DNA of 60,066 nt from positions 1 through 60,066 of IMG/VR virus record IMGVR_UViG_3300027367_000243. One strand, written 5' to 3'. Positions 1 to 60,066 of the stretch are shown in pieces. The notes below the pieces were generated by a model that did not search any database, was not told the DNA's origin, and saw nothing but the letters and a program-made list of their open reading frames with translations. Position 1 is the stretch's first letter. Every line of letters starts with the position of its first letter. The position numbers and the translations under genes are program-made. The stretch is from a virus. Taxonomy: Duplodnaviria; Caudoviricetes.

Positions 1-1
1 G

Positions 2-463
2 AAAGCTAAAATGGTAGAGCTAATTAAAAACTACGGAGATTGGTTCGGCCTAGAATATCAAATTAATTATTTCTTTAACGTATATGGCCCTGGTCAAATT
101 ACACATGGAGACTACGCAACAGTAGTTGGTATATTTGAAAGACAATATTTAGCAGGCGAACCGTGTACTGTAGTTACACCAGGAGATCAGAGTAGAGATT
201 TTACTCATGTTGATGATATTATTGAAGGTGTAATAAAATCCACTAAATATAAAACTGCAAACCTTGAATGGTATTTAAGATCCGGCACTAGTAGAACTAT
301 TATTGAAGTTGCTAGAATGTTTGGCGAATTTAAATTTATACCAGAAAGAAAAGGCGAAAGAATAAAATCGGCCCTAGTAAAAAATGATACAAATAAACTA
401 CTAGGACTAAAACCAAAAGATCGATTACCTGAATGGATCGAATCTGTTAAAACCCAAGAATAG
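2..463 (+). CDS. NAD-dependent epimerase/dehydratase, C-terminal part (5'-truncated by window edge)
   Basis: YFFNVYGP and QSRDFTHVDD motifs of extended SDR epimerases; frame is open upstream of the ATG at 11. Confidence 0.8.
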   Translation, partial: KAKMVELIKNYGDWFGLEYQINYFFNVYGPGQITHGDYATVVGIFERQYLAGEPCTVVTPGDQSRDFTHVDDIIEGVIKSTKYKTANLEWYLRSGTSRTIIEVARMFGEFKFIPERKGERIKSALVKNDTNKLLGLKPKDRLPEWIESVKTQE

Positions 464-466
464 AAG

Positions 467-1336
467 ATGCAATTACTAGAAAGCGTGGGCAACACGCCAA
501 TGATTAAAATAAGCGAAGGCCTTTATGCCAAAGCAGAATTATTAAATCCAACTGGATCTATTAAAGATAGACCTGCAAGTTGGATTTTAAGAGTACAAGA
601 TCCTGTAGCAAATGGATATGATACTATATGTGAAGCAACAAGTGGAAACATGGGAGTTAGCTTTGCATGGTTAGCAGCTACCATGGGATTAAAATGTGTA
701 ATCATAATGCCGGATAATATGTCTACTGAAAGAAAGCAGACATTAGAATATTATGGTGCAAAGTTAATTGAAGTTCCAGCTGGTGATTTTGATGGAGCCA
801 TAGCATATCGCGATGAATTATGTAAAGAGTTTGGTTGGTTTAACTGTAACCAATTTGGAAACAAATATAATATAGAAGCTCATTCATTTACAACTGGCCA
901 AGAGATATTAAATTGGGCAGTAGATAATAAAAGAGAAATTAGTGCAATAGTTACAGGAACTGGAACTGGTGGAACCTTAATGGGATGTCATAGAAGAATT
1001 AAACCACAATTTCCAGATATGAAGATGGTAGCAGTAGAACCTTCAGAATCTGCAGTAATGTCAGGTGGAGAACCTGGATTACATGGAATTCAAGGAATTG
1101 GCGATGGTAGTAAATTCTTAGTTGAGATGAGGAATGTAGACTACATCCAACAGATCAGTACAGAAGAAGCAAAGGATAGAGCAAGAGATTTAGCAAAGAC
1201 ACATGGTTTATTTGTAGGTATTTCTGCAGGAGCTAATATCTTAGCTGCAGAAAAATTCATTGCTAGTGAGAAGCCAGATGGTGATGTCGTAACATTCCTC
1301 TGTGATAGAGGCGATAGATACTTTAGTTGTCTATAA
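467..1336 (+). CDS. cysK: PLP-dependent cysteine synthase (CysK/CysM family)
   Basis: VGNTP, NPTGSIKDR (PLP lysine), EATSGNMG, GTGTGGT, HGIQGIG, DRGDRY motifs. Confidence 0.9.
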   Translation: MQLLESVGNTPMIKISEGLYAKAELLNPTGSIKDRPASWILRVQDPVANGYDTICEATSGNMGVSFAWLAATMGLKCVIIMPDNMSTERKQTLEYYGAKLIEVPAGDFDGAIAYRDELCKEFGWFNCNQFGNKYNIEAHSFTTGQEILNWAVDNKREISAIVTGTGTGGTLMGCHRRIKPQFPDMKMVAVEPSESAVMSGGEPGLHGIQGIGDGSKFLVEMRNVDYIQQISTEEAKDRARDLAKTHGLFVGISAGANILAAEKFIASEKPDGDVVTFLCDRGDRYFSCL

Positions 1337-1348
1337 TAAATTAACAAA

Positions 1349-1657
1349 ATGAAAAAGCATTTAAAACAATTTATCGGATATTACTTTTTAGCCGCTGCTG
1401 TTGCATTACTCTTTATGGGAGAAACTACAACTGGATTAATTATAGCTATGGCAACTCTACTTAAAGCACCACCATTTGATTGGGTCGGTAGAATGTACAA
1501 CTGGGCTGGTAATCTATCTCATAAATGGGGTATGAAAATAAAGTCTTGGAAAGATAAACAATCTAAACCTGTCAGAATAATCGTCACTATTATTGCAATT
1601 CTTTTTGCATGTCTAATGATTTACCTAATGCCTTCTGAAGAATGCGCAATCTGTTAA
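1349..1657 (+). CDS. hypothetical membrane protein
   Basis: 102-aa ORF in operon context with hydrophobic segments. Confidence 0.6.
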   Translation: MKKHLKQFIGYYFLAAAVALLFMGETTTGLIIAMATLLKAPPFDWVGRMYNWAGNLSHKWGMKIKSWKDKQSKPVRIIVTIIAILFACLMIYLMPSEECAIC

Positions 1658-1658
1658 T

Positions 1659-2603
1659 ATGAAACACCTAGACGAAAAATACCAAGATATACTTTTAGAC
1701 ATCCTACATAATGGAGTTGAAAAAGAAGATAGGACTGGAACTGGAACTCTTTCAGTATTCGGTAAACAATTTAGACATAACATGGCTGATGGATTCCCAC
1801 TATTAACCACAAAGAAAATGGCATGGAAAGTTATGGTAACAGAGTTACTATGGTTTTTACGTGGAGATACAAATATTAAGTGGCTTGTAGAAAACAAGTG
1901 TAATATCTGGAATGGCGATGCATATAAAGCATATAGAATAAAAGTACAAGACCATTACGAAAAAGGTGGTGATGTTGCTGACATGTCTCAGTTCTTAGAA
2001 CTTGTTAAAGAAGGTGGCATATCAGAATTTGGAGACCTAGGTCCTATCTACGGAAAGCAGTGGAGGAATTGGTTTCAATATAATAAGCACGTTGAACCAG
2101 TTCATGTGGATCAAATTGCAGTTCTAATAGATCAATTAAAAACAAATCCAGATTCTCGTAGACTTATGGTTAGCGCCTGGAATGTAGGAGATCTAGATCA
2201 GATGGTTTTACCACCTTGTCATTATGGATTTCAATGTTACGTTAGAGAGGGTAAGTATCTTTCATTAATGTGGAACCAAAGATCAGTAGATACATTCTTA
2301 GGTCTTCCATTTAATATTGCATCTTATGGTCTATTATTAGAGATATTAGCAAAAGAGGTTGGTATGATACCAGATGAATTAATCGGTAACTTTGGAGATG
2401 TACATTTATACTCTAATCATATTGAGCAAGCAAGAGAACAACTTACTAGAGTTCCCTTTGAATTATCAACACTAGTTATTAATGATGAGTTCTGGAATCC
2501 AGACGCTTCATTCTTATCTCAAATAGATCATATACAACCAGACGACTTTTATATAAAAAAATACGAATCACATGCAAGAATTAAAGCTCCACTTTCAAAC
2601 TGA
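1659..2603 (+). CDS. thyA: thymidylate synthase
   Basis: DRTGTGT, ELLWFLRGDTN, LGPIYGKQWR, LPPCH, QRSVD, LGLPFN (dUMP-specific Asn). Confidence 0.97.
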   Translation: MKHLDEKYQDILLDILHNGVEKEDRTGTGTLSVFGKQFRHNMADGFPLLTTKKMAWKVMVTELLWFLRGDTNIKWLVENKCNIWNGDAYKAYRIKVQDHYEKGGDVADMSQFLELVKEGGISEFGDLGPIYGKQWRNWFQYNKHVEPVHVDQIAVLIDQLKTNPDSRRLMVSAWNVGDLDQMVLPPCHYGFQCYVREGKYLSLMWNQRSVDTFLGLPFNIASYGLLLEILAKEVGMIPDELIGNFGDVHLYSNHIEQAREQLTRVPFELSTLVINDEFWNPDASFLSQIDHIQPDDFYIKKYESHARIKAPLSN

Positions 2604-2721
2604 TCCTGAAGACGAAATTGATAACTCTGCTAAACAGTATGATGATATAGAAGATAGTGAATATGATTCTATATCAATTCCAAAACCTAAACCATATAAC
2701 GACGACGAATACGACTATTAA
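2572..2721 (+). CDS. small acidic hypothetical protein (49 aa, not in ORF track)
   Basis: MQELKLHFQTDPEDEIDNSAKQYDD...; fills the gap after thyA. Confidence 0.4.
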   Translation: MQELKLHFQTDPEDEIDNSAKQYDDIEDSEYDSISIPKPKPYNDDEYDY

Positions 2722-2722
2722 T

Positions 2723-2827
2723 ATGAAAAAGAAAATAGATTTAGACAAGAAGCTATCAATACTTATAGGACTTTGGATATTAGATAAGCTTATTATTTTA
2801 GCAATGTTTTATTGGTTTGAAAAATGA
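2723..2827 (+). CDS. small membrane peptide (34 aa, not in ORF track)
   Basis: MKKKIDLDKKLSILIGLWILDKLIILAMFYWFEK; ATGA overlap with next gene. Confidence 0.5.
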   Translation: MKKKIDLDKKLSILIGLWILDKLIILAMFYWFEK

Positions 2828-3279
2828 AATTTAAAAAACTAACAGGAGCACCTAAGTTTGAATTAGCGCCTTATGTCAAAGAATACTTAGAATCTAATAA
2901 GTATCACGATATAAAAATGTACATGGGCTGTGATAGTCAAACTAGGAATGGTAAAACTACTTATGCCACGACTTTAGTATTTCATATATCATCTTCAGGC
3001 TGTCATGTAATTTATCAAAAAGAAGTCTTACCTGAAATAAAAGATATGTGGACTAGGCTTTGGAAAGAATGTGAAAAATCTGTTGAGGTAGCATTGTACC
3101 TCCGAGAGCATGGGATTGAGATAGATACTGTAGATTTAGATTACAATATAGATCCAGCTAAAAAATCTAATAAGCTAGTTAAGGCAGCAGTAGGTTACGT
3201 AAATGGATTTGGATTTAAAGCTAGATATAAACCAGATCTATTACCTGGAGTATATGCAGCAGATAACATTGCAAACTAA
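2824..3279 (+). CDS. RNase H-like YkuK (DUF458) family protein
   Basis: YMGCDSQ, RLWKECEKSVEVA, DLDYN, YAAD motifs. Confidence 0.75.
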   Translation: MKFKKLTGAPKFELAPYVKEYLESNKYHDIKMYMGCDSQTRNGKTTYATTLVFHISSSGCHVIYQKEVLPEIKDMWTRLWKECEKSVEVALYLREHGIEIDTVDLDYNIDPAKKSNKLVKAAVGYVNGFGFKARYKPDLLPGVYAADNIAN

Positions 3280-3287
3280 TAAAGTAT

Positions 3288-3313
3288 AAACAAATAGACA
3301 AAAGTCTATATAA
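3288..3313 (+). promoter_or_regulatory. AAAC-N17-TATAA promoter-like motif upstream of clpC
   Basis: Same motif and exact 17-nt spacer recur at six other positions upstream of genes. Confidence 0.6.
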
Positions 3314-3341
3314 TAGTTATATTAATAAGACATTAAGAATT

Positions 3342-5354
3342 ATGCCAATAGCAGACGGATACGATAGCGAAAAAGGAAAGAACTTCGGAAAGAAAAAGAA
3401 GGCCACACCATTTCTAGATGAATTCGGTGAAGACTTAACTAAAGCAGCAGCTGAAGGAAAGTTAGATCCTATTATCGGAAGAGATCGTGAGATTTATAGA
3501 ATATGTCAGATCCTTGCAAGACGTAAAAAGAATAATCCAATTATACTTGGAGACCCAGGTGTTGGTAAGACTGCAATTGTTGAAGCTATAGCTCAACGTA
3601 TTGTAAGCAAGAAAGTTGCCAGGGTTCTACTTAACAAAAGAGTTATTTCTTTAAACATGACAACCATTGTTGCTGGTACAAAGTATCGTGGTGAATTTGA
3701 AGAGAGAATGAAGAATATTGTTGAGGAGCTTAAAATGGCATCTGATGTAATCGTCTTTATTGACGAGATCCATACGATCGTTGGAGCAGGTGGAGTATCT
3801 GGAGCATTAGATGCTTCAAATATTTTAAAACCAGCATTAGCCAGAGGTTCCGTACAATGTATTGGAGCAACTACGCTTGATGAATATAGAGAATCAATAG
3901 AAGATGATGGAGCTCTAACCAGACGATTCCAAGAGGTGTTTATTGATCCACCAACAGTAGATGAGTCTATCGAAATACTTACAAGGATTAAACATAAGTA
4001 TGAAGAGCATCATTCAGTAGAATATTCTGCAGAAGCAATTGAGGCTTGTGTAAGAATGTCAGAAAGATACATCAAATCAAGAGAATTGCCGGACAAAGCT
4101 ATTGACTTACTAGATGAAGCAGGGGCGAGAACGCATTTACTAGAAGTTAAAGTTCCGGCATCAATTAAGAAGTTAGAATTACTAGCTGAAAATGCAAAAG
4201 AGGAAAAGAAGGCTGCTGTTGAGAAACAAGACTACGAAATTGCAGCTACAAAGCGAGATGAACAAATTAGCTTAGAAACTAAAGTACAACAAGAGATTCA
4301 AAAATGGGAATCTACACTTAAGACTAAAAAGAGACAAGTTACTATTGATGATATTGCTGAAACAGTATCTATGCAAACTGGCATTCCTGTTACGCGTTTA
4401 GGAGCTGATGACATGAAGATGATTAAGAATATGGGTAAACATATTAAAGAATCTATCATTGGACAAGATCGCGCTGTAGATGCTCTGGCAAAGGTAATTA
4501 AAAGATCTAGAACTGGAGTTGCAACTTCAAAGCAACCTACAGGTTCATTCATGTTTTTAGGTCCAACTGGAGTTGGTAAAACAGAAACTGTAAAAGCTCT
4601 AGCAGAATATATGTTTGGCGATACTGATGCAATGATTAGAATTGACATGTCAGAATACCAAGAGAAATTTAACGTATCTAGATTGATTGGATCTCCTCCA
4701 GGATATGTAGGTCACGAAGATGGTGGTCAATTAACTGAAGCAGTAAGACGTAAACCTTATTCAGTAGTTTTATTTGATGAAGTTGAAAAGGCACATCCAG
4801 ATATTTTTAATACTTTACTTCAAGTTCTTGACGAAGGCAGATTAACAGATTCAAGTGGTAGAGTGGTAGACTTCACTAATACCATTATAGTATTAACATC
4901 TAATGTTGGTGCAAGAAAGTTAGCAGACTTTGGAACAGGTATTGGATTTGACACCTCATCATCAATGTTGCAAGAACAATCTAAAATGGATAGTATTATT
5001 AAGAAAGAGTTAAAGAATAAATTTAGCCCTGAATTTCTAAATAGATTAGATGATGTTATTGTATTTGATCAGTTAGGATCTGAAGACGTAATTAAGATTG
5101 TAGATATTGAGCTTAATAAGTTTATTGATAGAATGGAACGTCAAGGCTTTGCATTTAAATTTAATAAGGCTACAAAAGAATTCTTAGCAATAGAAGGTTA
5201 CGATCAAAAGTATGGAGCAAGGCCAATTAAAAGAGCTATTCAAAAATATGTTGAAGATGCAGTCGCAGATGCAATATTAGATGGTCTTTTAAAAGAAGGT
5301 AAATCGTACACAGTTTCAAAAGCAAAAGAGGAGAACAAGCTGATTATTAAGTAA
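3342..5354 (+). CDS. clpC: ClpC-type Hsp100 AAA+ ATPase lacking the N-terminal Clp-repeat domain
   Basis: Two Walker A (GDPGVGKT, GPTGVGKT), pore loops KYRG/GYVG, UVR middle domain (AVEKQDYEIAATKRD), IGF loop (GTGIGFD); only ~20 aa precede NBD1. Confidence 0.92.
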   Translation: MPIADGYDSEKGKNFGKKKKATPFLDEFGEDLTKAAAEGKLDPIIGRDREIYRICQILARRKKNNPIILGDPGVGKTAIVEAIAQRIVSKKVARVLLNKRVISLNMTTIVAGTKYRGEFEERMKNIVEELKMASDVIVFIDEIHTIVGAGGVSGALDASNILKPALARGSVQCIGATTLDEYRESIEDDGALTRRFQEVFIDPPTVDESIEILTRIKHKYEEHHSVEYSAEAIEACVRMSERYIKSRELPDKAIDLLDEAGARTHLLEVKVPASIKKLELLAENAKEEKKAAVEKQDYEIAATKRDEQISLETKVQQEIQKWESTLKTKKRQVTIDDIAETVSMQTGIPVTRLGADDMKMIKNMGKHIKESIIGQDRAVDALAKVIKRSRTGVATSKQPTGSFMFLGPTGVGKTETVKALAEYMFGDTDAMIRIDMSEYQEKFNVSRLIGSPPGYVGHEDGGQLTEAVRRKPYSVVLFDEVEKAHPDIFNTLLQVLDEGRLTDSSGRVVDFTNTIIVLTSNVGARKLADFGTGIGFDTSSSMLQEQSKMDSIIKKELKNKFSPEFLNRLDDVIVFDQLGSEDVIKIVDIELNKFIDRMERQGFAFKFNKATKEFLAIEGYDQKYGARPIKRAIQKYVEDAVADAILDGLLKEGKSYTVSKAKEENKLIIK

Positions 5355-5378
5355 ACCTTTTTGCGATTAATCATATAA
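5353..5378 (+). promoter_or_regulatory. AAAC-N17-TATAA promoter-like motif
   Basis: AAAC 5353-5356, TATAA 5374-5378. Confidence 0.6.
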
Positions 5379-5404
5379 CTACTATAGTTATTAAAAATCA
5401 ATAT

Positions 5405-6268
5405 ATGAGTTTTTCAAATACATTTAAGAATATTATTCAACACATCGATACAGATGGTGATGTCTCTCAACCAAGAGATTTAAAAGTTAAAGAGTCAATC
5501 TTATCTAACTTTGTAATTAATCCAAAGCAACCTATTGCAGATTTCCCACAAAGAAATTTTAATTGGAAATATCTTGCAGGTGAAATGGCATGGTATTTAA
5601 AACAAGATCGAGATGTAGATTACATTGGTAACTTCTCTAACTTCTGGTCTAGAATTACTAACCCAGATACTAATGAGATTAACTCTAACTACGGATCTTT
5701 GGTTTTCAATAAAGAACAATTCGGCTGGGTTATCGATTCATTAGAACAAGACAAGAATAGCCGACAAGCTATTATGTTTTTTAACTCACCTAAATTTCAA
5801 TTCGAAGGCAATAAAGATTTTGTATGTACAATGTACGCTAACTTTTTTATTAGACATAATATTTTGCACATGAAAGTTCAAATGAGATCTAATGATATAT
5901 TTTACGGTCTTACATTTGATGCACCATTCTTTGCATTCTTACAACAATCTGTTTATTTAAAATTAAAAGAAACTTATCCAGAATTAGAATTAGGTATGTA
6001 CTATCACTATGCTGATAACTTACACTTCTATGAAAGACACTTTGAATTAGCAGATCAAATTAAATCAGAAAGTATTGATATTACTAAAGAGTCTACATTT
6101 ATGTTAAAGCAACCATTCTTAGAATACGATGGTAAAAATGTAACTCTTTCAAATCTAGCTCAAACGTTTGTAAATGAAATTGATGCTAGTGTAGACGATG
6201 ATTCTATAAACACAAAACAAGATTACAAAGATATTCTTGATAAATACTTTGTAACTAATGGAGAATAA
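5405..6268 (+). CDS. thymidylate synthase-fold enzyme, probable dCMP hydroxymethyltransferase (DNA base modification)
   Basis: SNYG, DKNSRQA, DFVCT (catalytic Cys), MRSND, GLTFD (Asp at the TS Asn177 position), LHFYERH. Confidence 0.75.
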   Translation: MSFSNTFKNIIQHIDTDGDVSQPRDLKVKESILSNFVINPKQPIADFPQRNFNWKYLAGEMAWYLKQDRDVDYIGNFSNFWSRITNPDTNEINSNYGSLVFNKEQFGWVIDSLEQDKNSRQAIMFFNSPKFQFEGNKDFVCTMYANFFIRHNILHMKVQMRSNDIFYGLTFDAPFFAFLQQSVYLKLKETYPELELGMYYHYADNLHFYERHFELADQIKSESIDITKESTFMLKQPFLEYDGKNVTLSNLAQTFVNEIDASVDDDSINTKQDYKDILDKYFVTNGE

Positions 6269-6563
6269 GGTGCCAAAGATACACATCGACCCTATGACAC
6301 TAGAGGCTGATTTCGATAAATTATTAATGTCAAAATACGACATGTTTTTTAGACGAATTGTTGAATACATCTTAGATTCTGTAGAAGGCAATAAAACTTC
6401 TGATCTTTTAGCAATATTAGTTGATGATGCTGGAGAGGAATATGAAATGACACTACCGAAGGACGGTTACAATAAAAGTTTAATTAAGGCAAACGAGTAT
6501 TTTGAAAAAATTGAAGAGTTCGAAACATGTGACCTCATCAAACAACTTAAAAAACAAATATGA
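6258..6563 (+). CDS. small protein with C-terminal UVR-like motif
   Basis: C-terminal YFEKIEEFETCDLIKQLK; overlaps clpP start. Confidence 0.6.
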   Translation: MENKVPKIHIDPMTLEADFDKLLMSKYDMFFRRIVEYILDSVEGNKTSDLLAILVDDAGEEYEMTLPKDGYNKSLIKANEYFEKIEEFETCDLIKQLKKQI

Positions 6564-7234
6564 ATTACTACCCGAAGGATAAAGAATTTGAAAGATACGC
6601 AGCGTCTGAACATAATATAAGTTCAAATAAGCTAGATCTTTACAAGAAGGAGAGTTCTCTTACACCTTACATATTAGAGGAAAGAGAAATGAGAATGACA
6701 CAAATGGATATATTCTCTAGATTAATGGTCGATAGATTATTATGGGTTGCTGGTCCAGTTAATGACAATATGTCTACAATTGTACAAGCGCAATTAATGT
6801 TCTTATCTTCTACGAGTGGAGAAGATATTACAATGCATATCGATTCACCAGGTGGATCAGTTAAATCTGGGCTATCTATGGTCGATGTGATGGAGTATAT
6901 TCCTACAGATATTAAAACCATTAACACAGGTATGGCCGCTTCTATGGGCTCTGTATTATTAGGTGCTGGTACAAAAGGAAAAAGATCTTCATTAAGACAC
7001 TCAACCACAATGTTACACCAATCGTCAGGTGGATTCAGTGGTAATATACAAGACGCCGAAGTTGACTGGGCTGAATGGCAAAAAGTTAACGAAGAACTAT
7101 TTGTTCTTTTAGGTTCATACTGTGGGAAGACTGCAGCTAGAATAAAGAAAGATGCAACTAGAGATTTTTGGCTAAATGCAGAAGAAGCTAAAAAATACGG
7201 AATAATAGACGAAATTATTAAACCAAAGAAATAA
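6560..7234 (+). CDS. clpP: ATP-dependent Clp protease proteolytic subunit
   Basis: DIFSRL, IDSPGGSV, GMAASMG (catalytic Ser), MLHQ, RDFWL..EEAK.YGIID; N-terminal TPYILEER extension resembles Bacteroidota ClpP. Confidence 0.95.
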   Translation: MNYYPKDKEFERYAASEHNISSNKLDLYKKESSLTPYILEEREMRMTQMDIFSRLMVDRLLWVAGPVNDNMSTIVQAQLMFLSSTSGEDITMHIDSPGGSVKSGLSMVDVMEYIPTDIKTINTGMAASMGSVLLGAGTKGKRSSLRHSTTMLHQSSGGFSGNIQDAEVDWAEWQKVNEELFVLLGSYCGKTAARIKKDATRDFWLNAEEAKKYGIIDEIIKPKK

Positions 7235-7548
7235 TGACAAAGCGAGACACAACAAAAGAAGTTTTTGTGCAGTTGGTTAATCTACAACTAGCTCCTCATA
7301 AGAAAACATACGAAGATGTATCAGGAGATCCTGAATGGTATATGAAGTATAAGACTACTAGAAAAGATGAGGTTAAATTTATTAAAGCTGGAACAGACAT
7401 TTTACGCAAAAAGCTAAAGATGACTAAAAAGATGGCTGAACAAGAAATGAGCTGGTTTATTTTGCAATGGGGTTTAACAACCGCCGGAAGCTTTAATAAA
7501 CTTAAAACCGAAGCTACTAAGGTTTTAAAATCTGGTTCACGTGACTGA
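7234..7548 (+). CDS. hypothetical protein
   Basis: 104-aa ORF coupled to clpP stop. Confidence 0.65.
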   Translation: MTKRDTTKEVFVQLVNLQLAPHKKTYEDVSGDPEWYMKYKTTRKDEVKFIKAGTDILRKKLKMTKKMAEQEMSWFILQWGLTTAGSFNKLKTEATKVLKSGSRD

Positions 7549-7777
7549 ACAGCAAAAACTAACTCTTAATCCTAAATACACAAAAAGAATTGTTATTCTT
7601 CAAAAAGGGGACTATCGCGGTCGCCAACAATTCTTTATACTCCATAAGAAAAATAGATGGAGTAGATTATCTATGGATGATATTCCTAAAGATAGCAGAG
7701 TCAGACGTACATTAGATCTAGCAGAAGAAGTTGCATTTGATTTAATAAAAAATTACGAAAAAGTTTTTATGTCGTAA
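7541..7777 (+). CDS. hypothetical protein
   Basis: 78-aa ORF, GTG start, overlaps upstream stop. Confidence 0.55.
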   Translation: MTEQQKLTLNPKYTKRIVILQKGDYRGRQQFFILHKKNRWSRLSMDDIPKDSRVRRTLDLAEEVAFDLIKNYEKVFMS

Positions 7778-7816
7778 ATCTGGTAAAGCAGCTTACGAAA
7801 GATTAATAAATAATGT

Positions 7817-8521
7817 ATGAGTAAGTTAATAACACCTAAATGGATTGAGGACGGACCTCTTGACCTAGAGTACAAGACGTATAAGTTCTTGCAGCGAGTT
7901 AAAGAATTAGATGAATTAGTACATACTAATCTAATGGCTGCATTGTGGGAAATAGATGATACATTAGATTATCTATATAGATATGACGCTATCAAACAAA
8001 CTGATAACGATCTCGTACCAAGTATTGAATTCATGGGATTTCCTATGGATGATTTAGAATTGGTATTTACTACTGAAGAGGAGATGGACACTAATGATAT
8101 AGTTGATTCTATGTACGAAGACTGTATTGATAAATTTGAAACACTTCACTCAGCATGTCGAGAAGAATGGAGAAGCATTGAATCTGAACTAACTTGTTCT
8201 TATTTAGGTAATAAAAAACATTTTCTTTCTGGTGGATTTGTTTTTATTTCTACACCAGACAACAAATTGCATGTGTATTTCTTTAATAAACCTTCTAAGA
8301 ATTTTAAACAATCTTGGAAAGATTTTAAAATGGAACATATAGCAACAAAAGAATATGATGAAATAGAATATTTTAAAACTTTAGAAGAACTTTCTGAGGC
8401 TAAATCTGATCGTATTTTAATTAAAGCTAATCTCAAAACGCATACCAAAGTACCTGGTCATGCTATCACTGTGGTGAATAGTGTAATATTTAATATGTTA
8501 CATAGAGACTATGCGTTTTAA
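7817..8521 (+). CDS. hypothetical protein
   Basis: 234-aa ORF in the same orientation and packing as neighbours. Confidence 0.7.
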   Translation: MSKLITPKWIEDGPLDLEYKTYKFLQRVKELDELVHTNLMAALWEIDDTLDYLYRYDAIKQTDNDLVPSIEFMGFPMDDLELVFTTEEEMDTNDIVDSMYEDCIDKFETLHSACREEWRSIESELTCSYLGNKKHFLSGGFVFISTPDNKLHVYFFNKPSKNFKQSWKDFKMEHIATKEYDEIEYFKTLEELSEAKSDRILIKANLKTHTKVPGHAITVVNSVIFNMLHRDYAF

Positions 8522-8525
8522 CGTT

Positions 8526-8534
8526 GATATATAA
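8526..8534 (+). promoter_or_regulatory. GATATATAA putative late promoter
   Basis: Motif recurs shortly upstream of several virion-type genes. Confidence 0.6.
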
Positions 8535-8563
8535 TACAAGCAATAAAAAATTATATCATAATT

Positions 8564-11500
8564 ATGCCAAGTGTAAACAAACAACAATTAATAGCGGTAC
8601 TTCCTGAATACAGCAATGTTATTAGAGGACAACAAGACGCCGCAACTATTACCTTACATAAAGATTATGTAGGTAACTCAATAGACATAGGATCTATTAC
8701 TGACGTAAAAGTTGAATATTTAAATAACGATTTAACTGTATTTAAAACTCAGTCAAAAGTAAACGCAACATTAACTTCTGGTTCTGGTGAGAGTAGGAAT
8801 GCTATAAGCCTTTCTATGACTGGTGATGAAACTTTAGCGTTAACATTAGATGCAAATAACATTAACGGAGAAGTATGGGCAAGAATAACTATTACTGAAG
8901 GTATTAGCCCAGTTGTATTACCTCTTTTAAAATTAGGTAATGTATATAATCCAGGCCAATCAATTGGTGATACTGTAGCATCTAGATATGGAATGCCAAG
9001 TACAGTATATGGAATTAAGGATTTAGGTAATCAATATGATGGATCTAATCCTGCGGCTGGACAAATCTATTTTAACTCAGATATTCCATCTCAAGTTAGT
9101 AAAATTAAACTAGCTGTTAAAGATGATAAAGGATTTAGAAATGAATACTTAGAAAATTTACTAGAAAAAAGAATTACTGTTGATGGAAACTCAACAAACA
9201 TATTCTTTACTAATACAAAAAACAACAGTGAATACGCTGTATACCAAATTACATCTTGGAACTGGGTAAATGTTACAGACTTAGATTCTGCTAATCCTAA
9301 CTCAGAAGAAGATGATGATGCAATAGAATTAAATGTAACTTTCGATTCTAACTCAACAATACCAGGTGAAATATATCAATTCACTATAGGTGATGACTTT
9401 GGGTTATTCTACGAAACATATAATATATCTGCACCATCTAATGTAATGGTAGATGTTAATGGTACAAGATACAATGATATTAGATTAATTAATATGACTG
9501 GTGGTGTTATCGCTAGTGAAGATAAAGATAACTTCCCTAATCAAATTAATTTACAATATTCCGAACAATTTACTTCTTCCGGATCTTCAGGAACTTCTGG
9601 TTCAAGTGGTGTTGATGGTCCTCAAGGTATTCAAGGTGAAAAAGGTGATCGAGGTGATGGTGGACTAACTGGTCTTAAAGGTGAAGATGGTAGAGTCGGT
9701 GATAAAGGAGACATTGGTGTCGATGGTGCTGTAGGACCAATTGGACCAATTGGACCACAAGGTGCATCTGGAAATGATGGAGCTGATGGAGCTCAAGGTT
9801 TACAAGGCTTACAAGGCTTACAAGGTCTTAGAGGTGAAGTTGGAGCAAACGGTGTTGATGGTAACAATGGTGTTGATGGTGTTGATGGAGCTAAAGGTGA
9901 AGAAGGTGCTTCTGCATATAGAGTATATGCGGATGGCGAATCTAATCCTCTTTCAAAAAGTGATTGGCTAAAAACATTAATAGGTCCTGACGGAGCTGCT
10001 GGTGCTCAAGGAGCAACTGGTGCTGATGGTGTTGATGGAGCTGACGGTGCAGATTCTACTGTAGCTGGTCCTGCTGGAGCTGATGGTGCTAAAGGAGATC
10101 AAGGAGATATAGGTGCACAAGGTGCAACTGGAGCTCAAGGTGCTACTGGTGCAGATTCTACTGTACCTGGTCCTGCTGGAACTGACGGTGAAAAAGGTGC
10201 TGATGGTGCTGACGGACCACAAGGTCCATCCGGTGGACAAGGTTTACAAGGTATTCAAGGAGCTGCTGGACCTAGAGGAGATAAAGGAGACGTAGGTCAA
10301 AGAGGTGAAAAAGGTGAAAGAGGTGATGCTGGCGTAGATGGTGCTGATGGTGCTGACGGAGCACAAGGAGCTCAAGGAGCAACTGGTGCTGATGGTGCAG
10401 CTGGAGATAGAGGATTTGATGGAGCTCAAGGTAATCAAGGTGACCCGGGTCAAAAAGGTCAAACTGGTATTCAGGGTATTCAAGGTGCTCAAGGAGCACA
10501 AGGTGCTGCTGGTAACGATGGCGCTGATTCTACTGTAGCTGGTCCTGCTGGTAACGATGGCGCTGACGGCGTTGACGGAGCTAAAGGAGATCAAGGTGCC
10601 ACTGGTGCTGCTGGAGCTCAAGGAGCAACTGGTGCACAAGGTGTTGCTGGTGAAAAAGGTGAAGATGGTCAAAAAGGTGAAACTGGTCAAAATGGAGCTA
10701 ATGGTGCTGATGGAGCTGACGGTAACGTTGGTGCTCAAGGTGCTCAGGGAACTCAAGGAGCAACTGGTGCTGCTGGACCACAAGGTAATAAAGGTAATCA
10801 AGGTGAAAAAGGTAACCAAGGTGAAGTTGGAGCAACTGGTGCAGATTCTACTGTAGCAGGTCCAACTGGTAATAAAGGTGATGTAGGTGTTCAAGGAGCC
10901 CCTGGCGTTGCTGGTGCTAAAGGTGAACAAGGTGTTGCTGGTAATGATGGTGCTAAAGGAGATCAAGGAGATATTGGCGCTCAAGGTGCTCAAGGTGAAA
11001 CAGGAGCAACTGGTGCAGATTCTACTGTAGCTGGTCCTGCTGGTAACGATGGTGCTGCCGGAGCTAAAGGAGAACCTGGAGCAGAAGGTGCTGCTGGAGC
11101 ACAGGGTAATCCTGGTGCAGATTCTACTGTAGCCGGTCCTGCTGGAGCTAAAGGAGAGCCTGGAGCTGATGGAGCTGATGGAGCTGCTGGTGCTGACGGA
11201 GCAACAGGTGGCGTAGGCCCTGGCATTACACTTAAAGGTAATGTTGCTAATGTAGGTGATTTACCTGCAAATGGAAATACACAAGGAGATGCTTATATAG
11301 TACAATCAAATGATTCAATGTGGATCTGGAACGGATCTGTATGGATTGACGGTGGATCTATTCAAGGACCACAAGGGTTAAAAGGTGATTTAGGTCCTGG
11401 AGGTCCTGATGGTGCTCCTGGAGCTAAAGGAGAGCCTGGAGCTGATGGAGTTAATGGAGCTGATGGTGCTGATGGTGCTGCTGGTAACGATGGTGCTGCT

Positions 11501-12218
11501 GGAGCTAAAGGAGAACCTGGAGCTGATGGTGCTGCTGGTAACGATGGTGCTGCTGGAGCTAAAGGAGAAGCTGGAGATCAAGGTATTCAAGGTGTAAGCT
11601 AAAGGAGAAGCTGGAGATCAAGGTATTCAAGGTGTAACTGGTAGTACTGGTCCTGCTGGAGCTAAAGGAGAACCTGGAGCTGATGGTGCTGCTGGTACTA
11701 AAGGAGAAGCTGGAGCTGGCGGTGGCGCTGGTGGCGGAGTTAAATACTTATTAAGATTAGAATATGATGTTAATGAAACTCTAGTTACAAGTAATACTAC
11801 ATTTGTTACTGCAACTGGATTTGCAACTGCAGGAGCAAGTGTTGTTTCTCAAACTGCAAATGCTGGTTCAAACACTGGGCATAATGTAACTCTTAATTTC
11901 GCAGACACGAATCCTCCAACATCGATTATCGGTTATGGTTGGAATCCTCAGACTGGAAATTATACAGCTGCGGCATACGATAGAGATACTAAACAAGTAC
12001 AATACGAAGTAGGTCTTAGTGCATTTACTAACCAATCAACTACAGACGGTGGTTCTGGTGATAACGGACAATGGGCTGGAGCTTCATTCTCTGGTGCTGG
12101 ATCATATAACATCAAATTAGATGTTGATCAGTCAGCGTTATCTTATGGTAATGCAGTTGCTGGAGCATTTGGAAACCCATCTAAGTTTCCTCATGCATAC
12201 TTAATAATTTCATTCTAA
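8564..12218 (+). CDS. collagen-like fibre protein, frameshifted at a 40-bp tandem duplication (1204 aa if one copy is removed)
   Basis: Globular N-terminus, long Gly-X-Y region; ORF stops at 11602 but Gly-X-Y and a globular C-terminal domain continue in the shifted frame 11598-12218. Confidence 0.8.
11558..11637 (+). repeat. exact 40-bp direct tandem duplication
   Basis: gctaaaggagaagctggagatcaaggtattcaaggtgtaa at 11558-11597 and 11598-11637. Confidence 0.95.
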
Positions 12219-12233
12219 TAAGTAATAAAAGAT

Positions 12234-12256
12234 AGGGTGGCTTCGGCCACCCTTTA
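12234..12256 (+). terminator. stem-loop with cUUCGg tetraloop (terminator or RNA-stabilising hairpin)
   Basis: agggtggc-ttcg-gccaccct, short T run. Confidence 0.65.
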
Positions 12257-12275
12257 AATAATAACAAAAAGGTAA

Positions 12276-14207
12276 ATGGCTAATTACAACATAGATAACC
12301 CGATACTATTCTTAAAAGGAACAGTAACATCTACAGAAATATCTAAGAGATATGAACATAATGATGAATCCGGATTAGGACCTAATGGTTCTAATATTGG
12401 TATTGAATTTAATATTACTGTTAGTTCTATTGATACTCAATCAATTGGTTCTGATGAAACTAGATCTGGTACTACTAGAGCCTATACAGGATTAGATATT
12501 AAAACTGGAGATTGGTTAGTTAATAACGAGGGTAAAACTTGTTTACAGATAATTAAGATGAATGCAAAGTCTGAAGCTTCTGTTTCTTTTGTTGCAAAAG
12601 ATGTAGATGCATTCTCATATAAAAACTATAGAGCAAATGGTTTTATTGCTGGAATTACAGAAGTTGCTTTCTTTGAAGTATCTGATTCTGGTAAACCATT
12701 AATCGCAGGTGAAGATGCTGCTAGTTTCTTTGGTGATAAAGTAGCTGTAGATTTACTACAGTCTAGATTTGCTATTCAAGAAGAAGACGAAAGATTTAGA
12801 ATGGAGTTCGATACTCCACAAACTGTAAGTAAAGGTCAAATAGTTAGTATTGGTGCTGATGGTAATCTATTACCATTTGGAAATGCAGGTGCTTTTGATT
12901 TTAAATTAGGACTAGTTGTTTCAACAGGCTATAACAATACAGTGGTTCATATTAAACCATTCAATACTATTATTGATAATTTTAATGTTCCATCTAGTTT
13001 AGCTGCAGGATCCGCAGGTGATACATGGTATACTTCAAATATAAAAGCTGGAGATATTACTAATGTTGAAGCAGATGGAGGAGATAAAGTTTACTTTCAA
13101 TTTAGAGATGCTATTCCTACTGTAGTTACAGCAAGTGTTGCTAATATAGCATCAACTACTGGAGACTCACTTAATATAAATACAATAAATTACGCAGTAG
13201 CTAACTTTGAAAATTTAGATACTGCAGGAATAGTTGCTTTAATCAATCAAGATAGCGCGGACAGCGGTGTAGTAGCAAGTAACCCTTTATTACCAACTAT
13301 ATTAAAATCTTATGATGGTGGTTTAAACCCAGCAAATGGTGATGTTGTGATAGTATCTTCTGCCGATGCAGGAGCAAATAACTCTGTTATGTCGATTACA
13401 ATTTCAGATGGTAATAATAGTAGTGATGTCCTTTTTGGAACATCCGACGGAACATTCCCTGGAACTGGAGGTGCATACTTAACTATTTCAGCTACTCAAA
13501 TGGCTATAGATATTAATACAGCTTGTACAGCAAACAATGTTGATATTACAGCTTCTACTGAAGCAAACACAGGTGGTAACAACAATGCATCATATCCAAG
13601 GTTAGTTTTAACTTTAGGTTCAGGTATTGGTGGTACTGCAACTGGTATTACAATTACGGAAACAGCTGGTGATGCTGCTGGGCAAACTTTTGCACAAGCA
13701 ACAGCAATGCCACTTACAGCAACAGTATCTACTGATTCTATTCTAACATTAACAAGAGCAGATGGTGGTGATATTGGCTTAACTGGAAGTGGTACATTCG
13801 TTAACGCTAACGGTATGGTATCTTCATCTGCAGGTACTCCACCTCTTTTAGTAATGATCGAGGATGAAGAAGGATCTGGCGGAGGAGTTGCTGAAACAGG
13901 TGTTGATATTAGAGAAGTAATTTCATGTAATAATACATCTAACGATGGAGATCCAGTAGGTGGTAGTATTACATATACTCCGTTCTCAGACGGTAATGTA
14001 ATAATTAAAGTAAATGGATTAGCTGCCGGTTTATCAAACGATAAATCTGGCCCTATTTATTTTTCAGATGACGATGGAACAACTGCAAAAACAATTGCAA
14101 ATATTACTGCTGGAGATTCTTTATATTGGAATGGTTCAGTTGCAGGTTATCAATTAGAGACTAGTGATGATTTAGATATTGCATATCAAAAATCTTCTAA
14201 CGATTAA
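12276..14207 (+). CDS. putative virion structural protein
   Basis: 643 aa, G/S/T/D/N-rich, lies in the fibre module. Confidence 0.6.
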   Translation: MANYNIDNPILFLKGTVTSTEISKRYEHNDESGLGPNGSNIGIEFNITVSSIDTQSIGSDETRSGTTRAYTGLDIKTGDWLVNNEGKTCLQIIKMNAKSEASVSFVAKDVDAFSYKNYRANGFIAGITEVAFFEVSDSGKPLIAGEDAASFFGDKVAVDLLQSRFAIQEEDERFRMEFDTPQTVSKGQIVSIGADGNLLPFGNAGAFDFKLGLVVSTGYNNTVVHIKPFNTIIDNFNVPSSLAAGSAGDTWYTSNIKAGDITNVEADGGDKVYFQFRDAIPTVVTASVANIASTTGDSLNINTINYAVANFENLDTAGIVALINQDSADSGVVASNPLLPTILKSYDGGLNPANGDVVIVSSADAGANNSVMSITISDGNNSSDVLFGTSDGTFPGTGGAYLTISATQMAIDINTACTANNVDITASTEANTGGNNNASYPRLVLTLGSGIGGTATGITITETAGDAAGQTFAQATAMPLTATVSTDSILTLTRADGGDIGLTGSGTFVNANGMVSSSAGTPPLLVMIEDEEGSGGGVAETGVDIREVISCNNTSNDGDPVGGSITYTPFSDGNVIIKVNGLAAGLSNDKSGPIYFSDDDGTTAKTIANITAGDSLYWNGSVAGYQLETSDDLDIAYQKSSND

Positions 14208-14229
14208 TCATTTCTACTAAATAATACTT

Positions 14230-14257
14230 AAAGCCGCTATATAGCGGCTTTTTTTTT
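14230..14257 (+). terminator. intrinsic terminator
   Basis: aaagccgcta-ta-tagcggcttt followed by T tract. Confidence 0.85.
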
Positions 14258-14390
14258 GCAGTAAAAATAAATAAAAATAAATGTTGCTTAAAGCGGCAAT
14301 TCTCCTTTAAAAATAATTATATAACGATAAATATAACTCAAGGGGGAACACTTACGTTTCCTTTAGGCCTAAATAAACAACATAAACAAC

Positions 14391-15599
14391 ATGGCAAGAT
14401 TAAAAGTAAAACAAATTAGTGATTTCACTACTGCTGTTCAAACGCTTATCGATAACGATGTGGATCAAAATGCTGGAGATATTTCTTCTGCACTTTCTGC
14501 TGGTGTATCTGCGGGTGTAAATGCTGATGGAGTTCAGACAAACCTTAATACGGTTTCTGATGCTTTATCTGTAGAGGTTTCATCTACTAATTCTGACGTA
14601 GTTAGAATTGATGCTCTTTTAGCTTCAGCTGCAGGTAACGCGGACGTAACCGCAGTATCTGACGCTTTAAGCGTAGAGATTTCATCTACTAATTCAGATG
14701 TAGTTAGAATTGATGCTGCTGTAAGCACTGAGATTTCATCTACTAATTCTGACGTAGTTAGAATTGATGCTCTTTTAGCATCAGTTGCTACTGACGGAGA
14801 GTTATCTTCAGAAGTTGCATCTATTGACACTAGAATTTCTAATGAAGAAAGTACTAGATCTGCAGACGTAAAAGCTGTAAGCGACGCTGTAGTAGCTATC
14901 TTAGATGGTTCTACTACTAACTTAGATCAGTTTGCTGAAGTTATTTCTTACGTTGACAGTTTAGATACTGCTGACGGTGGAGCATTAACATCTCAAATTG
15001 CATCTTTAGAAGGCGTAGTTTCTGCTAATTCATCAAGTGATGTAGTTCTTTCTACTGCTTTAAGCACTGAAGTTTCTGCAACAAACTCTGATGTACTTAG
15101 TATTGAGACTGTATTAGGGACGATGGGAACATCTGAAACTATTACAGCTATCTCTACTGGTTTATCAACTGAGATTTCTACTACTAATTCAGAAATAGTT
15201 GCGATTGACAATTCAATCGACGCATTAGAAGCACAGATGTTATCTGTAGCGACTGACGCTGAGCTTGGAACTATCTCAACTGCTTTAAGTAGTGAAGTTT
15301 CTGCAACAAACTCTGATGTAACTAGCTTAGAAAACTTGATCGGTACTGCTGATGATATGGCTCATGAATTTGGTACCTTTAGAGGTGTCACTTCATTCGC
15401 TATCGCTAACGCGGTTCAATTCTCAGGCACAGATGATTTATTAGTATTTGTTAACGGACACAATATTCACCCATTTACTGGGAATGAAGAAACTGGTGTA
15501 GGTTATCAAACTCCTGATGGATTAACATTCAATTTCACAAATATTGGATATGACTTAGAAGCGACAGATACTTTCTACGTAACTGGTAAAAAAGCATAA
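14391..15599 (+). CDS. putative coiled-coil fibre protein with LSxEISSTNSDV repeats
   Basis: About six repeats of (L/V)S(T/V/S)E(I/V)S(S/A/T)TNS(D/E); acidic S/T/A-rich; globular C-terminus. Confidence 0.6.
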   Translation: MARLKVKQISDFTTAVQTLIDNDVDQNAGDISSALSAGVSAGVNADGVQTNLNTVSDALSVEVSSTNSDVVRIDALLASAAGNADVTAVSDALSVEISSTNSDVVRIDAAVSTEISSTNSDVVRIDALLASVATDGELSSEVASIDTRISNEESTRSADVKAVSDAVVAILDGSTTNLDQFAEVISYVDSLDTADGGALTSQIASLEGVVSANSSSDVVLSTALSTEVSATNSDVLSIETVLGTMGTSETITAISTGLSTEISTTNSEIVAIDNSIDALEAQMLSVATDAELGTISTALSSEVSATNSDVTSLENLIGTADDMAHEFGTFRGVTSFAIANAVQFSGTDDLLVFVNGHNIHPFTGNEETGVGYQTPDGLTFNFTNIGYDLEATDTFYVTGKKA

Positions 15600-15625
15600 T
15601 TAATTAATTTTAATTAGGTAAATTT

Positions 15626-15652
15626 AAGGGTCCCTTCGGGGACCCTTTTTTA
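15626..15652 (+). terminator. intrinsic terminator with UUCG loop
   Basis: aagggtccc-ttcg-gggaccctt plus T tract. Confidence 0.9.
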
Positions 15653-15659
15653 TTTGTAA

Positions 15660-15668
15660 GATATATAA
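15660..15668 (+). promoter_or_regulatory. GATATATAA putative late promoter
   Basis: Directly after terminator, 27 nt before ATG. Confidence 0.6.
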
Positions 15669-15695
15669 AGCGTAGCTAAAATTATACATAAATTT

Positions 15696-16964
15696 ATGAA
15701 AATAGGAATAACTTTAGGTCTTAAGAAGAAGAATGAAAGTATGTGGATTAATGGTATTAAGCTTAATGCCATATTTTTAATGAATGCTTTACAAAAGACT
15801 GGAAATAAAGTAGTTTTATTAGATACTAGTAATGAAGTTTCTAGATCTAAATCCGGGAAATTAAAAGACGATGAGATTGTATGGGATTCTAAAAAGTTTC
15901 CAATATATGATTACACTAAACATTTACATACTTGTGATATACTAATATTATTAGGAACTGCAATTGGACCAGAACATGTAGATAATTTTAAATTAACAGG
16001 TCCAAATAAAAAGGTTATCAAATATGCATGTGGAAATAACTACGTTATTGACATGGAAAACATGATACACAAAAAAGGCGAAGAGGTAGAAAAGATCGGA
16101 GTTACATTTAATCAAAATATAGACGAGGTGTGGTATGTTCCTCAACAAGGCTACCAAAACCAAGACTATTATTCTATTACACATAGGTTACCAAAAGAAA
16201 AAGTATTTCCAGTACCTTTTGTTTGGGACCCAATGTTTATTGATGAGATTGAAGGTCAATATGGTGGAATGGTTGTAGATGAAGATGGTAATGAAATGCA
16301 AAAGACTGATGATATTCCTGTTTACCAACCTGGTAAAAAGACTAAAGATTTAGAATTAACTGTATTTGAACCAAATTTAAACGTGGTAAAATTCAGCATG
16401 ATACCTATGTTAATCGCAGAACAATATTTACATAATGGCGGTGATTTGTTTAAAAGGCTAAATATTATTAGTGCTTCTGGTTTATATAAAAATCCTCTTT
16501 GGCAAAAGTTTGTAGCTAAGCTACATCTTACTGAGAAGAAAAATAAAGATAATGAAAGTTTATTAATGGTAAGACATAGATTTCCTATCCATTACATATT
16601 ATCAAAAATGACAGATATTGTAATATCGCACCAATGGGAAAACCCGCTTAACTACGCTTATTTAGATGTGATGTATTTACAATTCCCTTTAATCCATAAT
16701 GCTGATATGATTAAAGATGCTGGTTACTTTTATCCAGACTTTGAGGCAGAAAAAGGAGCTGATCTATTAAAGTGGGTTATAGATAACCATGACGACAACA
16801 TAGACTCGTATAACGAAAAGAACGAAGAAGTCCTAACAAGATATACAGTTTACAACGAGGGTCTAGTAGACACATACAAGAAGCTCTTAGAAAACCTAAA
16901 AGCCGGAGAAAACAAACACAGTTTAAGTTTAGAATATGACTGGAAAACAAATCTATATAAATAA
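15696..16964 (+). CDS. DUF2827-like protein (putative GT-B glycosyltransferase)
   Basis: MKIGIT..W.NGI..N, CGN.Y, VPFVWDP, FEPNLNVVK, VISHQWENPLNY.YLD, PLIHN recalled as DUF2827-family motifs. Confidence 0.65.
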   Translation: MKIGITLGLKKKNESMWINGIKLNAIFLMNALQKTGNKVVLLDTSNEVSRSKSGKLKDDEIVWDSKKFPIYDYTKHLHTCDILILLGTAIGPEHVDNFKLTGPNKKVIKYACGNNYVIDMENMIHKKGEEVEKIGVTFNQNIDEVWYVPQQGYQNQDYYSITHRLPKEKVFPVPFVWDPMFIDEIEGQYGGMVVDEDGNEMQKTDDIPVYQPGKKTKDLELTVFEPNLNVVKFSMIPMLIAEQYLHNGGDLFKRLNIISASGLYKNPLWQKFVAKLHLTEKKNKDNESLLMVRHRFPIHYILSKMTDIVISHQWENPLNYAYLDVMYLQFPLIHNADMIKDAGYFYPDFEAEKGADLLKWVIDNHDDNIDSYNEKNEEVLTRYTVYNEGLVDTYKKLLENLKAGENKHSLSLEYDWKTNLYK

Positions 16965-17848
16965 TGAATAAAAACGCTATAATAGTTTATATTAATGATT
17001 CTGATAAAGCACTAACAGAATTTAGTTGGCTATATAAGACCTGGTTAATGTGGTCTATAGATAAATCATGGGATATAGTAGCATTTGCTAATCCATCTAT
17101 AATAGAAGACTTTAAATCAAAATTTCATCATGAAAATTTAAAAGTTATTGAGATGTTATCATCAGATACTCCAATTGCTAATCCTTATGCAATGTTTAAA
17201 GATGATAATAACATTGAAATGCTAAAAGAATATGAATTCTTATTTAGAACAGAATGTGATAGTTTCTTAACTAAACATTTTGCAGATTTTAAACCATGGA
17301 GAGATAAAGTGTATGTTGGCATTGGATTACATGCAGCAACAACTCATCCTGGAGATTTAATTAGAGAGAAATTAAAAATCATATCTAGTACTTTAGGACT
17401 TAAATGGTATGGTCATTCACATATAGGCCATAATTTATTAGCTAGTTCTGAAATGGTAATTGCAAATTCTATATTACAGACAGGTTTAACTAAATGGTTA
17501 TTAGAAAATAGCTTTACAAATGGGGATGGAGCATATCCAAGTTGGTTTAAAGGGGAAGTCTCCCAGTATGCACATGAATTAGTAATAAATAGTAATGTTA
17601 GCCCCTTGGGAATACACCAAGGCAGTATTGATACATGGTGCGGTAGTAATGAAATAACTTCATTAGATCTACACATAAGAGCATGGCCACAATCGAATGA
17701 TGCCTTTTTTGATAAAGTGAAATACCACGCTGGTAATTTACCTAAAATTAAATTTAATGAAGTACCTAAAACTGCTGGAGAATACTGTGTATTCGTGGCA
17801 GATACAGATATTAAAGAGATGCTTTTATTAAATAAACAAAATATTTAA
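16964..17848 (+). CDS. hypothetical protein, possible degenerate GT-A-like fold
   Basis: YEFLFRTECDSFLT resembles a DxD-region; coupled to upstream gene. Confidence 0.5.
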   Translation: MNKNAIIVYINDSDKALTEFSWLYKTWLMWSIDKSWDIVAFANPSIIEDFKSKFHHENLKVIEMLSSDTPIANPYAMFKDDNNIEMLKEYEFLFRTECDSFLTKHFADFKPWRDKVYVGIGLHAATTHPGDLIREKLKIISSTLGLKWYGHSHIGHNLLASSEMVIANSILQTGLTKWLLENSFTNGDGAYPSWFKGEVSQYAHELVINSNVSPLGIHQGSIDTWCGSNEITSLDLHIRAWPQSNDAFFDKVKYHAGNLPKIKFNEVPKTAGEYCVFVADTDIKEMLLLNKQNI

Positions 17849-17887
17849 AATTTCAAAAGGTATTTAACCCTTTAGAAGTTAAGATAC

Positions 17888-17898
17888 GATATATAATA
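17888..17898 (+). promoter_or_regulatory. GATATATA(TAA) putative late promoter
   Basis: Upstream of Ser/Gly fibre gene. Confidence 0.55.
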
Positions 17899-17927
17899 TA
17901 ACGCGAAAAAAATACAAACAGTATTAA

Positions 17928-20900
17928 ATGTCTAGACTAAAATTAAAACAAATTCAAGAGATACTGCTAAGCAACCTACAGAATGGTGATTATTTAGCAT
18001 ATAACTCAACAAATGCCACTTTTGAAAACACCGCTGCACCATTAGATGGTAGCTCGGGAACAAGCGGAAGTTCAGGAACAAGCGGTTCAAGTGGAACATC
18101 TGGTTCTGACGGAACCTCCGGTTCAAGTGGCTCAAGCGGAACATCTGGTTCTGATGGATCAAGCGGTTCAAGCGGAACATCAGGTTCTTCAGGTATTGAT
18201 GGTGAAAAAGGTGCTGATGGTGCAGCCGGTTCTTCGGGAACTTCTGGATCAAGTGGTGTTGATGGATCTTCAGGAACTTCTGGTTCTTCAGGTATTGATG
18301 GTGAATTAGGACCTGCTGGTGAAGATGGGGCTCCTGGTTCAAGTGGAACATCTGGATCAAGTGGCTCAAGCGGAACTTCTGGTTCAAGTGGAACTTCTGG
18401 ATCTGACGGTTCATCTGGATCGAGTGGAACTTCTGGATCAAGCGGAACATCTGGTGCTGATGGTGAAGGCGGGGAACAAGGTGAAAAAGGTGATGCAGGA
18501 ACTTCTGGTTCTTCTGGAACATCTGGCTCTGACGGCTCAAGCGGATCTTCAGGAACATCTGGTTCTGACGGATCTTCTGGAACATCTGGATCTGATGGTA
18601 CATCTGGATCTGACGGTTCATCTGGTTCAAGCGGAACATCTGGTTCTGATGGTACATCTGGTTCTTCTGGAACATCTGGTTCTGACGGATCTTCTGGAAC
18701 ATCTGGATCTGATGGTACATCTGGATCTGACGGTTCATCTGGTTCAAGCGGAACATCTGGTTCTGATGGTACATCTGGTAGTTCAGGTACTTCTGGTTCT
18801 GACGGCTCAAGCGGTTCTTCTGGAACATCTGGTTCTGACGGCTCAAGTGGCTCTTCAGGAACGTCTGGTTCTTCTGGATATTCAGGTGCTAAATCAGCAA
18901 ACGATATAGAAGGTTTAGGTAATGGTGAATTTGTAGGCCAAGTAGGTTTTACTTCAGACGGTAAAGTGTATATATGGACTGGAGATACATGGGAAGAAAC
19001 TCAAGATTTAAACGGTTCATCTGGATCAAGCGGAACATCTGGTTCTGACGGTTCATCTGGATCAAGCGGAACATCTGGTTCTGACGGTTCAAGTGGCTCA
19101 AGCGGAACATCTGGTTCTGATGGTACATCTGGTAGTTCAGGTACTTCTGGTTCTGATGGCTCAAGTGGTTCATCTGGAACATCTGGATCTGACGGTTCAT
19201 CTGGATCAAGCGGAACATCTGGTTCTGACGGTTCAAGTGGCTCAAGCGGAACATCTGGTTCAAGTGGTTCAAGTGGAACTTCTGGTTCAAGCGGAACATC
19301 TGGTTCAAGCGGTTCAAGTGGAACTTCTGGATCAAGTGGTTCATCTGGAACTTCTGGTTCTTCAGGTACTTCTGGTGCTGATGGTAACTTTGGTGGTGCA
19401 TCATTTGATTATACACTGGCATCTGCTACAGGAGCTTCACAACCTGCGGATGGTAGATTAAGACTTAGTAATTTTACTACTCAGAATGCAGCGAGTTCAA
19501 TTTATATAAATCAAACCGACGATGATAATGGTAGTGTAGAATCATTCTTTACAGCATTAGACGCAGTAACATCCGGTGTTAAAGCACATATTAGAATATC
19601 TAAAAAATTCAATACTGACGAATACTTATTATTTGCTATTGGAGATTTAACTGATAATGGTTTATGGTGGACATTAGGTGACTTATCAAATGTAGGTTCA
19701 TCATCCACGTCACCATTTAGTAATGGAGATGATATTGTAATTTCATTAGTCGCGACTGGTGATAAAGGTGACTCTGGTAGTTCAGGTAGCTCTGGTTCAT
19801 CTGGAACTTCTGGTTCTGATGGCTCAAGTGGTTCAAGTGGAACTTCTGGTTCTGATGGATCTTCTGGTTCTTCAGGAACATCTGGATCTGACGGTTCATC
19901 TGGAACTTCTGGTTCTGATGGTTCAAGTGGTTCAAGTGGAACTTCTGGTTCTGATGGCTCAAGTGGTTCATCTGGAACATCTGGATCTGATGGATCTTCT
20001 GGTTCATCTGGAACATCTGGATCTGATGGATCTTCTGGTTCTTCAGGTACATCTGGTTCAAGTGGAACATCTGGTTCTGACGGATCTTCTGGCTCAAGCG
20101 GCTCAAGCGGATCTTCTGGCTCAAGTGGAACATCTGGTTCATCTGGATATTCAGGTGCTAAATCAGGAACTAACTTAGCAGGTTTAGGTGAAGGTGAATT
20201 TACAGGTCAATTAGGTTATACCTCAGATGGTAAAATACATCAATGGAATGGTGAAGCATGGGAAGAAGTAAGAGACTTAGATGGTTCATCTGGTAGTTCA
20301 GGTTCATCTGGTTCATCTGGTTCAAGTGGATCTTCTGGTAGTTCAGGTACTTCTGGTTCTGATGGTTCAAGTGGTTCATCTGGAACTTCTGGTTCTGACG
20401 GTTCAAGTGGTTCATCTGGAACTTCTGGATCTGATGGTACATCTGGATCTTCTGGTTCAAGTGGATCTTCTGGTTCAAGTGGAACATCCGGATCATCTGG
20501 AACATCTGGTTCAAGTGGCTCAAGTGGTTCATCTGGTTCTGCTGGTTCATCTGGTAGTTCAGGTACAGCAACTATAACGAATCTTTCTAATAATAGAATA
20601 TTAACATCAACCGGCGTACAAGGTGCAGCTAACGCTGAAGCTAACGCGACATTTGATGGTACATCTCTAGTAGGTCCAACGCAATTTGCTGCGGCATCTG
20701 GAAACAACGCATCTAAATTTAGAATGTGGGGTAACTCTGCAACGTATGGTATTGGTATGGTATCAGGCCAAACGTTTGGTTACTTGAATGACTACGCAAT
20801 GATGTTCCAAATGAATAACCAAACAGGTAGAGGTTGGAAATGGCAATATGAAAGTCAAGCTGCTGGTTCAGGTGCTATGTCTTTGACAACAGATGGAAAA

Positions 20901-20996
20901 TTATATGTTGGAGGTTTAGTTAACTCACCGGAATACTTATTTAGAAGTGGTGGTGAAATAACTAGCGATGGTTCAACAATGAGGTTTCAATTTTAA
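17928..20996 (+). CDS. Gly-Ser-Ser/Gly-Thr-Ser triplet-repeat fibre protein
   Basis: Hundreds of residues of GSS/GTS/GSD triplets broken by two copies of a ~45-aa GYSGAKS...W.G..WE module and one globular insert. Confidence 0.8.
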   Translation: MSRLKLKQIQEILLSNLQNGDYLAYNSTNATFENTAAPLDGSSGTSGSSGTSGSSGTSGSDGTSGSSGSSGTSGSDGSSGSSGTSGSSGIDGEKGADGAAGSSGTSGSSGVDGSSGTSGSSGIDGELGPAGEDGAPGSSGTSGSSGSSGTSGSSGTSGSDGSSGSSGTSGSSGTSGADGEGGEQGEKGDAGTSGSSGTSGSDGSSGSSGTSGSDGSSGTSGSDGTSGSDGSSGSSGTSGSDGTSGSSGTSGSDGSSGTSGSDGTSGSDGSSGSSGTSGSDGTSGSSGTSGSDGSSGSSGTSGSDGSSGSSGTSGSSGYSGAKSANDIEGLGNGEFVGQVGFTSDGKVYIWTGDTWEETQDLNGSSGSSGTSGSDGSSGSSGTSGSDGSSGSSGTSGSDGTSGSSGTSGSDGSSGSSGTSGSDGSSGSSGTSGSDGSSGSSGTSGSSGSSGTSGSSGTSGSSGSSGTSGSSGSSGTSGSSGTSGADGNFGGASFDYTLASATGASQPADGRLRLSNFTTQNAASSIYINQTDDDNGSVESFFTALDAVTSGVKAHIRISKKFNTDEYLLFAIGDLTDNGLWWTLGDLSNVGSSSTSPFSNGDDIVISLVATGDKGDSGSSGSSGSSGTSGSDGSSGSSGTSGSDGSSGSSGTSGSDGSSGTSGSDGSSGSSGTSGSDGSSGSSGTSGSDGSSGSSGTSGSDGSSGSSGTSGSSGTSGSDGSSGSSGSSGSSGSSGTSGSSGYSGAKSGTNLAGLGEGEFTGQLGYTSDGKIHQWNGEAWEEVRDLDGSSGSSGSSGSSGSSGSSGSSGTSGSDGSSGSSGTSGSDGSSGSSGTSGSDGTSGSSGSSGSSGSSGTSGSSGTSGSSGSSGSSGSAGSSGSSGTATITNLSNNRILTSTGVQGAANAEANATFDGTSLVGPTQFAAASGNNASKFRMWGNSATYGIGMVSGQTFGYLNDYAMMFQMNNQTGRGWKWQYESQAAGSGAMSLTTDGKLYVGGLVNSPEYLFRSGGEITSDGSTMRFQF

Positions 20997-21018
20997 TCAA
21001 AGATAATAGGAAAAGAAT

Positions 21019-23043
21019 ATGAGCTTAGATTTAACAAGACTTAGAGGAGCATCCCACGATAATATATCAGTAGGCGGGAGCTATACTGATACAATGATAA
21101 CAGCACAAGGATTTGGTAGTAATGCCAAATCCAGTTCTGCTTTTGTCAGATGGGTTCCTAATAACAAATCTGGAAGTGGTTATTATAGTGGCAACAGTGT
21201 AACTGTAACTACGAGTAACTTATCCTCTAGTGGTTATTTAGAATTTGATGCTTATGCTTGGAGTCGTGCGCAAGGTAAAGGTGATGGTTATCATTTATTA
21301 AAATTTGATTATTTAAATGATACTAATTCATATAATGGTGGGAATAGTTCACCAGGAATTCGTTTAACAGAACATTATTTTGCTGACTGTAATGATGAGG
21401 GATTAAATAATGGTGCTGATAAATTAAATACTTGGTACGAAGCTTCTAGAAAATGTGTTATTGTAATAGTTAATGTTGGTAATATACATGTTAACTCTAC
21501 TTGGCTAAATCAATTTATTGAATTTAGATCTTGGAGAATGACAAAAAACGTAACAACCTCTTCAGAGAATTGGAGTTACGCTGCAGTTATTACTAATATT
21601 AATGATATAGGACAGCTATCTGAAGCGCTTCAGGGAAAGGGCACTCTTCAAGATAATGCAACTGCACAATTAGTAATTGAACACAAAGAAAGCACTGTGG
21701 GACATGCTGGTTATGGCGAAGATCTTTCATCAGGGACTGGTGCTGGAGCCTTTTCATATACTGGAACTTCTCAAAGTGCACAAACAATAGCTACTAGAAC
21801 TATTAATTGGGATAATGCAGGTAAAGACAGAGTTAATCCAGGTGAGAAACTACGTTTTACTTTTGACGGTAAAGTTCAACAAGGAGCACTTCATTACAAT
21901 GGATATTTAAAAGTTAAGTTAATAGAACCAGGTATAGGTGGGACTTCTACATTTACATGTGAGAGCTGTGACCTATATGAAAGAATTGAAGGTTTACATA
22001 CTAGGGTAAGTTCAGTAGGTACTGGATCCGCTACATTAGAAATTGAAGCCTATGCAGGTAGTGGTGCTGGAGCCGGTGGAAGTCCTCATACTGGAATTTA
22101 CGGTAGAAACCTAGAAGTATATAAAGCTGGTGAGAACCCAGACCAAGATAGAGATGTTGCTGTACATAAATGGCATATTAATTCATTGAATGTTGCCGAA
22201 GGTCCAGCTAATTTCGATTTAAAAGTACCTAGTCAATTTTCTGCATTCTATAGTTCAGATAGAAATCTGGCTGATACAAGTCAAAATTATACACTTGATA
22301 CAAGTGGAACCGGAAGTGGTCTATTAAATTATCAAAGTAATAATGGTCCAGCTGCTTCGACCGGCCCAGGAAAATACAATCATATTAGATGGCATGGTAA
22401 CCTATTTTCTAGCACTGCGAATTCTCAACCACATGGACAGGTAACTGAAATTAGAAGTCCATCTATTAATATGACTAGAGACCTTGCTTTAGGCGGAGGA
22501 TCTATTACTGTAGATTCTACAAAAGCATATATGGCAGGAGTTTGGGTTAGAGTAAGAGAACATGCCGGCAGTTCAAATAGAGTCTCTTTAATTGGACAAT
22601 CAAATGGATCTAATAATAAAGGATATAATGGAACTACATATAACGCTAATACTAAAGTTTATGGACCGTCCGTTGAAACTGATATAAACCTTAATTCAGC
22701 ATTAACTGAATGGAAACTTATGTCATTCTTTTTCTTACCTGATTGGATGAGTGCTGTAGAAGTTACTGCATGGCATGATGATTATTTTGGAGAGTGGGCT
22801 GGTGAATATGAATTTACAACTGCTGCTCAACAAATAGCATCTGGAGGAATTAATACACCGCTTGATGCAAGGGTATTAAAAATGGGAAGTAATACTACAT
22901 CAGTAGCTTTTCATTTAAGAACAGAAGTATATTCTTCGGCAAGTATTTGGCAAGAGATGGTATATCCGTTTTTTACAGAAATTGATCCAATGAATATTAA
23001 TGCAGGAGGTGATTTACACTTCTGGAATTTTACTGAATCATAA
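21019..23043 (+). CDS. putative virion/receptor-binding protein with carbohydrate-binding-like domain
   Basis: 674 aa, aromatic and G/S/N-rich; VDSTKAYMAGVWVR resembles VDHTKLYRISVWVK in 25823 ORF. Confidence 0.5.
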   Translation: MSLDLTRLRGASHDNISVGGSYTDTMITAQGFGSNAKSSSAFVRWVPNNKSGSGYYSGNSVTVTTSNLSSSGYLEFDAYAWSRAQGKGDGYHLLKFDYLNDTNSYNGGNSSPGIRLTEHYFADCNDEGLNNGADKLNTWYEASRKCVIVIVNVGNIHVNSTWLNQFIEFRSWRMTKNVTTSSENWSYAAVITNINDIGQLSEALQGKGTLQDNATAQLVIEHKESTVGHAGYGEDLSSGTGAGAFSYTGTSQSAQTIATRTINWDNAGKDRVNPGEKLRFTFDGKVQQGALHYNGYLKVKLIEPGIGGTSTFTCESCDLYERIEGLHTRVSSVGTGSATLEIEAYAGSGAGAGGSPHTGIYGRNLEVYKAGENPDQDRDVAVHKWHINSLNVAEGPANFDLKVPSQFSAFYSSDRNLADTSQNYTLDTSGTGSGLLNYQSNNGPAASTGPGKYNHIRWHGNLFSSTANSQPHGQVTEIRSPSINMTRDLALGGGSITVDSTKAYMAGVWVRVREHAGSSNRVSLIGQSNGSNNKGYNGTTYNANTKVYGPSVETDINLNSALTEWKLMSFFFLPDWMSAVEVTAWHDDYFGEWAGEYEFTTAAQQIASGGINTPLDARVLKMGSNTTSVAFHLRTEVYSSASIWQEMVYPFFTEIDPMNINAGGDLHFWNFTES

Positions 23044-23050
23044 TGAAACT

Positions 23051-23059
23051 GATATATAA
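23051..23059 (+). promoter_or_regulatory. GATATATAA putative late promoter
   Basis: 28 nt before ATG 23088. Confidence 0.6.
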
Positions 23060-23087
23060 AATAAGTACAAAAACAAGAAACTATTAA

Positions 23088-25802
23088 ATGGCAAATTTAA
23101 AGGCAGGAGCCACTATTCAAGGACATATAATATTACATGCTGGTAATTTTGACCCCACTGCATACAGTGCAATGAAGGGACAGAAAGGTACTGGTGGTCA
23201 AAAAGGTGGCCAAGGTGGAGCAGGTGATAAAGGTGTCAAAGGACCTCAAGGTGGAGCAGGTGATAAAGGACAAAAAGGTGGCCAAGGTACTGGTGGAGAT
23301 GTTGGTATTACGGGAGCTCAAGGTCAAAAAGGTGCAATTGGACCTCAAGGTGGCGGTGGAGCCCAAGGTGGTGGCGGCGCTCAAGGTGGCCAAGGTCAAA
23401 AAGGTCAAAAAGGTGCTCAAGGTGGTGGCGGTACTAAAGGACCTCAAGGTGGAACAGGACAAAAAGGAGCAACAGGCGCTCAAGGCGGTGGCGGTGCTCA
23501 AGGTGACTTAGGTGAAATCGGACAAAAAGGTCAAACTGGACCACAAGGTGTTATTGGTTTAAAAGGACCGATCGGACCTCAGGGTGTTATTGGTGTTAAA
23601 GGTGGCCAAGGTGCTAAAGGTGGTACTGGATTACAAGGACCACAAGGTGAACAAGGTGGCGGCGGCCAAAAAGGTCAAAAAGGTGGTACTGGTTTAAAGG
23701 GACCAACTGGACCTCAAGGTGGTCAAGGTGCAAAGGGACCAACTGGTGCAAAAGGACCAATCGGACCTCAAGGAGGCACTGGACCTAAAGGAGATCAAGG
23801 AGCCACTGGTTTAAAGGGACCAACTGGACCACAAGGTGGCGGTGGCCAAAAAGGTGCTACTGGTGCAAAAGGAATTATAGGTGTAACTGGACCTCAGGGT
23901 GAGCAAGGTGATGCTGGACAAAAAGGACAAAAAGGTGGAACAGGTTTACAAGGACCTGAAGCTCCAAAAGGTCAAAAAGGTGCTCAAGGTGCTCAAGGTG
24001 GCGGTGGTGCTAAAGGCCCGACTGGACCACAAGGTGGAACTGGAGCAAAGGGACCTCAAGGTGGAACTGGATTAAAAGGACCAACTGGACCTAAAGGTGA
24101 ACAAGGTGGTAAAGGCCAAAAGGGTACAACCGGATCAAAAGGTAGTACTGGTGCTGGTGGAGCAAAAGGACCTCAAGGTACAAAAGGACCACAAGGTGCA
24201 AAAGGACCACAAGGTGCTGGTGGAGCAAAAGGACCACAAGGTATTGCTGGAGATGTTGGTGAAGGTGGAGCAAAAGGACCACAAGGTGGAGCTGGAGCAA
24301 AGGGACCTCAAGGTACAAAAGGACCACAAGGTGCAAAAGGACCACAAGGTTCTACTGGAGCAAAAGGACCACAAGGTGGACAAGGTGGCGGTGGAGCTCA
24401 AGGTGCTAAAGGTGATACTGGCCCACAAGGAGGTCAAGGAGATACTGGATTTAAAGGACCACAAGGTGCTAAAGGCCCTCAAGGTGGAGGCGGTTCGAAA
24501 GGACCACAAGGACAACAAGGTGCTAAAGGCCCGACTGGAGCACAAGGTGTAACCGGTGCAAAGGGACCGCAAGGTGCAAAAGGACCACAAGGTGTTAAAG
24601 GTACAACTGGTGCTGGTGGAGCAAAAGGACCAACTGGTGCAAAAGGTACTACTGGTTCAAAAGGTGCTACTGGTACACAGGGACCTGATGGTGAACAAGG
24701 AGCAAAAGGTAATACTGGTGCAAAAGGTAGTACTGGTGGACAAGGACCTGCTGGTGAACAAGGACTTAAAGGACCAACTGGTGCAAAAGGTAGTACTGGT
24801 GGACAAGGCCCTGCTGGTGAACAAGGATTAAAAGGTAGCACTGGTGCAAAAGGTACTACTGGTGGACAAGGACCTGATGGTGAACAAGGTGCTAAAGGAC
24901 CAACTGGTGCTAAAGGACCTAAAGGTTCAACGGGACCTGATGGTGTAAAAGGTGCAACTGGTTCTAAAGGACCAACTGGTGCTAAAGGACCTCAAGGTGG
25001 CCAAGGTGATGCTGGAGAACAAGGACTTAAAGGACCGACCGGAGCTAAAGGTGCTACTGGTACACAGGGACCTGATGGAGAACAAGGACTTAAAGGACCA
25101 CAGGGTGCAAAAGGACCTCAGGGTGCAAAAGGACCTCAAGGTGGTGCCGGTGGAGGTGGTGCTAAAGGACCAACTGGTGCAGCAGGACCTGCTGGAATAA
25201 AGGGTGCAACCGGTTTAAAAGGACCGACTGGACCAACTGGTGAGATCGGTGCTAAAGGCTCAACCGGAACAGCAGGAGCAGATGCAACTGGTACTAAAGG
25301 ACCAACTGGTGCTAAAGGCTCAACCGGTCCCGGTGGATCTACTGGAGCAAAAGGTTATACTGGAGCAAAAGGACCACAAGGTGGGGCTGGAGCTAAAGGA
25401 TCACAAGGATCAACTGGTGCACAAGGCCCTGCTGGTGCAAAAGGACAAAAAGGTGCAACAGGACCTACTGGACCTTCAGGAGCTTCAGATAGTAGAATTA
25501 AGAATGTTGAAGGACCAATTGGTAATACTCTTAATAAGATAAAAGCTATGAGAGGTGTTGTTTGGAATGCAAATGCGTTAGGCCAACAAATAGGCTTACC
25601 AGCAAATGCACCTATGTATGGTTTAGTTGCGCAAGAAGTAGAAGCACAATTCCCAGACTTAGTATTCCCATTACCGGAACAAGTACCTGGATATGATACT
25701 ATATTAGGTGTGGATTACTCAAGATTATCGCCAGTATTAATAGAAGCGATAAAAGATTTAGACAATAAGATAACCGATATTGAAAACCAATTAGGTAGTT
25801 AA
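23088..25802 (+). CDS. Lys-rich collagen-like fibre with C-terminal peptidase S74 intramolecular chaperone
   Basis: ~770 aa nearly uninterrupted Gly-X-Y (GAKGPQ/GAKGPT); then SDSRIK, YGLVAQEV, VDYSRL..LIEAIKDL. Confidence 0.9.
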   Translation: MANLKAGATIQGHIILHAGNFDPTAYSAMKGQKGTGGQKGGQGGAGDKGVKGPQGGAGDKGQKGGQGTGGDVGITGAQGQKGAIGPQGGGGAQGGGGAQGGQGQKGQKGAQGGGGTKGPQGGTGQKGATGAQGGGGAQGDLGEIGQKGQTGPQGVIGLKGPIGPQGVIGVKGGQGAKGGTGLQGPQGEQGGGGQKGQKGGTGLKGPTGPQGGQGAKGPTGAKGPIGPQGGTGPKGDQGATGLKGPTGPQGGGGQKGATGAKGIIGVTGPQGEQGDAGQKGQKGGTGLQGPEAPKGQKGAQGAQGGGGAKGPTGPQGGTGAKGPQGGTGLKGPTGPKGEQGGKGQKGTTGSKGSTGAGGAKGPQGTKGPQGAKGPQGAGGAKGPQGIAGDVGEGGAKGPQGGAGAKGPQGTKGPQGAKGPQGSTGAKGPQGGQGGGGAQGAKGDTGPQGGQGDTGFKGPQGAKGPQGGGGSKGPQGQQGAKGPTGAQGVTGAKGPQGAKGPQGVKGTTGAGGAKGPTGAKGTTGSKGATGTQGPDGEQGAKGNTGAKGSTGGQGPAGEQGLKGPTGAKGSTGGQGPAGEQGLKGSTGAKGTTGGQGPDGEQGAKGPTGAKGPKGSTGPDGVKGATGSKGPTGAKGPQGGQGDAGEQGLKGPTGAKGATGTQGPDGEQGLKGPQGAKGPQGAKGPQGGAGGGGAKGPTGAAGPAGIKGATGLKGPTGPTGEIGAKGSTGTAGADATGTKGPTGAKGSTGPGGSTGAKGYTGAKGPQGGAGAKGSQGSTGAQGPAGAKGQKGATGPTGPSGASDSRIKNVEGPIGNTLNKIKAMRGVVWNANALGQQIGLPANAPMYGLVAQEVEAQFPDLVFPLPEQVPGYDTILGVDYSRLSPVLIEAIKDLDNKITDIENQLGS

Positions 25803-25822
25803 TAATACACGTAAGCAAATAG

Positions 25823-28800
25823 ATGGCTGACTATAAGAAAATATTGATCGCAGGTAACCCAGCGTTTACCACCGATAACATGCATCCGGACCACTTTGGT
25901 TATTTAGGTGGAGAAAAAGGACATGATGGTGATAAAGGTGATATTGGGCCAAAAGGTAATAAAGGTGGATTAGGACCTGGTGGTGATAAAGGTAACAAAG
26001 GCGGCACCGGAGATGGTGGCCAAAAAGGTACTAAAGGTACTAAAGGACTAAAAGGTCTAATTGGCGGCGGTGGCGACCAGGGTGCTAAAGGTGTTCAAGG
26101 TCTTAAAGGTATCGAAGGTGCTAAAGGTGTAATCGGTGACCACGGCGTTGTCGGTGCTAAAGGTATCTTAGGAGGTACTGGTGATAAAGGTAATTTAGGA
26201 ACTGGTGGTGATGGTGGTGCTAAAGGTAACCAAGGTGCTAAAGGTATTAAGGGTAAAAAAGGCGAGATCGGCGCTAGCCCACAAGGTGCTAAAGGTCCTG
26301 TAGGTGATTCTCCTCAAGGCCAAAAAGGTTTTACTGGCCCGCAAGGAGGTACTGGTGATAAAGGTTTAAAAGGTGGCCAAGGTTCTAAAGGTAATTTAGG
26401 AACTGGTGGAGATACTGGTGCAAAGGGTGGTGTAGGTGATTCTCCAAGAGGGGAGTTCGGAATAGAAGGTGACCAAGGTGGTGTAGGTGATTCTCCAATA
26501 GGTAACAAAGGTGCAAGAGGAGATATTGGCGACCAAGGTGGTGGCGGTGATTCTCCAAAAGGTGCAAAAGGCGGAACAGGTGATCAAGGAGGAAGAGGTG
26601 ATTTAGGTGCTTCTCCAACCGGTATAAAAGGTAATAAAGGGGCTCAAGGCCCAACCGGAGCAAAAGGTTTAACTGCAAATAGTCCAAAAGGAGACGTAGG
26701 AGCAGGTGGTGCAAAAGGTGTTCAAGGTGGTGTAGGTGATTCTCCAATTGGTAATAAAGGAGGTGCTGGCGATATTGGTGCAAAAGGTGTTCAAGGTGAT
26801 TCTCCTGTAGGTGATAAAGGTGGACTTGGAGATACTGGTGCTCAAGGTGGTGGCGGTGATAAAGGTTCTCAACCTACTGGTGATCTAGGTCTTCAAGGAA
26901 ATGTTGGTGCAACCGGTGATAAAGGTACTCAACCTACTGGTGATAAAGGTAACAAGGGTAAAAAAGGTGCCATAGGCGGTGGAGGTAATAAAGGTACTCA
27001 ACCTACTGGTGATGTTGGCGCTCAAGGTGCGACCGGTGCAACTGGTGATAAAGGTACTCAACCTACTGGTGATATTGGTGCTAAAGGTGCTCAGGGACCT
27101 AAGGGTGGTATCGGTGATTCTCCTAAAGGTGCTAAAGGTAAGATTGGTGCTGGTGGTGATATTGGTGCAACTGGAGATAAAGGTGCAACAGGACCAACTG
27201 GAGAAAAAGGTTACTTAGGTATTAATAATACTAACATGTTAGATTATTCAACATGGACTGTAGGTAATACTTCAGCTACTGGATTTTCGCGTAATGGTGG
27301 TTCAAATGAAAACATATTAGAATACGGTGAAGGACCTTATGGAGAAAACACTGTATTATGGAGAACTATACCAGATGGTACTAGTAATGGTGGTGATGGT
27401 GGATGGAACAGTTCATTCCATAATGTAGATCATACTAAACTATATAGAATTAGTGTATGGGTAAAAAGAACTTCAGATCAAGCAAACGGAACATTTTATT
27501 TAGGAACAAATGGAGGTGGAGCCTGTGTATTATATGGAAGTGATGGTAGTTCGTCACAATGTAATCCTTATTTTGAATGTCGTGGTGTTGGTGGTTATAC
27601 AAAAGATGTATGGTATTTAGTAGTAGGTCACGTATTTCCTTCTGGAACTGGTGCAACTTCTAGACATGCACAAACTGGTGTATATACAATTGCTCAAAAC
27701 GGTCAAGTATTTGAAACTAATGGATGTAACTTAGGTGGTGATGCTGTAATGCACAGCACGACTACATCACTTAGACATAGAACATATCATTACTATGCTA
27801 ATAGTGTTGGTACAGAATTAGTATTTGCATATCCTAGATTAGAAGAGGTTACTTCTGAAACTCCAGATATAGTTGATGCTTATTTAGCTGATGGTTTTTC
27901 TAATACTGGAGATCAAGGTTCAGGTGGACTTCAACCAATTGGTGATATTGGTGATCAGGGTGCAGTAGGTACAACTGGTGATAAAGGTTCTCAACCTACC
28001 GGAGATAGAGGTGGTGTTGGAGATAATGGTGCTGGTGGTGATAAAGGTATTAAAGGTATACAACCCAAAGGCGTGACTGGAGATGGAGGTGCTGGAGGTG
28101 ATAAAGGTATTAAAGGTGTACAACCTACTGGTGATCAAGGTGACCAAGGCGGTGCAGGTGCTAAAGGTATTAAAGGTGTACAGCCTAAAGGTGTGACTGG
28201 AGATAGAGGCGGTGCAGGTGATAAAGGTATAAAAGGTATACAGCCACTAGGTGAGCAAGGTGACGCAGGTGGTGGAGGTGATAAAGGTAACCAAGGACCT
28301 GCGCCTACAGGTGCTCAAGGTGGTCAAGGTGATGAAGGTGGCGAAGGTGCTAAAGGTATTAAAGGTGTACAACCTACTGGTGATAGAGGTGACGCAGGCG
28401 AAGGCGGAGCTAAAGGTATTAAAGGTGTACAGCCATTAGGTGAGCAAGGAGATCTTGGTGATCAAGGTGCCATAGGCGGCGGAGGTGATCAAGGTGCAAA
28501 AGGCGCAACAGGTGCTCAAGGTGATAAAGGTCCACAAGGAAAAACTCCTATAGGACCACAAGGTCCTGCAGGTGATTCTCCACAAGGACCTAAAGGAATT
28601 CCTGGAAATAAAGGACAAGCCGGAGTGTCCAGTGTAGGTGCTACTGGTGATGCAGGTGGTGCTGGAGATCAAGGTGGCCCCGGAGGAAGAGGAGGACAAG
28701 GTCAAAAAGGTGAAGCTGGTTTTACCGGTCCAAGTGGAGGTTCTGGTGCTGGTGGAGGCCAAGGACCACAAGGTGCAAAAGGTGCAAAAGGTCCAACAGG

Positions 28801-29044
28801 AGCAACAGGACCAACAGGACCTGCTGGTGGTGGAAAACCTGAAGTCATGTATTCTGCTTCTGCATATTACGGCGGTACTGTATATTGGACTTCCGGTGGA
28901 CGTCCCATGAGTCGTTATGTAGGGTCTAGACAAAACACTAGTTTTTGTTCATCTACATATCCAACAACATCACATGGTTATTTTACTATTAGTAGAGAAG
29001 AGTCGGGAGATGATATGTGTTTAATGATGTTGGAACCAAGGTAA
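25823..29044 (+). CDS. collagen-like fibre with interrupted Gly-X-Y and central globular (CBM-like) insert
   Basis: GDK/GAK/GIK triplets with regular GDSPxG and GxQPxG interruptions; ~230-aa insert. Confidence 0.85.
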   Translation: MADYKKILIAGNPAFTTDNMHPDHFGYLGGEKGHDGDKGDIGPKGNKGGLGPGGDKGNKGGTGDGGQKGTKGTKGLKGLIGGGGDQGAKGVQGLKGIEGAKGVIGDHGVVGAKGILGGTGDKGNLGTGGDGGAKGNQGAKGIKGKKGEIGASPQGAKGPVGDSPQGQKGFTGPQGGTGDKGLKGGQGSKGNLGTGGDTGAKGGVGDSPRGEFGIEGDQGGVGDSPIGNKGARGDIGDQGGGGDSPKGAKGGTGDQGGRGDLGASPTGIKGNKGAQGPTGAKGLTANSPKGDVGAGGAKGVQGGVGDSPIGNKGGAGDIGAKGVQGDSPVGDKGGLGDTGAQGGGGDKGSQPTGDLGLQGNVGATGDKGTQPTGDKGNKGKKGAIGGGGNKGTQPTGDVGAQGATGATGDKGTQPTGDIGAKGAQGPKGGIGDSPKGAKGKIGAGGDIGATGDKGATGPTGEKGYLGINNTNMLDYSTWTVGNTSATGFSRNGGSNENILEYGEGPYGENTVLWRTIPDGTSNGGDGGWNSSFHNVDHTKLYRISVWVKRTSDQANGTFYLGTNGGGACVLYGSDGSSSQCNPYFECRGVGGYTKDVWYLVVGHVFPSGTGATSRHAQTGVYTIAQNGQVFETNGCNLGGDAVMHSTTTSLRHRTYHYYANSVGTELVFAYPRLEEVTSETPDIVDAYLADGFSNTGDQGSGGLQPIGDIGDQGAVGTTGDKGSQPTGDRGGVGDNGAGGDKGIKGIQPKGVTGDGGAGGDKGIKGVQPTGDQGDQGGAGAKGIKGVQPKGVTGDRGGAGDKGIKGIQPLGEQGDAGGGGDKGNQGPAPTGAQGGQGDEGGEGAKGIKGVQPTGDRGDAGEGGAKGIKGVQPLGEQGDLGDQGAIGGGGDQGAKGATGAQGDKGPQGKTPIGPQGPAGDSPQGPKGIPGNKGQAGVSSVGATGDAGGAGDQGGPGGRGGQGQKGEAGFTGPSGGSGAGGGQGPQGAKGAKGPTGATGPTGPAGGGKPEVMYSASAYYGGTVYWTSGGRPMSRYVGSRQNTSFCSSTYPTTSHGYFTISREESGDDMCLMMLEPR

Positions 29045-29070
29045 TAATAAATAAAAAAGAAACATAAATA

Positions 29071-29916
29071 ATGGCATTTAGTTATATAGGAAATAGAAAA
29101 TGGGCTGGAGATCCTAGATTTGTAACACATGAAGGACCTACTGGATCTGCTTTAGCAAAAGTAAGACAGTTAGAGTCTTATTATTTCTATTTTAATGAAT
29201 TAGGAAAAGCTTTTGGTTTCGGTCACGTAGAAGATGGTGGTGCAGAGATTAGAAATATAGGTTTAATTGCACAGGAATTAGCTGCTATAGAGCCTTCTTT
29301 AGTTAAACCTATGGATTATGAATGGACTACTTATGAAGATGAGACATATTATTGGGTAGATTATGAAGCTTTGCAAATATTATGTTTAGATGCTCTTAAT
29401 GAATTAAATGTTAAAGCAGATAATATTAAAACTCAATTAGGCATGGAAGTAGAAACTTACCCTGCAATATACTCAGGACCTATGCCACAATTACCAAGCG
29501 ATCAATATGAAATAACATCTATTGACGTAACTCCTGTTAATGGTGCTGAAGGAACTGAAGTGACATGGACTTTAAATGGAACTAATTTACCTAATAAATT
29601 GAGTGTTGCTTTTAAGCTTACTGGAACTTTTAATTATCAGGATATTGTAGGAGTTGTTGAAGAATCTAATAAATCAGAATTAATAATAGCTGATTCTAGT
29701 GAAGGCTTTAATATTCCGGAAGCTAAAACTGAACTTGGAGATGCATTTGGTAGTTTTGTTGTTAATAATGGTATTGCTACTATAAAAATGTTATATGTAA
29801 AAGATAGTGAAGTAGAAGGTGATGAGACTATTACAATGACACTTCTTTCTGGTAAAGATTCTTTTGGTAAAATATTACCCTCAATAAGTACTACAGCTAC
29901 TATTACAGATTCTTAA
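29071..29916 (+). CDS. stand-alone S74-like chaperone domain fused to an Ig/Calx-beta-like domain
   Basis: IGLIAQEL, VDYEAL..LDALNEL at N-terminus; DSEVEGDETITMTL at C-terminus. Confidence 0.7.
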   Translation: MAFSYIGNRKWAGDPRFVTHEGPTGSALAKVRQLESYYFYFNELGKAFGFGHVEDGGAEIRNIGLIAQELAAIEPSLVKPMDYEWTTYEDETYYWVDYEALQILCLDALNELNVKADNIKTQLGMEVETYPAIYSGPMPQLPSDQYEITSIDVTPVNGAEGTEVTWTLNGTNLPNKLSVAFKLTGTFNYQDIVGVVEESNKSELIIADSSEGFNIPEAKTELGDAFGSFVVNNGIATIKMLYVKDSEVEGDETITMTLLSGKDSFGKILPSISTTATITDS

Positions 29917-29959
29917 GTAAAGGAGCTAGGATAGATATATTCTAAACAAGCTCTTTAAT

Positions 29960-30466
29960 TTGCGTAAACATTTATTACTTATATTAGGTTTATTTGTTTT
30001 CTTCTTACATTTAGTAGAAGAAACTAAACCGGCGCAAAATAATTACACAATTCCTACTTTTAAAAGATTCACATTAAATGATGTGCTTAGTAATGAAAGT
30101 ATAGTAGAGTTTGTTCAAGACTCTTTACTAAAACCCCCATATAAATCTGCTTATATAGATGTGAAATGGGGACCACTACATCCACGCATTCTTGGATTAA
30201 CTACAAAGGTTAAAGACGGTATATTTTTTATTCAACTCAGTAGGGGCATATCATTAGAAGAAACTCAAAAAGTTTTGATGCATGAGCTAATTCATGTTTA
30301 CCAATTTCACTATAATTTGCTAGAAGATTTACCTAACGGAAATGTTCGCTGGAAAGACAGTGTTTATACATGGAGTATGGCTTGGAAAGATCGACCTTGG
30401 GAAATCCACGCGGAAGCTTGGAGTACCAAACTATTTAAGACTGATAGCTTATACCTGGAGAACTAA
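29960..30466 (+). CDS. zincin-type metallopeptidase with N-terminal signal/TM segment
   Basis: VLMHELIHVYQ (HExxH) and RPWEIHA; TTG start. Confidence 0.7.
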   Translation: MRKHLLLILGLFVFFLHLVEETKPAQNNYTIPTFKRFTLNDVLSNESIVEFVQDSLLKPPYKSAYIDVKWGPLHPRILGLTTKVKDGIFFIQLSRGISLEETQKVLMHELIHVYQFHYNLLEDLPNGNVRWKDSVYTWSMAWKDRPWEIHAEAWSTKLFKTDSLYLEN

Positions 30467-30555
30467 TCTGGCTTTAAGGTTAAAGACATAACTTATATGC
30501 ACTCTTCTAGAAAAGGTTTCATGTGGTACAAATAAAATCTAGATAAATAATAAGT

Positions 30556-30581
30556 AAACAATTCCTATTTTAATTATATAA
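30556..30581 (+). promoter_or_regulatory. AAAC-N17-TATAA promoter-like motif heading the oxygenase/glycosyltransferase genes
   Basis: AAAC 30556-30559, TATAA 30577-30581. Confidence 0.6.
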
Positions 30582-30600
30582 CAATTAAACATTAATTTCG

Positions 30601-31227
30601 ATGAGTAACGTAACATATACATTTGATCAAAAAGAAAACGATCCACAACAATGGTATTGGTTTAAAGAAGGTCTAACTAAAGAAGAAGTAGAAAGGGTTA
30701 TCCAAATGGCCGCTAAATTACCACAAGTAAGAGCTACGACTATTGGTGATGATGGAGATACTAAAGAGGCTACTGAAAATAGATCTTCTATGGTAAAGTG
30801 GATTCCACAAACTAATGAATGGGACTGGTTATATGAAAGGCTTATTGGTATGGCTCGTGAGGCAAATGATAACACATGGGGCTTTGATTTAATGTCTGCG
30901 CCTGAAAATATTCAATATACAGAATATTATGCATCTGAAGAGGGACATTATGATTGGCATCAAGATATTGGCGCTGGTGAATTACCTTCTAAAAGAAAGG
31001 TTTCTATTACTTTACAATTATCAGCAGATGATGAATATGTAGGTGGTGAATTGCAACTTACTGGAGGTGGAGATGGAAATGGAGGTATAATTGAATCAAC
31101 AACACTACCAAGAGGTAAAGGTGTTGGTGTTTTATTTCCAAGTTATATGATGCATAGAGTTAGTAAAGTTACTAAAGGAGTAAGAAAGTCTTTAGTGCTT
31201 TGGGTAGGTGGAGCTCATTATAGATAA
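30601..31227 (+). CDS. 2OG-Fe(II) oxygenase (prolyl-hydroxylase-like fold)
   Basis: YDWHQD (HxD), RKVSITLQL, Y.GGEL, FPSYMMHRV..VTKGVRKSLV.W. Confidence 0.88.
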   Translation: MSNVTYTFDQKENDPQQWYWFKEGLTKEEVERVIQMAAKLPQVRATTIGDDGDTKEATENRSSMVKWIPQTNEWDWLYERLIGMAREANDNTWGFDLMSAPENIQYTEYYASEEGHYDWHQDIGAGELPSKRKVSITLQLSADDEYVGGELQLTGGGDGNGGIIESTTLPRGKGVGVLFPSYMMHRVSKVTKGVRKSLVLWVGGAHYR

Positions 31228-31228
31228 T

Positions 31229-32323
31229 ATGAAAATACTATTTTGGATAGGTTACACGTCTTATACGTGGGATGGAAATACAAAGACTGGCCTAGGAGGT
31301 ACAGAAATAGCAGTGATTAATATTGCAGAAGGCTTAGCAAGACATGGATATGAAGTTACTGTATCTGGTACTGTTAATAATGCAAGAGTTAATAATGTAG
31401 AATGGATTGACATAAATAATTTTACAGAAAAGTATTCGAATCTACCAAATCACTTTGATACACATGTTGGAGTAAACTATATTAACTTCATAAAATATGC
31501 AAAGGATGCTAATCAAGATAATGCATTTAAAATATTTTGGATGCATAATACAGATTACTATGATTATTACCAAGGCTCTAATCTAGAAAACCACACAGAA
31601 TTACTTAATACAGTGGATGTAATATTTGCTCCTTCTGCTTTTGCAATTAATGCAATATCACCACAGATAATAAATAATGGTTATTTAGGAGCAGTTAAAG
31701 TAATGCCTAACGGAATCAATCTAGATAGTTTTAGAGCTAATGTTCAAAAACAACCTGGTAAATTTATATGGTCATCAGCAGTCGATAGGGGTTTAGCAGA
31801 ATTATTAGATTATTGGCCAAAGATAAAAGAGGCAATACCTGGAGCAACACTCGACGTATATTATCCAGCATATTCAGATCCACATTTAGAAGGATGGTAT
31901 AATATACATGGGGTTTTAGATAAGCTTAAAGCTACTAAACATTTAGGAGTTACAGAAATAGGAAGTGTATCTCAATCCGAATTACATATAGCCATGCAGA
32001 AGGCCACATATTGGATGTACCTAACTCAATATGAAGAAACATTCTGTATTACAGCATTAGAAATGATGGCGGCTGGGGTATTACCAGTATGCTCAAATAA
32101 AGCAGCATTAGCAGAAGTAGTACAAGATGGTATAATAATACCAACTGCTGATTATGAAACAATGTTTAATATGGCGATAAAAACATTAGGCGGGATTAAT
32201 GTTGACATTAAACGAAAATCAATACATGCGGCCAAAGAAAGAGTAAAATTATTCACATGGGATAATGCTACTTCAAAATGGTTTAGCTTTTTACAATACG
32301 ATAAAAAACAATTATGGAAATAG
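31229..32323 (+). CDS. GT-B (GT4-like) glycosyltransferase
   Basis: GLGGTE, WMHN, PNGI, SS..DRGL, EETFCITALEMMAAG; probable start ATG 31229. Confidence 0.85.
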   Translation: MKILFWIGYTSYTWDGNTKTGLGGTEIAVINIAEGLARHGYEVTVSGTVNNARVNNVEWIDINNFTEKYSNLPNHFDTHVGVNYINFIKYAKDANQDNAFKIFWMHNTDYYDYYQGSNLENHTELLNTVDVIFAPSAFAINAISPQIINNGYLGAVKVMPNGINLDSFRANVQKQPGKFIWSSAVDRGLAELLDYWPKIKEAIPGATLDVYYPAYSDPHLEGWYNIHGVLDKLKATKHLGVTEIGSVSQSELHIAMQKATYWMYLTQYEETFCITALEMMAAGVLPVCSNKAALAEVVQDGIIIPTADYETMFNMAIKTLGGINVDIKRKSIHAAKERVKLFTWDNATSKWFSFLQYDKKQLWK

Positions 32324-33606
32324 GAAAAATATACATTGTCAATTCCGGCAGTCAAGCGGAAGAAAGACAACAACATTTAGTAAACAAATTAGAAAAGTGT
32401 AACTTTATATCGAATACATTATTTGAAGTTATTAATGTACAAGAGTTTCCAGAAGGTTTACCAGAAGGATATAAAGTAGGACCTGTTGAAATGTCGACAG
32501 AAGATATTAACGAAACAATCACACATAGAATGATATGGGAAAAGATTGTATTTGATGGTATTGATAACGTCTTAATTTTAAAAGATAATTTTCTTTGTAA
32601 TAATTCAATTTCACAATTACCATTTCCAGATGATACAGTAAAATGGGATCTTGCATTTCTTGGTAGGGCTGATTTTACTCATAATGATTTAGTTAGTATT
32701 GATGATAATTGGGTTAGACCACAATCAATAGGAGCTATATCAGGTTATGTAATTAATAAAATAACAGTAGCACCATTATTACTATCTGCCGGACTTAAAG
32801 AAAACTTAGTTCCAATCGATAAGTTTTTAAGTGCAACATGTTATCCATATCTTCCTGAGGAAGAAATCCAAAATTTATTTAAATCAGGACTACAAGCTAT
32901 TGGAACTAAAATACCTGACTATATTAGTTATTCCAGTGGAAAAGTTAAGCCTGATCTTGAAGAAGTTAAAGCAACTATAACAGATGAACCATATTACGAA
33001 ATATTAGATGACGCTAATTGGGATGTATGGAAAGAGAAATATGTAAACTTGTCAGTATCAAAAGGCGAGTGGGATTTAATGGTTGATGATAAAGGCGATA
33101 ACATTTATGAATTTAATTTATTTACACCTAAATTCTGTAAAGACGCAATTGCATTAGCAGAATCTAAAAATAAATGGACGCAAGATCGACATGAATTTTA
33201 TCCTACTAATGATGTACTATTACCAGAGCTTGGATTAAATGATATTTACAATAAAGTATTAGATGAAATAGTTAGACCACTCTCGATTCATCTATGGAAA
33301 CTTGAAGGTAAATCTTGGGACGCATTCTCAAATGAAAACTTCATGGCTATTTATACTACTGATAGACAATCACATTTATCATTACACCATGATCGAAGCC
33401 ATTTAACATTAGTAATAAAATTAAACGATGAATTTAGCGGAGGTGGAACGTGGTTCCCTAAATACCAAAAGCTAATTAATCCAGAAGTTGTGGGTACTGC
33501 AGCACTTCATCCTGGAATGGTAACACACCAACATGGTGCTAGGCCAATAACTGCAGGTAAGAGATACATTATAGTATCATTTATTAGAACACACGATAAT
33601 CCATAA
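32314..33606 (+). CDS. GT25-like domain fused to PLOD-type (procollagen lysyl hydroxylase-like) 2OG-Fe(II) domain
   Basis: C-terminal PTNDV, NFMAIY, LSLHHDRSHLTL, FSGGGTWF, GTAALHPGMVTHQHGARPITAGKRYIIVSF parallel the PLOD catalytic domain; N-terminus IYIVN...H..IWEKIV...VLIL. Confidence 0.8.
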   Translation: MEIGKIYIVNSGSQAEERQQHLVNKLEKCNFISNTLFEVINVQEFPEGLPEGYKVGPVEMSTEDINETITHRMIWEKIVFDGIDNVLILKDNFLCNNSISQLPFPDDTVKWDLAFLGRADFTHNDLVSIDDNWVRPQSIGAISGYVINKITVAPLLLSAGLKENLVPIDKFLSATCYPYLPEEEIQNLFKSGLQAIGTKIPDYISYSSGKVKPDLEEVKATITDEPYYEILDDANWDVWKEKYVNLSVSKGEWDLMVDDKGDNIYEFNLFTPKFCKDAIALAESKNKWTQDRHEFYPTNDVLLPELGLNDIYNKVLDEIVRPLSIHLWKLEGKSWDAFSNENFMAIYTTDRQSHLSLHHDRSHLTLVIKLNDEFSGGGTWFPKYQKLINPEVVGTAALHPGMVTHQHGARPITAGKRYIIVSFIRTHDNP

Positions 33607-33615
33607 ACAAAATAA

Positions 33616-34044
33616 ATGAAAAAAGAAATAACATTTAATAAAATAGTTGGAGATGATGGGCATTTAGTCTCTCCAGTATTAAAGAACGATTGCAAGAATT
33701 ATTTAATTGATATTGACGGTACAATTACTGATGATGTACCAAACGAAGAACCAGAAAGAATGTCAGTAGTTATGCCATATCAAGGTGCTGTAGAAACGCT
33801 TAATAAATGGTTTGACGAAGGACATGTTGTAACATTCTTTACTTCAAGAACAGAAGACGTAAGAGATATTACAGAAACATGGCTAAATAAACACGGCTTT
33901 AAATACCATGGTCTGTTAATGGGTAAACCAAGAGGTGGTAATTATCATTGGGTGGATAACCATATTGTCAAAGGTACAAGGTACGAAGGCAAATGGGCAG
34001 ACCTAGTTAGAGAAGAAAGAACGATAGAAGTATTTCCTTCATAG
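33616..34044 (+). CDS. HAD-superfamily small phosphatase
   Basis: DIDGTI, FFTSR, MGKPRGG..WVDN. Confidence 0.75.
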   Translation: MKKEITFNKIVGDDGHLVSPVLKNDCKNYLIDIDGTITDDVPNEEPERMSVVMPYQGAVETLNKWFDEGHVVTFFTSRTEDVRDITETWLNKHGFKYHGLLMGKPRGGNYHWVDNHIVKGTRYEGKWADLVREERTIEVFPS

Positions 34045-34052
34045 ATATATAC
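34044..34052 (+). promoter_or_regulatory. GATATATA putative late promoter
   Basis: Immediately upstream of ATG 34056. Confidence 0.45.
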
Positions 34053-34055
34053 TCT

Positions 34056-34979
34056 ATGATTAAAGATTTTCAAACATTCCTAAACGAACGTAATGGTGAA
34101 TTGCACAAAGTTATTATGTGTGTCTCTACTGAGATTACAGATTTTAAGTATGTTGTAGACAAAACCTGTTTCGCTAATAAATATTTAGAATTATTTACTA
34201 AAGGTGATGAGCCTAAAGTAGCTGAGCTACCTGTAATTAATTTTTGTAATATTCATACCGATAAATTACTAGACGCAGGAACTCCAAAGGAACTTATCTA
34301 TAATCCTAAAGAGAAGAAGATGGAAATCGCATCGAAAGTAAAATGGCATAAGACTCATAAAGATTCTGACCATGTGCCTAATACAGTTTCAGATGCAAAA
34401 AAATTAGATCAGCTAGAATTTCCAATCATTGCAAAACCTGATAATAGATTTTCAGGACAAGGTATAATTAAAATTGATACACTTGAGGATGCAATGGATA
34501 TGGATCTTTCTGATTTTGAAGTTTTTAGCGAGAAGATAGACATCGCCGAAGAACATAGAATAATGATGTGGAGAGGTGAGCCTGTTATGTGGGTACAAAG
34601 AGTACACGGTAACGAGGAGACCAAAAAGATGACAAAGAAAAAAGAAGACAAACTATTGTTTTTATATGTCCTAAAGGATTTAACTACAATGCCGAAAGAT
34701 TGGCAACCTGTATTTGATGAAATGGCAAAGGCCCATAAGGACCTAGACATATATTCAATAGATCTTATGGTTGACAGTGATGGAAAACCATGGGTAGTAG
34801 AGATGTCCTCTGAGTTCGCTCCTCTTTTTGGTGTAATGGCACAATTCTACAAAAAAGTCTATCACGATTATTATGGTAAAAAATTAAATCCGGACGACGA
34901 AGCTCAGGTAGATATGTACCAAAAGAAAGATGTTGATACTACAATCAACTTTGACAAAAAAAGATTTAGCGTAGAATAA
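34056..34979 (+). CDS. ATP-grasp (RimK-like) ligase with putative capsid-targeting N-terminus
   Basis: FPIIAKP....GQGI, EHRI, SIDLM....KPWVVEM; N-terminus MIKDFQTFLNE. Confidence 0.65.
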   Translation: MIKDFQTFLNERNGELHKVIMCVSTEITDFKYVVDKTCFANKYLELFTKGDEPKVAELPVINFCNIHTDKLLDAGTPKELIYNPKEKKMEIASKVKWHKTHKDSDHVPNTVSDAKKLDQLEFPIIAKPDNRFSGQGIIKIDTLEDAMDMDLSDFEVFSEKIDIAEEHRIMMWRGEPVMWVQRVHGNEETKKMTKKKEDKLLFLYVLKDLTTMPKDWQPVFDEMAKAHKDLDIYSIDLMVDSDGKPWVVEMSSEFAPLFGVMAQFYKKVYHDYYGKKLNPDDEAQVDMYQKKDVDTTINFDKKRFSVE

Positions 34980-35218
34980 TGGGAAAACCAAACTACCAAT
35001 GTATGCATATAAATGTATGGGTACATCACATGGACATAGATCCACTATTCGATTTTTTGAATGGTAGGATTAAAGAAATACCTAATTGGTATCTAAGCGA
35101 ATCTAAATGTCCTCCTTCCATAACCGGCGGTTATGTTCAGGCGGCACTTTCTTTTGAAGCATATTCACTTTTGTCTTCCCATAAAGACTGGGAAGCTTCA
35201 GCAGGTTGGATGACTTAA
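34979..35218 (+). CDS. hypothetical protein
   Basis: 79-aa ORF, TAATG coupling. Confidence 0.6.
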   Translation: MGKPNYQCMHINVWVHHMDIDPLFDFLNGRIKEIPNWYLSESKCPPSITGGYVQAALSFEAYSLLSSHKDWEASAGWMT

Positions 35219-35228
35219 AACAACAATT

Positions 35229-35333
35229 ATGAAAAAAGATGAAAGAAAAGATTACTTATTAAACCACAAAGGCAGAAAGTACAAAGCCGATAGTTTTATA
35301 GGATTAATCTGGAAGTTTATTAGAAACAAATAA
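35229..35333 (+). CDS. small basic hypothetical protein (34 aa, not in ORF track)
   Basis: MKKDERKDYLLNHKGRKYKADSFIGLIWKFIRNK. Confidence 0.45.
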   Translation: MKKDERKDYLLNHKGRKYKADSFIGLIWKFIRNK

Positions 35334-35349
35334 GACTTCGAACGTATAA
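35324..35349 (+). promoter_or_regulatory. AAAC-N17-TATAA promoter-like motif
   Basis: AAAC 35324-35327, TATAA 35345-35349. Confidence 0.55.
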
Positions 35350-35350
35350 G

Positions 35351-35380
35351 AACTGTCTAGTTAACGCTAGGCAGTTTTTT
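35351..35380 (+). terminator. intrinsic terminator-like hairpin
   Basis: aactgtctag-ttaacg-ctaggcagtt plus T tract. Confidence 0.7.
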
Positions 35381-35402
35381 AGTATTAAAGGAAATTAAAG
35401 AT

Positions 35403-36134
35403 ATGTACACATTAGAAGAATTAAAGCAGATGATTTTCATCGACATTGAAACCGCAACTCAGAAAGAGACGTTTCAAGAAGTAATTGACGAGAACTCAGA
35501 ATTAGAACAATACTGGGATTTAAAGACCATGCAACTGGTACAAAAGAATCCAGTTGAATTAGCAGACTTTTCAGATCCACATAAGATGTGGCCTCGAATG
35601 GCTGGATTAAATCCAGAATGGGGTAGAATTGTTTGTATTTCAGTTGGTCAGATTCAATTTGATGAAACAGGCTTTCCTAATGGTTTTAAGGCTGTCTCAT
35701 TCAATGGCACCGATGAACATAAGATACTAAAGGATTTTCAGGATATGTCCTCTAAGGTCATGCAAAAGTACCCAGGGATGAAATGGGTAGGCCACTTTAT
35801 CAAAGGGTTCGATATGCCGTATATTATTAAAAGATCGTTAATTAATGGAGTTGCTGTTCCTAGGCATTTTCATTTGCATAAACAAAAGCCATGGGAGAAC
35901 TGCTTACTTGATACAAAAGAGACATGGCAATTCGGAGGTTGGGATTCCGCTAAACTAGGACTCATATCAGAAGTCCTAGGCATCCCATCTCCAAAAGATG
36001 CAATGTCCGGTTCAGAAGTATCTGAATATTATTGGAATGAGCGACATGAAGAGATTAAAACATACTGCGAAAAAGATATTAAGGCTACTGCAAATGTCAT
36101 ATTAAAAGTTGCAGGCCTTCCAATTTGTCACTAA
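35403..36134 (+). CDS. PolB-like 3'-5' exonuclease (DEDD)
   Basis: FIDIET, GHFIKGFDMPY, LDTK..W, YCEKDI. Confidence 0.85.
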   Translation: MYTLEELKQMIFIDIETATQKETFQEVIDENSELEQYWDLKTMQLVQKNPVELADFSDPHKMWPRMAGLNPEWGRIVCISVGQIQFDETGFPNGFKAVSFNGTDEHKILKDFQDMSSKVMQKYPGMKWVGHFIKGFDMPYIIKRSLINGVAVPRHFHLHKQKPWENCLLDTKETWQFGGWDSAKLGLISEVLGIPSPKDAMSGSEVSEYYWNERHEEIKTYCEKDIKATANVILKVAGLPICH

Positions 36135-36238
36135 GATTTCTACAAAAGGTGACGTATTGTCATAAAAACAACTTTGGTATAGTTCTTTCACTATAGTTAC
36201 TGTGCATGTTGCACATAAAACTAAATAAACATTAAAAT

Positions 36239-36613
36239 ATGTACTTAACAAATTTATCAAAACTAAACAACGGATCATTTCATGATGCATTCGATTCATT
36301 CTTTAACTTCCCAACTGCTAGAAAAGACTGGGACACATTAGGAATTACTGGACCTGACTATAAAGTAGGTGATGATTCTGTAATGGTTAGCCTTCCAGGA
36401 TTTAGCAAGAAGGATATTAACCTAGAAGTTGAAGGTTCAATCTTAACGATTAGTGCAGAAGAAAAAGAAGATGGCTTTACAAAGGCATTTACTAAGCAAT
36501 TTAGATTTCCAAACACAACTGATATGGATTCGCTTTCAGCTGCAATGAAAGATGGCATCTTAACACTTAACTTTACTAGCTCGGATAACAAGAAGACGAT
36601 CTCTATTAAATAA
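36239..36613 (+). CDS. small heat shock protein (Hsp20)
   Basis: LPGFSKKDI, LTISA, A.MKDGILTL alpha-crystallin motifs. Confidence 0.9.
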   Translation: MYLTNLSKLNNGSFHDAFDSFFNFPTARKDWDTLGITGPDYKVGDDSVMVSLPGFSKKDINLEVEGSILTISAEEKEDGFTKAFTKQFRFPNTTDMDSLSAAMKDGILTLNFTSSDNKKTISIK

Positions 36614-36627
36614 AATAGAGATTTCTT

Positions 36628-36693
36628 CAAAATAATTGCCATATAATTTTTTTATGTCAGTTATTTTTCGTATATTAGTACTATAATTAAAAA
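36628..36693 (+). promoter_or_regulatory. conserved ~65-bp upstream element, copy 1 (putative early promoter)
   Basis: caaaa..tgcc......tttttttatgtcaRtt.tttttcgtatatt.g.act.taattaaaa, four copies in window. Confidence 0.75.
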
Positions 36694-36700
36694 CATTTAC

Positions 36701-36997
36701 ATGAGCGAAGAATTTAATATTGACGATTATCTAAACGATCCGGAATTCGAAAATAAAATGGAAGCATATAGAGATCGTATGATTTTTGAAGCTATTGATG
36801 CTAATTATGCAAATATTAAAAAGAATGGAATTTCTGACTGGCAGCTAAGGCACATGGAAAAACAAGAGATCGTAGAGCTAAAAGAGACTCTGTCTTTCAT
36901 GATGAAACACTATATTGACCTAGAGCAATATGAGCGATGTGGCCTACTAAAATCTGAGCTTGATAAGCTAGAATCTCATTTAGAGCGAGTTTCTTAG
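36701..36997 (+). CDS. small protein with C-terminal UVR-like motif
   Basis: YIDLEQYERCGLLKSEL. Confidence 0.6.
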   Translation: MSEEFNIDDYLNDPEFENKMEAYRDRMIFEAIDANYANIKKNGISDWQLRHMEKQEIVELKETLSFMMKHYIDLEQYERCGLLKSELDKLESHLERVS

Positions 36998-37005
36998 ATA
37001 TATAA

Positions 37006-37083
37006 CTTAACACACTTCCATAACGGCGGTGTGGGCCCCCGAAATGAACCCGTCGAAGACCTAGTGTTTTCGCGGGTTTTTTT
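37006..37083 (+). ncRNA. candidate small structured RNA
   Basis: GC-rich island between a GATATATAA motif (36997-37005) and a terminator-type hairpin; no meaningful ORF. Confidence 0.4.
37047..37083 (+). terminator. intrinsic terminator
   Basis: aacccg..cgaaga...ttttcg.cgggtt plus T tract. Confidence 0.7.
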
Positions 37084-37098
37084 ATTGATATATAACCT

Positions 37099-37542
37099 AT
37101 GAAACATATTCAAACATATAACTCATTTTTAAACGAGAAGATAGAAAGATCTTACTCTATTATTAATGGTAAGAAGATTGAATCTGATTGGGCTGGTTCT
37201 ACAGATAGCCTAAAAGATTTTATTAAGCTAATAAAAGGAATACCTGAAACTTTAGAGTCTATTAAAGTTCAAACAGGTACTTCTTCTTTTAACCCAGAAT
37301 CAGTAGGGATTGATGGACCGTTTAATTCTTCAAAAATTAATAAGGTAATTAAATTGGTTAAAGATGCAGATAAAGCATTTGATAAGAACGACGAAGTAAT
37401 ACACACTTATTTGTTATCATCATATTATGGAGCTGGCGGTAAAAACCACAACTCCGATCCTGCATATATTTCATACAGAACTAAAAGAAGCGATGATTTT
37501 GGAAAAGCAATGTCATCAGGTAAACACGGAAGCTTAGACTAA
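37099..37542 (+). CDS. putative head-internal protein
   Basis: N-terminus MKHIQTYNSFLNE; GATATATAA at 37087-37095. Confidence 0.55.
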   Translation: MKHIQTYNSFLNEKIERSYSIINGKKIESDWAGSTDSLKDFIKLIKGIPETLESIKVQTGTSSFNPESVGIDGPFNSSKINKVIKLVKDADKAFDKNDEVIHTYLLSSYYGAGGKNHNSDPAYISYRTKRSDDFGKAMSSGKHGSLD

Positions 37543-37814
37543 TGAAACATATTAAACTATTTGAAAACTTCGCAGACGATAATCCGGATCTAGAAAGATC
37601 TAGACATTTTAAAGGTAGCATCTTAGATTTACATTCATGGATGAGTCGTAAAGCAAAAGAGACAGGGCATAGTGGTGAAACAAATCCATATAAAGACACT
37701 ATAATGGTTAATGGACCGCATAAGGGATCAAAAGATGAGACATTACCTTATCAAGATTTTCAAAACGGTAAGTCAGACTTAATTAAGAACAGACATGGAC
37801 GACAAAATAGCTAA
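37542..37814 (+). CDS. putative head-internal protein
   Basis: N-terminus MKHIKLFENF. Confidence 0.55.
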   Translation: MKHIKLFENFADDNPDLERSRHFKGSILDLHSWMSRKAKETGHSGETNPYKDTIMVNGPHKGSKDETLPYQDFQNGKSDLIKNRHGRQNS

Positions 37815-37959
37815 AGACATAGCCAAACAACTTAAAAGAATTGCAGACGCACTAGAGGCTAAAGCAAAGAGAGATGCTGTAACTGAAAAGCGTCAAGCCA
37901 AACTTGAATCTTTACAAGTTATGGAAATTAGAAAGAACGCTGCTAATACTAGTAGCTAG
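37795..37959 (+). CDS. small coiled-coil hypothetical protein (54 aa, not in ORF track)
   Basis: MDDKIAKDIAKQLKRIADALEAK...; fills the gap before the J-protein gene. Confidence 0.55.
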   Translation: MDDKIAKDIAKQLKRIADALEAKAKRDAVTEKRQAKLESLQVMEIRKNAANTSS

Positions 37960-38765
37960 TGAGTCATTATCAAACCCTTGGTGTAGATAAAACGGCTCCT
38001 CAAGCAGAAATCAAAAAAGCTTATAGGAAACTCAGTATGCAACACCATCCAGATAAAGGAGGTGATACTAAAAGATTTCAAGAAATTGCCGATGCTTATG
38101 CAATCTTAGGCAATGATGGAAAGAGAGCAGAATACGATGCTGTTAGTGAAAATCCATTCGGCAACATGTTTAATAACATGGGAGGCATGGATGGTAACTT
38201 CTCAGATTTATTTAATAATGTATTTGGACAACAACAGCAACGCCAACAAAAAGGTAATGATGTTAGAGTCGATATGCATATTACTTTTATGGAATCATTT
38301 ACTGGTTGCAGTAAAAGATTTAACCTTAATGGTGAAGATCATACTATTAATTTAAAATCCGGTGTTAGAACTGGACAGAAGTTTAGATTAAAAGGTAAAG
38401 GACAAGCACATCCATTTAATACACAATTACCAGCCGGAGATCTTATTGTAATAATTCATGCACAATTGTCAGCTGAATATATTATTGACCAAAATAATGA
38501 TGTATGGATAGATGTAACATTACCGTGGTATGACATAATGACAGGAACTAAAATAACCATCAATACTTTAGATGGTCCTATTTCTATTACAGTGGCAGAA
38601 GACACAACACCTGGAAAGGTATTAAGAATAAAAGAAAGAGGTTGGCCAAATTACAATACACAAATGCGTGGATGTTTAATGGTAAAATTAAATCCTAGCT
38701 ATCCTGAACTAAACGAGACACAACTTGAATATATAAAGAAAGTAGGTACCAATACAAATGGATAG
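37959..38765 (+). CDS. DnaJ/CbpA-like J-domain protein without zinc finger
   Basis: J-domain with HHPDKGG; C-terminal GDL.V and LRIKERG motifs. Confidence 0.9.
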   Translation: MSHYQTLGVDKTAPQAEIKKAYRKLSMQHHPDKGGDTKRFQEIADAYAILGNDGKRAEYDAVSENPFGNMFNNMGGMDGNFSDLFNNVFGQQQQRQQKGNDVRVDMHITFMESFTGCSKRFNLNGEDHTINLKSGVRTGQKFRLKGKGQAHPFNTQLPAGDLIVIIHAQLSAEYIIDQNNDVWIDVTLPWYDIMTGTKITINTLDGPISITVAEDTTPGKVLRIKERGWPNYNTQMRGCLMVKLNPSYPELNETQLEYIKKVGTNTNG

Positions 38766-39036
38766 ATATTTTAGAAAAAATAACAATAGGCGATCTAGAG
38801 ATAGATGGGATATTATCATCGAAGGTTTGATGGTTAGTAATAAGGCACAGTTTTTTGCTTTATTATATCAAGCAATGATTGAACATCCAACCTATGTTAT
38901 TTTATCTGACATGCCGTTAGAGCGTAAGCTAGAAATTTTAAATGGTATGATGATGCATTACGAAGAGAGAGAAGATTTTGAGAAATGCGGAGTATTGCTG
39001 GAAATGCAACAACAAGTAAACAAGAATTTATGTTAA
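38758..39036 (+). CDS. small protein with C-terminal UVR-like motif
   Basis: HYEEREDFEKCGVLLEMQ. Confidence 0.6.
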   Translation: MDRYFRKNNNRRSRDRWDIIIEGLMVSNKAQFFALLYQAMIEHPTYVILSDMPLERKLEILNGMMMHYEEREDFEKCGVLLEMQQQVNKNLC

Positions 39037-39230
39037 TAATAAAACTAGAAGGAAAGAAAACCAATATAGAAAAGGCTTTAAAACAATTAAAGTCAAAAGT
39101 TATCAGAACTAAGCAATCTAAAAAACTTAGAGATAACAAACATTTTTCTAAACCATCTGAGAAGAAAAGGCTAGCTAAAGGCAAGGCCATCTATTTACAA
39201 AAGAAGTGGGACTTCGAAAATCAAGACTAA
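39030..39230 (+). CDS. rpsU: ribosomal protein bS21 (Bacteroidota-like)
   Basis: MLIIK...NIEKALKQLKSK...LR...FSKPS.KKR...KAIYLQ; probable start ATG 39030. Confidence 0.85.
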   Translation: MLIIKLEGKKTNIEKALKQLKSKVIRTKQSKKLRDNKHFSKPSEKKRLAKGKAIYLQKKWDFENQD

Positions 39231-39308
39231 TTTAAGGATAGTATAATATACTAATAATTTTACCCTCGCATCATAGCGATATGAGAGGAGGTAGCTAAAT
39301 ATATAATC

Positions 39309-39605
39309 ATGGTAGGTATTACCAAAAAAAGATTAAAAAATGTGATGAGTGGATTTATCTCAAATACAGATAAAGATAGCCTAATGAGGGCGAGTTATTA
39401 TCAGATAACTAGAAACTTTACTAAGACTGTAAATCGCTTTGTTGCATTTAAGGATGAGGACAAGTTAATTGAAATACCACATGGTATTGGACAACGTTCT
39501 AAGTTTATAGATCTAATGGTAAAATACTTCGAATCATTAGAAGAGTATGAGAAGTGTAATAAATTAATGAAGTTAAGAGAGCTGGTTATGATGGCCGGCG
39601 ACTAA
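39309..39605 (+). CDS. small protein with C-terminal UVR-like motif
   Basis: YFESLEEYEKCNKLMKLR. Confidence 0.6.
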   Translation: MVGITKKRLKNVMSGFISNTDKDSLMRASYYQITRNFTKTVNRFVAFKDEDKLIEIPHGIGQRSKFIDLMVKYFESLEEYEKCNKLMKLRELVMMAGD

Positions 39606-39618
39606 ATATATTAAAACT

Positions 39619-40302
39619 ATGGCAAGAACCTCTAGAGCAGCATCGATCGCTGCAGGAATTAAAACAATTAGACTAAGACCAGGACAACGTGGTTACGTCG
39701 ATACTATTTTAAAAAATGACATAACATTTTGTTATGGTCCTGCAGGAACTTCAAAAACATTTACGGCATGTTATACTGCTTTACAAATGTTGCAAAACAA
39801 AGAGATAAAAGAAATCATATTATGTAAGCCTATTCAAGAAGCTGGTGAAAAGCTAGGCCATTTACCAGGAGGTATTGAAGATAAGGTAGATCCATATATG
39901 AAATCATACAAATCTAATCTAGTTAAAATTATCGGTCATGAATTAACAGAGACTCTTTTTGAAAAAAAGATAATCAGATTTGAACCATTAGCATATATGA
40001 GAGGTGATACCTTTGATGATGCATTGATGGTTTTAGATGAAGCTCAAAATGCTAACTTTAAACAACTAATGTTATTCGTAACAAGAATGGGTAGCAAAAG
40101 TAAAGTTGTAGTTACTGGAGATGTTAGCCAAGCAGACATCCAAGCATCGCAAGTTAGCTTGCCTGACTTTATTAATCTAATACAAGATGTAAAAGGTGTA
40201 GGAACGCATATCTTTACTGAAAAAGATATTGTTAGGGCTAAAATATTACAAGAGGTTGTTGTACGTTACGACAAATGGAAAATTCAAAACAACATAAAGT
40301 AA
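39619..40302 (+). CDS. phoH: PhoH-family ATPase
   Basis: GPAGTSKT, LGHLPG, AYMRGDTF, LDEAQN, TGDVSQAD. Confidence 0.93.
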   Translation: MARTSRAASIAAGIKTIRLRPGQRGYVDTILKNDITFCYGPAGTSKTFTACYTALQMLQNKEIKEIILCKPIQEAGEKLGHLPGGIEDKVDPYMKSYKSNLVKIIGHELTETLFEKKIIRFEPLAYMRGDTFDDALMVLDEAQNANFKQLMLFVTRMGSKSKVVVTGDVSQADIQASQVSLPDFINLIQDVKGVGTHIFTEKDIVRAKILQEVVVRYDKWKIQNNIK

Positions 40303-40754
40303 AAATACGTAAGGCGACGACAGATGATCTGGAATCTATTTGCGAAATTTACACTTCAGTTTTTAAAGGTATTACTACTCCGTCAAGTAGACAATGGTGG
40401 AATATCTTAGAAGATAAGAATATACATTACTATATAGCAGAAGTAGGTGGCTTTGTAGTAGGAGTTGCTTCTTTAATTACAATTAATAAATTAATTAGAG
40501 GTGGTAATAGAGTTGGCCTAATTGAAGACGTGGCTATATCTAAAACTTCTGGTAGCAGAGGTATTGGTACAATGTTAATTGAAAAGCTAAAAGAATTAGC
40601 AATAGAGCGAGGTTGCTACAAGGTAATTCTTAATTGTTCAGAAGATAACATAGGTTTCTATAAGAAATGTGACTTTTACCAAAACGAAGTACAGATGCGA
40701 TGGGACCGACCAATAGAATTAGGACCTAAAGCTAGAAACAAAGGGCTATTTTAG
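40275..40754 (+). CDS. GNAT acetyltransferase (GNA1-like)
   Basis: IEDVAI, RGIGTMLI, GCYKVILNC, FYKKC. Confidence 0.85.
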   Translation: MENSKQHKVKIRKATTDDLESICEIYTSVFKGITTPSSRQWWNILEDKNIHYYIAEVGGFVVGVASLITINKLIRGGNRVGLIEDVAISKTSGSRGIGTMLIEKLKELAIERGCYKVILNCSEDNIGFYKKCDFYQNEVQMRWDRPIELGPKARNKGLF

Positions 40755-40761
40755 GGTATAA
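40736..40761 (+). promoter_or_regulatory. AAAC-N17-TATAA promoter-like motif
   Basis: AAAC 40736-40739, TATAA 40757-40761. Confidence 0.55.
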
Positions 40762-40780
40762 CTGCTAAACAAGTTAACCT

Positions 40781-41407
40781 ATGTCTAAAATCATATTATT
40801 AAAGCACAGTCATTCTAACGATCCTACGAAGATTGAGATTGGGCTAGACGAAGCAGGTAGGGGTGCACTCGCAGGGCCTGTAACAGTCGCGGCATGTATA
40901 ATGCCATTCGGATTCCAACATGAACTTATTAAAGATTCCAAGTTATTAAATGAGGGTCAGCGTGCAGAGGCAAGGCAAATGGTCCTTGATAACTGCTTAG
41001 GCTTCTCCATACAACACGTAGATGTTGAGACAATAGAAAATACTAACATTTTAAAGGCTACCTTAGAAGGCATGAAAAGAGCTCTTGATGAGGTTAAACC
41101 AAATCAAGATTTTGATTTCATTCTAGTAGATGGAGACCAATTCCATGGGTACGATGGTAAGCCTTTTGAAACTGTAGTAGGAGGTGATAATATCTACACG
41201 AGTATTGCCGCAGCTTCTATCTTAGCTAAAACAGAAAGAGATCTTTATATGAAGTCTTTAGAAGGTGGTAATGTATATGGATGGGGTTCTAATAAAGGAT
41301 ACGGAACTAAACAACATATTACTGCAATTAAAGAATCAGGAGCAACAGAGCACCATAGAGATTCTTTCATCTCACACTTATTAACCACCACAAATGTATT
41401 GTTTTGA
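40781..41407 (+). CDS. rnhB: ribonuclease HII
   Basis: GLDEAGRGALAGPV, DSK, VDG, SIAAASILAK, NKGYGT. Confidence 0.95.
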   Translation: MSKIILLKHSHSNDPTKIEIGLDEAGRGALAGPVTVAACIMPFGFQHELIKDSKLLNEGQRAEARQMVLDNCLGFSIQHVDVETIENTNILKATLEGMKRALDEVKPNQDFDFILVDGDQFHGYDGKPFETVVGGDNIYTSIAAASILAKTERDLYMKSLEGGNVYGWGSNKGYGTKQHITAIKESGATEHHRDSFISHLLTTTNVLF

Positions 41408-41754
41408 GAGGGCTGCTAATAGGAATATTATGCTTCCTAGTAGGTCAGACTCTAATTTGGTTTCAAACTAACGGACAATTTATTTCACCATGGGCTAAAA
41501 GAAATACTTTACTCTTAGCTCTTGTCGGTGGAACTACAATTAGCTATTTCTTTATTCATGGAACTAGATTAATTGCAGAGCATTATGATGGATTACTTTG
41601 GCCTGGAAGATTCTTAGGCTTTTCAATGGGTATTACATCATTTGCCTTTTTAACATACTATTTTATGGGCGAAGGCATTACTATGAAAACATGGGTTAGT
41701 TTAGGATTAGCAGCACTGTTAATTTGTGTACAACTTTTTTGGAAGACAACATGA
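41404..41754 (+). CDS. small multi-pass membrane protein
   Basis: About four hydrophobic segments, SMR/DMT-like size. Confidence 0.6.
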   Translation: MRGLLIGILCFLVGQTLIWFQTNGQFISPWAKRNTLLLALVGGTTISYFFIHGTRLIAEHYDGLLWPGRFLGFSMGITSFAFLTYYFMGEGITMKTWVSLGLAALLICVQLFWKTT

Positions 41755-42008
41755 TAAAAGCCAGAAAATTCCCATGGGATGAAAAAGGAAAGATGACTAA
41801 TGTAGTTGTCTATAAAAAACAAAAATCTAGTGATAAGCATTACATGATAGTTACTGACATTCACTTAGATATTATTAATAACAATAGAGCTACTAAACCA
41901 ATCATAGACCATAAGTACGATATAGTATGTATGGGAGTAGGTAGAAACTACGTTGATAGTTGGTCAGCACTATATAAAATCAAAAACCCGCAAATAATAA
42001 CAAAATAG
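41751..42008 (+). CDS. hypothetical protein
   Basis: Probable start ATG 41751 (ATGA overlap). Confidence 0.6.
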   Translation: MIKARKFPWDEKGKMTNVVVYKKQKSSDKHYMIVTDIHLDIINNNRATKPIIDHKYDIVCMGVGRNYVDSWSALYKIKNPQIITK

Positions 42009-42065
42009 TTGCCTCTATATTTTTTTATGTCAATTATTTTTCGTATATTTGCACTGTAATTAAAA
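42001..42065 (+). promoter_or_regulatory. conserved ~65-bp upstream element, copy 2
   Basis: Contains TATATTTG, matching the Bacteroidota -7 consensus TAnnTTTG. Confidence 0.75.
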
Positions 42066-42074
42066 TTAAACATT

Positions 42075-42287
42075 ATGAAAAACAACATTTTAAAAGCCGT
42101 TCTCTTATTAGTGATAGCAGTTCCTTTAGCAATTATTGGTGCTACATTTTTATGGAATGCTGTTTTAGTAGAAGCAGTCACATGGGCTAACCCAATTAAT
42201 CCTTGGCAAATGTTAGGGATAATGGTATTGTATTACCTTATGTTCCCTGGACAAAAATCAACACTAAAAAGTAAAAAGGATGTCTAA
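42075..42287 (+). CDS. small membrane protein
   Basis: 70 aa, two hydrophobic segments. Confidence 0.6.
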   Translation: MKNNILKAVLLLVIAVPLAIIGATFLWNAVLVEAVTWANPINPWQMLGIMVLYYLMFPGQKSTLKSKKDV

Positions 42288-42738
42288 GCAAATTGTATAT
42301 TTTGATATGGATGGTGTGCTAGTAGATCTAGGAAAGAAGATAGGCACATTTCCAGCTGATATGATTGCTACTTTTGAGAAAGAAGATAAAATAGAACAGT
42401 TACCTTTTATATTTAAAAACCCAGATCCAATTGAAGGTGCAGTAGATGCCTTTAATAAATTATGTGAATCTGACAAATACGATTGTTATATTCTATCTAC
42501 AGCTCCATGGGATGCTCCGTGGGTTTGGACAGAAAAAAGAGAATGGGTAGAAAAGTACTTAGGTAAGAATGCTTACAAAAGACTAATCCTATCTCACAAC
42601 AAACATTTAATGATAGGTGATTACCTAATCGATGATAGAACTAAAAACGGTGCCGGAGAATTCAAAGGTGAATTAATTCAATTCGGAACTAAAGAATTTC
42701 CAGGATGGGATTCTGTACTTAACTACTTAAAACCTTAA
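42280..42738 (+). CDS. 5'(3')-deoxyribonucleotidase (NT5C-like HAD)
   Basis: FDMDGVL, LSTAPW, EK.EW, GDYLIDDR. Confidence 0.88.
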   Translation: MSKQIVYFDMDGVLVDLGKKIGTFPADMIATFEKEDKIEQLPFIFKNPDPIEGAVDAFNKLCESDKYDCYILSTAPWDAPWVWTEKREWVEKYLGKNAYKRLILSHNKHLMIGDYLIDDRTKNGAGEFKGELIQFGTKEFPGWDSVLNYLKP

Positions 42739-42739
42739 T

Positions 42740-43882
42740 ATGGATCAAAGGATTACAGAAATACTTAACAAAGAAAAGAATAGACAATCAGATACTATTG
42801 AGTTAATTGCTAGTGAGAACTTTGCATCTGATGCTGTAATGGAATTAGCAGGTTCTATATTTACAAACAAATATGCAGAAGGTTATCCTGGTAAAAGGTA
42901 TTACAATGGATGTGACCACATGGATGAAGTAGAGTTACTTGCAATAGAAGAACTTAAAAAGTTATACAATTGTAACTTTGCCAATGTACAACCACATTGT
43001 GGAGCAAATGCTAACACTGCTGTATTCCAAGCATTCTTAAAACCAGGTGATACAATACTTGGAATGGATTTAGCTAGTGGAGGACATTTATCTCATGGTA
43101 GTAAACCTAACATCTCAGGTAAAGTTTATGATGCACATTCGTATGGAGTAGATGAGAATGGTTATTTAAACTATGATGATATTAGAACTAAGGCCCTAGA
43201 AGTTAAACCTAAAATGCTGATAGCTGGAGCAAGCGCATACTCAAGAATAATAGATTGGAAAAAGTTTAGAGAAATAGCTGATGAAGTAGGAGCAGTTCTA
43301 TTAGTAGATATGGCTCACTATTCAGGTCTTATTGCAGGAGGCGAATATCCTAATCCTGTTGAGTTTGCTGATGTAGTAACCTCAACAACTCATAAAACAT
43401 TAAGAGGACCAAGAGGTGGAATCATTATCTGGAATAATGCAGATTATACTAAGAAGATAAATGGAGCAATATTTCCAGGTACACAAGGTGGTCCACTCAT
43501 GCATGTAATTGCTGCTAAGGCACAATGTTTTATAGAGGCTAATACTCCAGAATTTAAAGAGTACTGTAAGCAGGTAAAAGAGAATGCTAATCGTATGTGT
43601 AGAGTATTTAAAGAAAATGATATATCTATATTGACAGGAGGAACTGACTCACATTTAATATTAATAGATCTATCTAATAAAAAACACAGTGGAAGAGTAG
43701 TAGCTGATCTATTAGAAGAAAAAGGTATTACTGTTAATAAGAATGGAATACCCAATGATCCTAGAAGTTTTATAGAAACCAGTGGTATTAGAATAGGAAC
43801 TGCTGCAGAAACAACAAGAGGCCATGGTAAGAATTGGTTTGGAGCATTAGCAACAAAAATAAGTGAACTAATAAACAACTAA
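42740..43882 (+). CDS. glyA: serine hydroxymethyltransferase
   Basis: LIASEN, NKYAEGYPGKRYY, GGHLSHG, TTHKTLRGPRGG, FPGTQGGP. Confidence 0.97.
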   Translation: MDQRITEILNKEKNRQSDTIELIASENFASDAVMELAGSIFTNKYAEGYPGKRYYNGCDHMDEVELLAIEELKKLYNCNFANVQPHCGANANTAVFQAFLKPGDTILGMDLASGGHLSHGSKPNISGKVYDAHSYGVDENGYLNYDDIRTKALEVKPKMLIAGASAYSRIIDWKKFREIADEVGAVLLVDMAHYSGLIAGGEYPNPVEFADVVTSTTHKTLRGPRGGIIIWNNADYTKKINGAIFPGTQGGPLMHVIAAKAQCFIEANTPEFKEYCKQVKENANRMCRVFKENDISILTGGTDSHLILIDLSNKKHSGRVVADLLEEKGITVNKNGIPNDPRSFIETSGIRIGTAAETTRGHGKNWFGALATKISELINN

Positions 43883-43883
43883 T

Positions 43884-44123
43884 ATGAAATTCGATACTAA
43901 CGTAGACTTAATCCTAGGCATTAATAAAAAGACACATGATGTTATCATGAGTTGTACTAATATGACTCAATTATCAGGTGCTAAACAATTTGTAAAACTA
44001 GCTAAAAGGTTTTATGATAATGTTATATGTGTAGACGATATGCAAAAATCATATATTGCTAAAGCTGTTGGTAATATAGATAAAGTACTTAAAATTCAAT
44101 CTAGAAAATTAAAGTCTTTATGA
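43884..44123 (+). CDS. hypothetical protein
   Basis: 79-aa ORF in operon. Confidence 0.6.
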   Translation: MKFDTNVDLILGINKKTHDVIMSCTNMTQLSGAKQFVKLAKRFYDNVICVDDMQKSYIAKAVGNIDKVLKIQSRKLKSL

Positions 44124-44350
44124 TGGATATGCATGATAGAATCATGAGAGTTCTAGATACAACGCATGTTGTTAGAATAGAAGATTCTACTGTATATAAA
44201 GTTTTAGATATTGTACCTTTAGGAGATGATGTTCTTTTTGTAGAAACTGTATCAGGTCTTTTATTTCAAGACTTAGATGTATTTACATTAGAAGAAGCTG
44301 CTAATATGGAACGTCGATTTAGTGAAGTCCGCAAAATAATTGCAAAATAA
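44120..44350 (+). CDS. hypothetical protein
   Basis: 76-aa ORF in operon. Confidence 0.6.
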   Translation: MMDMHDRIMRVLDTTHVVRIEDSTVYKVLDIVPLGDDVLFVETVSGLLFQDLDVFTLEEAANMERRFSEVRKIIAK

Positions 44351-44407
44351 GTGCCTCTAGATTTTTTTATGTCAATTATTTTTCGTATATTAGTACTGTA
44401 ATTAAAA
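44343..44407 (+). promoter_or_regulatory. conserved ~65-bp upstream element, copy 3
   Basis: Near-identical to copies 1, 2 and 4. Confidence 0.75.
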
Positions 44408-44417
44408 CGATAAAGAA

Positions 44418-44885
44418 ATGAAAAAAGTAATATTTGATTTAGACGGAACTTTAGCCCTCATCGATAAGAGGAGAGCTATCTCTACTAAAGACAACGGTAA
44501 AATGAATTGGGACACTTTCTTTGATCCTAAGAACATCGATCTTGACTTACCACATCAAGCTGTAATTGATATGGCTAAAGTACTTAAAGACTCTGGTCAC
44601 ATGATTGTTATTTTTAGTGGAAGATCTAAAGCTACTAAAGATGCAACAAATGCTTGGTTAAAGAAATTCGACGTACCATGTGATGTATTAAAGATGAGAC
44701 CAACTAGCAAAGACTTTCAGTTTATGCCAGATGACGATCTTAAGAAGAAATGGTTTAATGACTTATTTCCAACACAAAAGCACGTTGACGATGTAGTTTG
44801 TGTATTTGATGACAGACAAAAAGTAGTTAATATGTGGAGAGATATGGGATTAACTTGTATGCAAGTTGCACCTGGTAATTTTTAA
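44418..44885 (+). CDS. HAD phosphatase similar to the polynucleotide kinase 3'-phosphatase domain
   Basis: FDLDGTL, FSGR, MRP, FDDR..VV.MWR..G..C.QV. Confidence 0.8.
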   Translation: MKKVIFDLDGTLALIDKRRAISTKDNGKMNWDTFFDPKNIDLDLPHQAVIDMAKVLKDSGHMIVIFSGRSKATKDATNAWLKKFDVPCDVLKMRPTSKDFQFMPDDDLKKKWFNDLFPTQKHVDDVVCVFDDRQKVVNMWRDMGLTCMQVAPGNF

Positions 44886-44895
44886 AATAAAAGAT

Positions 44896-45180
44896 ATGGA
44901 ATTTAGAGACTTAAAATTTAAGAAACAAACACACGGTGGAGTAGGAGCTACTGTTGACTTTAACGATATTATAGTAAGTATTCAAGCTGGTAAATTTGTT
45001 TACAGTACACCTCGAGAAGATCTATTAGACTCTAGTATGTACTCAGCTTTTGAAGTTGCGATATTTGACAAAGAAGGTAGATACATTACTGAAAAATACA
45101 TTAAAGATTGTAGTGATGGTGAAGTTTCAGGATGGACATCTAAAGAAACTATAGAAGAGCTGCTTTCAAACTTAACTTAA
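44896..45180 (+). CDS. hypothetical protein
   Basis: Probable start ATG 44896. Confidence 0.6.
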   Translation: MEFRDLKFKKQTHGGVGATVDFNDIIVSIQAGKFVYSTPREDLLDSSMYSAFEVAIFDKEGRYITEKYIKDCSDGEVSGWTSKETIEELLSNLT

Positions 45181-45194
45181 TTGTTAATAACTTT

Positions 45195-45260
45195 GCAAAA
45201 AAACTGCCATAGAATTTTTTTATGTCAGTTTTTTTTCGTATATTAGTACTGTAATTAAAA
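45195..45260 (+). promoter_or_regulatory. conserved ~65-bp upstream element, copy 4
   Basis: Near-identical to copies 1-3. Confidence 0.75.
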
Positions 45261-45273
45261 ACAAACAAAAACT

Positions 45274-45588
45274 ATGTCAAACATTTTAACATTCGTACTT
45301 AGAAACTCTTTAGGAGATTCAACAAACAATGGTCTTACTTCAAGAGAAGACTCAATCGTTCTGCATCACGGTCCTGATACTGATTTAGCAGATCTTACTT
45401 TAATTCCAGATGATGAATTGGTTTTAGTAGAAAGACAATTATTCGGAGAAGAAGCCTGGTATGCAGTTCCTGCTGGAATTTACAAGAGTAATAAACATTC
45501 AATGTTCGGTGGTAATTTTATCCACACTTCAGATTCAAGGTTTCCTGGCAGAGCGCCGATTCCTGTTCACGATAGAGTAGAATCATAA
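45274..45588 (+). CDS. hypothetical phage protein
   Basis: 104 aa ending MFGGNF..TSDSRF....PIPVHDRVE. Confidence 0.65.
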   Translation: MSNILTFVLRNSLGDSTNNGLTSREDSIVLHHGPDTDLADLTLIPDDELVLVERQLFGEEAWYAVPAGIYKSNKHSMFGGNFIHTSDSRFPGRAPIPVHDRVES

Positions 45589-45797
45589 TGGGTATCTACT
45601 CACTACCAAAAGGCACTTCGTGGTATTACCGCGAGATGGGTTCCAGAAGCAAAAAGACTGGTAAGTTATCCTACTATAATGTAAAGGTAACAGATCATAA
45701 AATTGTAGACTGTGAATGTAAAGCCAGAGAGTTTAGCCGATACACTCCATGTAAGCACATGAAAAGATTACATGAAAAAATTGGCCATAGTTTGTAA
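45588..45797 (+). CDS. SWIM zinc-finger protein
   Basis: CEC...CKH (CxCx(n)CxH). Confidence 0.7.
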   Translation: MGIYSLPKGTSWYYREMGSRSKKTGKLSYYNVKVTDHKIVDCECKAREFSRYTPCKHMKRLHEKIGHSL

Positions 45798-45827
45798 ATT
45801 TTAAAATAAACATGTAATTATACTAAT

Positions 45828-46349
45828 ATGGAAGCAATAAAACAAATACAATCACTTCTGCAAGAGGCAGAACAAATCGCCAAAGATCAACTAGGACTTG
45901 ACAATATATTCTATAATGAGAGGTTCATAGAGATGTTCATGGCAAATCATTTAGGCCATGAGTATGGTAACAATACTCAGGGTGGCGACGCCTTAGATGC
46001 CACTGAAACGCCTACAGAATATAAGGCAATCAACATGAGAAACAAGGGTAAATCTGGTACTTTCCAGTTCCATTGGTTATCTGAAAACAAAATTGAAAAA
46101 TACGCGCAAACGAATAATATGTACTTTGCCGTCAGAGATGGAGTTACTATCAAGAAAATCTACGAGGTACCGACTGATGTTATCATGCCAGTCTTAGAAG
46201 CGAAAGCAACTGGAGGTAAATCAATCCATGGTCATGCAGGATTTAATGAAAAGAAATTAATCGAAACGTTTAACGCAACACTAGTTTATGACAGCGAGAA
46301 AGAATACTGTGCATATTCTGGTCTAACATCACCCGCAGCTTATGAGTAA
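45828..46349 (+). CDS. PvuII-like PD-(D/E)xK endonuclease
   Basis: GGDALD.....EYKAIN, IEKY, YFAV..G..IKKIY parallel PvuII GNDAVD..ELKSIN, IAKY, IFAIY.G.AIEAIY (recalled sequence). Confidence 0.6.
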   Translation: MEAIKQIQSLLQEAEQIAKDQLGLDNIFYNERFIEMFMANHLGHEYGNNTQGGDALDATETPTEYKAINMRNKGKSGTFQFHWLSENKIEKYAQTNNMYFAVRDGVTIKKIYEVPTDVIMPVLEAKATGGKSIHGHAGFNEKKLIETFNATLVYDSEKEYCAYSGLTSPAAYE

Positions 46350-46590
46350 AAGACAAACACCAGTCGCATTGTTAATAGAGGCAATGCAAGAAGAATTAGA
46401 AAGTAGTCCAAAAGAAGTATGGCAAGGTATGGAATATGCAATCGCGATTGCTAAAACATTCTTACCTGAAGAAAAGAAAATCATGTGTGATTTTGCAAAT
46501 GATTGGGCAGATGCAAGAGAAGAATCAGACAGAATACGTAAAGTAGAAGAAGATGAATTCAATAGCCATTTAGGCAGGTTCAGACCATAA
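46342..46590 (+). CDS. hypothetical protein
   Basis: 82-aa ORF. Confidence 0.6.
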   Translation: MSKRQTPVALLIEAMQEELESSPKEVWQGMEYAIAIAKTFLPEEKKIMCDFANDWADAREESDRIRKVEEDEFNSHLGRFRP

Positions 46591-46614
46591 ACAATTAATA
46601 ACTTTAAACTATAA
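46589..46614 (+). promoter_or_regulatory. AAAC-N17-TATAA promoter-like motif
   Basis: AAAC 46589-46592, TATAA 46610-46614. Confidence 0.55.
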
Positions 46615-46627
46615 TAATTAAACTAAT

Positions 46628-46819
46628 ATGATGACATTAACAGATCTTAAAAAGTACGCAGAAGGAATTTCAAAACAATACCCACAACTTGACGACGAAG
46701 TTAGAGACTTATACTTTCTAGCAGAAATGGAAGTAGAAGATGGAGAATCAGAAAATAATGAATGCGAATTAGCAATCGGTTCTATTAAAGAATTAATTTC
46801 AGAACTAGATCGAATATAA
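46628..46819 (+). CDS. small acidic hypothetical protein
   Basis: 63-aa ORF. Confidence 0.6.
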   Translation: MMTLTDLKKYAEGISKQYPQLDDEVRDLYFLAEMEVEDGESENNECELAIGSIKELISELDRI

Positions 46820-47406
46820 TGAGTAGACAATTTACTTGGTGGCGTAGATTCTGGGGAGTACGTAAAATCCCTAAGCAATATCTTTACAAAGGAGCAAGCG
46901 AACTCTTACAACGAATTGAGTTCGGCGAATTTGAAGTTAACAACTTAGGAAGAGAAATCTACCTAGAAGATTCAATCTACGACGCTGAAGTAAAGAGAAT
47001 ACAAAAAGAGTCTCCATGGCTTAAAGACGATACGTTAGAAGAGGCAATTGCTGACGCTAGGAAACAACGTAATAAACGTAAGACTAAAATGATGGAGGCT
47101 CACTTAAAGGCAGAACATTTATTACTAAGAGATATTATGACTAAACTTGCAGAAGAGTTTAAGATAGATCCAGAGATAGTAAAGAATGAAATGGAAGAGT
47201 TCGATGGAACTACTAGAGAACTTTATTTCCATATTAAGTCAATTGCCTTAAATAGATTATACGATCCAAATAAACAACCAAGATTAATACTTGAACAACC
47301 AAGACATATACTCAAACCTAAAGAGAGGAAGTATATTATTCTTTGGACAAAGTTAATTAAACAACATGATTGGCGAGAGTTCTTAAACTGGAACAATTAC
47401 CAATAA
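46819..47406 (+). CDS. hypothetical protein
   Basis: 195-aa ORF, TAATG coupling. Confidence 0.7.
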   Translation: MSRQFTWWRRFWGVRKIPKQYLYKGASELLQRIEFGEFEVNNLGREIYLEDSIYDAEVKRIQKESPWLKDDTLEEAIADARKQRNKRKTKMMEAHLKAEHLLLRDIMTKLAEEFKIDPEIVKNEMEEFDGTTRELYFHIKSIALNRLYDPNKQPRLILEQPRHILKPKERKYIILWTKLIKQHDWREFLNWNNYQ

Positions 47407-47433
47407 ACCACTATAACTAATAAATCTAGCCTT

Positions 47434-48357
47434 ATGACAAATTACGGATATTGTTGTATCAACATGGCTCTTCGAGAGCAAAAGCCTTCAATCACTACAA
47501 ATCGTTCTATGATTAAAAGAACATTCGTAGCTAAAGGTATGGACTACGCATCAGAACTTATTGTAGAGAATGTAAAAGATCTACGTAAGATTATTAAATG
47601 GAATGAGGCTAATGGTCTTAAACTATATCGTATGTCTTCTGATATTATGCCTTGGATGTCTGAGTATAATATCTCTGATCTTAAAGACTTTAAAACTATT
47701 AAAACAATCCTAGAAGATTGTGGCGATCTAGCTAGAGAATACGGCCAAAGAATTACTTTTCACCCAGGTCCATTTGATGTTCTTGCATCTAAGAATCCAA
47801 ATGTAGTTACTAAGTCTATTAAGGATCTTAACAAGCATGGTGAAATATTTGACCTTATGGGTTTACCACGTACTCCGTATGCTGCTATTAATATTCATGT
47901 CAATACTACACAAGGTGGTAAAGAAGAATGTATGCAGAGGTTCGTAGATGCTTTTCATGAATTAGATGCTTCAGTTCGTAAACGTCTAGTTGTTGAAAAT
48001 GACGACAAGCTAAAACAATATGCAACAGAAGATCTATATGTAGGTATTCACAACAAGATTGGTATTCCTATTACATTTGACTATCATCACCACTGGTGCC
48101 ATCCAGGAGAATTAACTCAAGAAGAAGCTCTTAAGTTAGCTTCTACTACTTGGCCAAAAGATATTAAACAACTATGCCACTACTCTTCATGTAAACGAAT
48201 TCATGAAGATGCGACAGTAATGGCAAGGGCTCACGCCGATTACATATATGAACCTATCAATGACTATGGCCTTAATCTCGATATAGAACTAGAGGCTAAA
48301 GCTAAAGAGCGAGCAGTTCAAAAATATGTGAAACAATTCGCAACACAACTAGTATAA
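47434..48357 (+). CDS. uvsE: UV damage endonuclease
   Basis: GYCCIN, LYRMSS, FHPG, LVVENDD, FDYHHH, HYSS, HADY, ELEAKAKE. Confidence 0.93.
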   Translation: MTNYGYCCINMALREQKPSITTNRSMIKRTFVAKGMDYASELIVENVKDLRKIIKWNEANGLKLYRMSSDIMPWMSEYNISDLKDFKTIKTILEDCGDLAREYGQRITFHPGPFDVLASKNPNVVTKSIKDLNKHGEIFDLMGLPRTPYAAINIHVNTTQGGKEECMQRFVDAFHELDASVRKRLVVENDDKLKQYATEDLYVGIHNKIGIPITFDYHHHWCHPGELTQEEALKLASTTWPKDIKQLCHYSSCKRIHEDATVMARAHADYIYEPINDYGLNLDIELEAKAKERAVQKYVKQFATQLV

Positions 48358-48375
48358 ACATTAAATAATTATTAC

Positions 48376-48573
48376 ATGAAAAAGTTTTTAAACACAGCAA
48401 AGTCAATTCTTAACACAATCTCAGACCAGTGGTTTTATCTAATCGGGCTATTATGGATGTTCGCGTCGTTCATCTATATCGGGAAGCCTCAATTTTGGGT
48501 AGTTCTAGGATTTGGAATTATATTTACTGGAGTCCAAAACATTATCAATGAAATTAAATTAAAAAGAAATTAA
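48376..48573 (+). CDS. small membrane protein
   Basis: 65 aa, two hydrophobic segments. Confidence 0.6.
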   Translation: MKKFLNTAKSILNTISDQWFYLIGLLWMFASFIYIGKPQFWVVLGFGIIFTGVQNIINEIKLKRN

Positions 48574-48575
48574 AT

Positions 48576-48824
48576 ATGGATTTAAAAGTAGATGCTCTTA
48601 GAGCAAAGTACCAGGCTGAAAAGCTTGAGGCAATTGCAACCCTTGAAGTATACGTTAAAAATGCAGTCGGAATCGGTGAACACCCGCAAATCATCGAGGA
48701 GATGGCTAAACTTGTTGAACAAGTTGCAAATGCAAATGATTGCATGGAAGCATTAGATGAAATCTTTGTCCGAACAGGAGATGGTGAATCTAACGTTGCA
48801 CAAGAGGGCTCCGTAAATAGTTGA
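48576..48824 (+). CDS. hypothetical phage protein
   Basis: 82 aa with NAVGIGEHPQIIEE motif. Confidence 0.65.
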   Translation: MDLKVDALRAKYQAEKLEAIATLEVYVKNAVGIGEHPQIIEEMAKLVEQVANANDCMEALDEIFVRTGDGESNVAQEGSVNS

Positions 48825-48857
48825 TTTATTTAGGCTAGACTAGAAAGACTAAGGAGC

Positions 48858-48889
48858 AAAGGGATCTATTAATTTAGGTCCCTTTTTTT
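48858..48889 (+). terminator. intrinsic terminator
   Basis: aaagggatcta-ttaatt-taggtcccttt plus T tract. Confidence 0.8.
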
Positions 48890-48893
48890 GTTT

Positions 48894-48902
48894 GATATAT
48901 AA
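48894..48902 (+). promoter_or_regulatory. GATATATAA putative late promoter
   Basis: Between terminator and ATG 48906. Confidence 0.6.
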
Positions 48903-48905
48903 TAA

Positions 48906-49919
48906 ATGAATACATTTACTGGACAAGAGGTAGCAGATCATATTGAGTATATTACTCCGGAAGAATCTGACGTGCCTGATTATTTTATTAGCAAGTATAT
49001 TCTACCTAATGATGGCTGGAAGAATAAACCTATTAAGTTAAAAGATCTACTAAAAGATAGAGACTTTAAAGACTACTATAAATCTGGCGAAGAGCGTTAT
49101 GAAGATTGGGAAGTTAGTGGTGATGACCTATACCAAGAATTAGTTGTATATAAAGGTAAATTACTAGATGGTTATTCTAGAGCAACGAGAATGTTAAGAG
49201 CGGGCGAGAAGACCGCAGGCGCATTTGTATTAGAACATAATAAATTTGTAATGGAGTCTGAGGTATTTGAAAGATATACAAAACTAGATTCTATCTCTAA
49301 TAAATTATTAGGTGATTGTTTTAAGAAGTGGGTATTAGATTTTAAGAACGGTAAGAAGTCTTCTAGCTACTCATTTGAAGTACAGAATCCAGGGCTAACA
49401 TTTGACTTAAATTGCTCAATCTATTTTAAAGGTAAAGGATTTGAAGTCTTAAATTCAACTGGAGCTGATGGTAGAGATGAAGATGATGAAGGTGATTGGC
49501 AAGATCCATTTATTAATGTAGACTTTGCTTGTAACCCAGATTGGTTACCTACTTATTGGGAAGAGATTTACTTTGTATTAGCAGATGTCTTAAGACATGA
49601 GATCGAACACATTACTCAAGATGGTATTGATATAGGTAACTATAGAAAGGGGAAACCTAATGAACCAGACGAAATGATGAGGTCTATGATTAACATGGGC
49701 ATGTTACCTAAGGTGACTTATTTACTACTTCCTAAAGAAGTTGATGCCAACATACAAGGCTTAAGATTTGAGGCTAAGAAGAGAGGTGAGAAGACTATTG
49801 TAGCTGTAAATAGATATTTAGACTCAAAAGAAGAGATGGGAGAGATAAATAGTAAAGAAAGAGCAGAAGTCCTAGTTAAATGGGAAGCTCGTGCAAAACA
49901 TTTAGGATTTAAATTATGA
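48906..49919 (+). CDS. two-domain protein: ParB-like N-terminus and HExxH zincin-like C-terminus
   Basis: LVVYKGKLLDGYSR; VLRHEIEHITQ...EVDA. Confidence 0.55.
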   Translation: MNTFTGQEVADHIEYITPEESDVPDYFISKYILPNDGWKNKPIKLKDLLKDRDFKDYYKSGEERYEDWEVSGDDLYQELVVYKGKLLDGYSRATRMLRAGEKTAGAFVLEHNKFVMESEVFERYTKLDSISNKLLGDCFKKWVLDFKNGKKSSSYSFEVQNPGLTFDLNCSIYFKGKGFEVLNSTGADGRDEDDEGDWQDPFINVDFACNPDWLPTYWEEIYFVLADVLRHEIEHITQDGIDIGNYRKGKPNEPDEMMRSMINMGMLPKVTYLLLPKEVDANIQGLRFEAKKRGEKTIVAVNRYLDSKEEMGEINSKERAEVLVKWEARAKHLGFKL

Positions 49920-50263
49920 AGCATATAAAACTATTTGAAGATTTTATTATTGAGAAAAAACCTAACGTTAAAAAGAACGTTAAAAAGATTAATAAGAAAA
50001 TCGGTAAGCAGGTTCAAAAGGCTGAGAAGGAAATGGCAAAAGTAAAAGATTTGTCTAAATCCTCAGAGGTGAAAGACAAGATGTCAGCTACTCTTGCTAA
50101 AATGAAAGTACAACTAGCTCAGATTGAAACGCAAAAACAATCAGTGAAGAAAAACATTGAAGTTAAGAAGGGCCAGATTAGAACTGCTAAAGATAAAGCT
50201 AGGGCTAATAAAGATTTAGAATCTAAAGCTAAAGAAACTAAAAAAGAAGAGGGCGATAAATAA
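49916..50263 (+). CDS. Lys-rich putative head-internal protein
   Basis: MKHIKLFEDFIIE followed by a very basic helical region. Confidence 0.6.
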   Translation: MKHIKLFEDFIIEKKPNVKKNVKKINKKIGKQVQKAEKEMAKVKDLSKSSEVKDKMSATLAKMKVQLAQIETQKQSVKKNIEVKKGQIRTAKDKARANKDLESKAKETKKEEGDK

Positions 50264-50266
50264 CCT

Positions 50267-53200
50267 ATGAAGTACATTCAAACTCTTACTGAAAAGGGAA
50301 AGCTTAAATGGCAAGACTCTGATGCACCGGATGCTAATGGTAGATTTAGAGACCTAAGTCCTAAAGATCTAGCAGCATGGTTAATTAAAACCAGAAAGGG
50401 TGATATGAAAAAGATCAGTGGTTCATTAAGTCAACAAGTTGCATTTAATAAAAACGACGATCCTGAATACGCAAAGAAAATGGATAAGACTAGAAAAGAA
50501 GTCTATAAACAATTAGACAGAGAAGACCTACTTGATAAAATAGATGAAAGTTTACAAGAGCCTCTTTACAATTCTTTTTTCCTTTTAGAATTTCAAAAAT
50601 GGGTTTACAAGAATAGAGCCAAGATTAATAGAATGTCTAAAGATGAAAAGATTAAATATCTAGAAGATAATTATATTAAGAAGTATGGTAAGACTCATTT
50701 AGGTAGTGAAGATTTAAAAGGCGTTGGTTCTGATATTTACCACTCAATGGTCTTAGATAATATTATTAAAGAATCTGTCTTAAACGAAGAAGATACTTGG
50801 AATGACTATCCTGCTGCTGCAAAGAAGAATGCTCAAAAGGCAATTGACTGGAAAGAGGAACATGGTAGAGACGAAGTCGATGCTGGAACTCCAGTAGGTT
50901 GGGCAAGAGCTCATCAACTGGCTAAAGGTGAAAACCTTAGTACAGATACAGTTAAAAGAATGTCCGCATTTAATAGACACAGAAAAAACTCATCAATCAA
51001 ACCTGAATTAAAAGAAACTCCATGGAAAGATAGAGGCTATGTTGCATGGTTAATCTGGGGTGGAGACGAAGGTGTTGATTGGGCAATTGAAAAATCAAAA
51101 GAAATAGACGCTATGAAAGAGTCAAAACAACTAAAGTACATTAAACCACTTAATGAAGCTGAGAAGTATATCACTGATGAATTTAAAGTAGGTGATAAAA
51201 TTAAAACTAATTTTGGTGAATGGGAAGTAATTGAAACTGACTATGCACCTAATAAAAGTTTTATAGCGCCTTTTATATTTAAAGGAAAAGATATGGAAAG
51301 AGTAAACATACCTAATCCTCCTAAAACTAATAAGAAAGCTGTAGGCTATAAAGTTACTGACGGTGACAAATACCCTATTATTGGTTTCTTGTATCAATAT
51401 AAAGATATAACTAAACTTGCAACAGTTGGTGTTGATGAATCAGTGGTTAACGAATACAGTGGAGATGGAACTAATAAAATATCTGATGATAAGTTAATGA
51501 ATTTAATTCCAAAGATGCCTAAAGGCTATGTTGGTAAAAATACAAGAACTGGAGAATATACAATTTCAACACCAGATGGCGAAGATATAGTTTTAACACA
51601 GAGTAAAGATAAGAAAAATTGGTCTTATGAGCCTTCTAATATTGCATTAAAAATATTAGATGAATCAGTTACTGAAGCTGAATCTAATTTCGAAACATTA
51701 TTAGCAACTTCAGAAGATGAATCTATTGGTAGAAAAATAAGACTTGGTGGTAAAAGAGACCCTGGTCAAGAAGTATGGCAAAAGGTTGATAAAAAGAATT
51801 GGATGAATCTTAAAACCAAAAAGAAACTAGACCTTAATAAATGGGCTAAACATGCAGATGAATTCCACATGGCAGATAAAGATTTACAGTTTGAAAGTAA
51901 AGTAGATGAGGCTTCTAGACGTAAAGTACATAAGGCTGCAAAGCAGGGAAGTTATCCTGCAGTAATTGTAGTTGTACAAGATGGTGAGGTAATTCACCAA
52001 GAACCAGTATCTACTCCAGATGTTGCTCCTGCTACATTTAATGTAATGCAAGAGAAATACCCTAAAGCTGTATTACATTTAGAAGATAATACTGGTAAGA
52101 GGTTATTTACTGAATCAGTTAACGAAGCTAAAGCATATAAGTTAAAGGCTTCTGAATTTGGTGCAGATACTCACTCAGCAGCATATAATGTAAAAGGCGA
52201 AACTACTTGGAGAGTTCATAGCACTTATGCTATCGATCAAGTATCTGGTGAAAACAACCCAGAAGAAAGAGATGTAGTTTTCTTTGAAGCAATGCCTATT
52301 AATAATGACATATACATTAAGATTGGTGGAATCAATAACCTTAAAAGAACTAATGGTGCTACAGTAGGTAATAACTTTGGTACTACGATTGAAGAATGGA
52401 AAAAGGATCCAAAAGGAATTGCAAAAGAAGCTTCTGAGTTTCTTACTGATGCAACGCACCTTAAATGGATTAACAAAAAAGCAAGGAGTGAAGGCCAAGT
52501 AATTAAATGGGCTTTAAAAGATGATTATTCTAGTGTGATTGAAGATCTAGTTAATAAATCATTAGGTCTTAAAGAATCAGTTAATGAAGCTAAAATCAAA
52601 TACGCTAAAGGAAAAACATATCAATCTTCTGGTCATTGGACTGTTTATGTTGATAGTAACTCAAGCGGTTTTGATATTAGAGTAAATCATTCAGCTGGTT
52701 GGAGATTAGATCCACATGATGAAAAAGAAGAGACGCTTGAATTATTAGATAATGGTAGACAAAGAGCTACAATATACTTTAAATCAGGTAACATTGATAA
52801 ATTCGCTCAAAAAATGTTTGATCTTAATGATAGAACAACTAGTGGAAATCAAACTAAATTAACTGCTAAAGATTATGCAGATATTATTAGAGTTTGGATC
52901 GATATGAAAATGGCTAATGAATCAATAGTTAATGAATGGGGTTCTTCAGATCAAAATATCTTTAATAAATCAATGCATAAAGAAATGGGTTCTCCTAGAA
53001 AGATGCCGTCTCCGTTTGATGATAAATTAAGAGATGTTGCAGCAGATAATGTCGATCACTATTGGGATGATTGGGAAGAATATGACACAGACAGAGATGG
53101 TTTAATTGACAATGCGGTAAGAGGTTACCTAAGATCATTTTTTAAGAAAGATTTCGAAATGATGCAAAAAATGTTTGCGTCTAATAATATTACTGAAGGC

Positions 53201-54010
53201 ATGTCTAAATCCGCTATCAAAAAGGCTATTAAAGTTATCGATAAGCAGATTGATACTGAAACTGGTGGAGATGGTGAACCATTAGATAATGAAACTCTTC
53301 AAGCCCTAGAGCAAGAAAGAGAAAGATTACAAGCAATGAATGAAAGTAAATTCTCACCTATAGGATATGCTAAGAGAGTTATCTCCGGTGAAATTACTTT
53401 AAAGGACGCAATGAAAGAGGCTGGTGTTTCTTTTAATAATCTAAGTAAATTAATTTTAAAACTAGATAAAGGTTTTGATATTGATGCTGCAGTTGCAGAA
53501 AATACTAGATTTAAACATCTTAAATCTCTTAATGAGTATTATGGTAAAAGAGAACATGATGATTTTGAGAAAGAGTTTGGTAAGATTAAATATCCTAAAT
53601 GGATTAAAGTTAAAATGAAAGAACTAGTTGATGGTATGTTTATTAATAAAGTATATGCAAAGCCACATAACTATATGTCTCTTTGGTTGAATCAAATGGG
53701 AAAGCGTAAATTCAATACTGATGATAGAAAAAAGGAATTAGGAGAAGTAGGATATAAATTAACTGATAGATACTGGAACGATTTAACAGGACATAATGCA
53801 TTTAAATTAGAAGCTGCAGAAGCTGCAATGGAAGTTAGTAAACATATTGAAGATATGGTTGCTAATAAAGAATCTGTAGAACCGGCATATTATTTAATGA
53901 AAAACTATTTCAACACATTTGGAATGCAAACAGATAGAAGTAGGATATTTAATATGGCAGTAGAGATACTAGAAGAGTGGATGACCGCTAACGCAATTGA
54001 AACCCTATAA
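50267..54010 (+). CDS. large multidomain putative head-internal polyprotein
   Basis: 1247 aa punctuated by about 11 ES(V/I/K)x(N/T/D)E or LNE linkers. Confidence 0.65.
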   Translation: MKYIQTLTEKGKLKWQDSDAPDANGRFRDLSPKDLAAWLIKTRKGDMKKISGSLSQQVAFNKNDDPEYAKKMDKTRKEVYKQLDREDLLDKIDESLQEPLYNSFFLLEFQKWVYKNRAKINRMSKDEKIKYLEDNYIKKYGKTHLGSEDLKGVGSDIYHSMVLDNIIKESVLNEEDTWNDYPAAAKKNAQKAIDWKEEHGRDEVDAGTPVGWARAHQLAKGENLSTDTVKRMSAFNRHRKNSSIKPELKETPWKDRGYVAWLIWGGDEGVDWAIEKSKEIDAMKESKQLKYIKPLNEAEKYITDEFKVGDKIKTNFGEWEVIETDYAPNKSFIAPFIFKGKDMERVNIPNPPKTNKKAVGYKVTDGDKYPIIGFLYQYKDITKLATVGVDESVVNEYSGDGTNKISDDKLMNLIPKMPKGYVGKNTRTGEYTISTPDGEDIVLTQSKDKKNWSYEPSNIALKILDESVTEAESNFETLLATSEDESIGRKIRLGGKRDPGQEVWQKVDKKNWMNLKTKKKLDLNKWAKHADEFHMADKDLQFESKVDEASRRKVHKAAKQGSYPAVIVVVQDGEVIHQEPVSTPDVAPATFNVMQEKYPKAVLHLEDNTGKRLFTESVNEAKAYKLKASEFGADTHSAAYNVKGETTWRVHSTYAIDQVSGENNPEERDVVFFEAMPINNDIYIKIGGINNLKRTNGATVGNNFGTTIEEWKKDPKGIAKEASEFLTDATHLKWINKKARSEGQVIKWALKDDYSSVIEDLVNKSLGLKESVNEAKIKYAKGKTYQSSGHWTVYVDSNSSGFDIRVNHSAGWRLDPHDEKEETLELLDNGRQRATIYFKSGNIDKFAQKMFDLNDRTTSGNQTKLTAKDYADIIRVWIDMKMANESIVNEWGSSDQNIFNKSMHKEMGSPRKMPSPFDDKLRDVAADNVDHYWDDWEEYDTDRDGLIDNAVRGYLRSFFKKDFEMMQKMFASNNITEGMSKSAIKKAIKVIDKQIDTETGGDGEPLDNETLQALEQERERLQAMNESKFSPIGYAKRVISGEITLKDAMKEAGVSFNNLSKLILKLDKGFDIDAAVAENTRFKHLKSLNEYYGKREHDDFEKEFGKIKYPKWIKVKMKELVDGMFINKVYAKPHNYMSLWLNQMGKRKFNTDDRKKELGEVGYKLTDRYWNDLTGHNAFKLEAAEAAMEVSKHIEDMVANKESVEPAYYLMKNYFNTFGMQTDRSRIFNMAVEILEEWMTANAIETL

Positions 54011-54024
54011 TACAATATTAGTAA

Positions 54025-54033
54025 GATATATAA
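54025..54033 (+). promoter_or_regulatory. GATATATAA putative late promoter
   Basis: 20 nt before ATG 54054. Confidence 0.6.
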
Positions 54034-54053
54034 TAAAAACAGTAAAATAGAAC

Positions 54054-54983
54054 ATGCCACAAGATTATACAAGAACAGTTAACTGGACCGGAGCTAATTC
54101 AGGCGCTGGACCAAATTATACATGGGAAGAGGTAACTAACTCATCATCAGGATGGGTCTCTTATGCAGAATCCTCCACTACTGACGCATGGACATTTCAG
54201 ATAGCCGATAATACAGCTAGCAATGCGGTAACACGTGCAGCTACATTTAGAGTAAAGCACCATACCTATACAGATGGTAGTGATGCAAATACATTTGATG
54301 AATTTACAATAACACAATATGCTAGTGGAACTGTTGAAGTAACTTCAGCGACTGCAGCGACTACTGCACCAACTAATGCTACGAATGCTACGGATGCACC
54401 AACTAACGCAACTAATGCTACGGATGCACCAACTAATGCTACGAATGCAACTGATGCTCCAACGAATGCAACTAACGCAACGGATGCTCCAACAAATGCA
54501 ACTAACGCAACGGATGCTCCAACTAATGCAACTGCAGCAACTACTAATGCAACTGCAGCAACAACTATATTTTCAGATATTAATTGGGATAACGCAACAT
54601 TAACCGACTCTGGACTTGGATTCTCTTCTATTCAAACAGTAACTAAAGAGGCTGGTTCAGGTAACGGTGTAGGTACTATGCCAAACTATGATGCCAGTGG
54701 AGGTAGTGGTAACTTGGGACAAGCTGGTGCAATCTACTGGGCTAACGCAGTCGGTAGTGTTGTTGAGGTAGAACCTTCGTGGATCTTAGGCGTAGATGCT
54801 AACGACCCATGGGGAACAGGATCAGGAATTACTCAAGATAATCAATTAAGAGTTGTTATTACTTTAGACAGCTGGCCAGACGGTTCAGGTGGTGGATCTA
54901 GTTCAGGTTCAGGTTCAGGAGGCGATTCAGGTTCAGGTAGTGGAGAAGAATTTATAGAATCTCCTGAAGGAAACGTCGGATAA
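54054..54983 (+). CDS. BACON-like domain protein with Thr-rich repeat linker
   Basis: W...N....RAATFRV....FTITQ BACON-like pattern, then APTNATNATD repeats. Confidence 0.6.
   Translation: MPQDYTRTVNWTGANSGAGPNYTWEEVTNSSSGWVSYAESSTTDAWTFQIADNTASNAVTRAATFRVKHHTYTDGSDANTFDEFTITQYASGTVEVTSATAATTAPTNATNATDAPTNATNATDAPTNATNATDAPTNATNATDAPTNATNATDAPTNATAATTNATAATTIFSDINWDNATLTDSGLGFSSIQTVTKEAGSGNGVGTMPNYDASGGSGNLGQAGAIYWANAVGSVVEVEPSWILGVDANDPWGTGSGITQDNQLRVVITLDSWPDGSGGGSSSGSGSGGDSGSGSGEEFIESPEGNVG
54366..54533 (+). repeat. 30-bp coding tandem repeat (APTNATNATD x5 plus partial)
   Basis: Read directly; synonymous variation among units. Confidence 0.9.
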
Positions 54984-55016
54984 TATTAAAGTAAACATTA
55001 AAATAAAAAAATAAAA

Positions 55017-55739
55017 ATGGCAACTGATAACCCAAATACAAGAACAGCATACTTATGGATTAATCATCCGGTAGATGCTACTAAAAGGTCGATGCTGACT
55101 ATTACACAAACACAGCAGCAGGCTTCACCAACGAATGCAACTAATGCTCCGACAAATGCAACTCTTGCGACTCTTCCGGGAACTTTTGCAACTTTTGCAA
55201 CTAATGCTACTACTAGTGGTGGTAGTGGTGGTTGTATAATGCAAGATGAATTAGTATTAATGGATAACGGTACTTCTAAGAAAATACAAGATATTGTGGT
55301 AGGTGATGTAGTTAAATCCCTTAGTATTACAGGATTAAGTAATGAAGAAGATGCATGGAAAACATGGTCTACTGTAGAAGGAGACTTTGCATCATCTAAC
55401 ATTAATACAACAATTACTGAAATCGCAACAGAAATATTCCCTGAATATTATACATTAACATTTAATGTAAATGAAGAAGCTAAAAACTTAAAAGTGACAG
55501 GTGAACACCCTGTGTTAGTTAAGAGAGAAGATTTAAGTGTGGCATTTATTCAAGTCGCTGATATTGCAGCAGGTGATAGTATTAGATACTTTCCAAACAA
55601 CAGTTGGTCTGTTTTAACTACTGTGGCTAAAACTACTGGTAATACAATACCAACATATAACTTAGGTGCTGAAAATTCAGATAACTATTTTGCAAATGGA
55701 GTTGTAGTACATAATGCTGCTAATGTCGATAAGCGTTAA
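55017..55739 (+). CDS. Hint (intein-like, BIL-type) domain protein
   Basis: Cys73 start (CIMQDELVLM), I.DI.VGD.V, VTGEHP, TYNL....NYFANGVVVHN; +1 residue is Ala. Confidence 0.85.
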   Translation: MATDNPNTRTAYLWINHPVDATKRSMLTITQTQQQASPTNATNAPTNATLATLPGTFATFATNATTSGGSGGCIMQDELVLMDNGTSKKIQDIVVGDVVKSLSITGLSNEEDAWKTWSTVEGDFASSNINTTITEIATEIFPEYYTLTFNVNEEAKNLKVTGEHPVLVKREDLSVAFIQVADIAAGDSIRYFPNNSWSVLTTVAKTTGNTIPTYNLGAENSDNYFANGVVVHNAANVDKR

Positions 55740-55768
55740 AAACAATAAATTAATAAAAACAATATAAA

Positions 55769-56395
<627 letters not shown>

Positions 56396-56402
56396 TACAA
56401 CT

Positions 56403-57032
56403 ATGAAATTCATAAAATCAATAAACGAATTAAAAGAAGCAAGACAGGCTCCTGCTAAAACACTATTTAAAATGGTAGTTAAAGGTAGTACTTCTGAAAT
56501 AGAAGGTGTTAAAATTTCTAAGGAAATGGCACAGGCTGCATTAGATTGGTTTGACGGATCAGTTTACGCTAGAAAATATGCTAAACAGGTTAAGACTGCA
56601 GGAATGGGAGCTGTTGCTCCATTAATCTTTGGTGATAACTGGGGTATTAAGAAAAGAATTCCTTCTAAACTTAAAGCTGAGTTTAAAGAACTAGAAGCAC
56701 AGTATAAAAGAGTAAGACCTGAAAATGAATCATTTTTAACTGAAGCAGATGCTACTCCTACTATGCTATTAGCTGATGAGATCGAAGGTGCTGAATTTCA
56801 CCATGGATTTGGTGATGGTACTGAAGTTGAAGCTAGAGCTACTAAGAAAACTTGGGAAGATGGTGTACCTGTACTTAAGTATATCGCCAGAGCTCCTAAG
56901 AAGAGCGTGAAGATGCCTAAAGGAAAGTTTGAAGTAGTTATTGACGATAAGTATGGATGGATCTACTGGCAAGATAAAGGTGTCTGGTACGGTATGGATA
57001 AAGAAGACGATTATATCCCATTTGAGTTTTAA
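56403..57032 (+). CDS. putative head-internal protein
   Basis: Probable start ATG 56403 (MKFIKSINELKE); internal NESFLTE linker. Confidence 0.6.
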   Translation: MKFIKSINELKEARQAPAKTLFKMVVKGSTSEIEGVKISKEMAQAALDWFDGSVYARKYAKQVKTAGMGAVAPLIFGDNWGIKKRIPSKLKAEFKELEAQYKRVRPENESFLTEADATPTMLLADEIEGAEFHHGFGDGTEVEARATKKTWEDGVPVLKYIARAPKKSVKMPKGKFEVVIDDKYGWIYWQDKGVWYGMDKEDDYIPFEF

Positions 57033-57052
57033 TATTTGAGTATCATCGAATT

Positions 57053-57078
57053 AAACTTTTTAAAGAGTCTATGTATAA
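57053..57078 (+). promoter_or_regulatory. AAAC-N17-TATAA promoter-like motif
   Basis: AAAC 57053-57056, TATAA 57074-57078. Confidence 0.55.
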
Positions 57079-57102
57079 CAATAGTAACATAGACTCTTTT
57101 TT
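57062..57102 (+). terminator. terminator-like inverted repeat overlapping the promoter motif
   Basis: aaagagtctatgt ... acatagactcttt plus T tract. Confidence 0.65.
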
Positions 57103-57104
57103 AT

Positions 57105-57614
57105 ATGCCTAGAATACCAGTAGACTTAATTTATATGCAGATGGCTTATCAAATAGCCAAACTATCCTACGCCAAGAGACGGCGCGTTGGCTGCATCATC
57201 GTAAAAGATACACAAATCATATCAACAGGTTACAATGGTACACCACACCAATTCGAAAACGAGTGTGAAGAGGTACAAACTAGACTAATTGAGAATGAAG
57301 GTCATCAAGCAATATTAGAGGAAAAGGGCTATGATTGTGAAAGTGGTTGTTGTTCTAAAGAGGTAACCAAAAGAGAAGTCTTACACGCAGAATCAAATGC
57401 CTTGGCAAAAATCAGTAAATCCACACTATCTTCTGGTGGTGCGGATCTTTACACTACAACTTGCCCATGTTTTGACTGTGCAAAATTAATTATCCAATCA
57501 GGCATTAAAAGAGTATTCTATTCAGAGGACTATAGAGATATGTCAGGGGTAGCACTACTAGAAAAGGCTGGTATTGAAACTAAAGAAGTAATATGTTGGA
57601 ACGCGGAACAGTAA
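57105..57614 (+). CDS. dCMP deaminase
   Basis: VGCIIV, GYNGTP, HAESNA, PCFDC zinc motifs. Confidence 0.92.
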   Translation: MPRIPVDLIYMQMAYQIAKLSYAKRRRVGCIIVKDTQIISTGYNGTPHQFENECEEVQTRLIENEGHQAILEEKGYDCESGCCSKEVTKREVLHAESNALAKISKSTLSSGGADLYTTTCPCFDCAKLIIQSGIKRVFYSEDYRDMSGVALLEKAGIETKEVICWNAEQ

Positions 57615-59329
57615 AAGAACTTATAGATCAATCATTAAGTAAAGGTATATTTGGTGAAGGCTTTGAATTCAGAGCAGGACAGAGAGAAGTTATTGAAGCT
57701 ATCTGCAATCATTACATTGAAGATCCACAAGGGACTATTATTTTAGATGCCCCAACTGGAAGCGGTAAATCACTAATTGCTATGTGGTCCGCGCACATTC
57801 TCAAAGAATTAGGTAAAAGAGGTTATTTAGTAACCTCTGATCTAATGCTACAAGATCAATATGAAGAAGACTTTAAAAGGCTAAAACTTAATTGGCCCAG
57901 TATAAGAGGAGTAGACAATTACACATGTAGCGTAAATGATCTTCCATTCTCACTTGCTGATTGTAAGATGAAAGGGATTGGGTATGAAGCTGCCGAGAAA
58001 TTAAAATGCTGGGGAACTTGTGGGTATCTACAAGGCCGCCGGCGCGCAAAGGAGCTACCTGTAGCTCTCTTTAACTATTCATACTATCTAATACAAAGGA
58101 ATTATGTAGAGGATAAGATGCAAGAACAAGACAGAGAGATACCATTTCCTATAAGAGACTTTGTATTCTTTGATGAGGCACATAAGGTAGACAGTATAGT
58201 GCAATCACACTTTAGTCCTAGAATAGACATGGGTACACCAAAGTTATTTAAAGAGGTAAACAAGTTTATACAGAAGCATGGTCTGCAAACTGCCTGGGTA
58301 TCTGATAACAGAATAGAAGACATTGTTGACCGCTTAATGCGGGAAGACGATCACCAGGAGCTCATGAGGCACATCAGCGAATTCAGAGGTATAGCCAAGG
58401 TTTACCGCAAGGCCAGAACTGCAGCCCTTAAGGTCAGCAAACTACAGTATCGGATGGGAGACATCCCTAAAGAATGGCAGAGCTTTTTTGGGCGCATGGA
58501 TAGACTTAAAGATATATGGTGCAAATTTGATGACTATCATGACATTATTAAAGAACTCGGAAATGACGCTATCGTTATTGATCGTAAAGAAACTGAAGTA
58601 AAGTTCTTATGTTTAGAGGAAGCAATGATGATTGATAAATTCTTACAAAAGAAAAGTGGCTTTAAAGTATTTATGTCAGCGACTCTAGGGGATATTAGAT
58701 CATTTGCAAAACATACTAGTATGGGAGCTGCAAAGGTTATTAGGATGAACAATAATTTCGATTACAAAAAATCCCCCATCGTTTTCATTAACAGGCATAA
58801 ATTATCTTTTAGAGAACGCGAAATAAATCTCCCCCATGTAGTTAAGACTTTAGATAAGATCTTAGACAAACATAAAGGACAAAGTGGAATTATTCACGCC
58901 GGCTCCTATCAGTTCATGAATGAAATTAATGCCAGATCAAAACATAGCTTTAACCTAATAACCTATGACATGGCTAAAGAAAGGGGACCTGCGATAGATG
59001 TATTTAAACAATCTGAAGGTAAGGTCTTAGTTGGGCCGTCTCTTTTAGAAGGCCTAGATCTTAAAGATGACAAGTCTAGATTTCAGATCTTCTTTAAAGT
59101 ACCCTATCCATCTCTTGGCGATCCATTAGTGAAAGCTAAGATGAATACATTCCCAGGATGGTATGATTGGAAAACCGGAATAGCAATACAACAAGGAGCT
59201 GGGAGATCAATAAGATCTAAAGATGATTGGGCAGTAACTTATATCCTGGATGCTTGCTTTAGAAGCTTGATAAATAAAACAGGATTCTTCCCTCCTTCTT
59301 TTGAGGAGAGACTTAAAACAATAAACTAA
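57593..59329 (+). CDS. DinG/XPD-family SF2 helicase
   Basis: FRAGQ, APTGSGKS, Cys cluster, DEAH, MSATL, EGLD, KVPYP, QGAGRSIRS..D. Confidence 0.9.
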   Translation: MLERGTVKELIDQSLSKGIFGEGFEFRAGQREVIEAICNHYIEDPQGTIILDAPTGSGKSLIAMWSAHILKELGKRGYLVTSDLMLQDQYEEDFKRLKLNWPSIRGVDNYTCSVNDLPFSLADCKMKGIGYEAAEKLKCWGTCGYLQGRRRAKELPVALFNYSYYLIQRNYVEDKMQEQDREIPFPIRDFVFFDEAHKVDSIVQSHFSPRIDMGTPKLFKEVNKFIQKHGLQTAWVSDNRIEDIVDRLMREDDHQELMRHISEFRGIAKVYRKARTAALKVSKLQYRMGDIPKEWQSFFGRMDRLKDIWCKFDDYHDIIKELGNDAIVIDRKETEVKFLCLEEAMMIDKFLQKKSGFKVFMSATLGDIRSFAKHTSMGAAKVIRMNNNFDYKKSPIVFINRHKLSFREREINLPHVVKTLDKILDKHKGQSGIIHAGSYQFMNEINARSKHSFNLITYDMAKERGPAIDVFKQSEGKVLVGPSLLEGLDLKDDKSRFQIFFKVPYPSLGDPLVKAKMNTFPGWYDWKTGIAIQQGAGRSIRSKDDWAVTYILDACFRSLINKTGFFPPSFEERLKTIN

Positions 59330-59919
59330 TGGCATATAGCGTAATAATAATCGACGATTTTTACAATAACCCACTTGAAGTTAGAGAGTTTGCATTAAAT
59401 GCAGATTTTGATGTTGATGGTAATTATCCGGGTATTAGAACAAAATCATTTTTAACACAAAGTATTAAAGATCATATAAACGGTCACATGGAAACTTTGC
59501 ACGGAAAGATAAAATGGCCAGAACCAGGTCAAGAACAATATACAGGTGCTTTCCAATATACAACTGCTAGAGATAGAACTTGGATCCATGCTGATAGCTG
59601 GAACAAATGGGCAGGTGTTTGTTATTTAACTCCTGATGCTCCCCTATCTGGAGGAACTGGTTTATTTAAACATAAAGAAACGGGATTAATAGCAGCTCCT
59701 AAATTGGCTAACGGTGAAACAGATCGCGATGCTTTAGATATAATAAATAACGACGGACAAGATTATACTAAGTGGGAAAGAACTGATACGATCGCGAACG
59801 TCTTTAACAGATTAGTAATTTATAGAGGAGATCACTTTCACGCATCTTTAGATTACTTTGGAAAAGATATTAATGATGGAAGATTGTTTCAAACATTCTT
59901 CTTTGACACAGAAAAATAA
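59329..59919 (+). CDS. 2OG-Fe(II) oxygenase-like protein
   Basis: IDDFY, WIHAD (HxD), YLTP...GGT, FNRLVIY...FH, RLFQTFF. Confidence 0.75.
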   Translation: MAYSVIIIDDFYNNPLEVREFALNADFDVDGNYPGIRTKSFLTQSIKDHINGHMETLHGKIKWPEPGQEQYTGAFQYTTARDRTWIHADSWNKWAGVCYLTPDAPLSGGTGLFKHKETGLIAAPKLANGETDRDALDIINNDGQDYTKWERTDTIANVFNRLVIYRGDHFHASLDYFGKDINDGRLFQTFFFDTEK

Positions 59920-59924
59920 ACAAC

Positions 59925-60066
59925 ATGGGATTTAATAAAATGTTTCTACCAGAAGAACAAGAATTAAAAGATTTTTTAACAGAGCATGGTAAACAAGGCT
60001 TCCACGATCGATGGGTTTTACCATTTAAAAAGAGAGATGCAATCATAGGTCCTAGTGAAAGTATTG
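59925..60066 (+). CDS. hypothetical protein, truncated by window end
   Basis: ATG 59925, open to the end (MGFNKMFLPEEQELK...). Confidence 0.55.
   Translation, partial: MGFNKMFLPEEQELKDFLTEHGKQGFHDRWVLPFKKRDAIIGPSESI

Follow-up and report, generated by a model that had tools for sequence, protein, structure and literature searches.

The closest described relative of the system reported here is L230 of Acanthamoeba polyphaga mimivirus (lysyl hydroxylase (LH) domain structure PDB 6AX6), which is reported to hydroxylate the Lys of collagen peptides, both viral and human, and then to glucosylate the product (PMC9614988, PMC5802723); in this enzyme a GLT25D1-like glycosyltransferase (GT) domain, with E-D-D near residue 106, precedes the LH domain (PMC9614988). 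In humans, LH3/PLOD3 and COLGALT1 (GLT25D1; PDB 6FXK, 8ZGC, 9EVJ) are described as a non-covalent complex for collagen Lys hydroxylation, galactosylation and glucosylation, and mutation of COLGALT1 E435/D437 is stated to abolish activity (PMC11897130). Prokaryotic collagens are outlined in PMC8968730 as frequently carrying Pro at the X position of the Gly-X-Y triplet and Thr or Gln at the Y position, and according to a review those of phages and bacteria are generally unmodified on Lys. Bacterial 2-oxoglutarate (2OG) dioxygenases have been predicted to modify collagen-like or tail-collar proteins, their genes adjoining those of Gly-rich collagen-like presumed substrates; the locus described below follows the same logic, with an LH/PLOD-type domain, a GT25 fusion and a phage tail-fibre context that are not among the systems described in the part of that work cited here (Iyer et al., 2010, PMC2938197). 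We found no published description of a phage lysyl hydroxylase.

The window (the whole stretch of 60,066 nucleotides analysed) carries the genes collected in Table 1, designated here by their start coordinates. The explanation that we favour, and hold as a whole to be rather probable, is that this DNA represents a fibre (host-recognition) module joined to a fibre-modification cassette in an uncultured marine tailed jumbo phage of roughly 280-320 kb. As the original prediction had it, there are four long Gly-X-Y proteins (904-1073 aa, all on the plus strand), all of which match Pfam Collagen (E 6e-80 to 4e-19), and Pfam matches bear out the downstream 2OG oxygenase (30601) and GT-B glycosyltransferase (31229). 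Of two further GT-like genes proposed within the module, 15696 encodes a DUF2827 protein with no PDB match and a poor predicted structure (pLDDT 33); its nearest named clusters in a language-model comparison are GT56, GT4 and phage DNA alpha-glucosyltransferase (scores 0.91-0.93), and it is kept as a lead only, a candidate GT-B glycosyltransferase. The 16964 product matches DUF7164, and a search for glycosyltransferase evidence found none.

Table 1. Genes of the fibre module and the adjoining modification cassette
Feature	Coordinates	Strand	Length	Matches and remarks
Collagen-like fibre protein 1	8564..11602	+	1012 aa	Pfam Collagen
Protein without family match, presumed structural	12276..14207	+	643 aa	
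Ser/Thr/Ala-rich protein with 'SSTNSDVVRIDA'-type repeat units, presumed fibrous	14391..15599	+	402 aa	no family match
DUF2827 protein	15696..16964	+	422 aa	E 1.4e-85
DUF7164 protein	16964..17848	+	294 aa	DUF family match
Ser-rich collagen-like protein	17928..20996	+	1022 aa	Pfam Collagen
Protein without family match, presumed fibre/receptor-binding component	21019..23043	+	674 aa	
Basic Y-Lys collagen fibre	23088..25802	+	904 aa, 255 triplets	Pfam Collagen
Second Y-Lys collagen protein	25823..29044	+	1073 aa, 222 triplets	Pfam Collagen
Tail-fibre piece	29071..29916	+	281 aa	S74-chaperone-like segment, residues 25-79; PHROG tail-fibre family matches
HExxH protein (H108), hydrophobic N-terminus	29960..30466	+	168 aa	weak SprT-like metalloprotease similarity
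Second 2OG/Fe(II) oxygenase	30601..31227	+	208 aa	2OG-FeII_Oxy_3 E 3.4e-12; YbiX/PiuC-like
GT4 (GT-B) glycosyltransferase	31229..32323 (ORF opens GTG 31208)	+	364 aa from ATG	Glycos_transf_1 E 3.7e-8
Compact L230-type GT25-LH fusion	32314..33606	+	430 aa	C-terminal half matches solved lysyl hydroxylases

Counted in Gly-X-Y runs of at least four triplets, Lys falls overwhelmingly in Y both in 23088 (82 in Y, 0 in X; 90 Lys in total) and in 25823 (66 in Y, 4 in X; 82 in total), and Pro mostly in X (64 X and 0 Y; 14 X and 2 Y), in agreement with the original observation; GAK, GQK, GDK, GIK, GNK and GPQ are the commonest triplets. Phage and prophage collagen-like tail fibres, Scl and BclA similarly have long Gly-X-Y runs without Y-Pro, and the typical prokaryotic abundance of X-Pro and of Y-Thr or Y-Gln is likewise shared, but 23088 and 25823 differ from them in being unusually Lys-rich, in lacking KGE/KGD pairing and in being accompanied by an LH/GT cassette. 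Their Y-Lys almost never precedes Gly-Asp/Glu (3/82 in 23088 and 3/66 in 25823, versus 19/23 in 8564) and is therefore not of the salt-bridge type. The collagen part of 23088 is strongly basic (net charge +54, pI 10.2), and the protein carries, like trimeric phage fibres, a C-terminal Peptidase_S74 intramolecular-chaperone domain (residues 800-859) resembling long tail fibre ends. In 25823, a globular domain (residues 469-706, 75% identity in the related locus L002) lies between two collagen arms with periodic two-residue interruptions. Only two of the four collagens look like substrates: 23088 is the prime candidate and 25823 another, whereas the acidic 8564 (collagen part net charge -54; Lys 23 in Y, 0 in X) is unlikely as the main substrate, and 17928, with its GSS/GTS/GSD triplets and 5 Lys within the repeats, is not plausible. 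In de-duplicated collagen-like ORFs across LH loci, Lys falls 792 times in Y and 25 times in X, and only 140/785 are KG[DE]; these counts cover LH-bearing genomes, and Lys confined to Y may be a general property of viral collagens.

The C-terminal half of the 32314 product (residues about 232-430) is, by homology, a true collagen lysyl-hydroxylase domain. In phmmer searches against PDB, residues 237-424 match the LH domains of L230, along their whole length (E 3.2e-25), and of human LH3 (E 5.5e-22), while the next-best family, prolyl 4-hydroxylase, reaches E 0.018. The Fe/2OG residues H358, D360, H407 and R417 are spaced like H825/D827/H877/R887 of L230; they are invariant in 26/26 aligned relatives and their motifs are kept in 116/116. 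AlphaFold models this domain poorly (pLDDT 28-60 for residues 329-411), thus its fold rests on sequence homology. L230 shares with 32314 the order of an N-terminal GT25-like domain followed by LH, so that the phage protein is better described as a compact enzyme of the L230 type than as a new architecture, and mimivirus also encodes Lys-in-Y collagen-like proteins; by these likenesses the system is a bacteriophage version of the L230-type system. There are differences: 32314 is half the size (430 vs 895 aa), lacking a middle region of roughly 340 aa; it comes from a tailed bacteriophage and would work in bacterial cytoplasm; it sits within a tail-fibre module together with a GT4 and a second oxygenase; and its GT half belongs to a clade without E-x-D. 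In contrast to the human complex, 32314 fuses both domain types in one chain and has no PLOD GT/AC domain, which only some relatives possess (e.g., P0122, GT25-GT_PLOD-LH), and the phage has no ER, signal peptide or lysyl oxidase. The partner GT of the phage is moreover of the GT-B/GT4 fold, which to our knowledge is not used in animal collagen glycosylation.

The GT25-PLOD fusion originally proposed holds for the LH half and for a COLGALT1-like fold, but probably not for GT25 catalysis. Residues 1 to about 205 are predicted to adopt the fold of the COLGALT1 catalytic GT25 domain (Foldseek E 9e-11, rmsd 3.1 Å, 234 columns); the Pfam GT25 match is below cut-off (E 0.0077, 16.6 bits vs 24), and no sequence match of this domain to COLGALT1 remains. 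K90-D91-N92 replaces E-D-D, the GEIGC block is deleted and the residues aligning with COLGALT1 E435 and D437 are both missing, E-x-D and GEIGC being absent from all 20 members of the 32314 clade. The degenerate domain still keeps 53 invariant residues across these 20 sequences, which argues that it retains some role. Given the loss of the Mn-binding E-x-D and of the GEIGC block, the GT25 half is probably inactive, and hydroxylysine is probably not glycosylated by it; glycosylation is therefore the weakest link in this phage, and any such step would fall to the GT4 31229. The intact domain of P0025, a relative, reaches E 2.4e-7 against the catalytic domain of human COLGALT1, versus 0.025 for bacterial GT25. 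The 31229 product has an E-x7-E motif at 270-278 and its gene overlaps the next by 10 nt; we know of no GT4 enzyme that acts as a collagen glycosyltransferase, and the acceptor of 31229 could be Thr, found at 53 Y positions of 23088, instead of hydroxylysine. The 30601 oxygenase (H120-x-D122, H185, R195) adjoins LH in both phage lineages, and X-position Pro is one guess at its substrate.

The order of collagens, S74 fibre piece, HExxH protein, 2OG oxygenase, GT4 and GT25-LH is repeated in related viral loci and in L126. Within the module, the 29960 product is syntenic in L002 and L003, the 21019 product is kept upstream of the Y-Lys collagens of L002 (36% identity over 580 aa), and a relative of the 12276 product (42% identity) sits in the fibre region of L010. 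Co-occurrence of PLOD-like genes with collagen genes, the comparison that the original prediction had called for, is well above the control rate: an upstream same-strand collagen-like ORF is present in 13/18 LH-anchored viral loci (L002-L019), against 3/80 ThyA-anchored viral loci (1.20 Mb, same ORF criterion), all three from the nearest kin of the 32314 phage. Because the genomes counted are related and share synteny, the loci are not independent and the Fisher p of 7.5e-10 overstates independence. Of the 11 LH loci whose upstream flank reaches the full 10 kb, 10 carry a collagen-like ORF there; of the five loci with no upstream collagen, two have collagen repeats elsewhere on the contig, two are fragments whose upstream sequence is shorter than 2.5 kb and one is L016. 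Where the LH domain stands alone or in a different fusion, each of the four contigs scanned in full also codes for collagens whose Lys is confined to Y. Fusions tie the enzymes further: the 150 best LH relatives include 23 GT4-GT25-LH single chains, whose domain order is the gene order around 31229/32314, 33 GT25-LH and 3 GT4-LH chains in which a GT25 probe found no GT25 domain (architectures confirmed by Pfam on 10 of the 150). In a smaller phage lineage GT25 and LH are encoded by separate genes, accompanied by three further 2OG oxygenases and a gene with weak PLOD-GT likeness.

The LH homology with intact Fe/2OG residues, the synteny, the collagen co-occurrence and the GT4-GT25-LH fusions strongly support the inferred coupling, in this phage, of Y-Lys collagen fibres with an LH of the PLOD/L230 type and with glycosyltransferases. 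This suggests that phage fibres undergo hydroxylation, and probably glycosylation, in a way resembling the modification of animal collagen; from the bacteriophage hydroxylysine-glycosylated collagen first envisaged, comparison supports the coupling of LH to collagen, and what is probably lost with the motifs is the GT25 half as glycosylating enzyme. From the observed homology, active-site conservation, synteny, co-occurrence and fusions we infer the substrate, the order of the steps, the sugar and the biological role. In the scheme that we consider, taken whole, moderately probable, the 32314 LH domain would use Fe(II), 2OG and O2 to hydroxylate the Y-Lys of Gly-X-Lys in unfolded nascent fibre chains in the host cytoplasm, mainly those of the basic fibres 23088 and 25823. 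The hydroxylysine would then probably be O-glycosylated, in most relatives by the fused COLGALT1-like GT25 domain; in the 32314 clade this domain would persist as a non-catalytic fold, sugar transfer in this phage falling to the adjacent GT4, whose homologues are fused to LH elsewhere, and the 30601 oxygenase would add further hydroxylation. Such modification might shield about 150 exposed lysines from proteases, or tune fibre charge and host recognition.

Hydroxylation could also be the only modification: the GT25 domain being dead, hydroxylysine would stay unsugared in the 32314 clade and the GT4 would serve Thr/Ser of the fibres or a non-fibre target. Bacillus BclA, a glycosylated collagen-like protein, is a model for such a Thr/Ser acceptor. 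The motif loss throughout the clade, the lack of a COLGALT1 sequence match and the abundant Y-Thr of 23088 all fit, as does the report that mimivirus virions had hydroxylysine while glucosylation was not found there (PMC9614988). We nevertheless think this unlikely, if worth keeping in mind: GT4 homologues are fused to LH in 26 of the best 150 relatives, including the GT4-LH chains, which argues that GT4 and LH share one substrate, and the degenerate N-domain is conserved.

Quite unlikely, in our judgement, is a different chemistry, where the LH-like domain would hydroxylate some other residue in place of Y-Lys, or a virion protein that is not a collagen, Y-Lys being merely cationic and binding an anionic surface. 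Substrate specificity is not readable from sequence, the charge of the 23088 collagen part would itself favour anionic envelope binding, and the LH-like genes of L029-L031 adjoin a membrane-anchored collagen-like ORF devoid of Y-Lys. These are, however, the most distant members found (34% identity), whereas the identity of 32314 to L230 and LH3 spans the whole LH domain, N-terminal helical part included, and across at least three phage lineages the collagens that accompany LH have Lys as their one common feature (792 in Y vs 25 in X). It is very improbable that the GTs and oxygenases instead modify the host envelope (LPS/O-chain) or host proteins, for example to block superinfection, with the collagens as mere neighbours. 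GT25 and GT4 are, by their Pfam and NCBIfam names, classic LPS/exopolysaccharide families, tail-fibre-adjacent GTs in the 'host recognition clusters' of pelagimyophages are proposed to modify host O-chains (PMC7029224), and the cassette of the smaller lineage adjoins a DNA polymerase gene, away from the collagen gene. Yet the oxygenase half belongs specifically with the collagen LHs, the E-value of the next family being worse by 20 orders of magnitude, intact GT25 domains are closer to COLGALT1 than to bacterial LPS GT25, and a collagen gene accompanies LH on every adequately sampled contig. In a pattern-limited scan, moreover, the LH family occurred in 1/185,579 species genomes, and that sole match was a phage-like contig.

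The 430-aa fusion protein 32314 carries a C-terminal lysyl hydroxylase (LH) half of the PLOD/mimivirus L230 type: residues 237-424 align with residues 34-234 (of 235) of the L230 LH chain at E 3.2e-25 and the same half matches human LH3 at E 5.5e-22, the next family, P4H, following at 0.018. The Fe(II) triad (H358-x-D360...H407) and a 2OG-binding arginine, R417, located 10 residues past the distal histidine, align at equal spacing with H825, D827, H877 and R887 of L230 and are invariant in the alignment of relatives, the Fe/2OG motifs being retained in 116/116 aligned family members. At the position of L873, a hydrophobic residue of the L230 dimer interface that precedes the distal histidine by four, the window protein has V403 and the relatives have Val or Ile; the position is hydrophobic, not Leu. 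The structural model of the LH half is poor (pLDDT 28-60 over the catalytic core), yet LH3 (E 9e-13) and L230 (E 2.5e-8) remain its top Foldseek matches. L230 itself has a GLT25D1-like GT domain, with the putative motif E106-D107-D108, at its N-terminus and an LH domain at its C-terminus (PMC9614988); because the domain order is the same, 32314 is a compact L230-type enzyme rather than a new architecture.

The N-terminal half is modelled confidently (pLDDT ~88). LH3 aside, the structure it matches best is the catalytic (GalT-C) domain of human COLGALT1 (9evj; Foldseek E 9e-11 with an rmsd of 3.1 A across 234 columns), whose GT-A fold it is predicted to share. At the sequence level, the domain has no match to COLGALT1 at E up to 10 and its Pfam GT25 score lies under the cut-off. 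Hence, of the GT25-PLOD fusion proposed in the original prediction, the LH half and a COLGALT1-like fold stand, but the GT25 motifs do not. Those motifs can be traced in P0025, a homologous protein with an intact N-domain, which aligns with the COLGALT1 catalytic domain (E 2.4e-7) across G-E-[IL]-G-C..S-H, E-D-D and P-V-D-E-[FY]-L. We infer that the E-D-D of intact relatives corresponds to E435-x-D437 of COLGALT1, an offset of 40 being consistent for R354, S415, E435 and D437; in the cryo-EM study of the human complex, E435-x-D437 binds Mn2+ and either E435A or D437A abolishes activity (PMC11897130). The window protein has lost the Mn-binding E-x-D (it reads K90-D91-N92) as well as the GEIGC block, where a deletion of about 20 residues leaves E-D-I-N-E-T-I-T-H, and on these grounds we reject its GT25 domain as the active hydroxylysine glycosyltransferase. 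Across 116 aligned sequences (the window protein plus 115 homologues of at least 400 aa; the other 5 of the 120 listed were shorter and were dropped), E-[DE]-D is kept in 95 and replaced by DAA in one, and the Glu is lost in 20/20 members of the window's clade. These 20 sequences nevertheless share 53 invariant N-domain residues, and the N-domain diverges 3.5-fold relative to the LH domain, versus 2.2-fold in the intact clade. Conservation despite motif loss argues for a constrained, probably non-catalytic domain, so that the GT25 half in the window's clade is probably a pseudo-enzyme.

The sugar-adding partner in this clade is likely to be the neighbouring GT4 glycosyltransferase, 31229. It contains Pfam Glycos_transf_1 / Glyco_transf_4 domains (E 3.7e-8; 1.5e-7; 4.1e-5), matches phrog_2170 (E 7e-15) and has E270-x7-E278, which we take to be the 'E-x7-E' motif, as expected of GT4 (GT-B, retaining). 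Next to it, 30601 is a 2OG-FeII_Oxy_3 protein of the YbiX/PiuC type (H120-x-D122, H185, R195), and Pfam thus bears out the 2OG oxygenase and GT-B glycosyltransferase originally seen downstream of the fibres. We know of no GT4 enzyme for hydroxylysine glycosylation, which, like the abundance of Thr in Y, counts against our reading; the argument for one here comes from gene fusions. Searched exhaustively with HMMER, the LH domain on its own retrieved 2,229 cluster representatives (50% identity) at E<=1e-3, 554 at 1e-10 and 77 at 1e-30. When the best 150 of the 2,229 were classified with the window GT4 and one intact GT25 domain as probes, they comprised 23 GT4-GT25-LH proteins (739-858 aa), 33 GT25-LH, 3 GT4-LH (529-565 aa) and 91 with LH only; Pfam confirmed the architectures on 10 of the 150. 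The triple fusions repeat the window's gene order, which places GT4 in the same pathway, and the GT4-LH proteins contain this pair with no GT25 domain that the probe could find. Pfam also showed other partners: P0122 (641 aa) combines GT25, a PLOD GT domain (E 2e-46) and LH, and P0134 (607 aa) is a Peptidase_C39-LH protein.

All four of the long Gly-X-Y proteins originally reported (904-1073 aa) match Pfam Collagen, with Gly at every third residue uninterrupted over long runs, up to 146 triplets in 23088; they are putative triple-helix proteins. The strong preference of Lys for Y in 23088 and 25823 held up on counting (table), as did that of Pro for X, since in 23088 Pro occurs 64 times in X and never in Y; Thr is abundant in Y. 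Lysines in Y could simply stabilize the helix by pairing with an acidic residue of the following triplet, and in the acidic fibre 8564 the pairing is of the KGE/KGD type, presumably stabilising. In 23088 and 25823, the same pairing falls below background, so their lysines are not accounted for by salt bridges. The C-terminus of 23088 is a Peptidase_S74 chaperone domain whose closest cultured matches are annotated as long-tail-fibre proteins; in tblastn against cultured phages only this domain was matched, the repeats being masked by the low-complexity filter.

Table. Coordinates of features in the window and, where a locus is named, in related viral loci.
Feature	Coordinates	Strand	Character	Lys Y/X	KG[DE]
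Thymidylate-synthase-like gene	1659-2603	+	flanks Lon-like protease gene		
Lon-like ATP-dependent protease	3342-5354	+	phrog_4871, E 2e-240		
Thymidylate-synthase-like gene	5405-6268	+	flanks Lon-like protease gene		
ClpP-like head-maturation protease	6560-7234	+	PHROG match; just upstream of fibre module		
Collagen-like protein	from 8564		acidic, net -54	23/0	19/23 (background X = D/E 0.19)
Ser/Thr/Ala-rich repeat protein	14391-15599		402 aa		
DUF7164 protein	from 16964				
Collagen-like protein	from 17928		Ser-rich (GSS/GTS)	5/0	2/3
Collagen-like protein	from 23088		basic, net +54, pI 10.2	82/0	3/82
Collagen-like protein	25823-29044		near neutral, net +6	66/4	3/66
Small HExxH protein	29960-30466		hydrophobic N-terminus		
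GT4 glycosyltransferase	31229-32323	+	10-nt overlap with next gene		
HAD phosphatase, ATP-grasp, 3'-5' exonuclease	33616-36134				
L024 enzyme cassette	4893-13096		67-kb contig G008		
L029-L031 LH-like gene and collagen-like ORF	10001-11776				

If LH acts on the fibres, LH and collagen genes should travel together, and they do, as the original prediction required. A single-protein search of viral contigs for close relatives returned no loci; an alignment-based scan of viral contigs returned 30. In the best 18 of these (L002-L019) the order 2OG, GT4, GT25-LH, HAD, ATP-grasp, exonuclease recurs, and a same-strand collagen-like ORF lies within the upstream flank in 13/18, or 10/11 of those with a full 10 kb upstream, and downstream in 0/18. 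The five loci without an upstream collagen are two with repeats elsewhere on the contig, two 14-15% fragments cut just upstream, and L016; the contig of a more distant locus, L020, encodes a very large Y-Lys collagen. In a control set of 80 viral loci with thymidylate synthase as the anchor (1.20 Mb), an LH gene is found in 0/80 and a collagen-like ORF in 3, all of them the closest kin of the window, in which its own synteny predicts one. The difference (13/18 vs 3/80) gives a Fisher p of 7.5e-10, to be read with the caveat that the genomes are related and the samples not independent. In the de-duplicated collagen-like ORFs of the LH loci examined, Lys occupies Y 792 times and X 25 times, and KG[DE] accounts for 140/785 (LH loci only). 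In the closest loci the HAD phosphatase, ATP-grasp and exonuclease genes share 88-95% identity, whereas the GT4 and GT25-LH genes of 30601-33606 share 36-51%, and 43-51% in the comparison with HAD and exonuclease, a contrast across a sharp boundary that marks the fibre/enzyme block as a fast-evolving module beside conserved core genes.

A second lineage, of phages of 49-67 kb (one 96% complete), encodes LH as a separate gene, and all 4/4 of its contigs scanned in full have collagens with Lys in Y only (K_Y 103; 63 and 21; 12 and 8; 34; K_X 0 each). Its 96%-complete, 67-kb member holds the L024 cassette, in which GT25, LH, three further 2OG oxygenases (one a DUF6445 protein) and a weak PLOD-GT-like gene adjoin a family-B DNA polymerase. 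Upstream of this cassette is an FkbM methyltransferase protein with a weak GT25 match. The Y-Lys reading meets a counterexample in L029-L031, where an LH-like gene that stands alone and is only distantly related (34% identity) directly precedes a collagen-like ORF with an N-terminal membrane helix and GPP/GAT/GIQ/GDQ repeats without Y-Lys; this subgroup may target a different residue.

What kind of virus carries the module? The window spans the whole of a 60,066-bp IMG/VR virus record, rated 19% complete by CheckV. It has a GC content of about 33% outside its collagen genes and every long ORF on the + strand; it also encodes a dCMP deaminase and a helicase and gives S74 and tail-fibre PHROG matches, and neither capsid nor terminase genes were found in the window itself. 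A giant-virus origin was weighed and rejected on account of the terminase large subunit in related large contigs: Terminase_6N scores above cut-off in 4/5, the best of the five being 212 kb and 76% complete, which identifies the lineage as a jumbo-size tailed phage. Phage_sheath_1 was found in 0/5 of these contigs. A homologue of the key enzyme with 75% identity comes from a Tara source, making the setting marine. Cultured phages offer no DNA similarity to the window beyond one 122-bp match, and by tblastn no cultured phage of the collection has the GT25-LH fusion, 11 records giving weak 2OG-domain matches (28-31% identity). Among 185,579 species genomes, a pattern-limited scan yielded a single family match, L126, a 24-kb contig in a Flavobacteriaceae MAG that contains the same phage module (two Y-Lys collagens, 2OG, GT4, GT25-LH, HAD, ATP-grasp, exonuclease). 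Probably a phage sequence that ended up in a bacterial bin, it makes Flavobacteriaceae at most a weak host hint. Separately, P0089, a GT25-LH homologue (47% identity), is listed with a longest contig of 104 Mb, beyond phage or bacterial size, and could stem from a eukaryotic assembly, either as an insertion or as contamination.

To our knowledge, mimivirus L230 is the single outlier to the usual view of hydroxylysine and its glycosides as hallmarks of animal collagen. L230 hydroxylates Lys and adds glucose (PMC9614988, PMC5802723); hydroxylysine was detected in mimivirus virions and the glucosylated form was not (PMC9614988). A full-text search of a limited library found no description of lysyl hydroxylase or hydroxylysine in any bacteriophage; a review of prokaryotic collagens, where it touches on such modification, mentions mimivirus alone (PMC8968730), and Iyer et al. 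predict that bacterial collagen-like proteins are hydroxylated by other dioxygenase families (PMC2938197). We consider the core finding real, and independent kinds of comparative evidence support it well; what is new in it is a predicted bacteriophage version of the L230/PLOD-type collagen modification system. On genomic grounds, hydroxylation of fibre lysines in the window's phage is somewhat favoured, and glycosylation of the resulting hydroxylysine is also plausible, held with less confidence than hydroxylation.

A more ambitious joint reading, which we put forward tentatively and think doubtful as a whole, is that ocean tailed phages run complete collagen Lys hydroxylation and O-glycosylation in the bacterial cytoplasm, from shuffled GT4, GT25, PLOD-GT and LH modules, LH being widespread, and that in the window's clade the COLGALT1-like domain is a pseudo-enzyme whose place has been taken by the GT-B/GT4 protein, a hydroxylysine glycosyltransferase of a kind not known before. 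On that reading, metazoan PLOD/COLGALT and mimivirus L230 would derive from an older set of tools with which phages decorate their fibres.

A large phage-borne family of compact LH proteins, always with Y-Lys collagen fibres, would extend the range of the pathway into bacteriophages and make its origin a testable question. It would also account for the clustering of glycosyltransferases and tail fibres in the 'host recognition' regions of marine phages: in a pelagimyophage paper, the glycosyltransferases of the fibre region are read as modifiers of host LPS (PMC7029224), and they may instead modify the fibre, not the host. A 430-aa lysyl hydroxylase evolved for the bacterial cytoplasm, possibly with a GT4 partner, would be an attractive tool for modified recombinant collagens, and the clade with a dead GT25 domain would be a natural experiment on the non-catalytic role of that domain.

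The fibre module has other features. The collagen arms of 25823 are broken by a regular two-residue insertion every 6-7 triplets (G-D-S-P-x, G-[TS]-Q-P-T, G-[IV]-Q-P-x), and these strictly periodic interruptions could kink the fibre at regular points or shift its register. The DUF7164 protein has no PDB match, no extra Pfam match at E up to 5 and no relationship to the PLOD-GT-like protein of L024. The Ser/Thr/Ala-rich protein is made of repeated 'EISSTNSDVVRIDA'-like units, has no family match and is probably a further fibrous component. The small HExxH protein, encoded between the fibres and the enzyme cassette and syntenic in L002 and L003, may be a fibre-processing metalloprotease.
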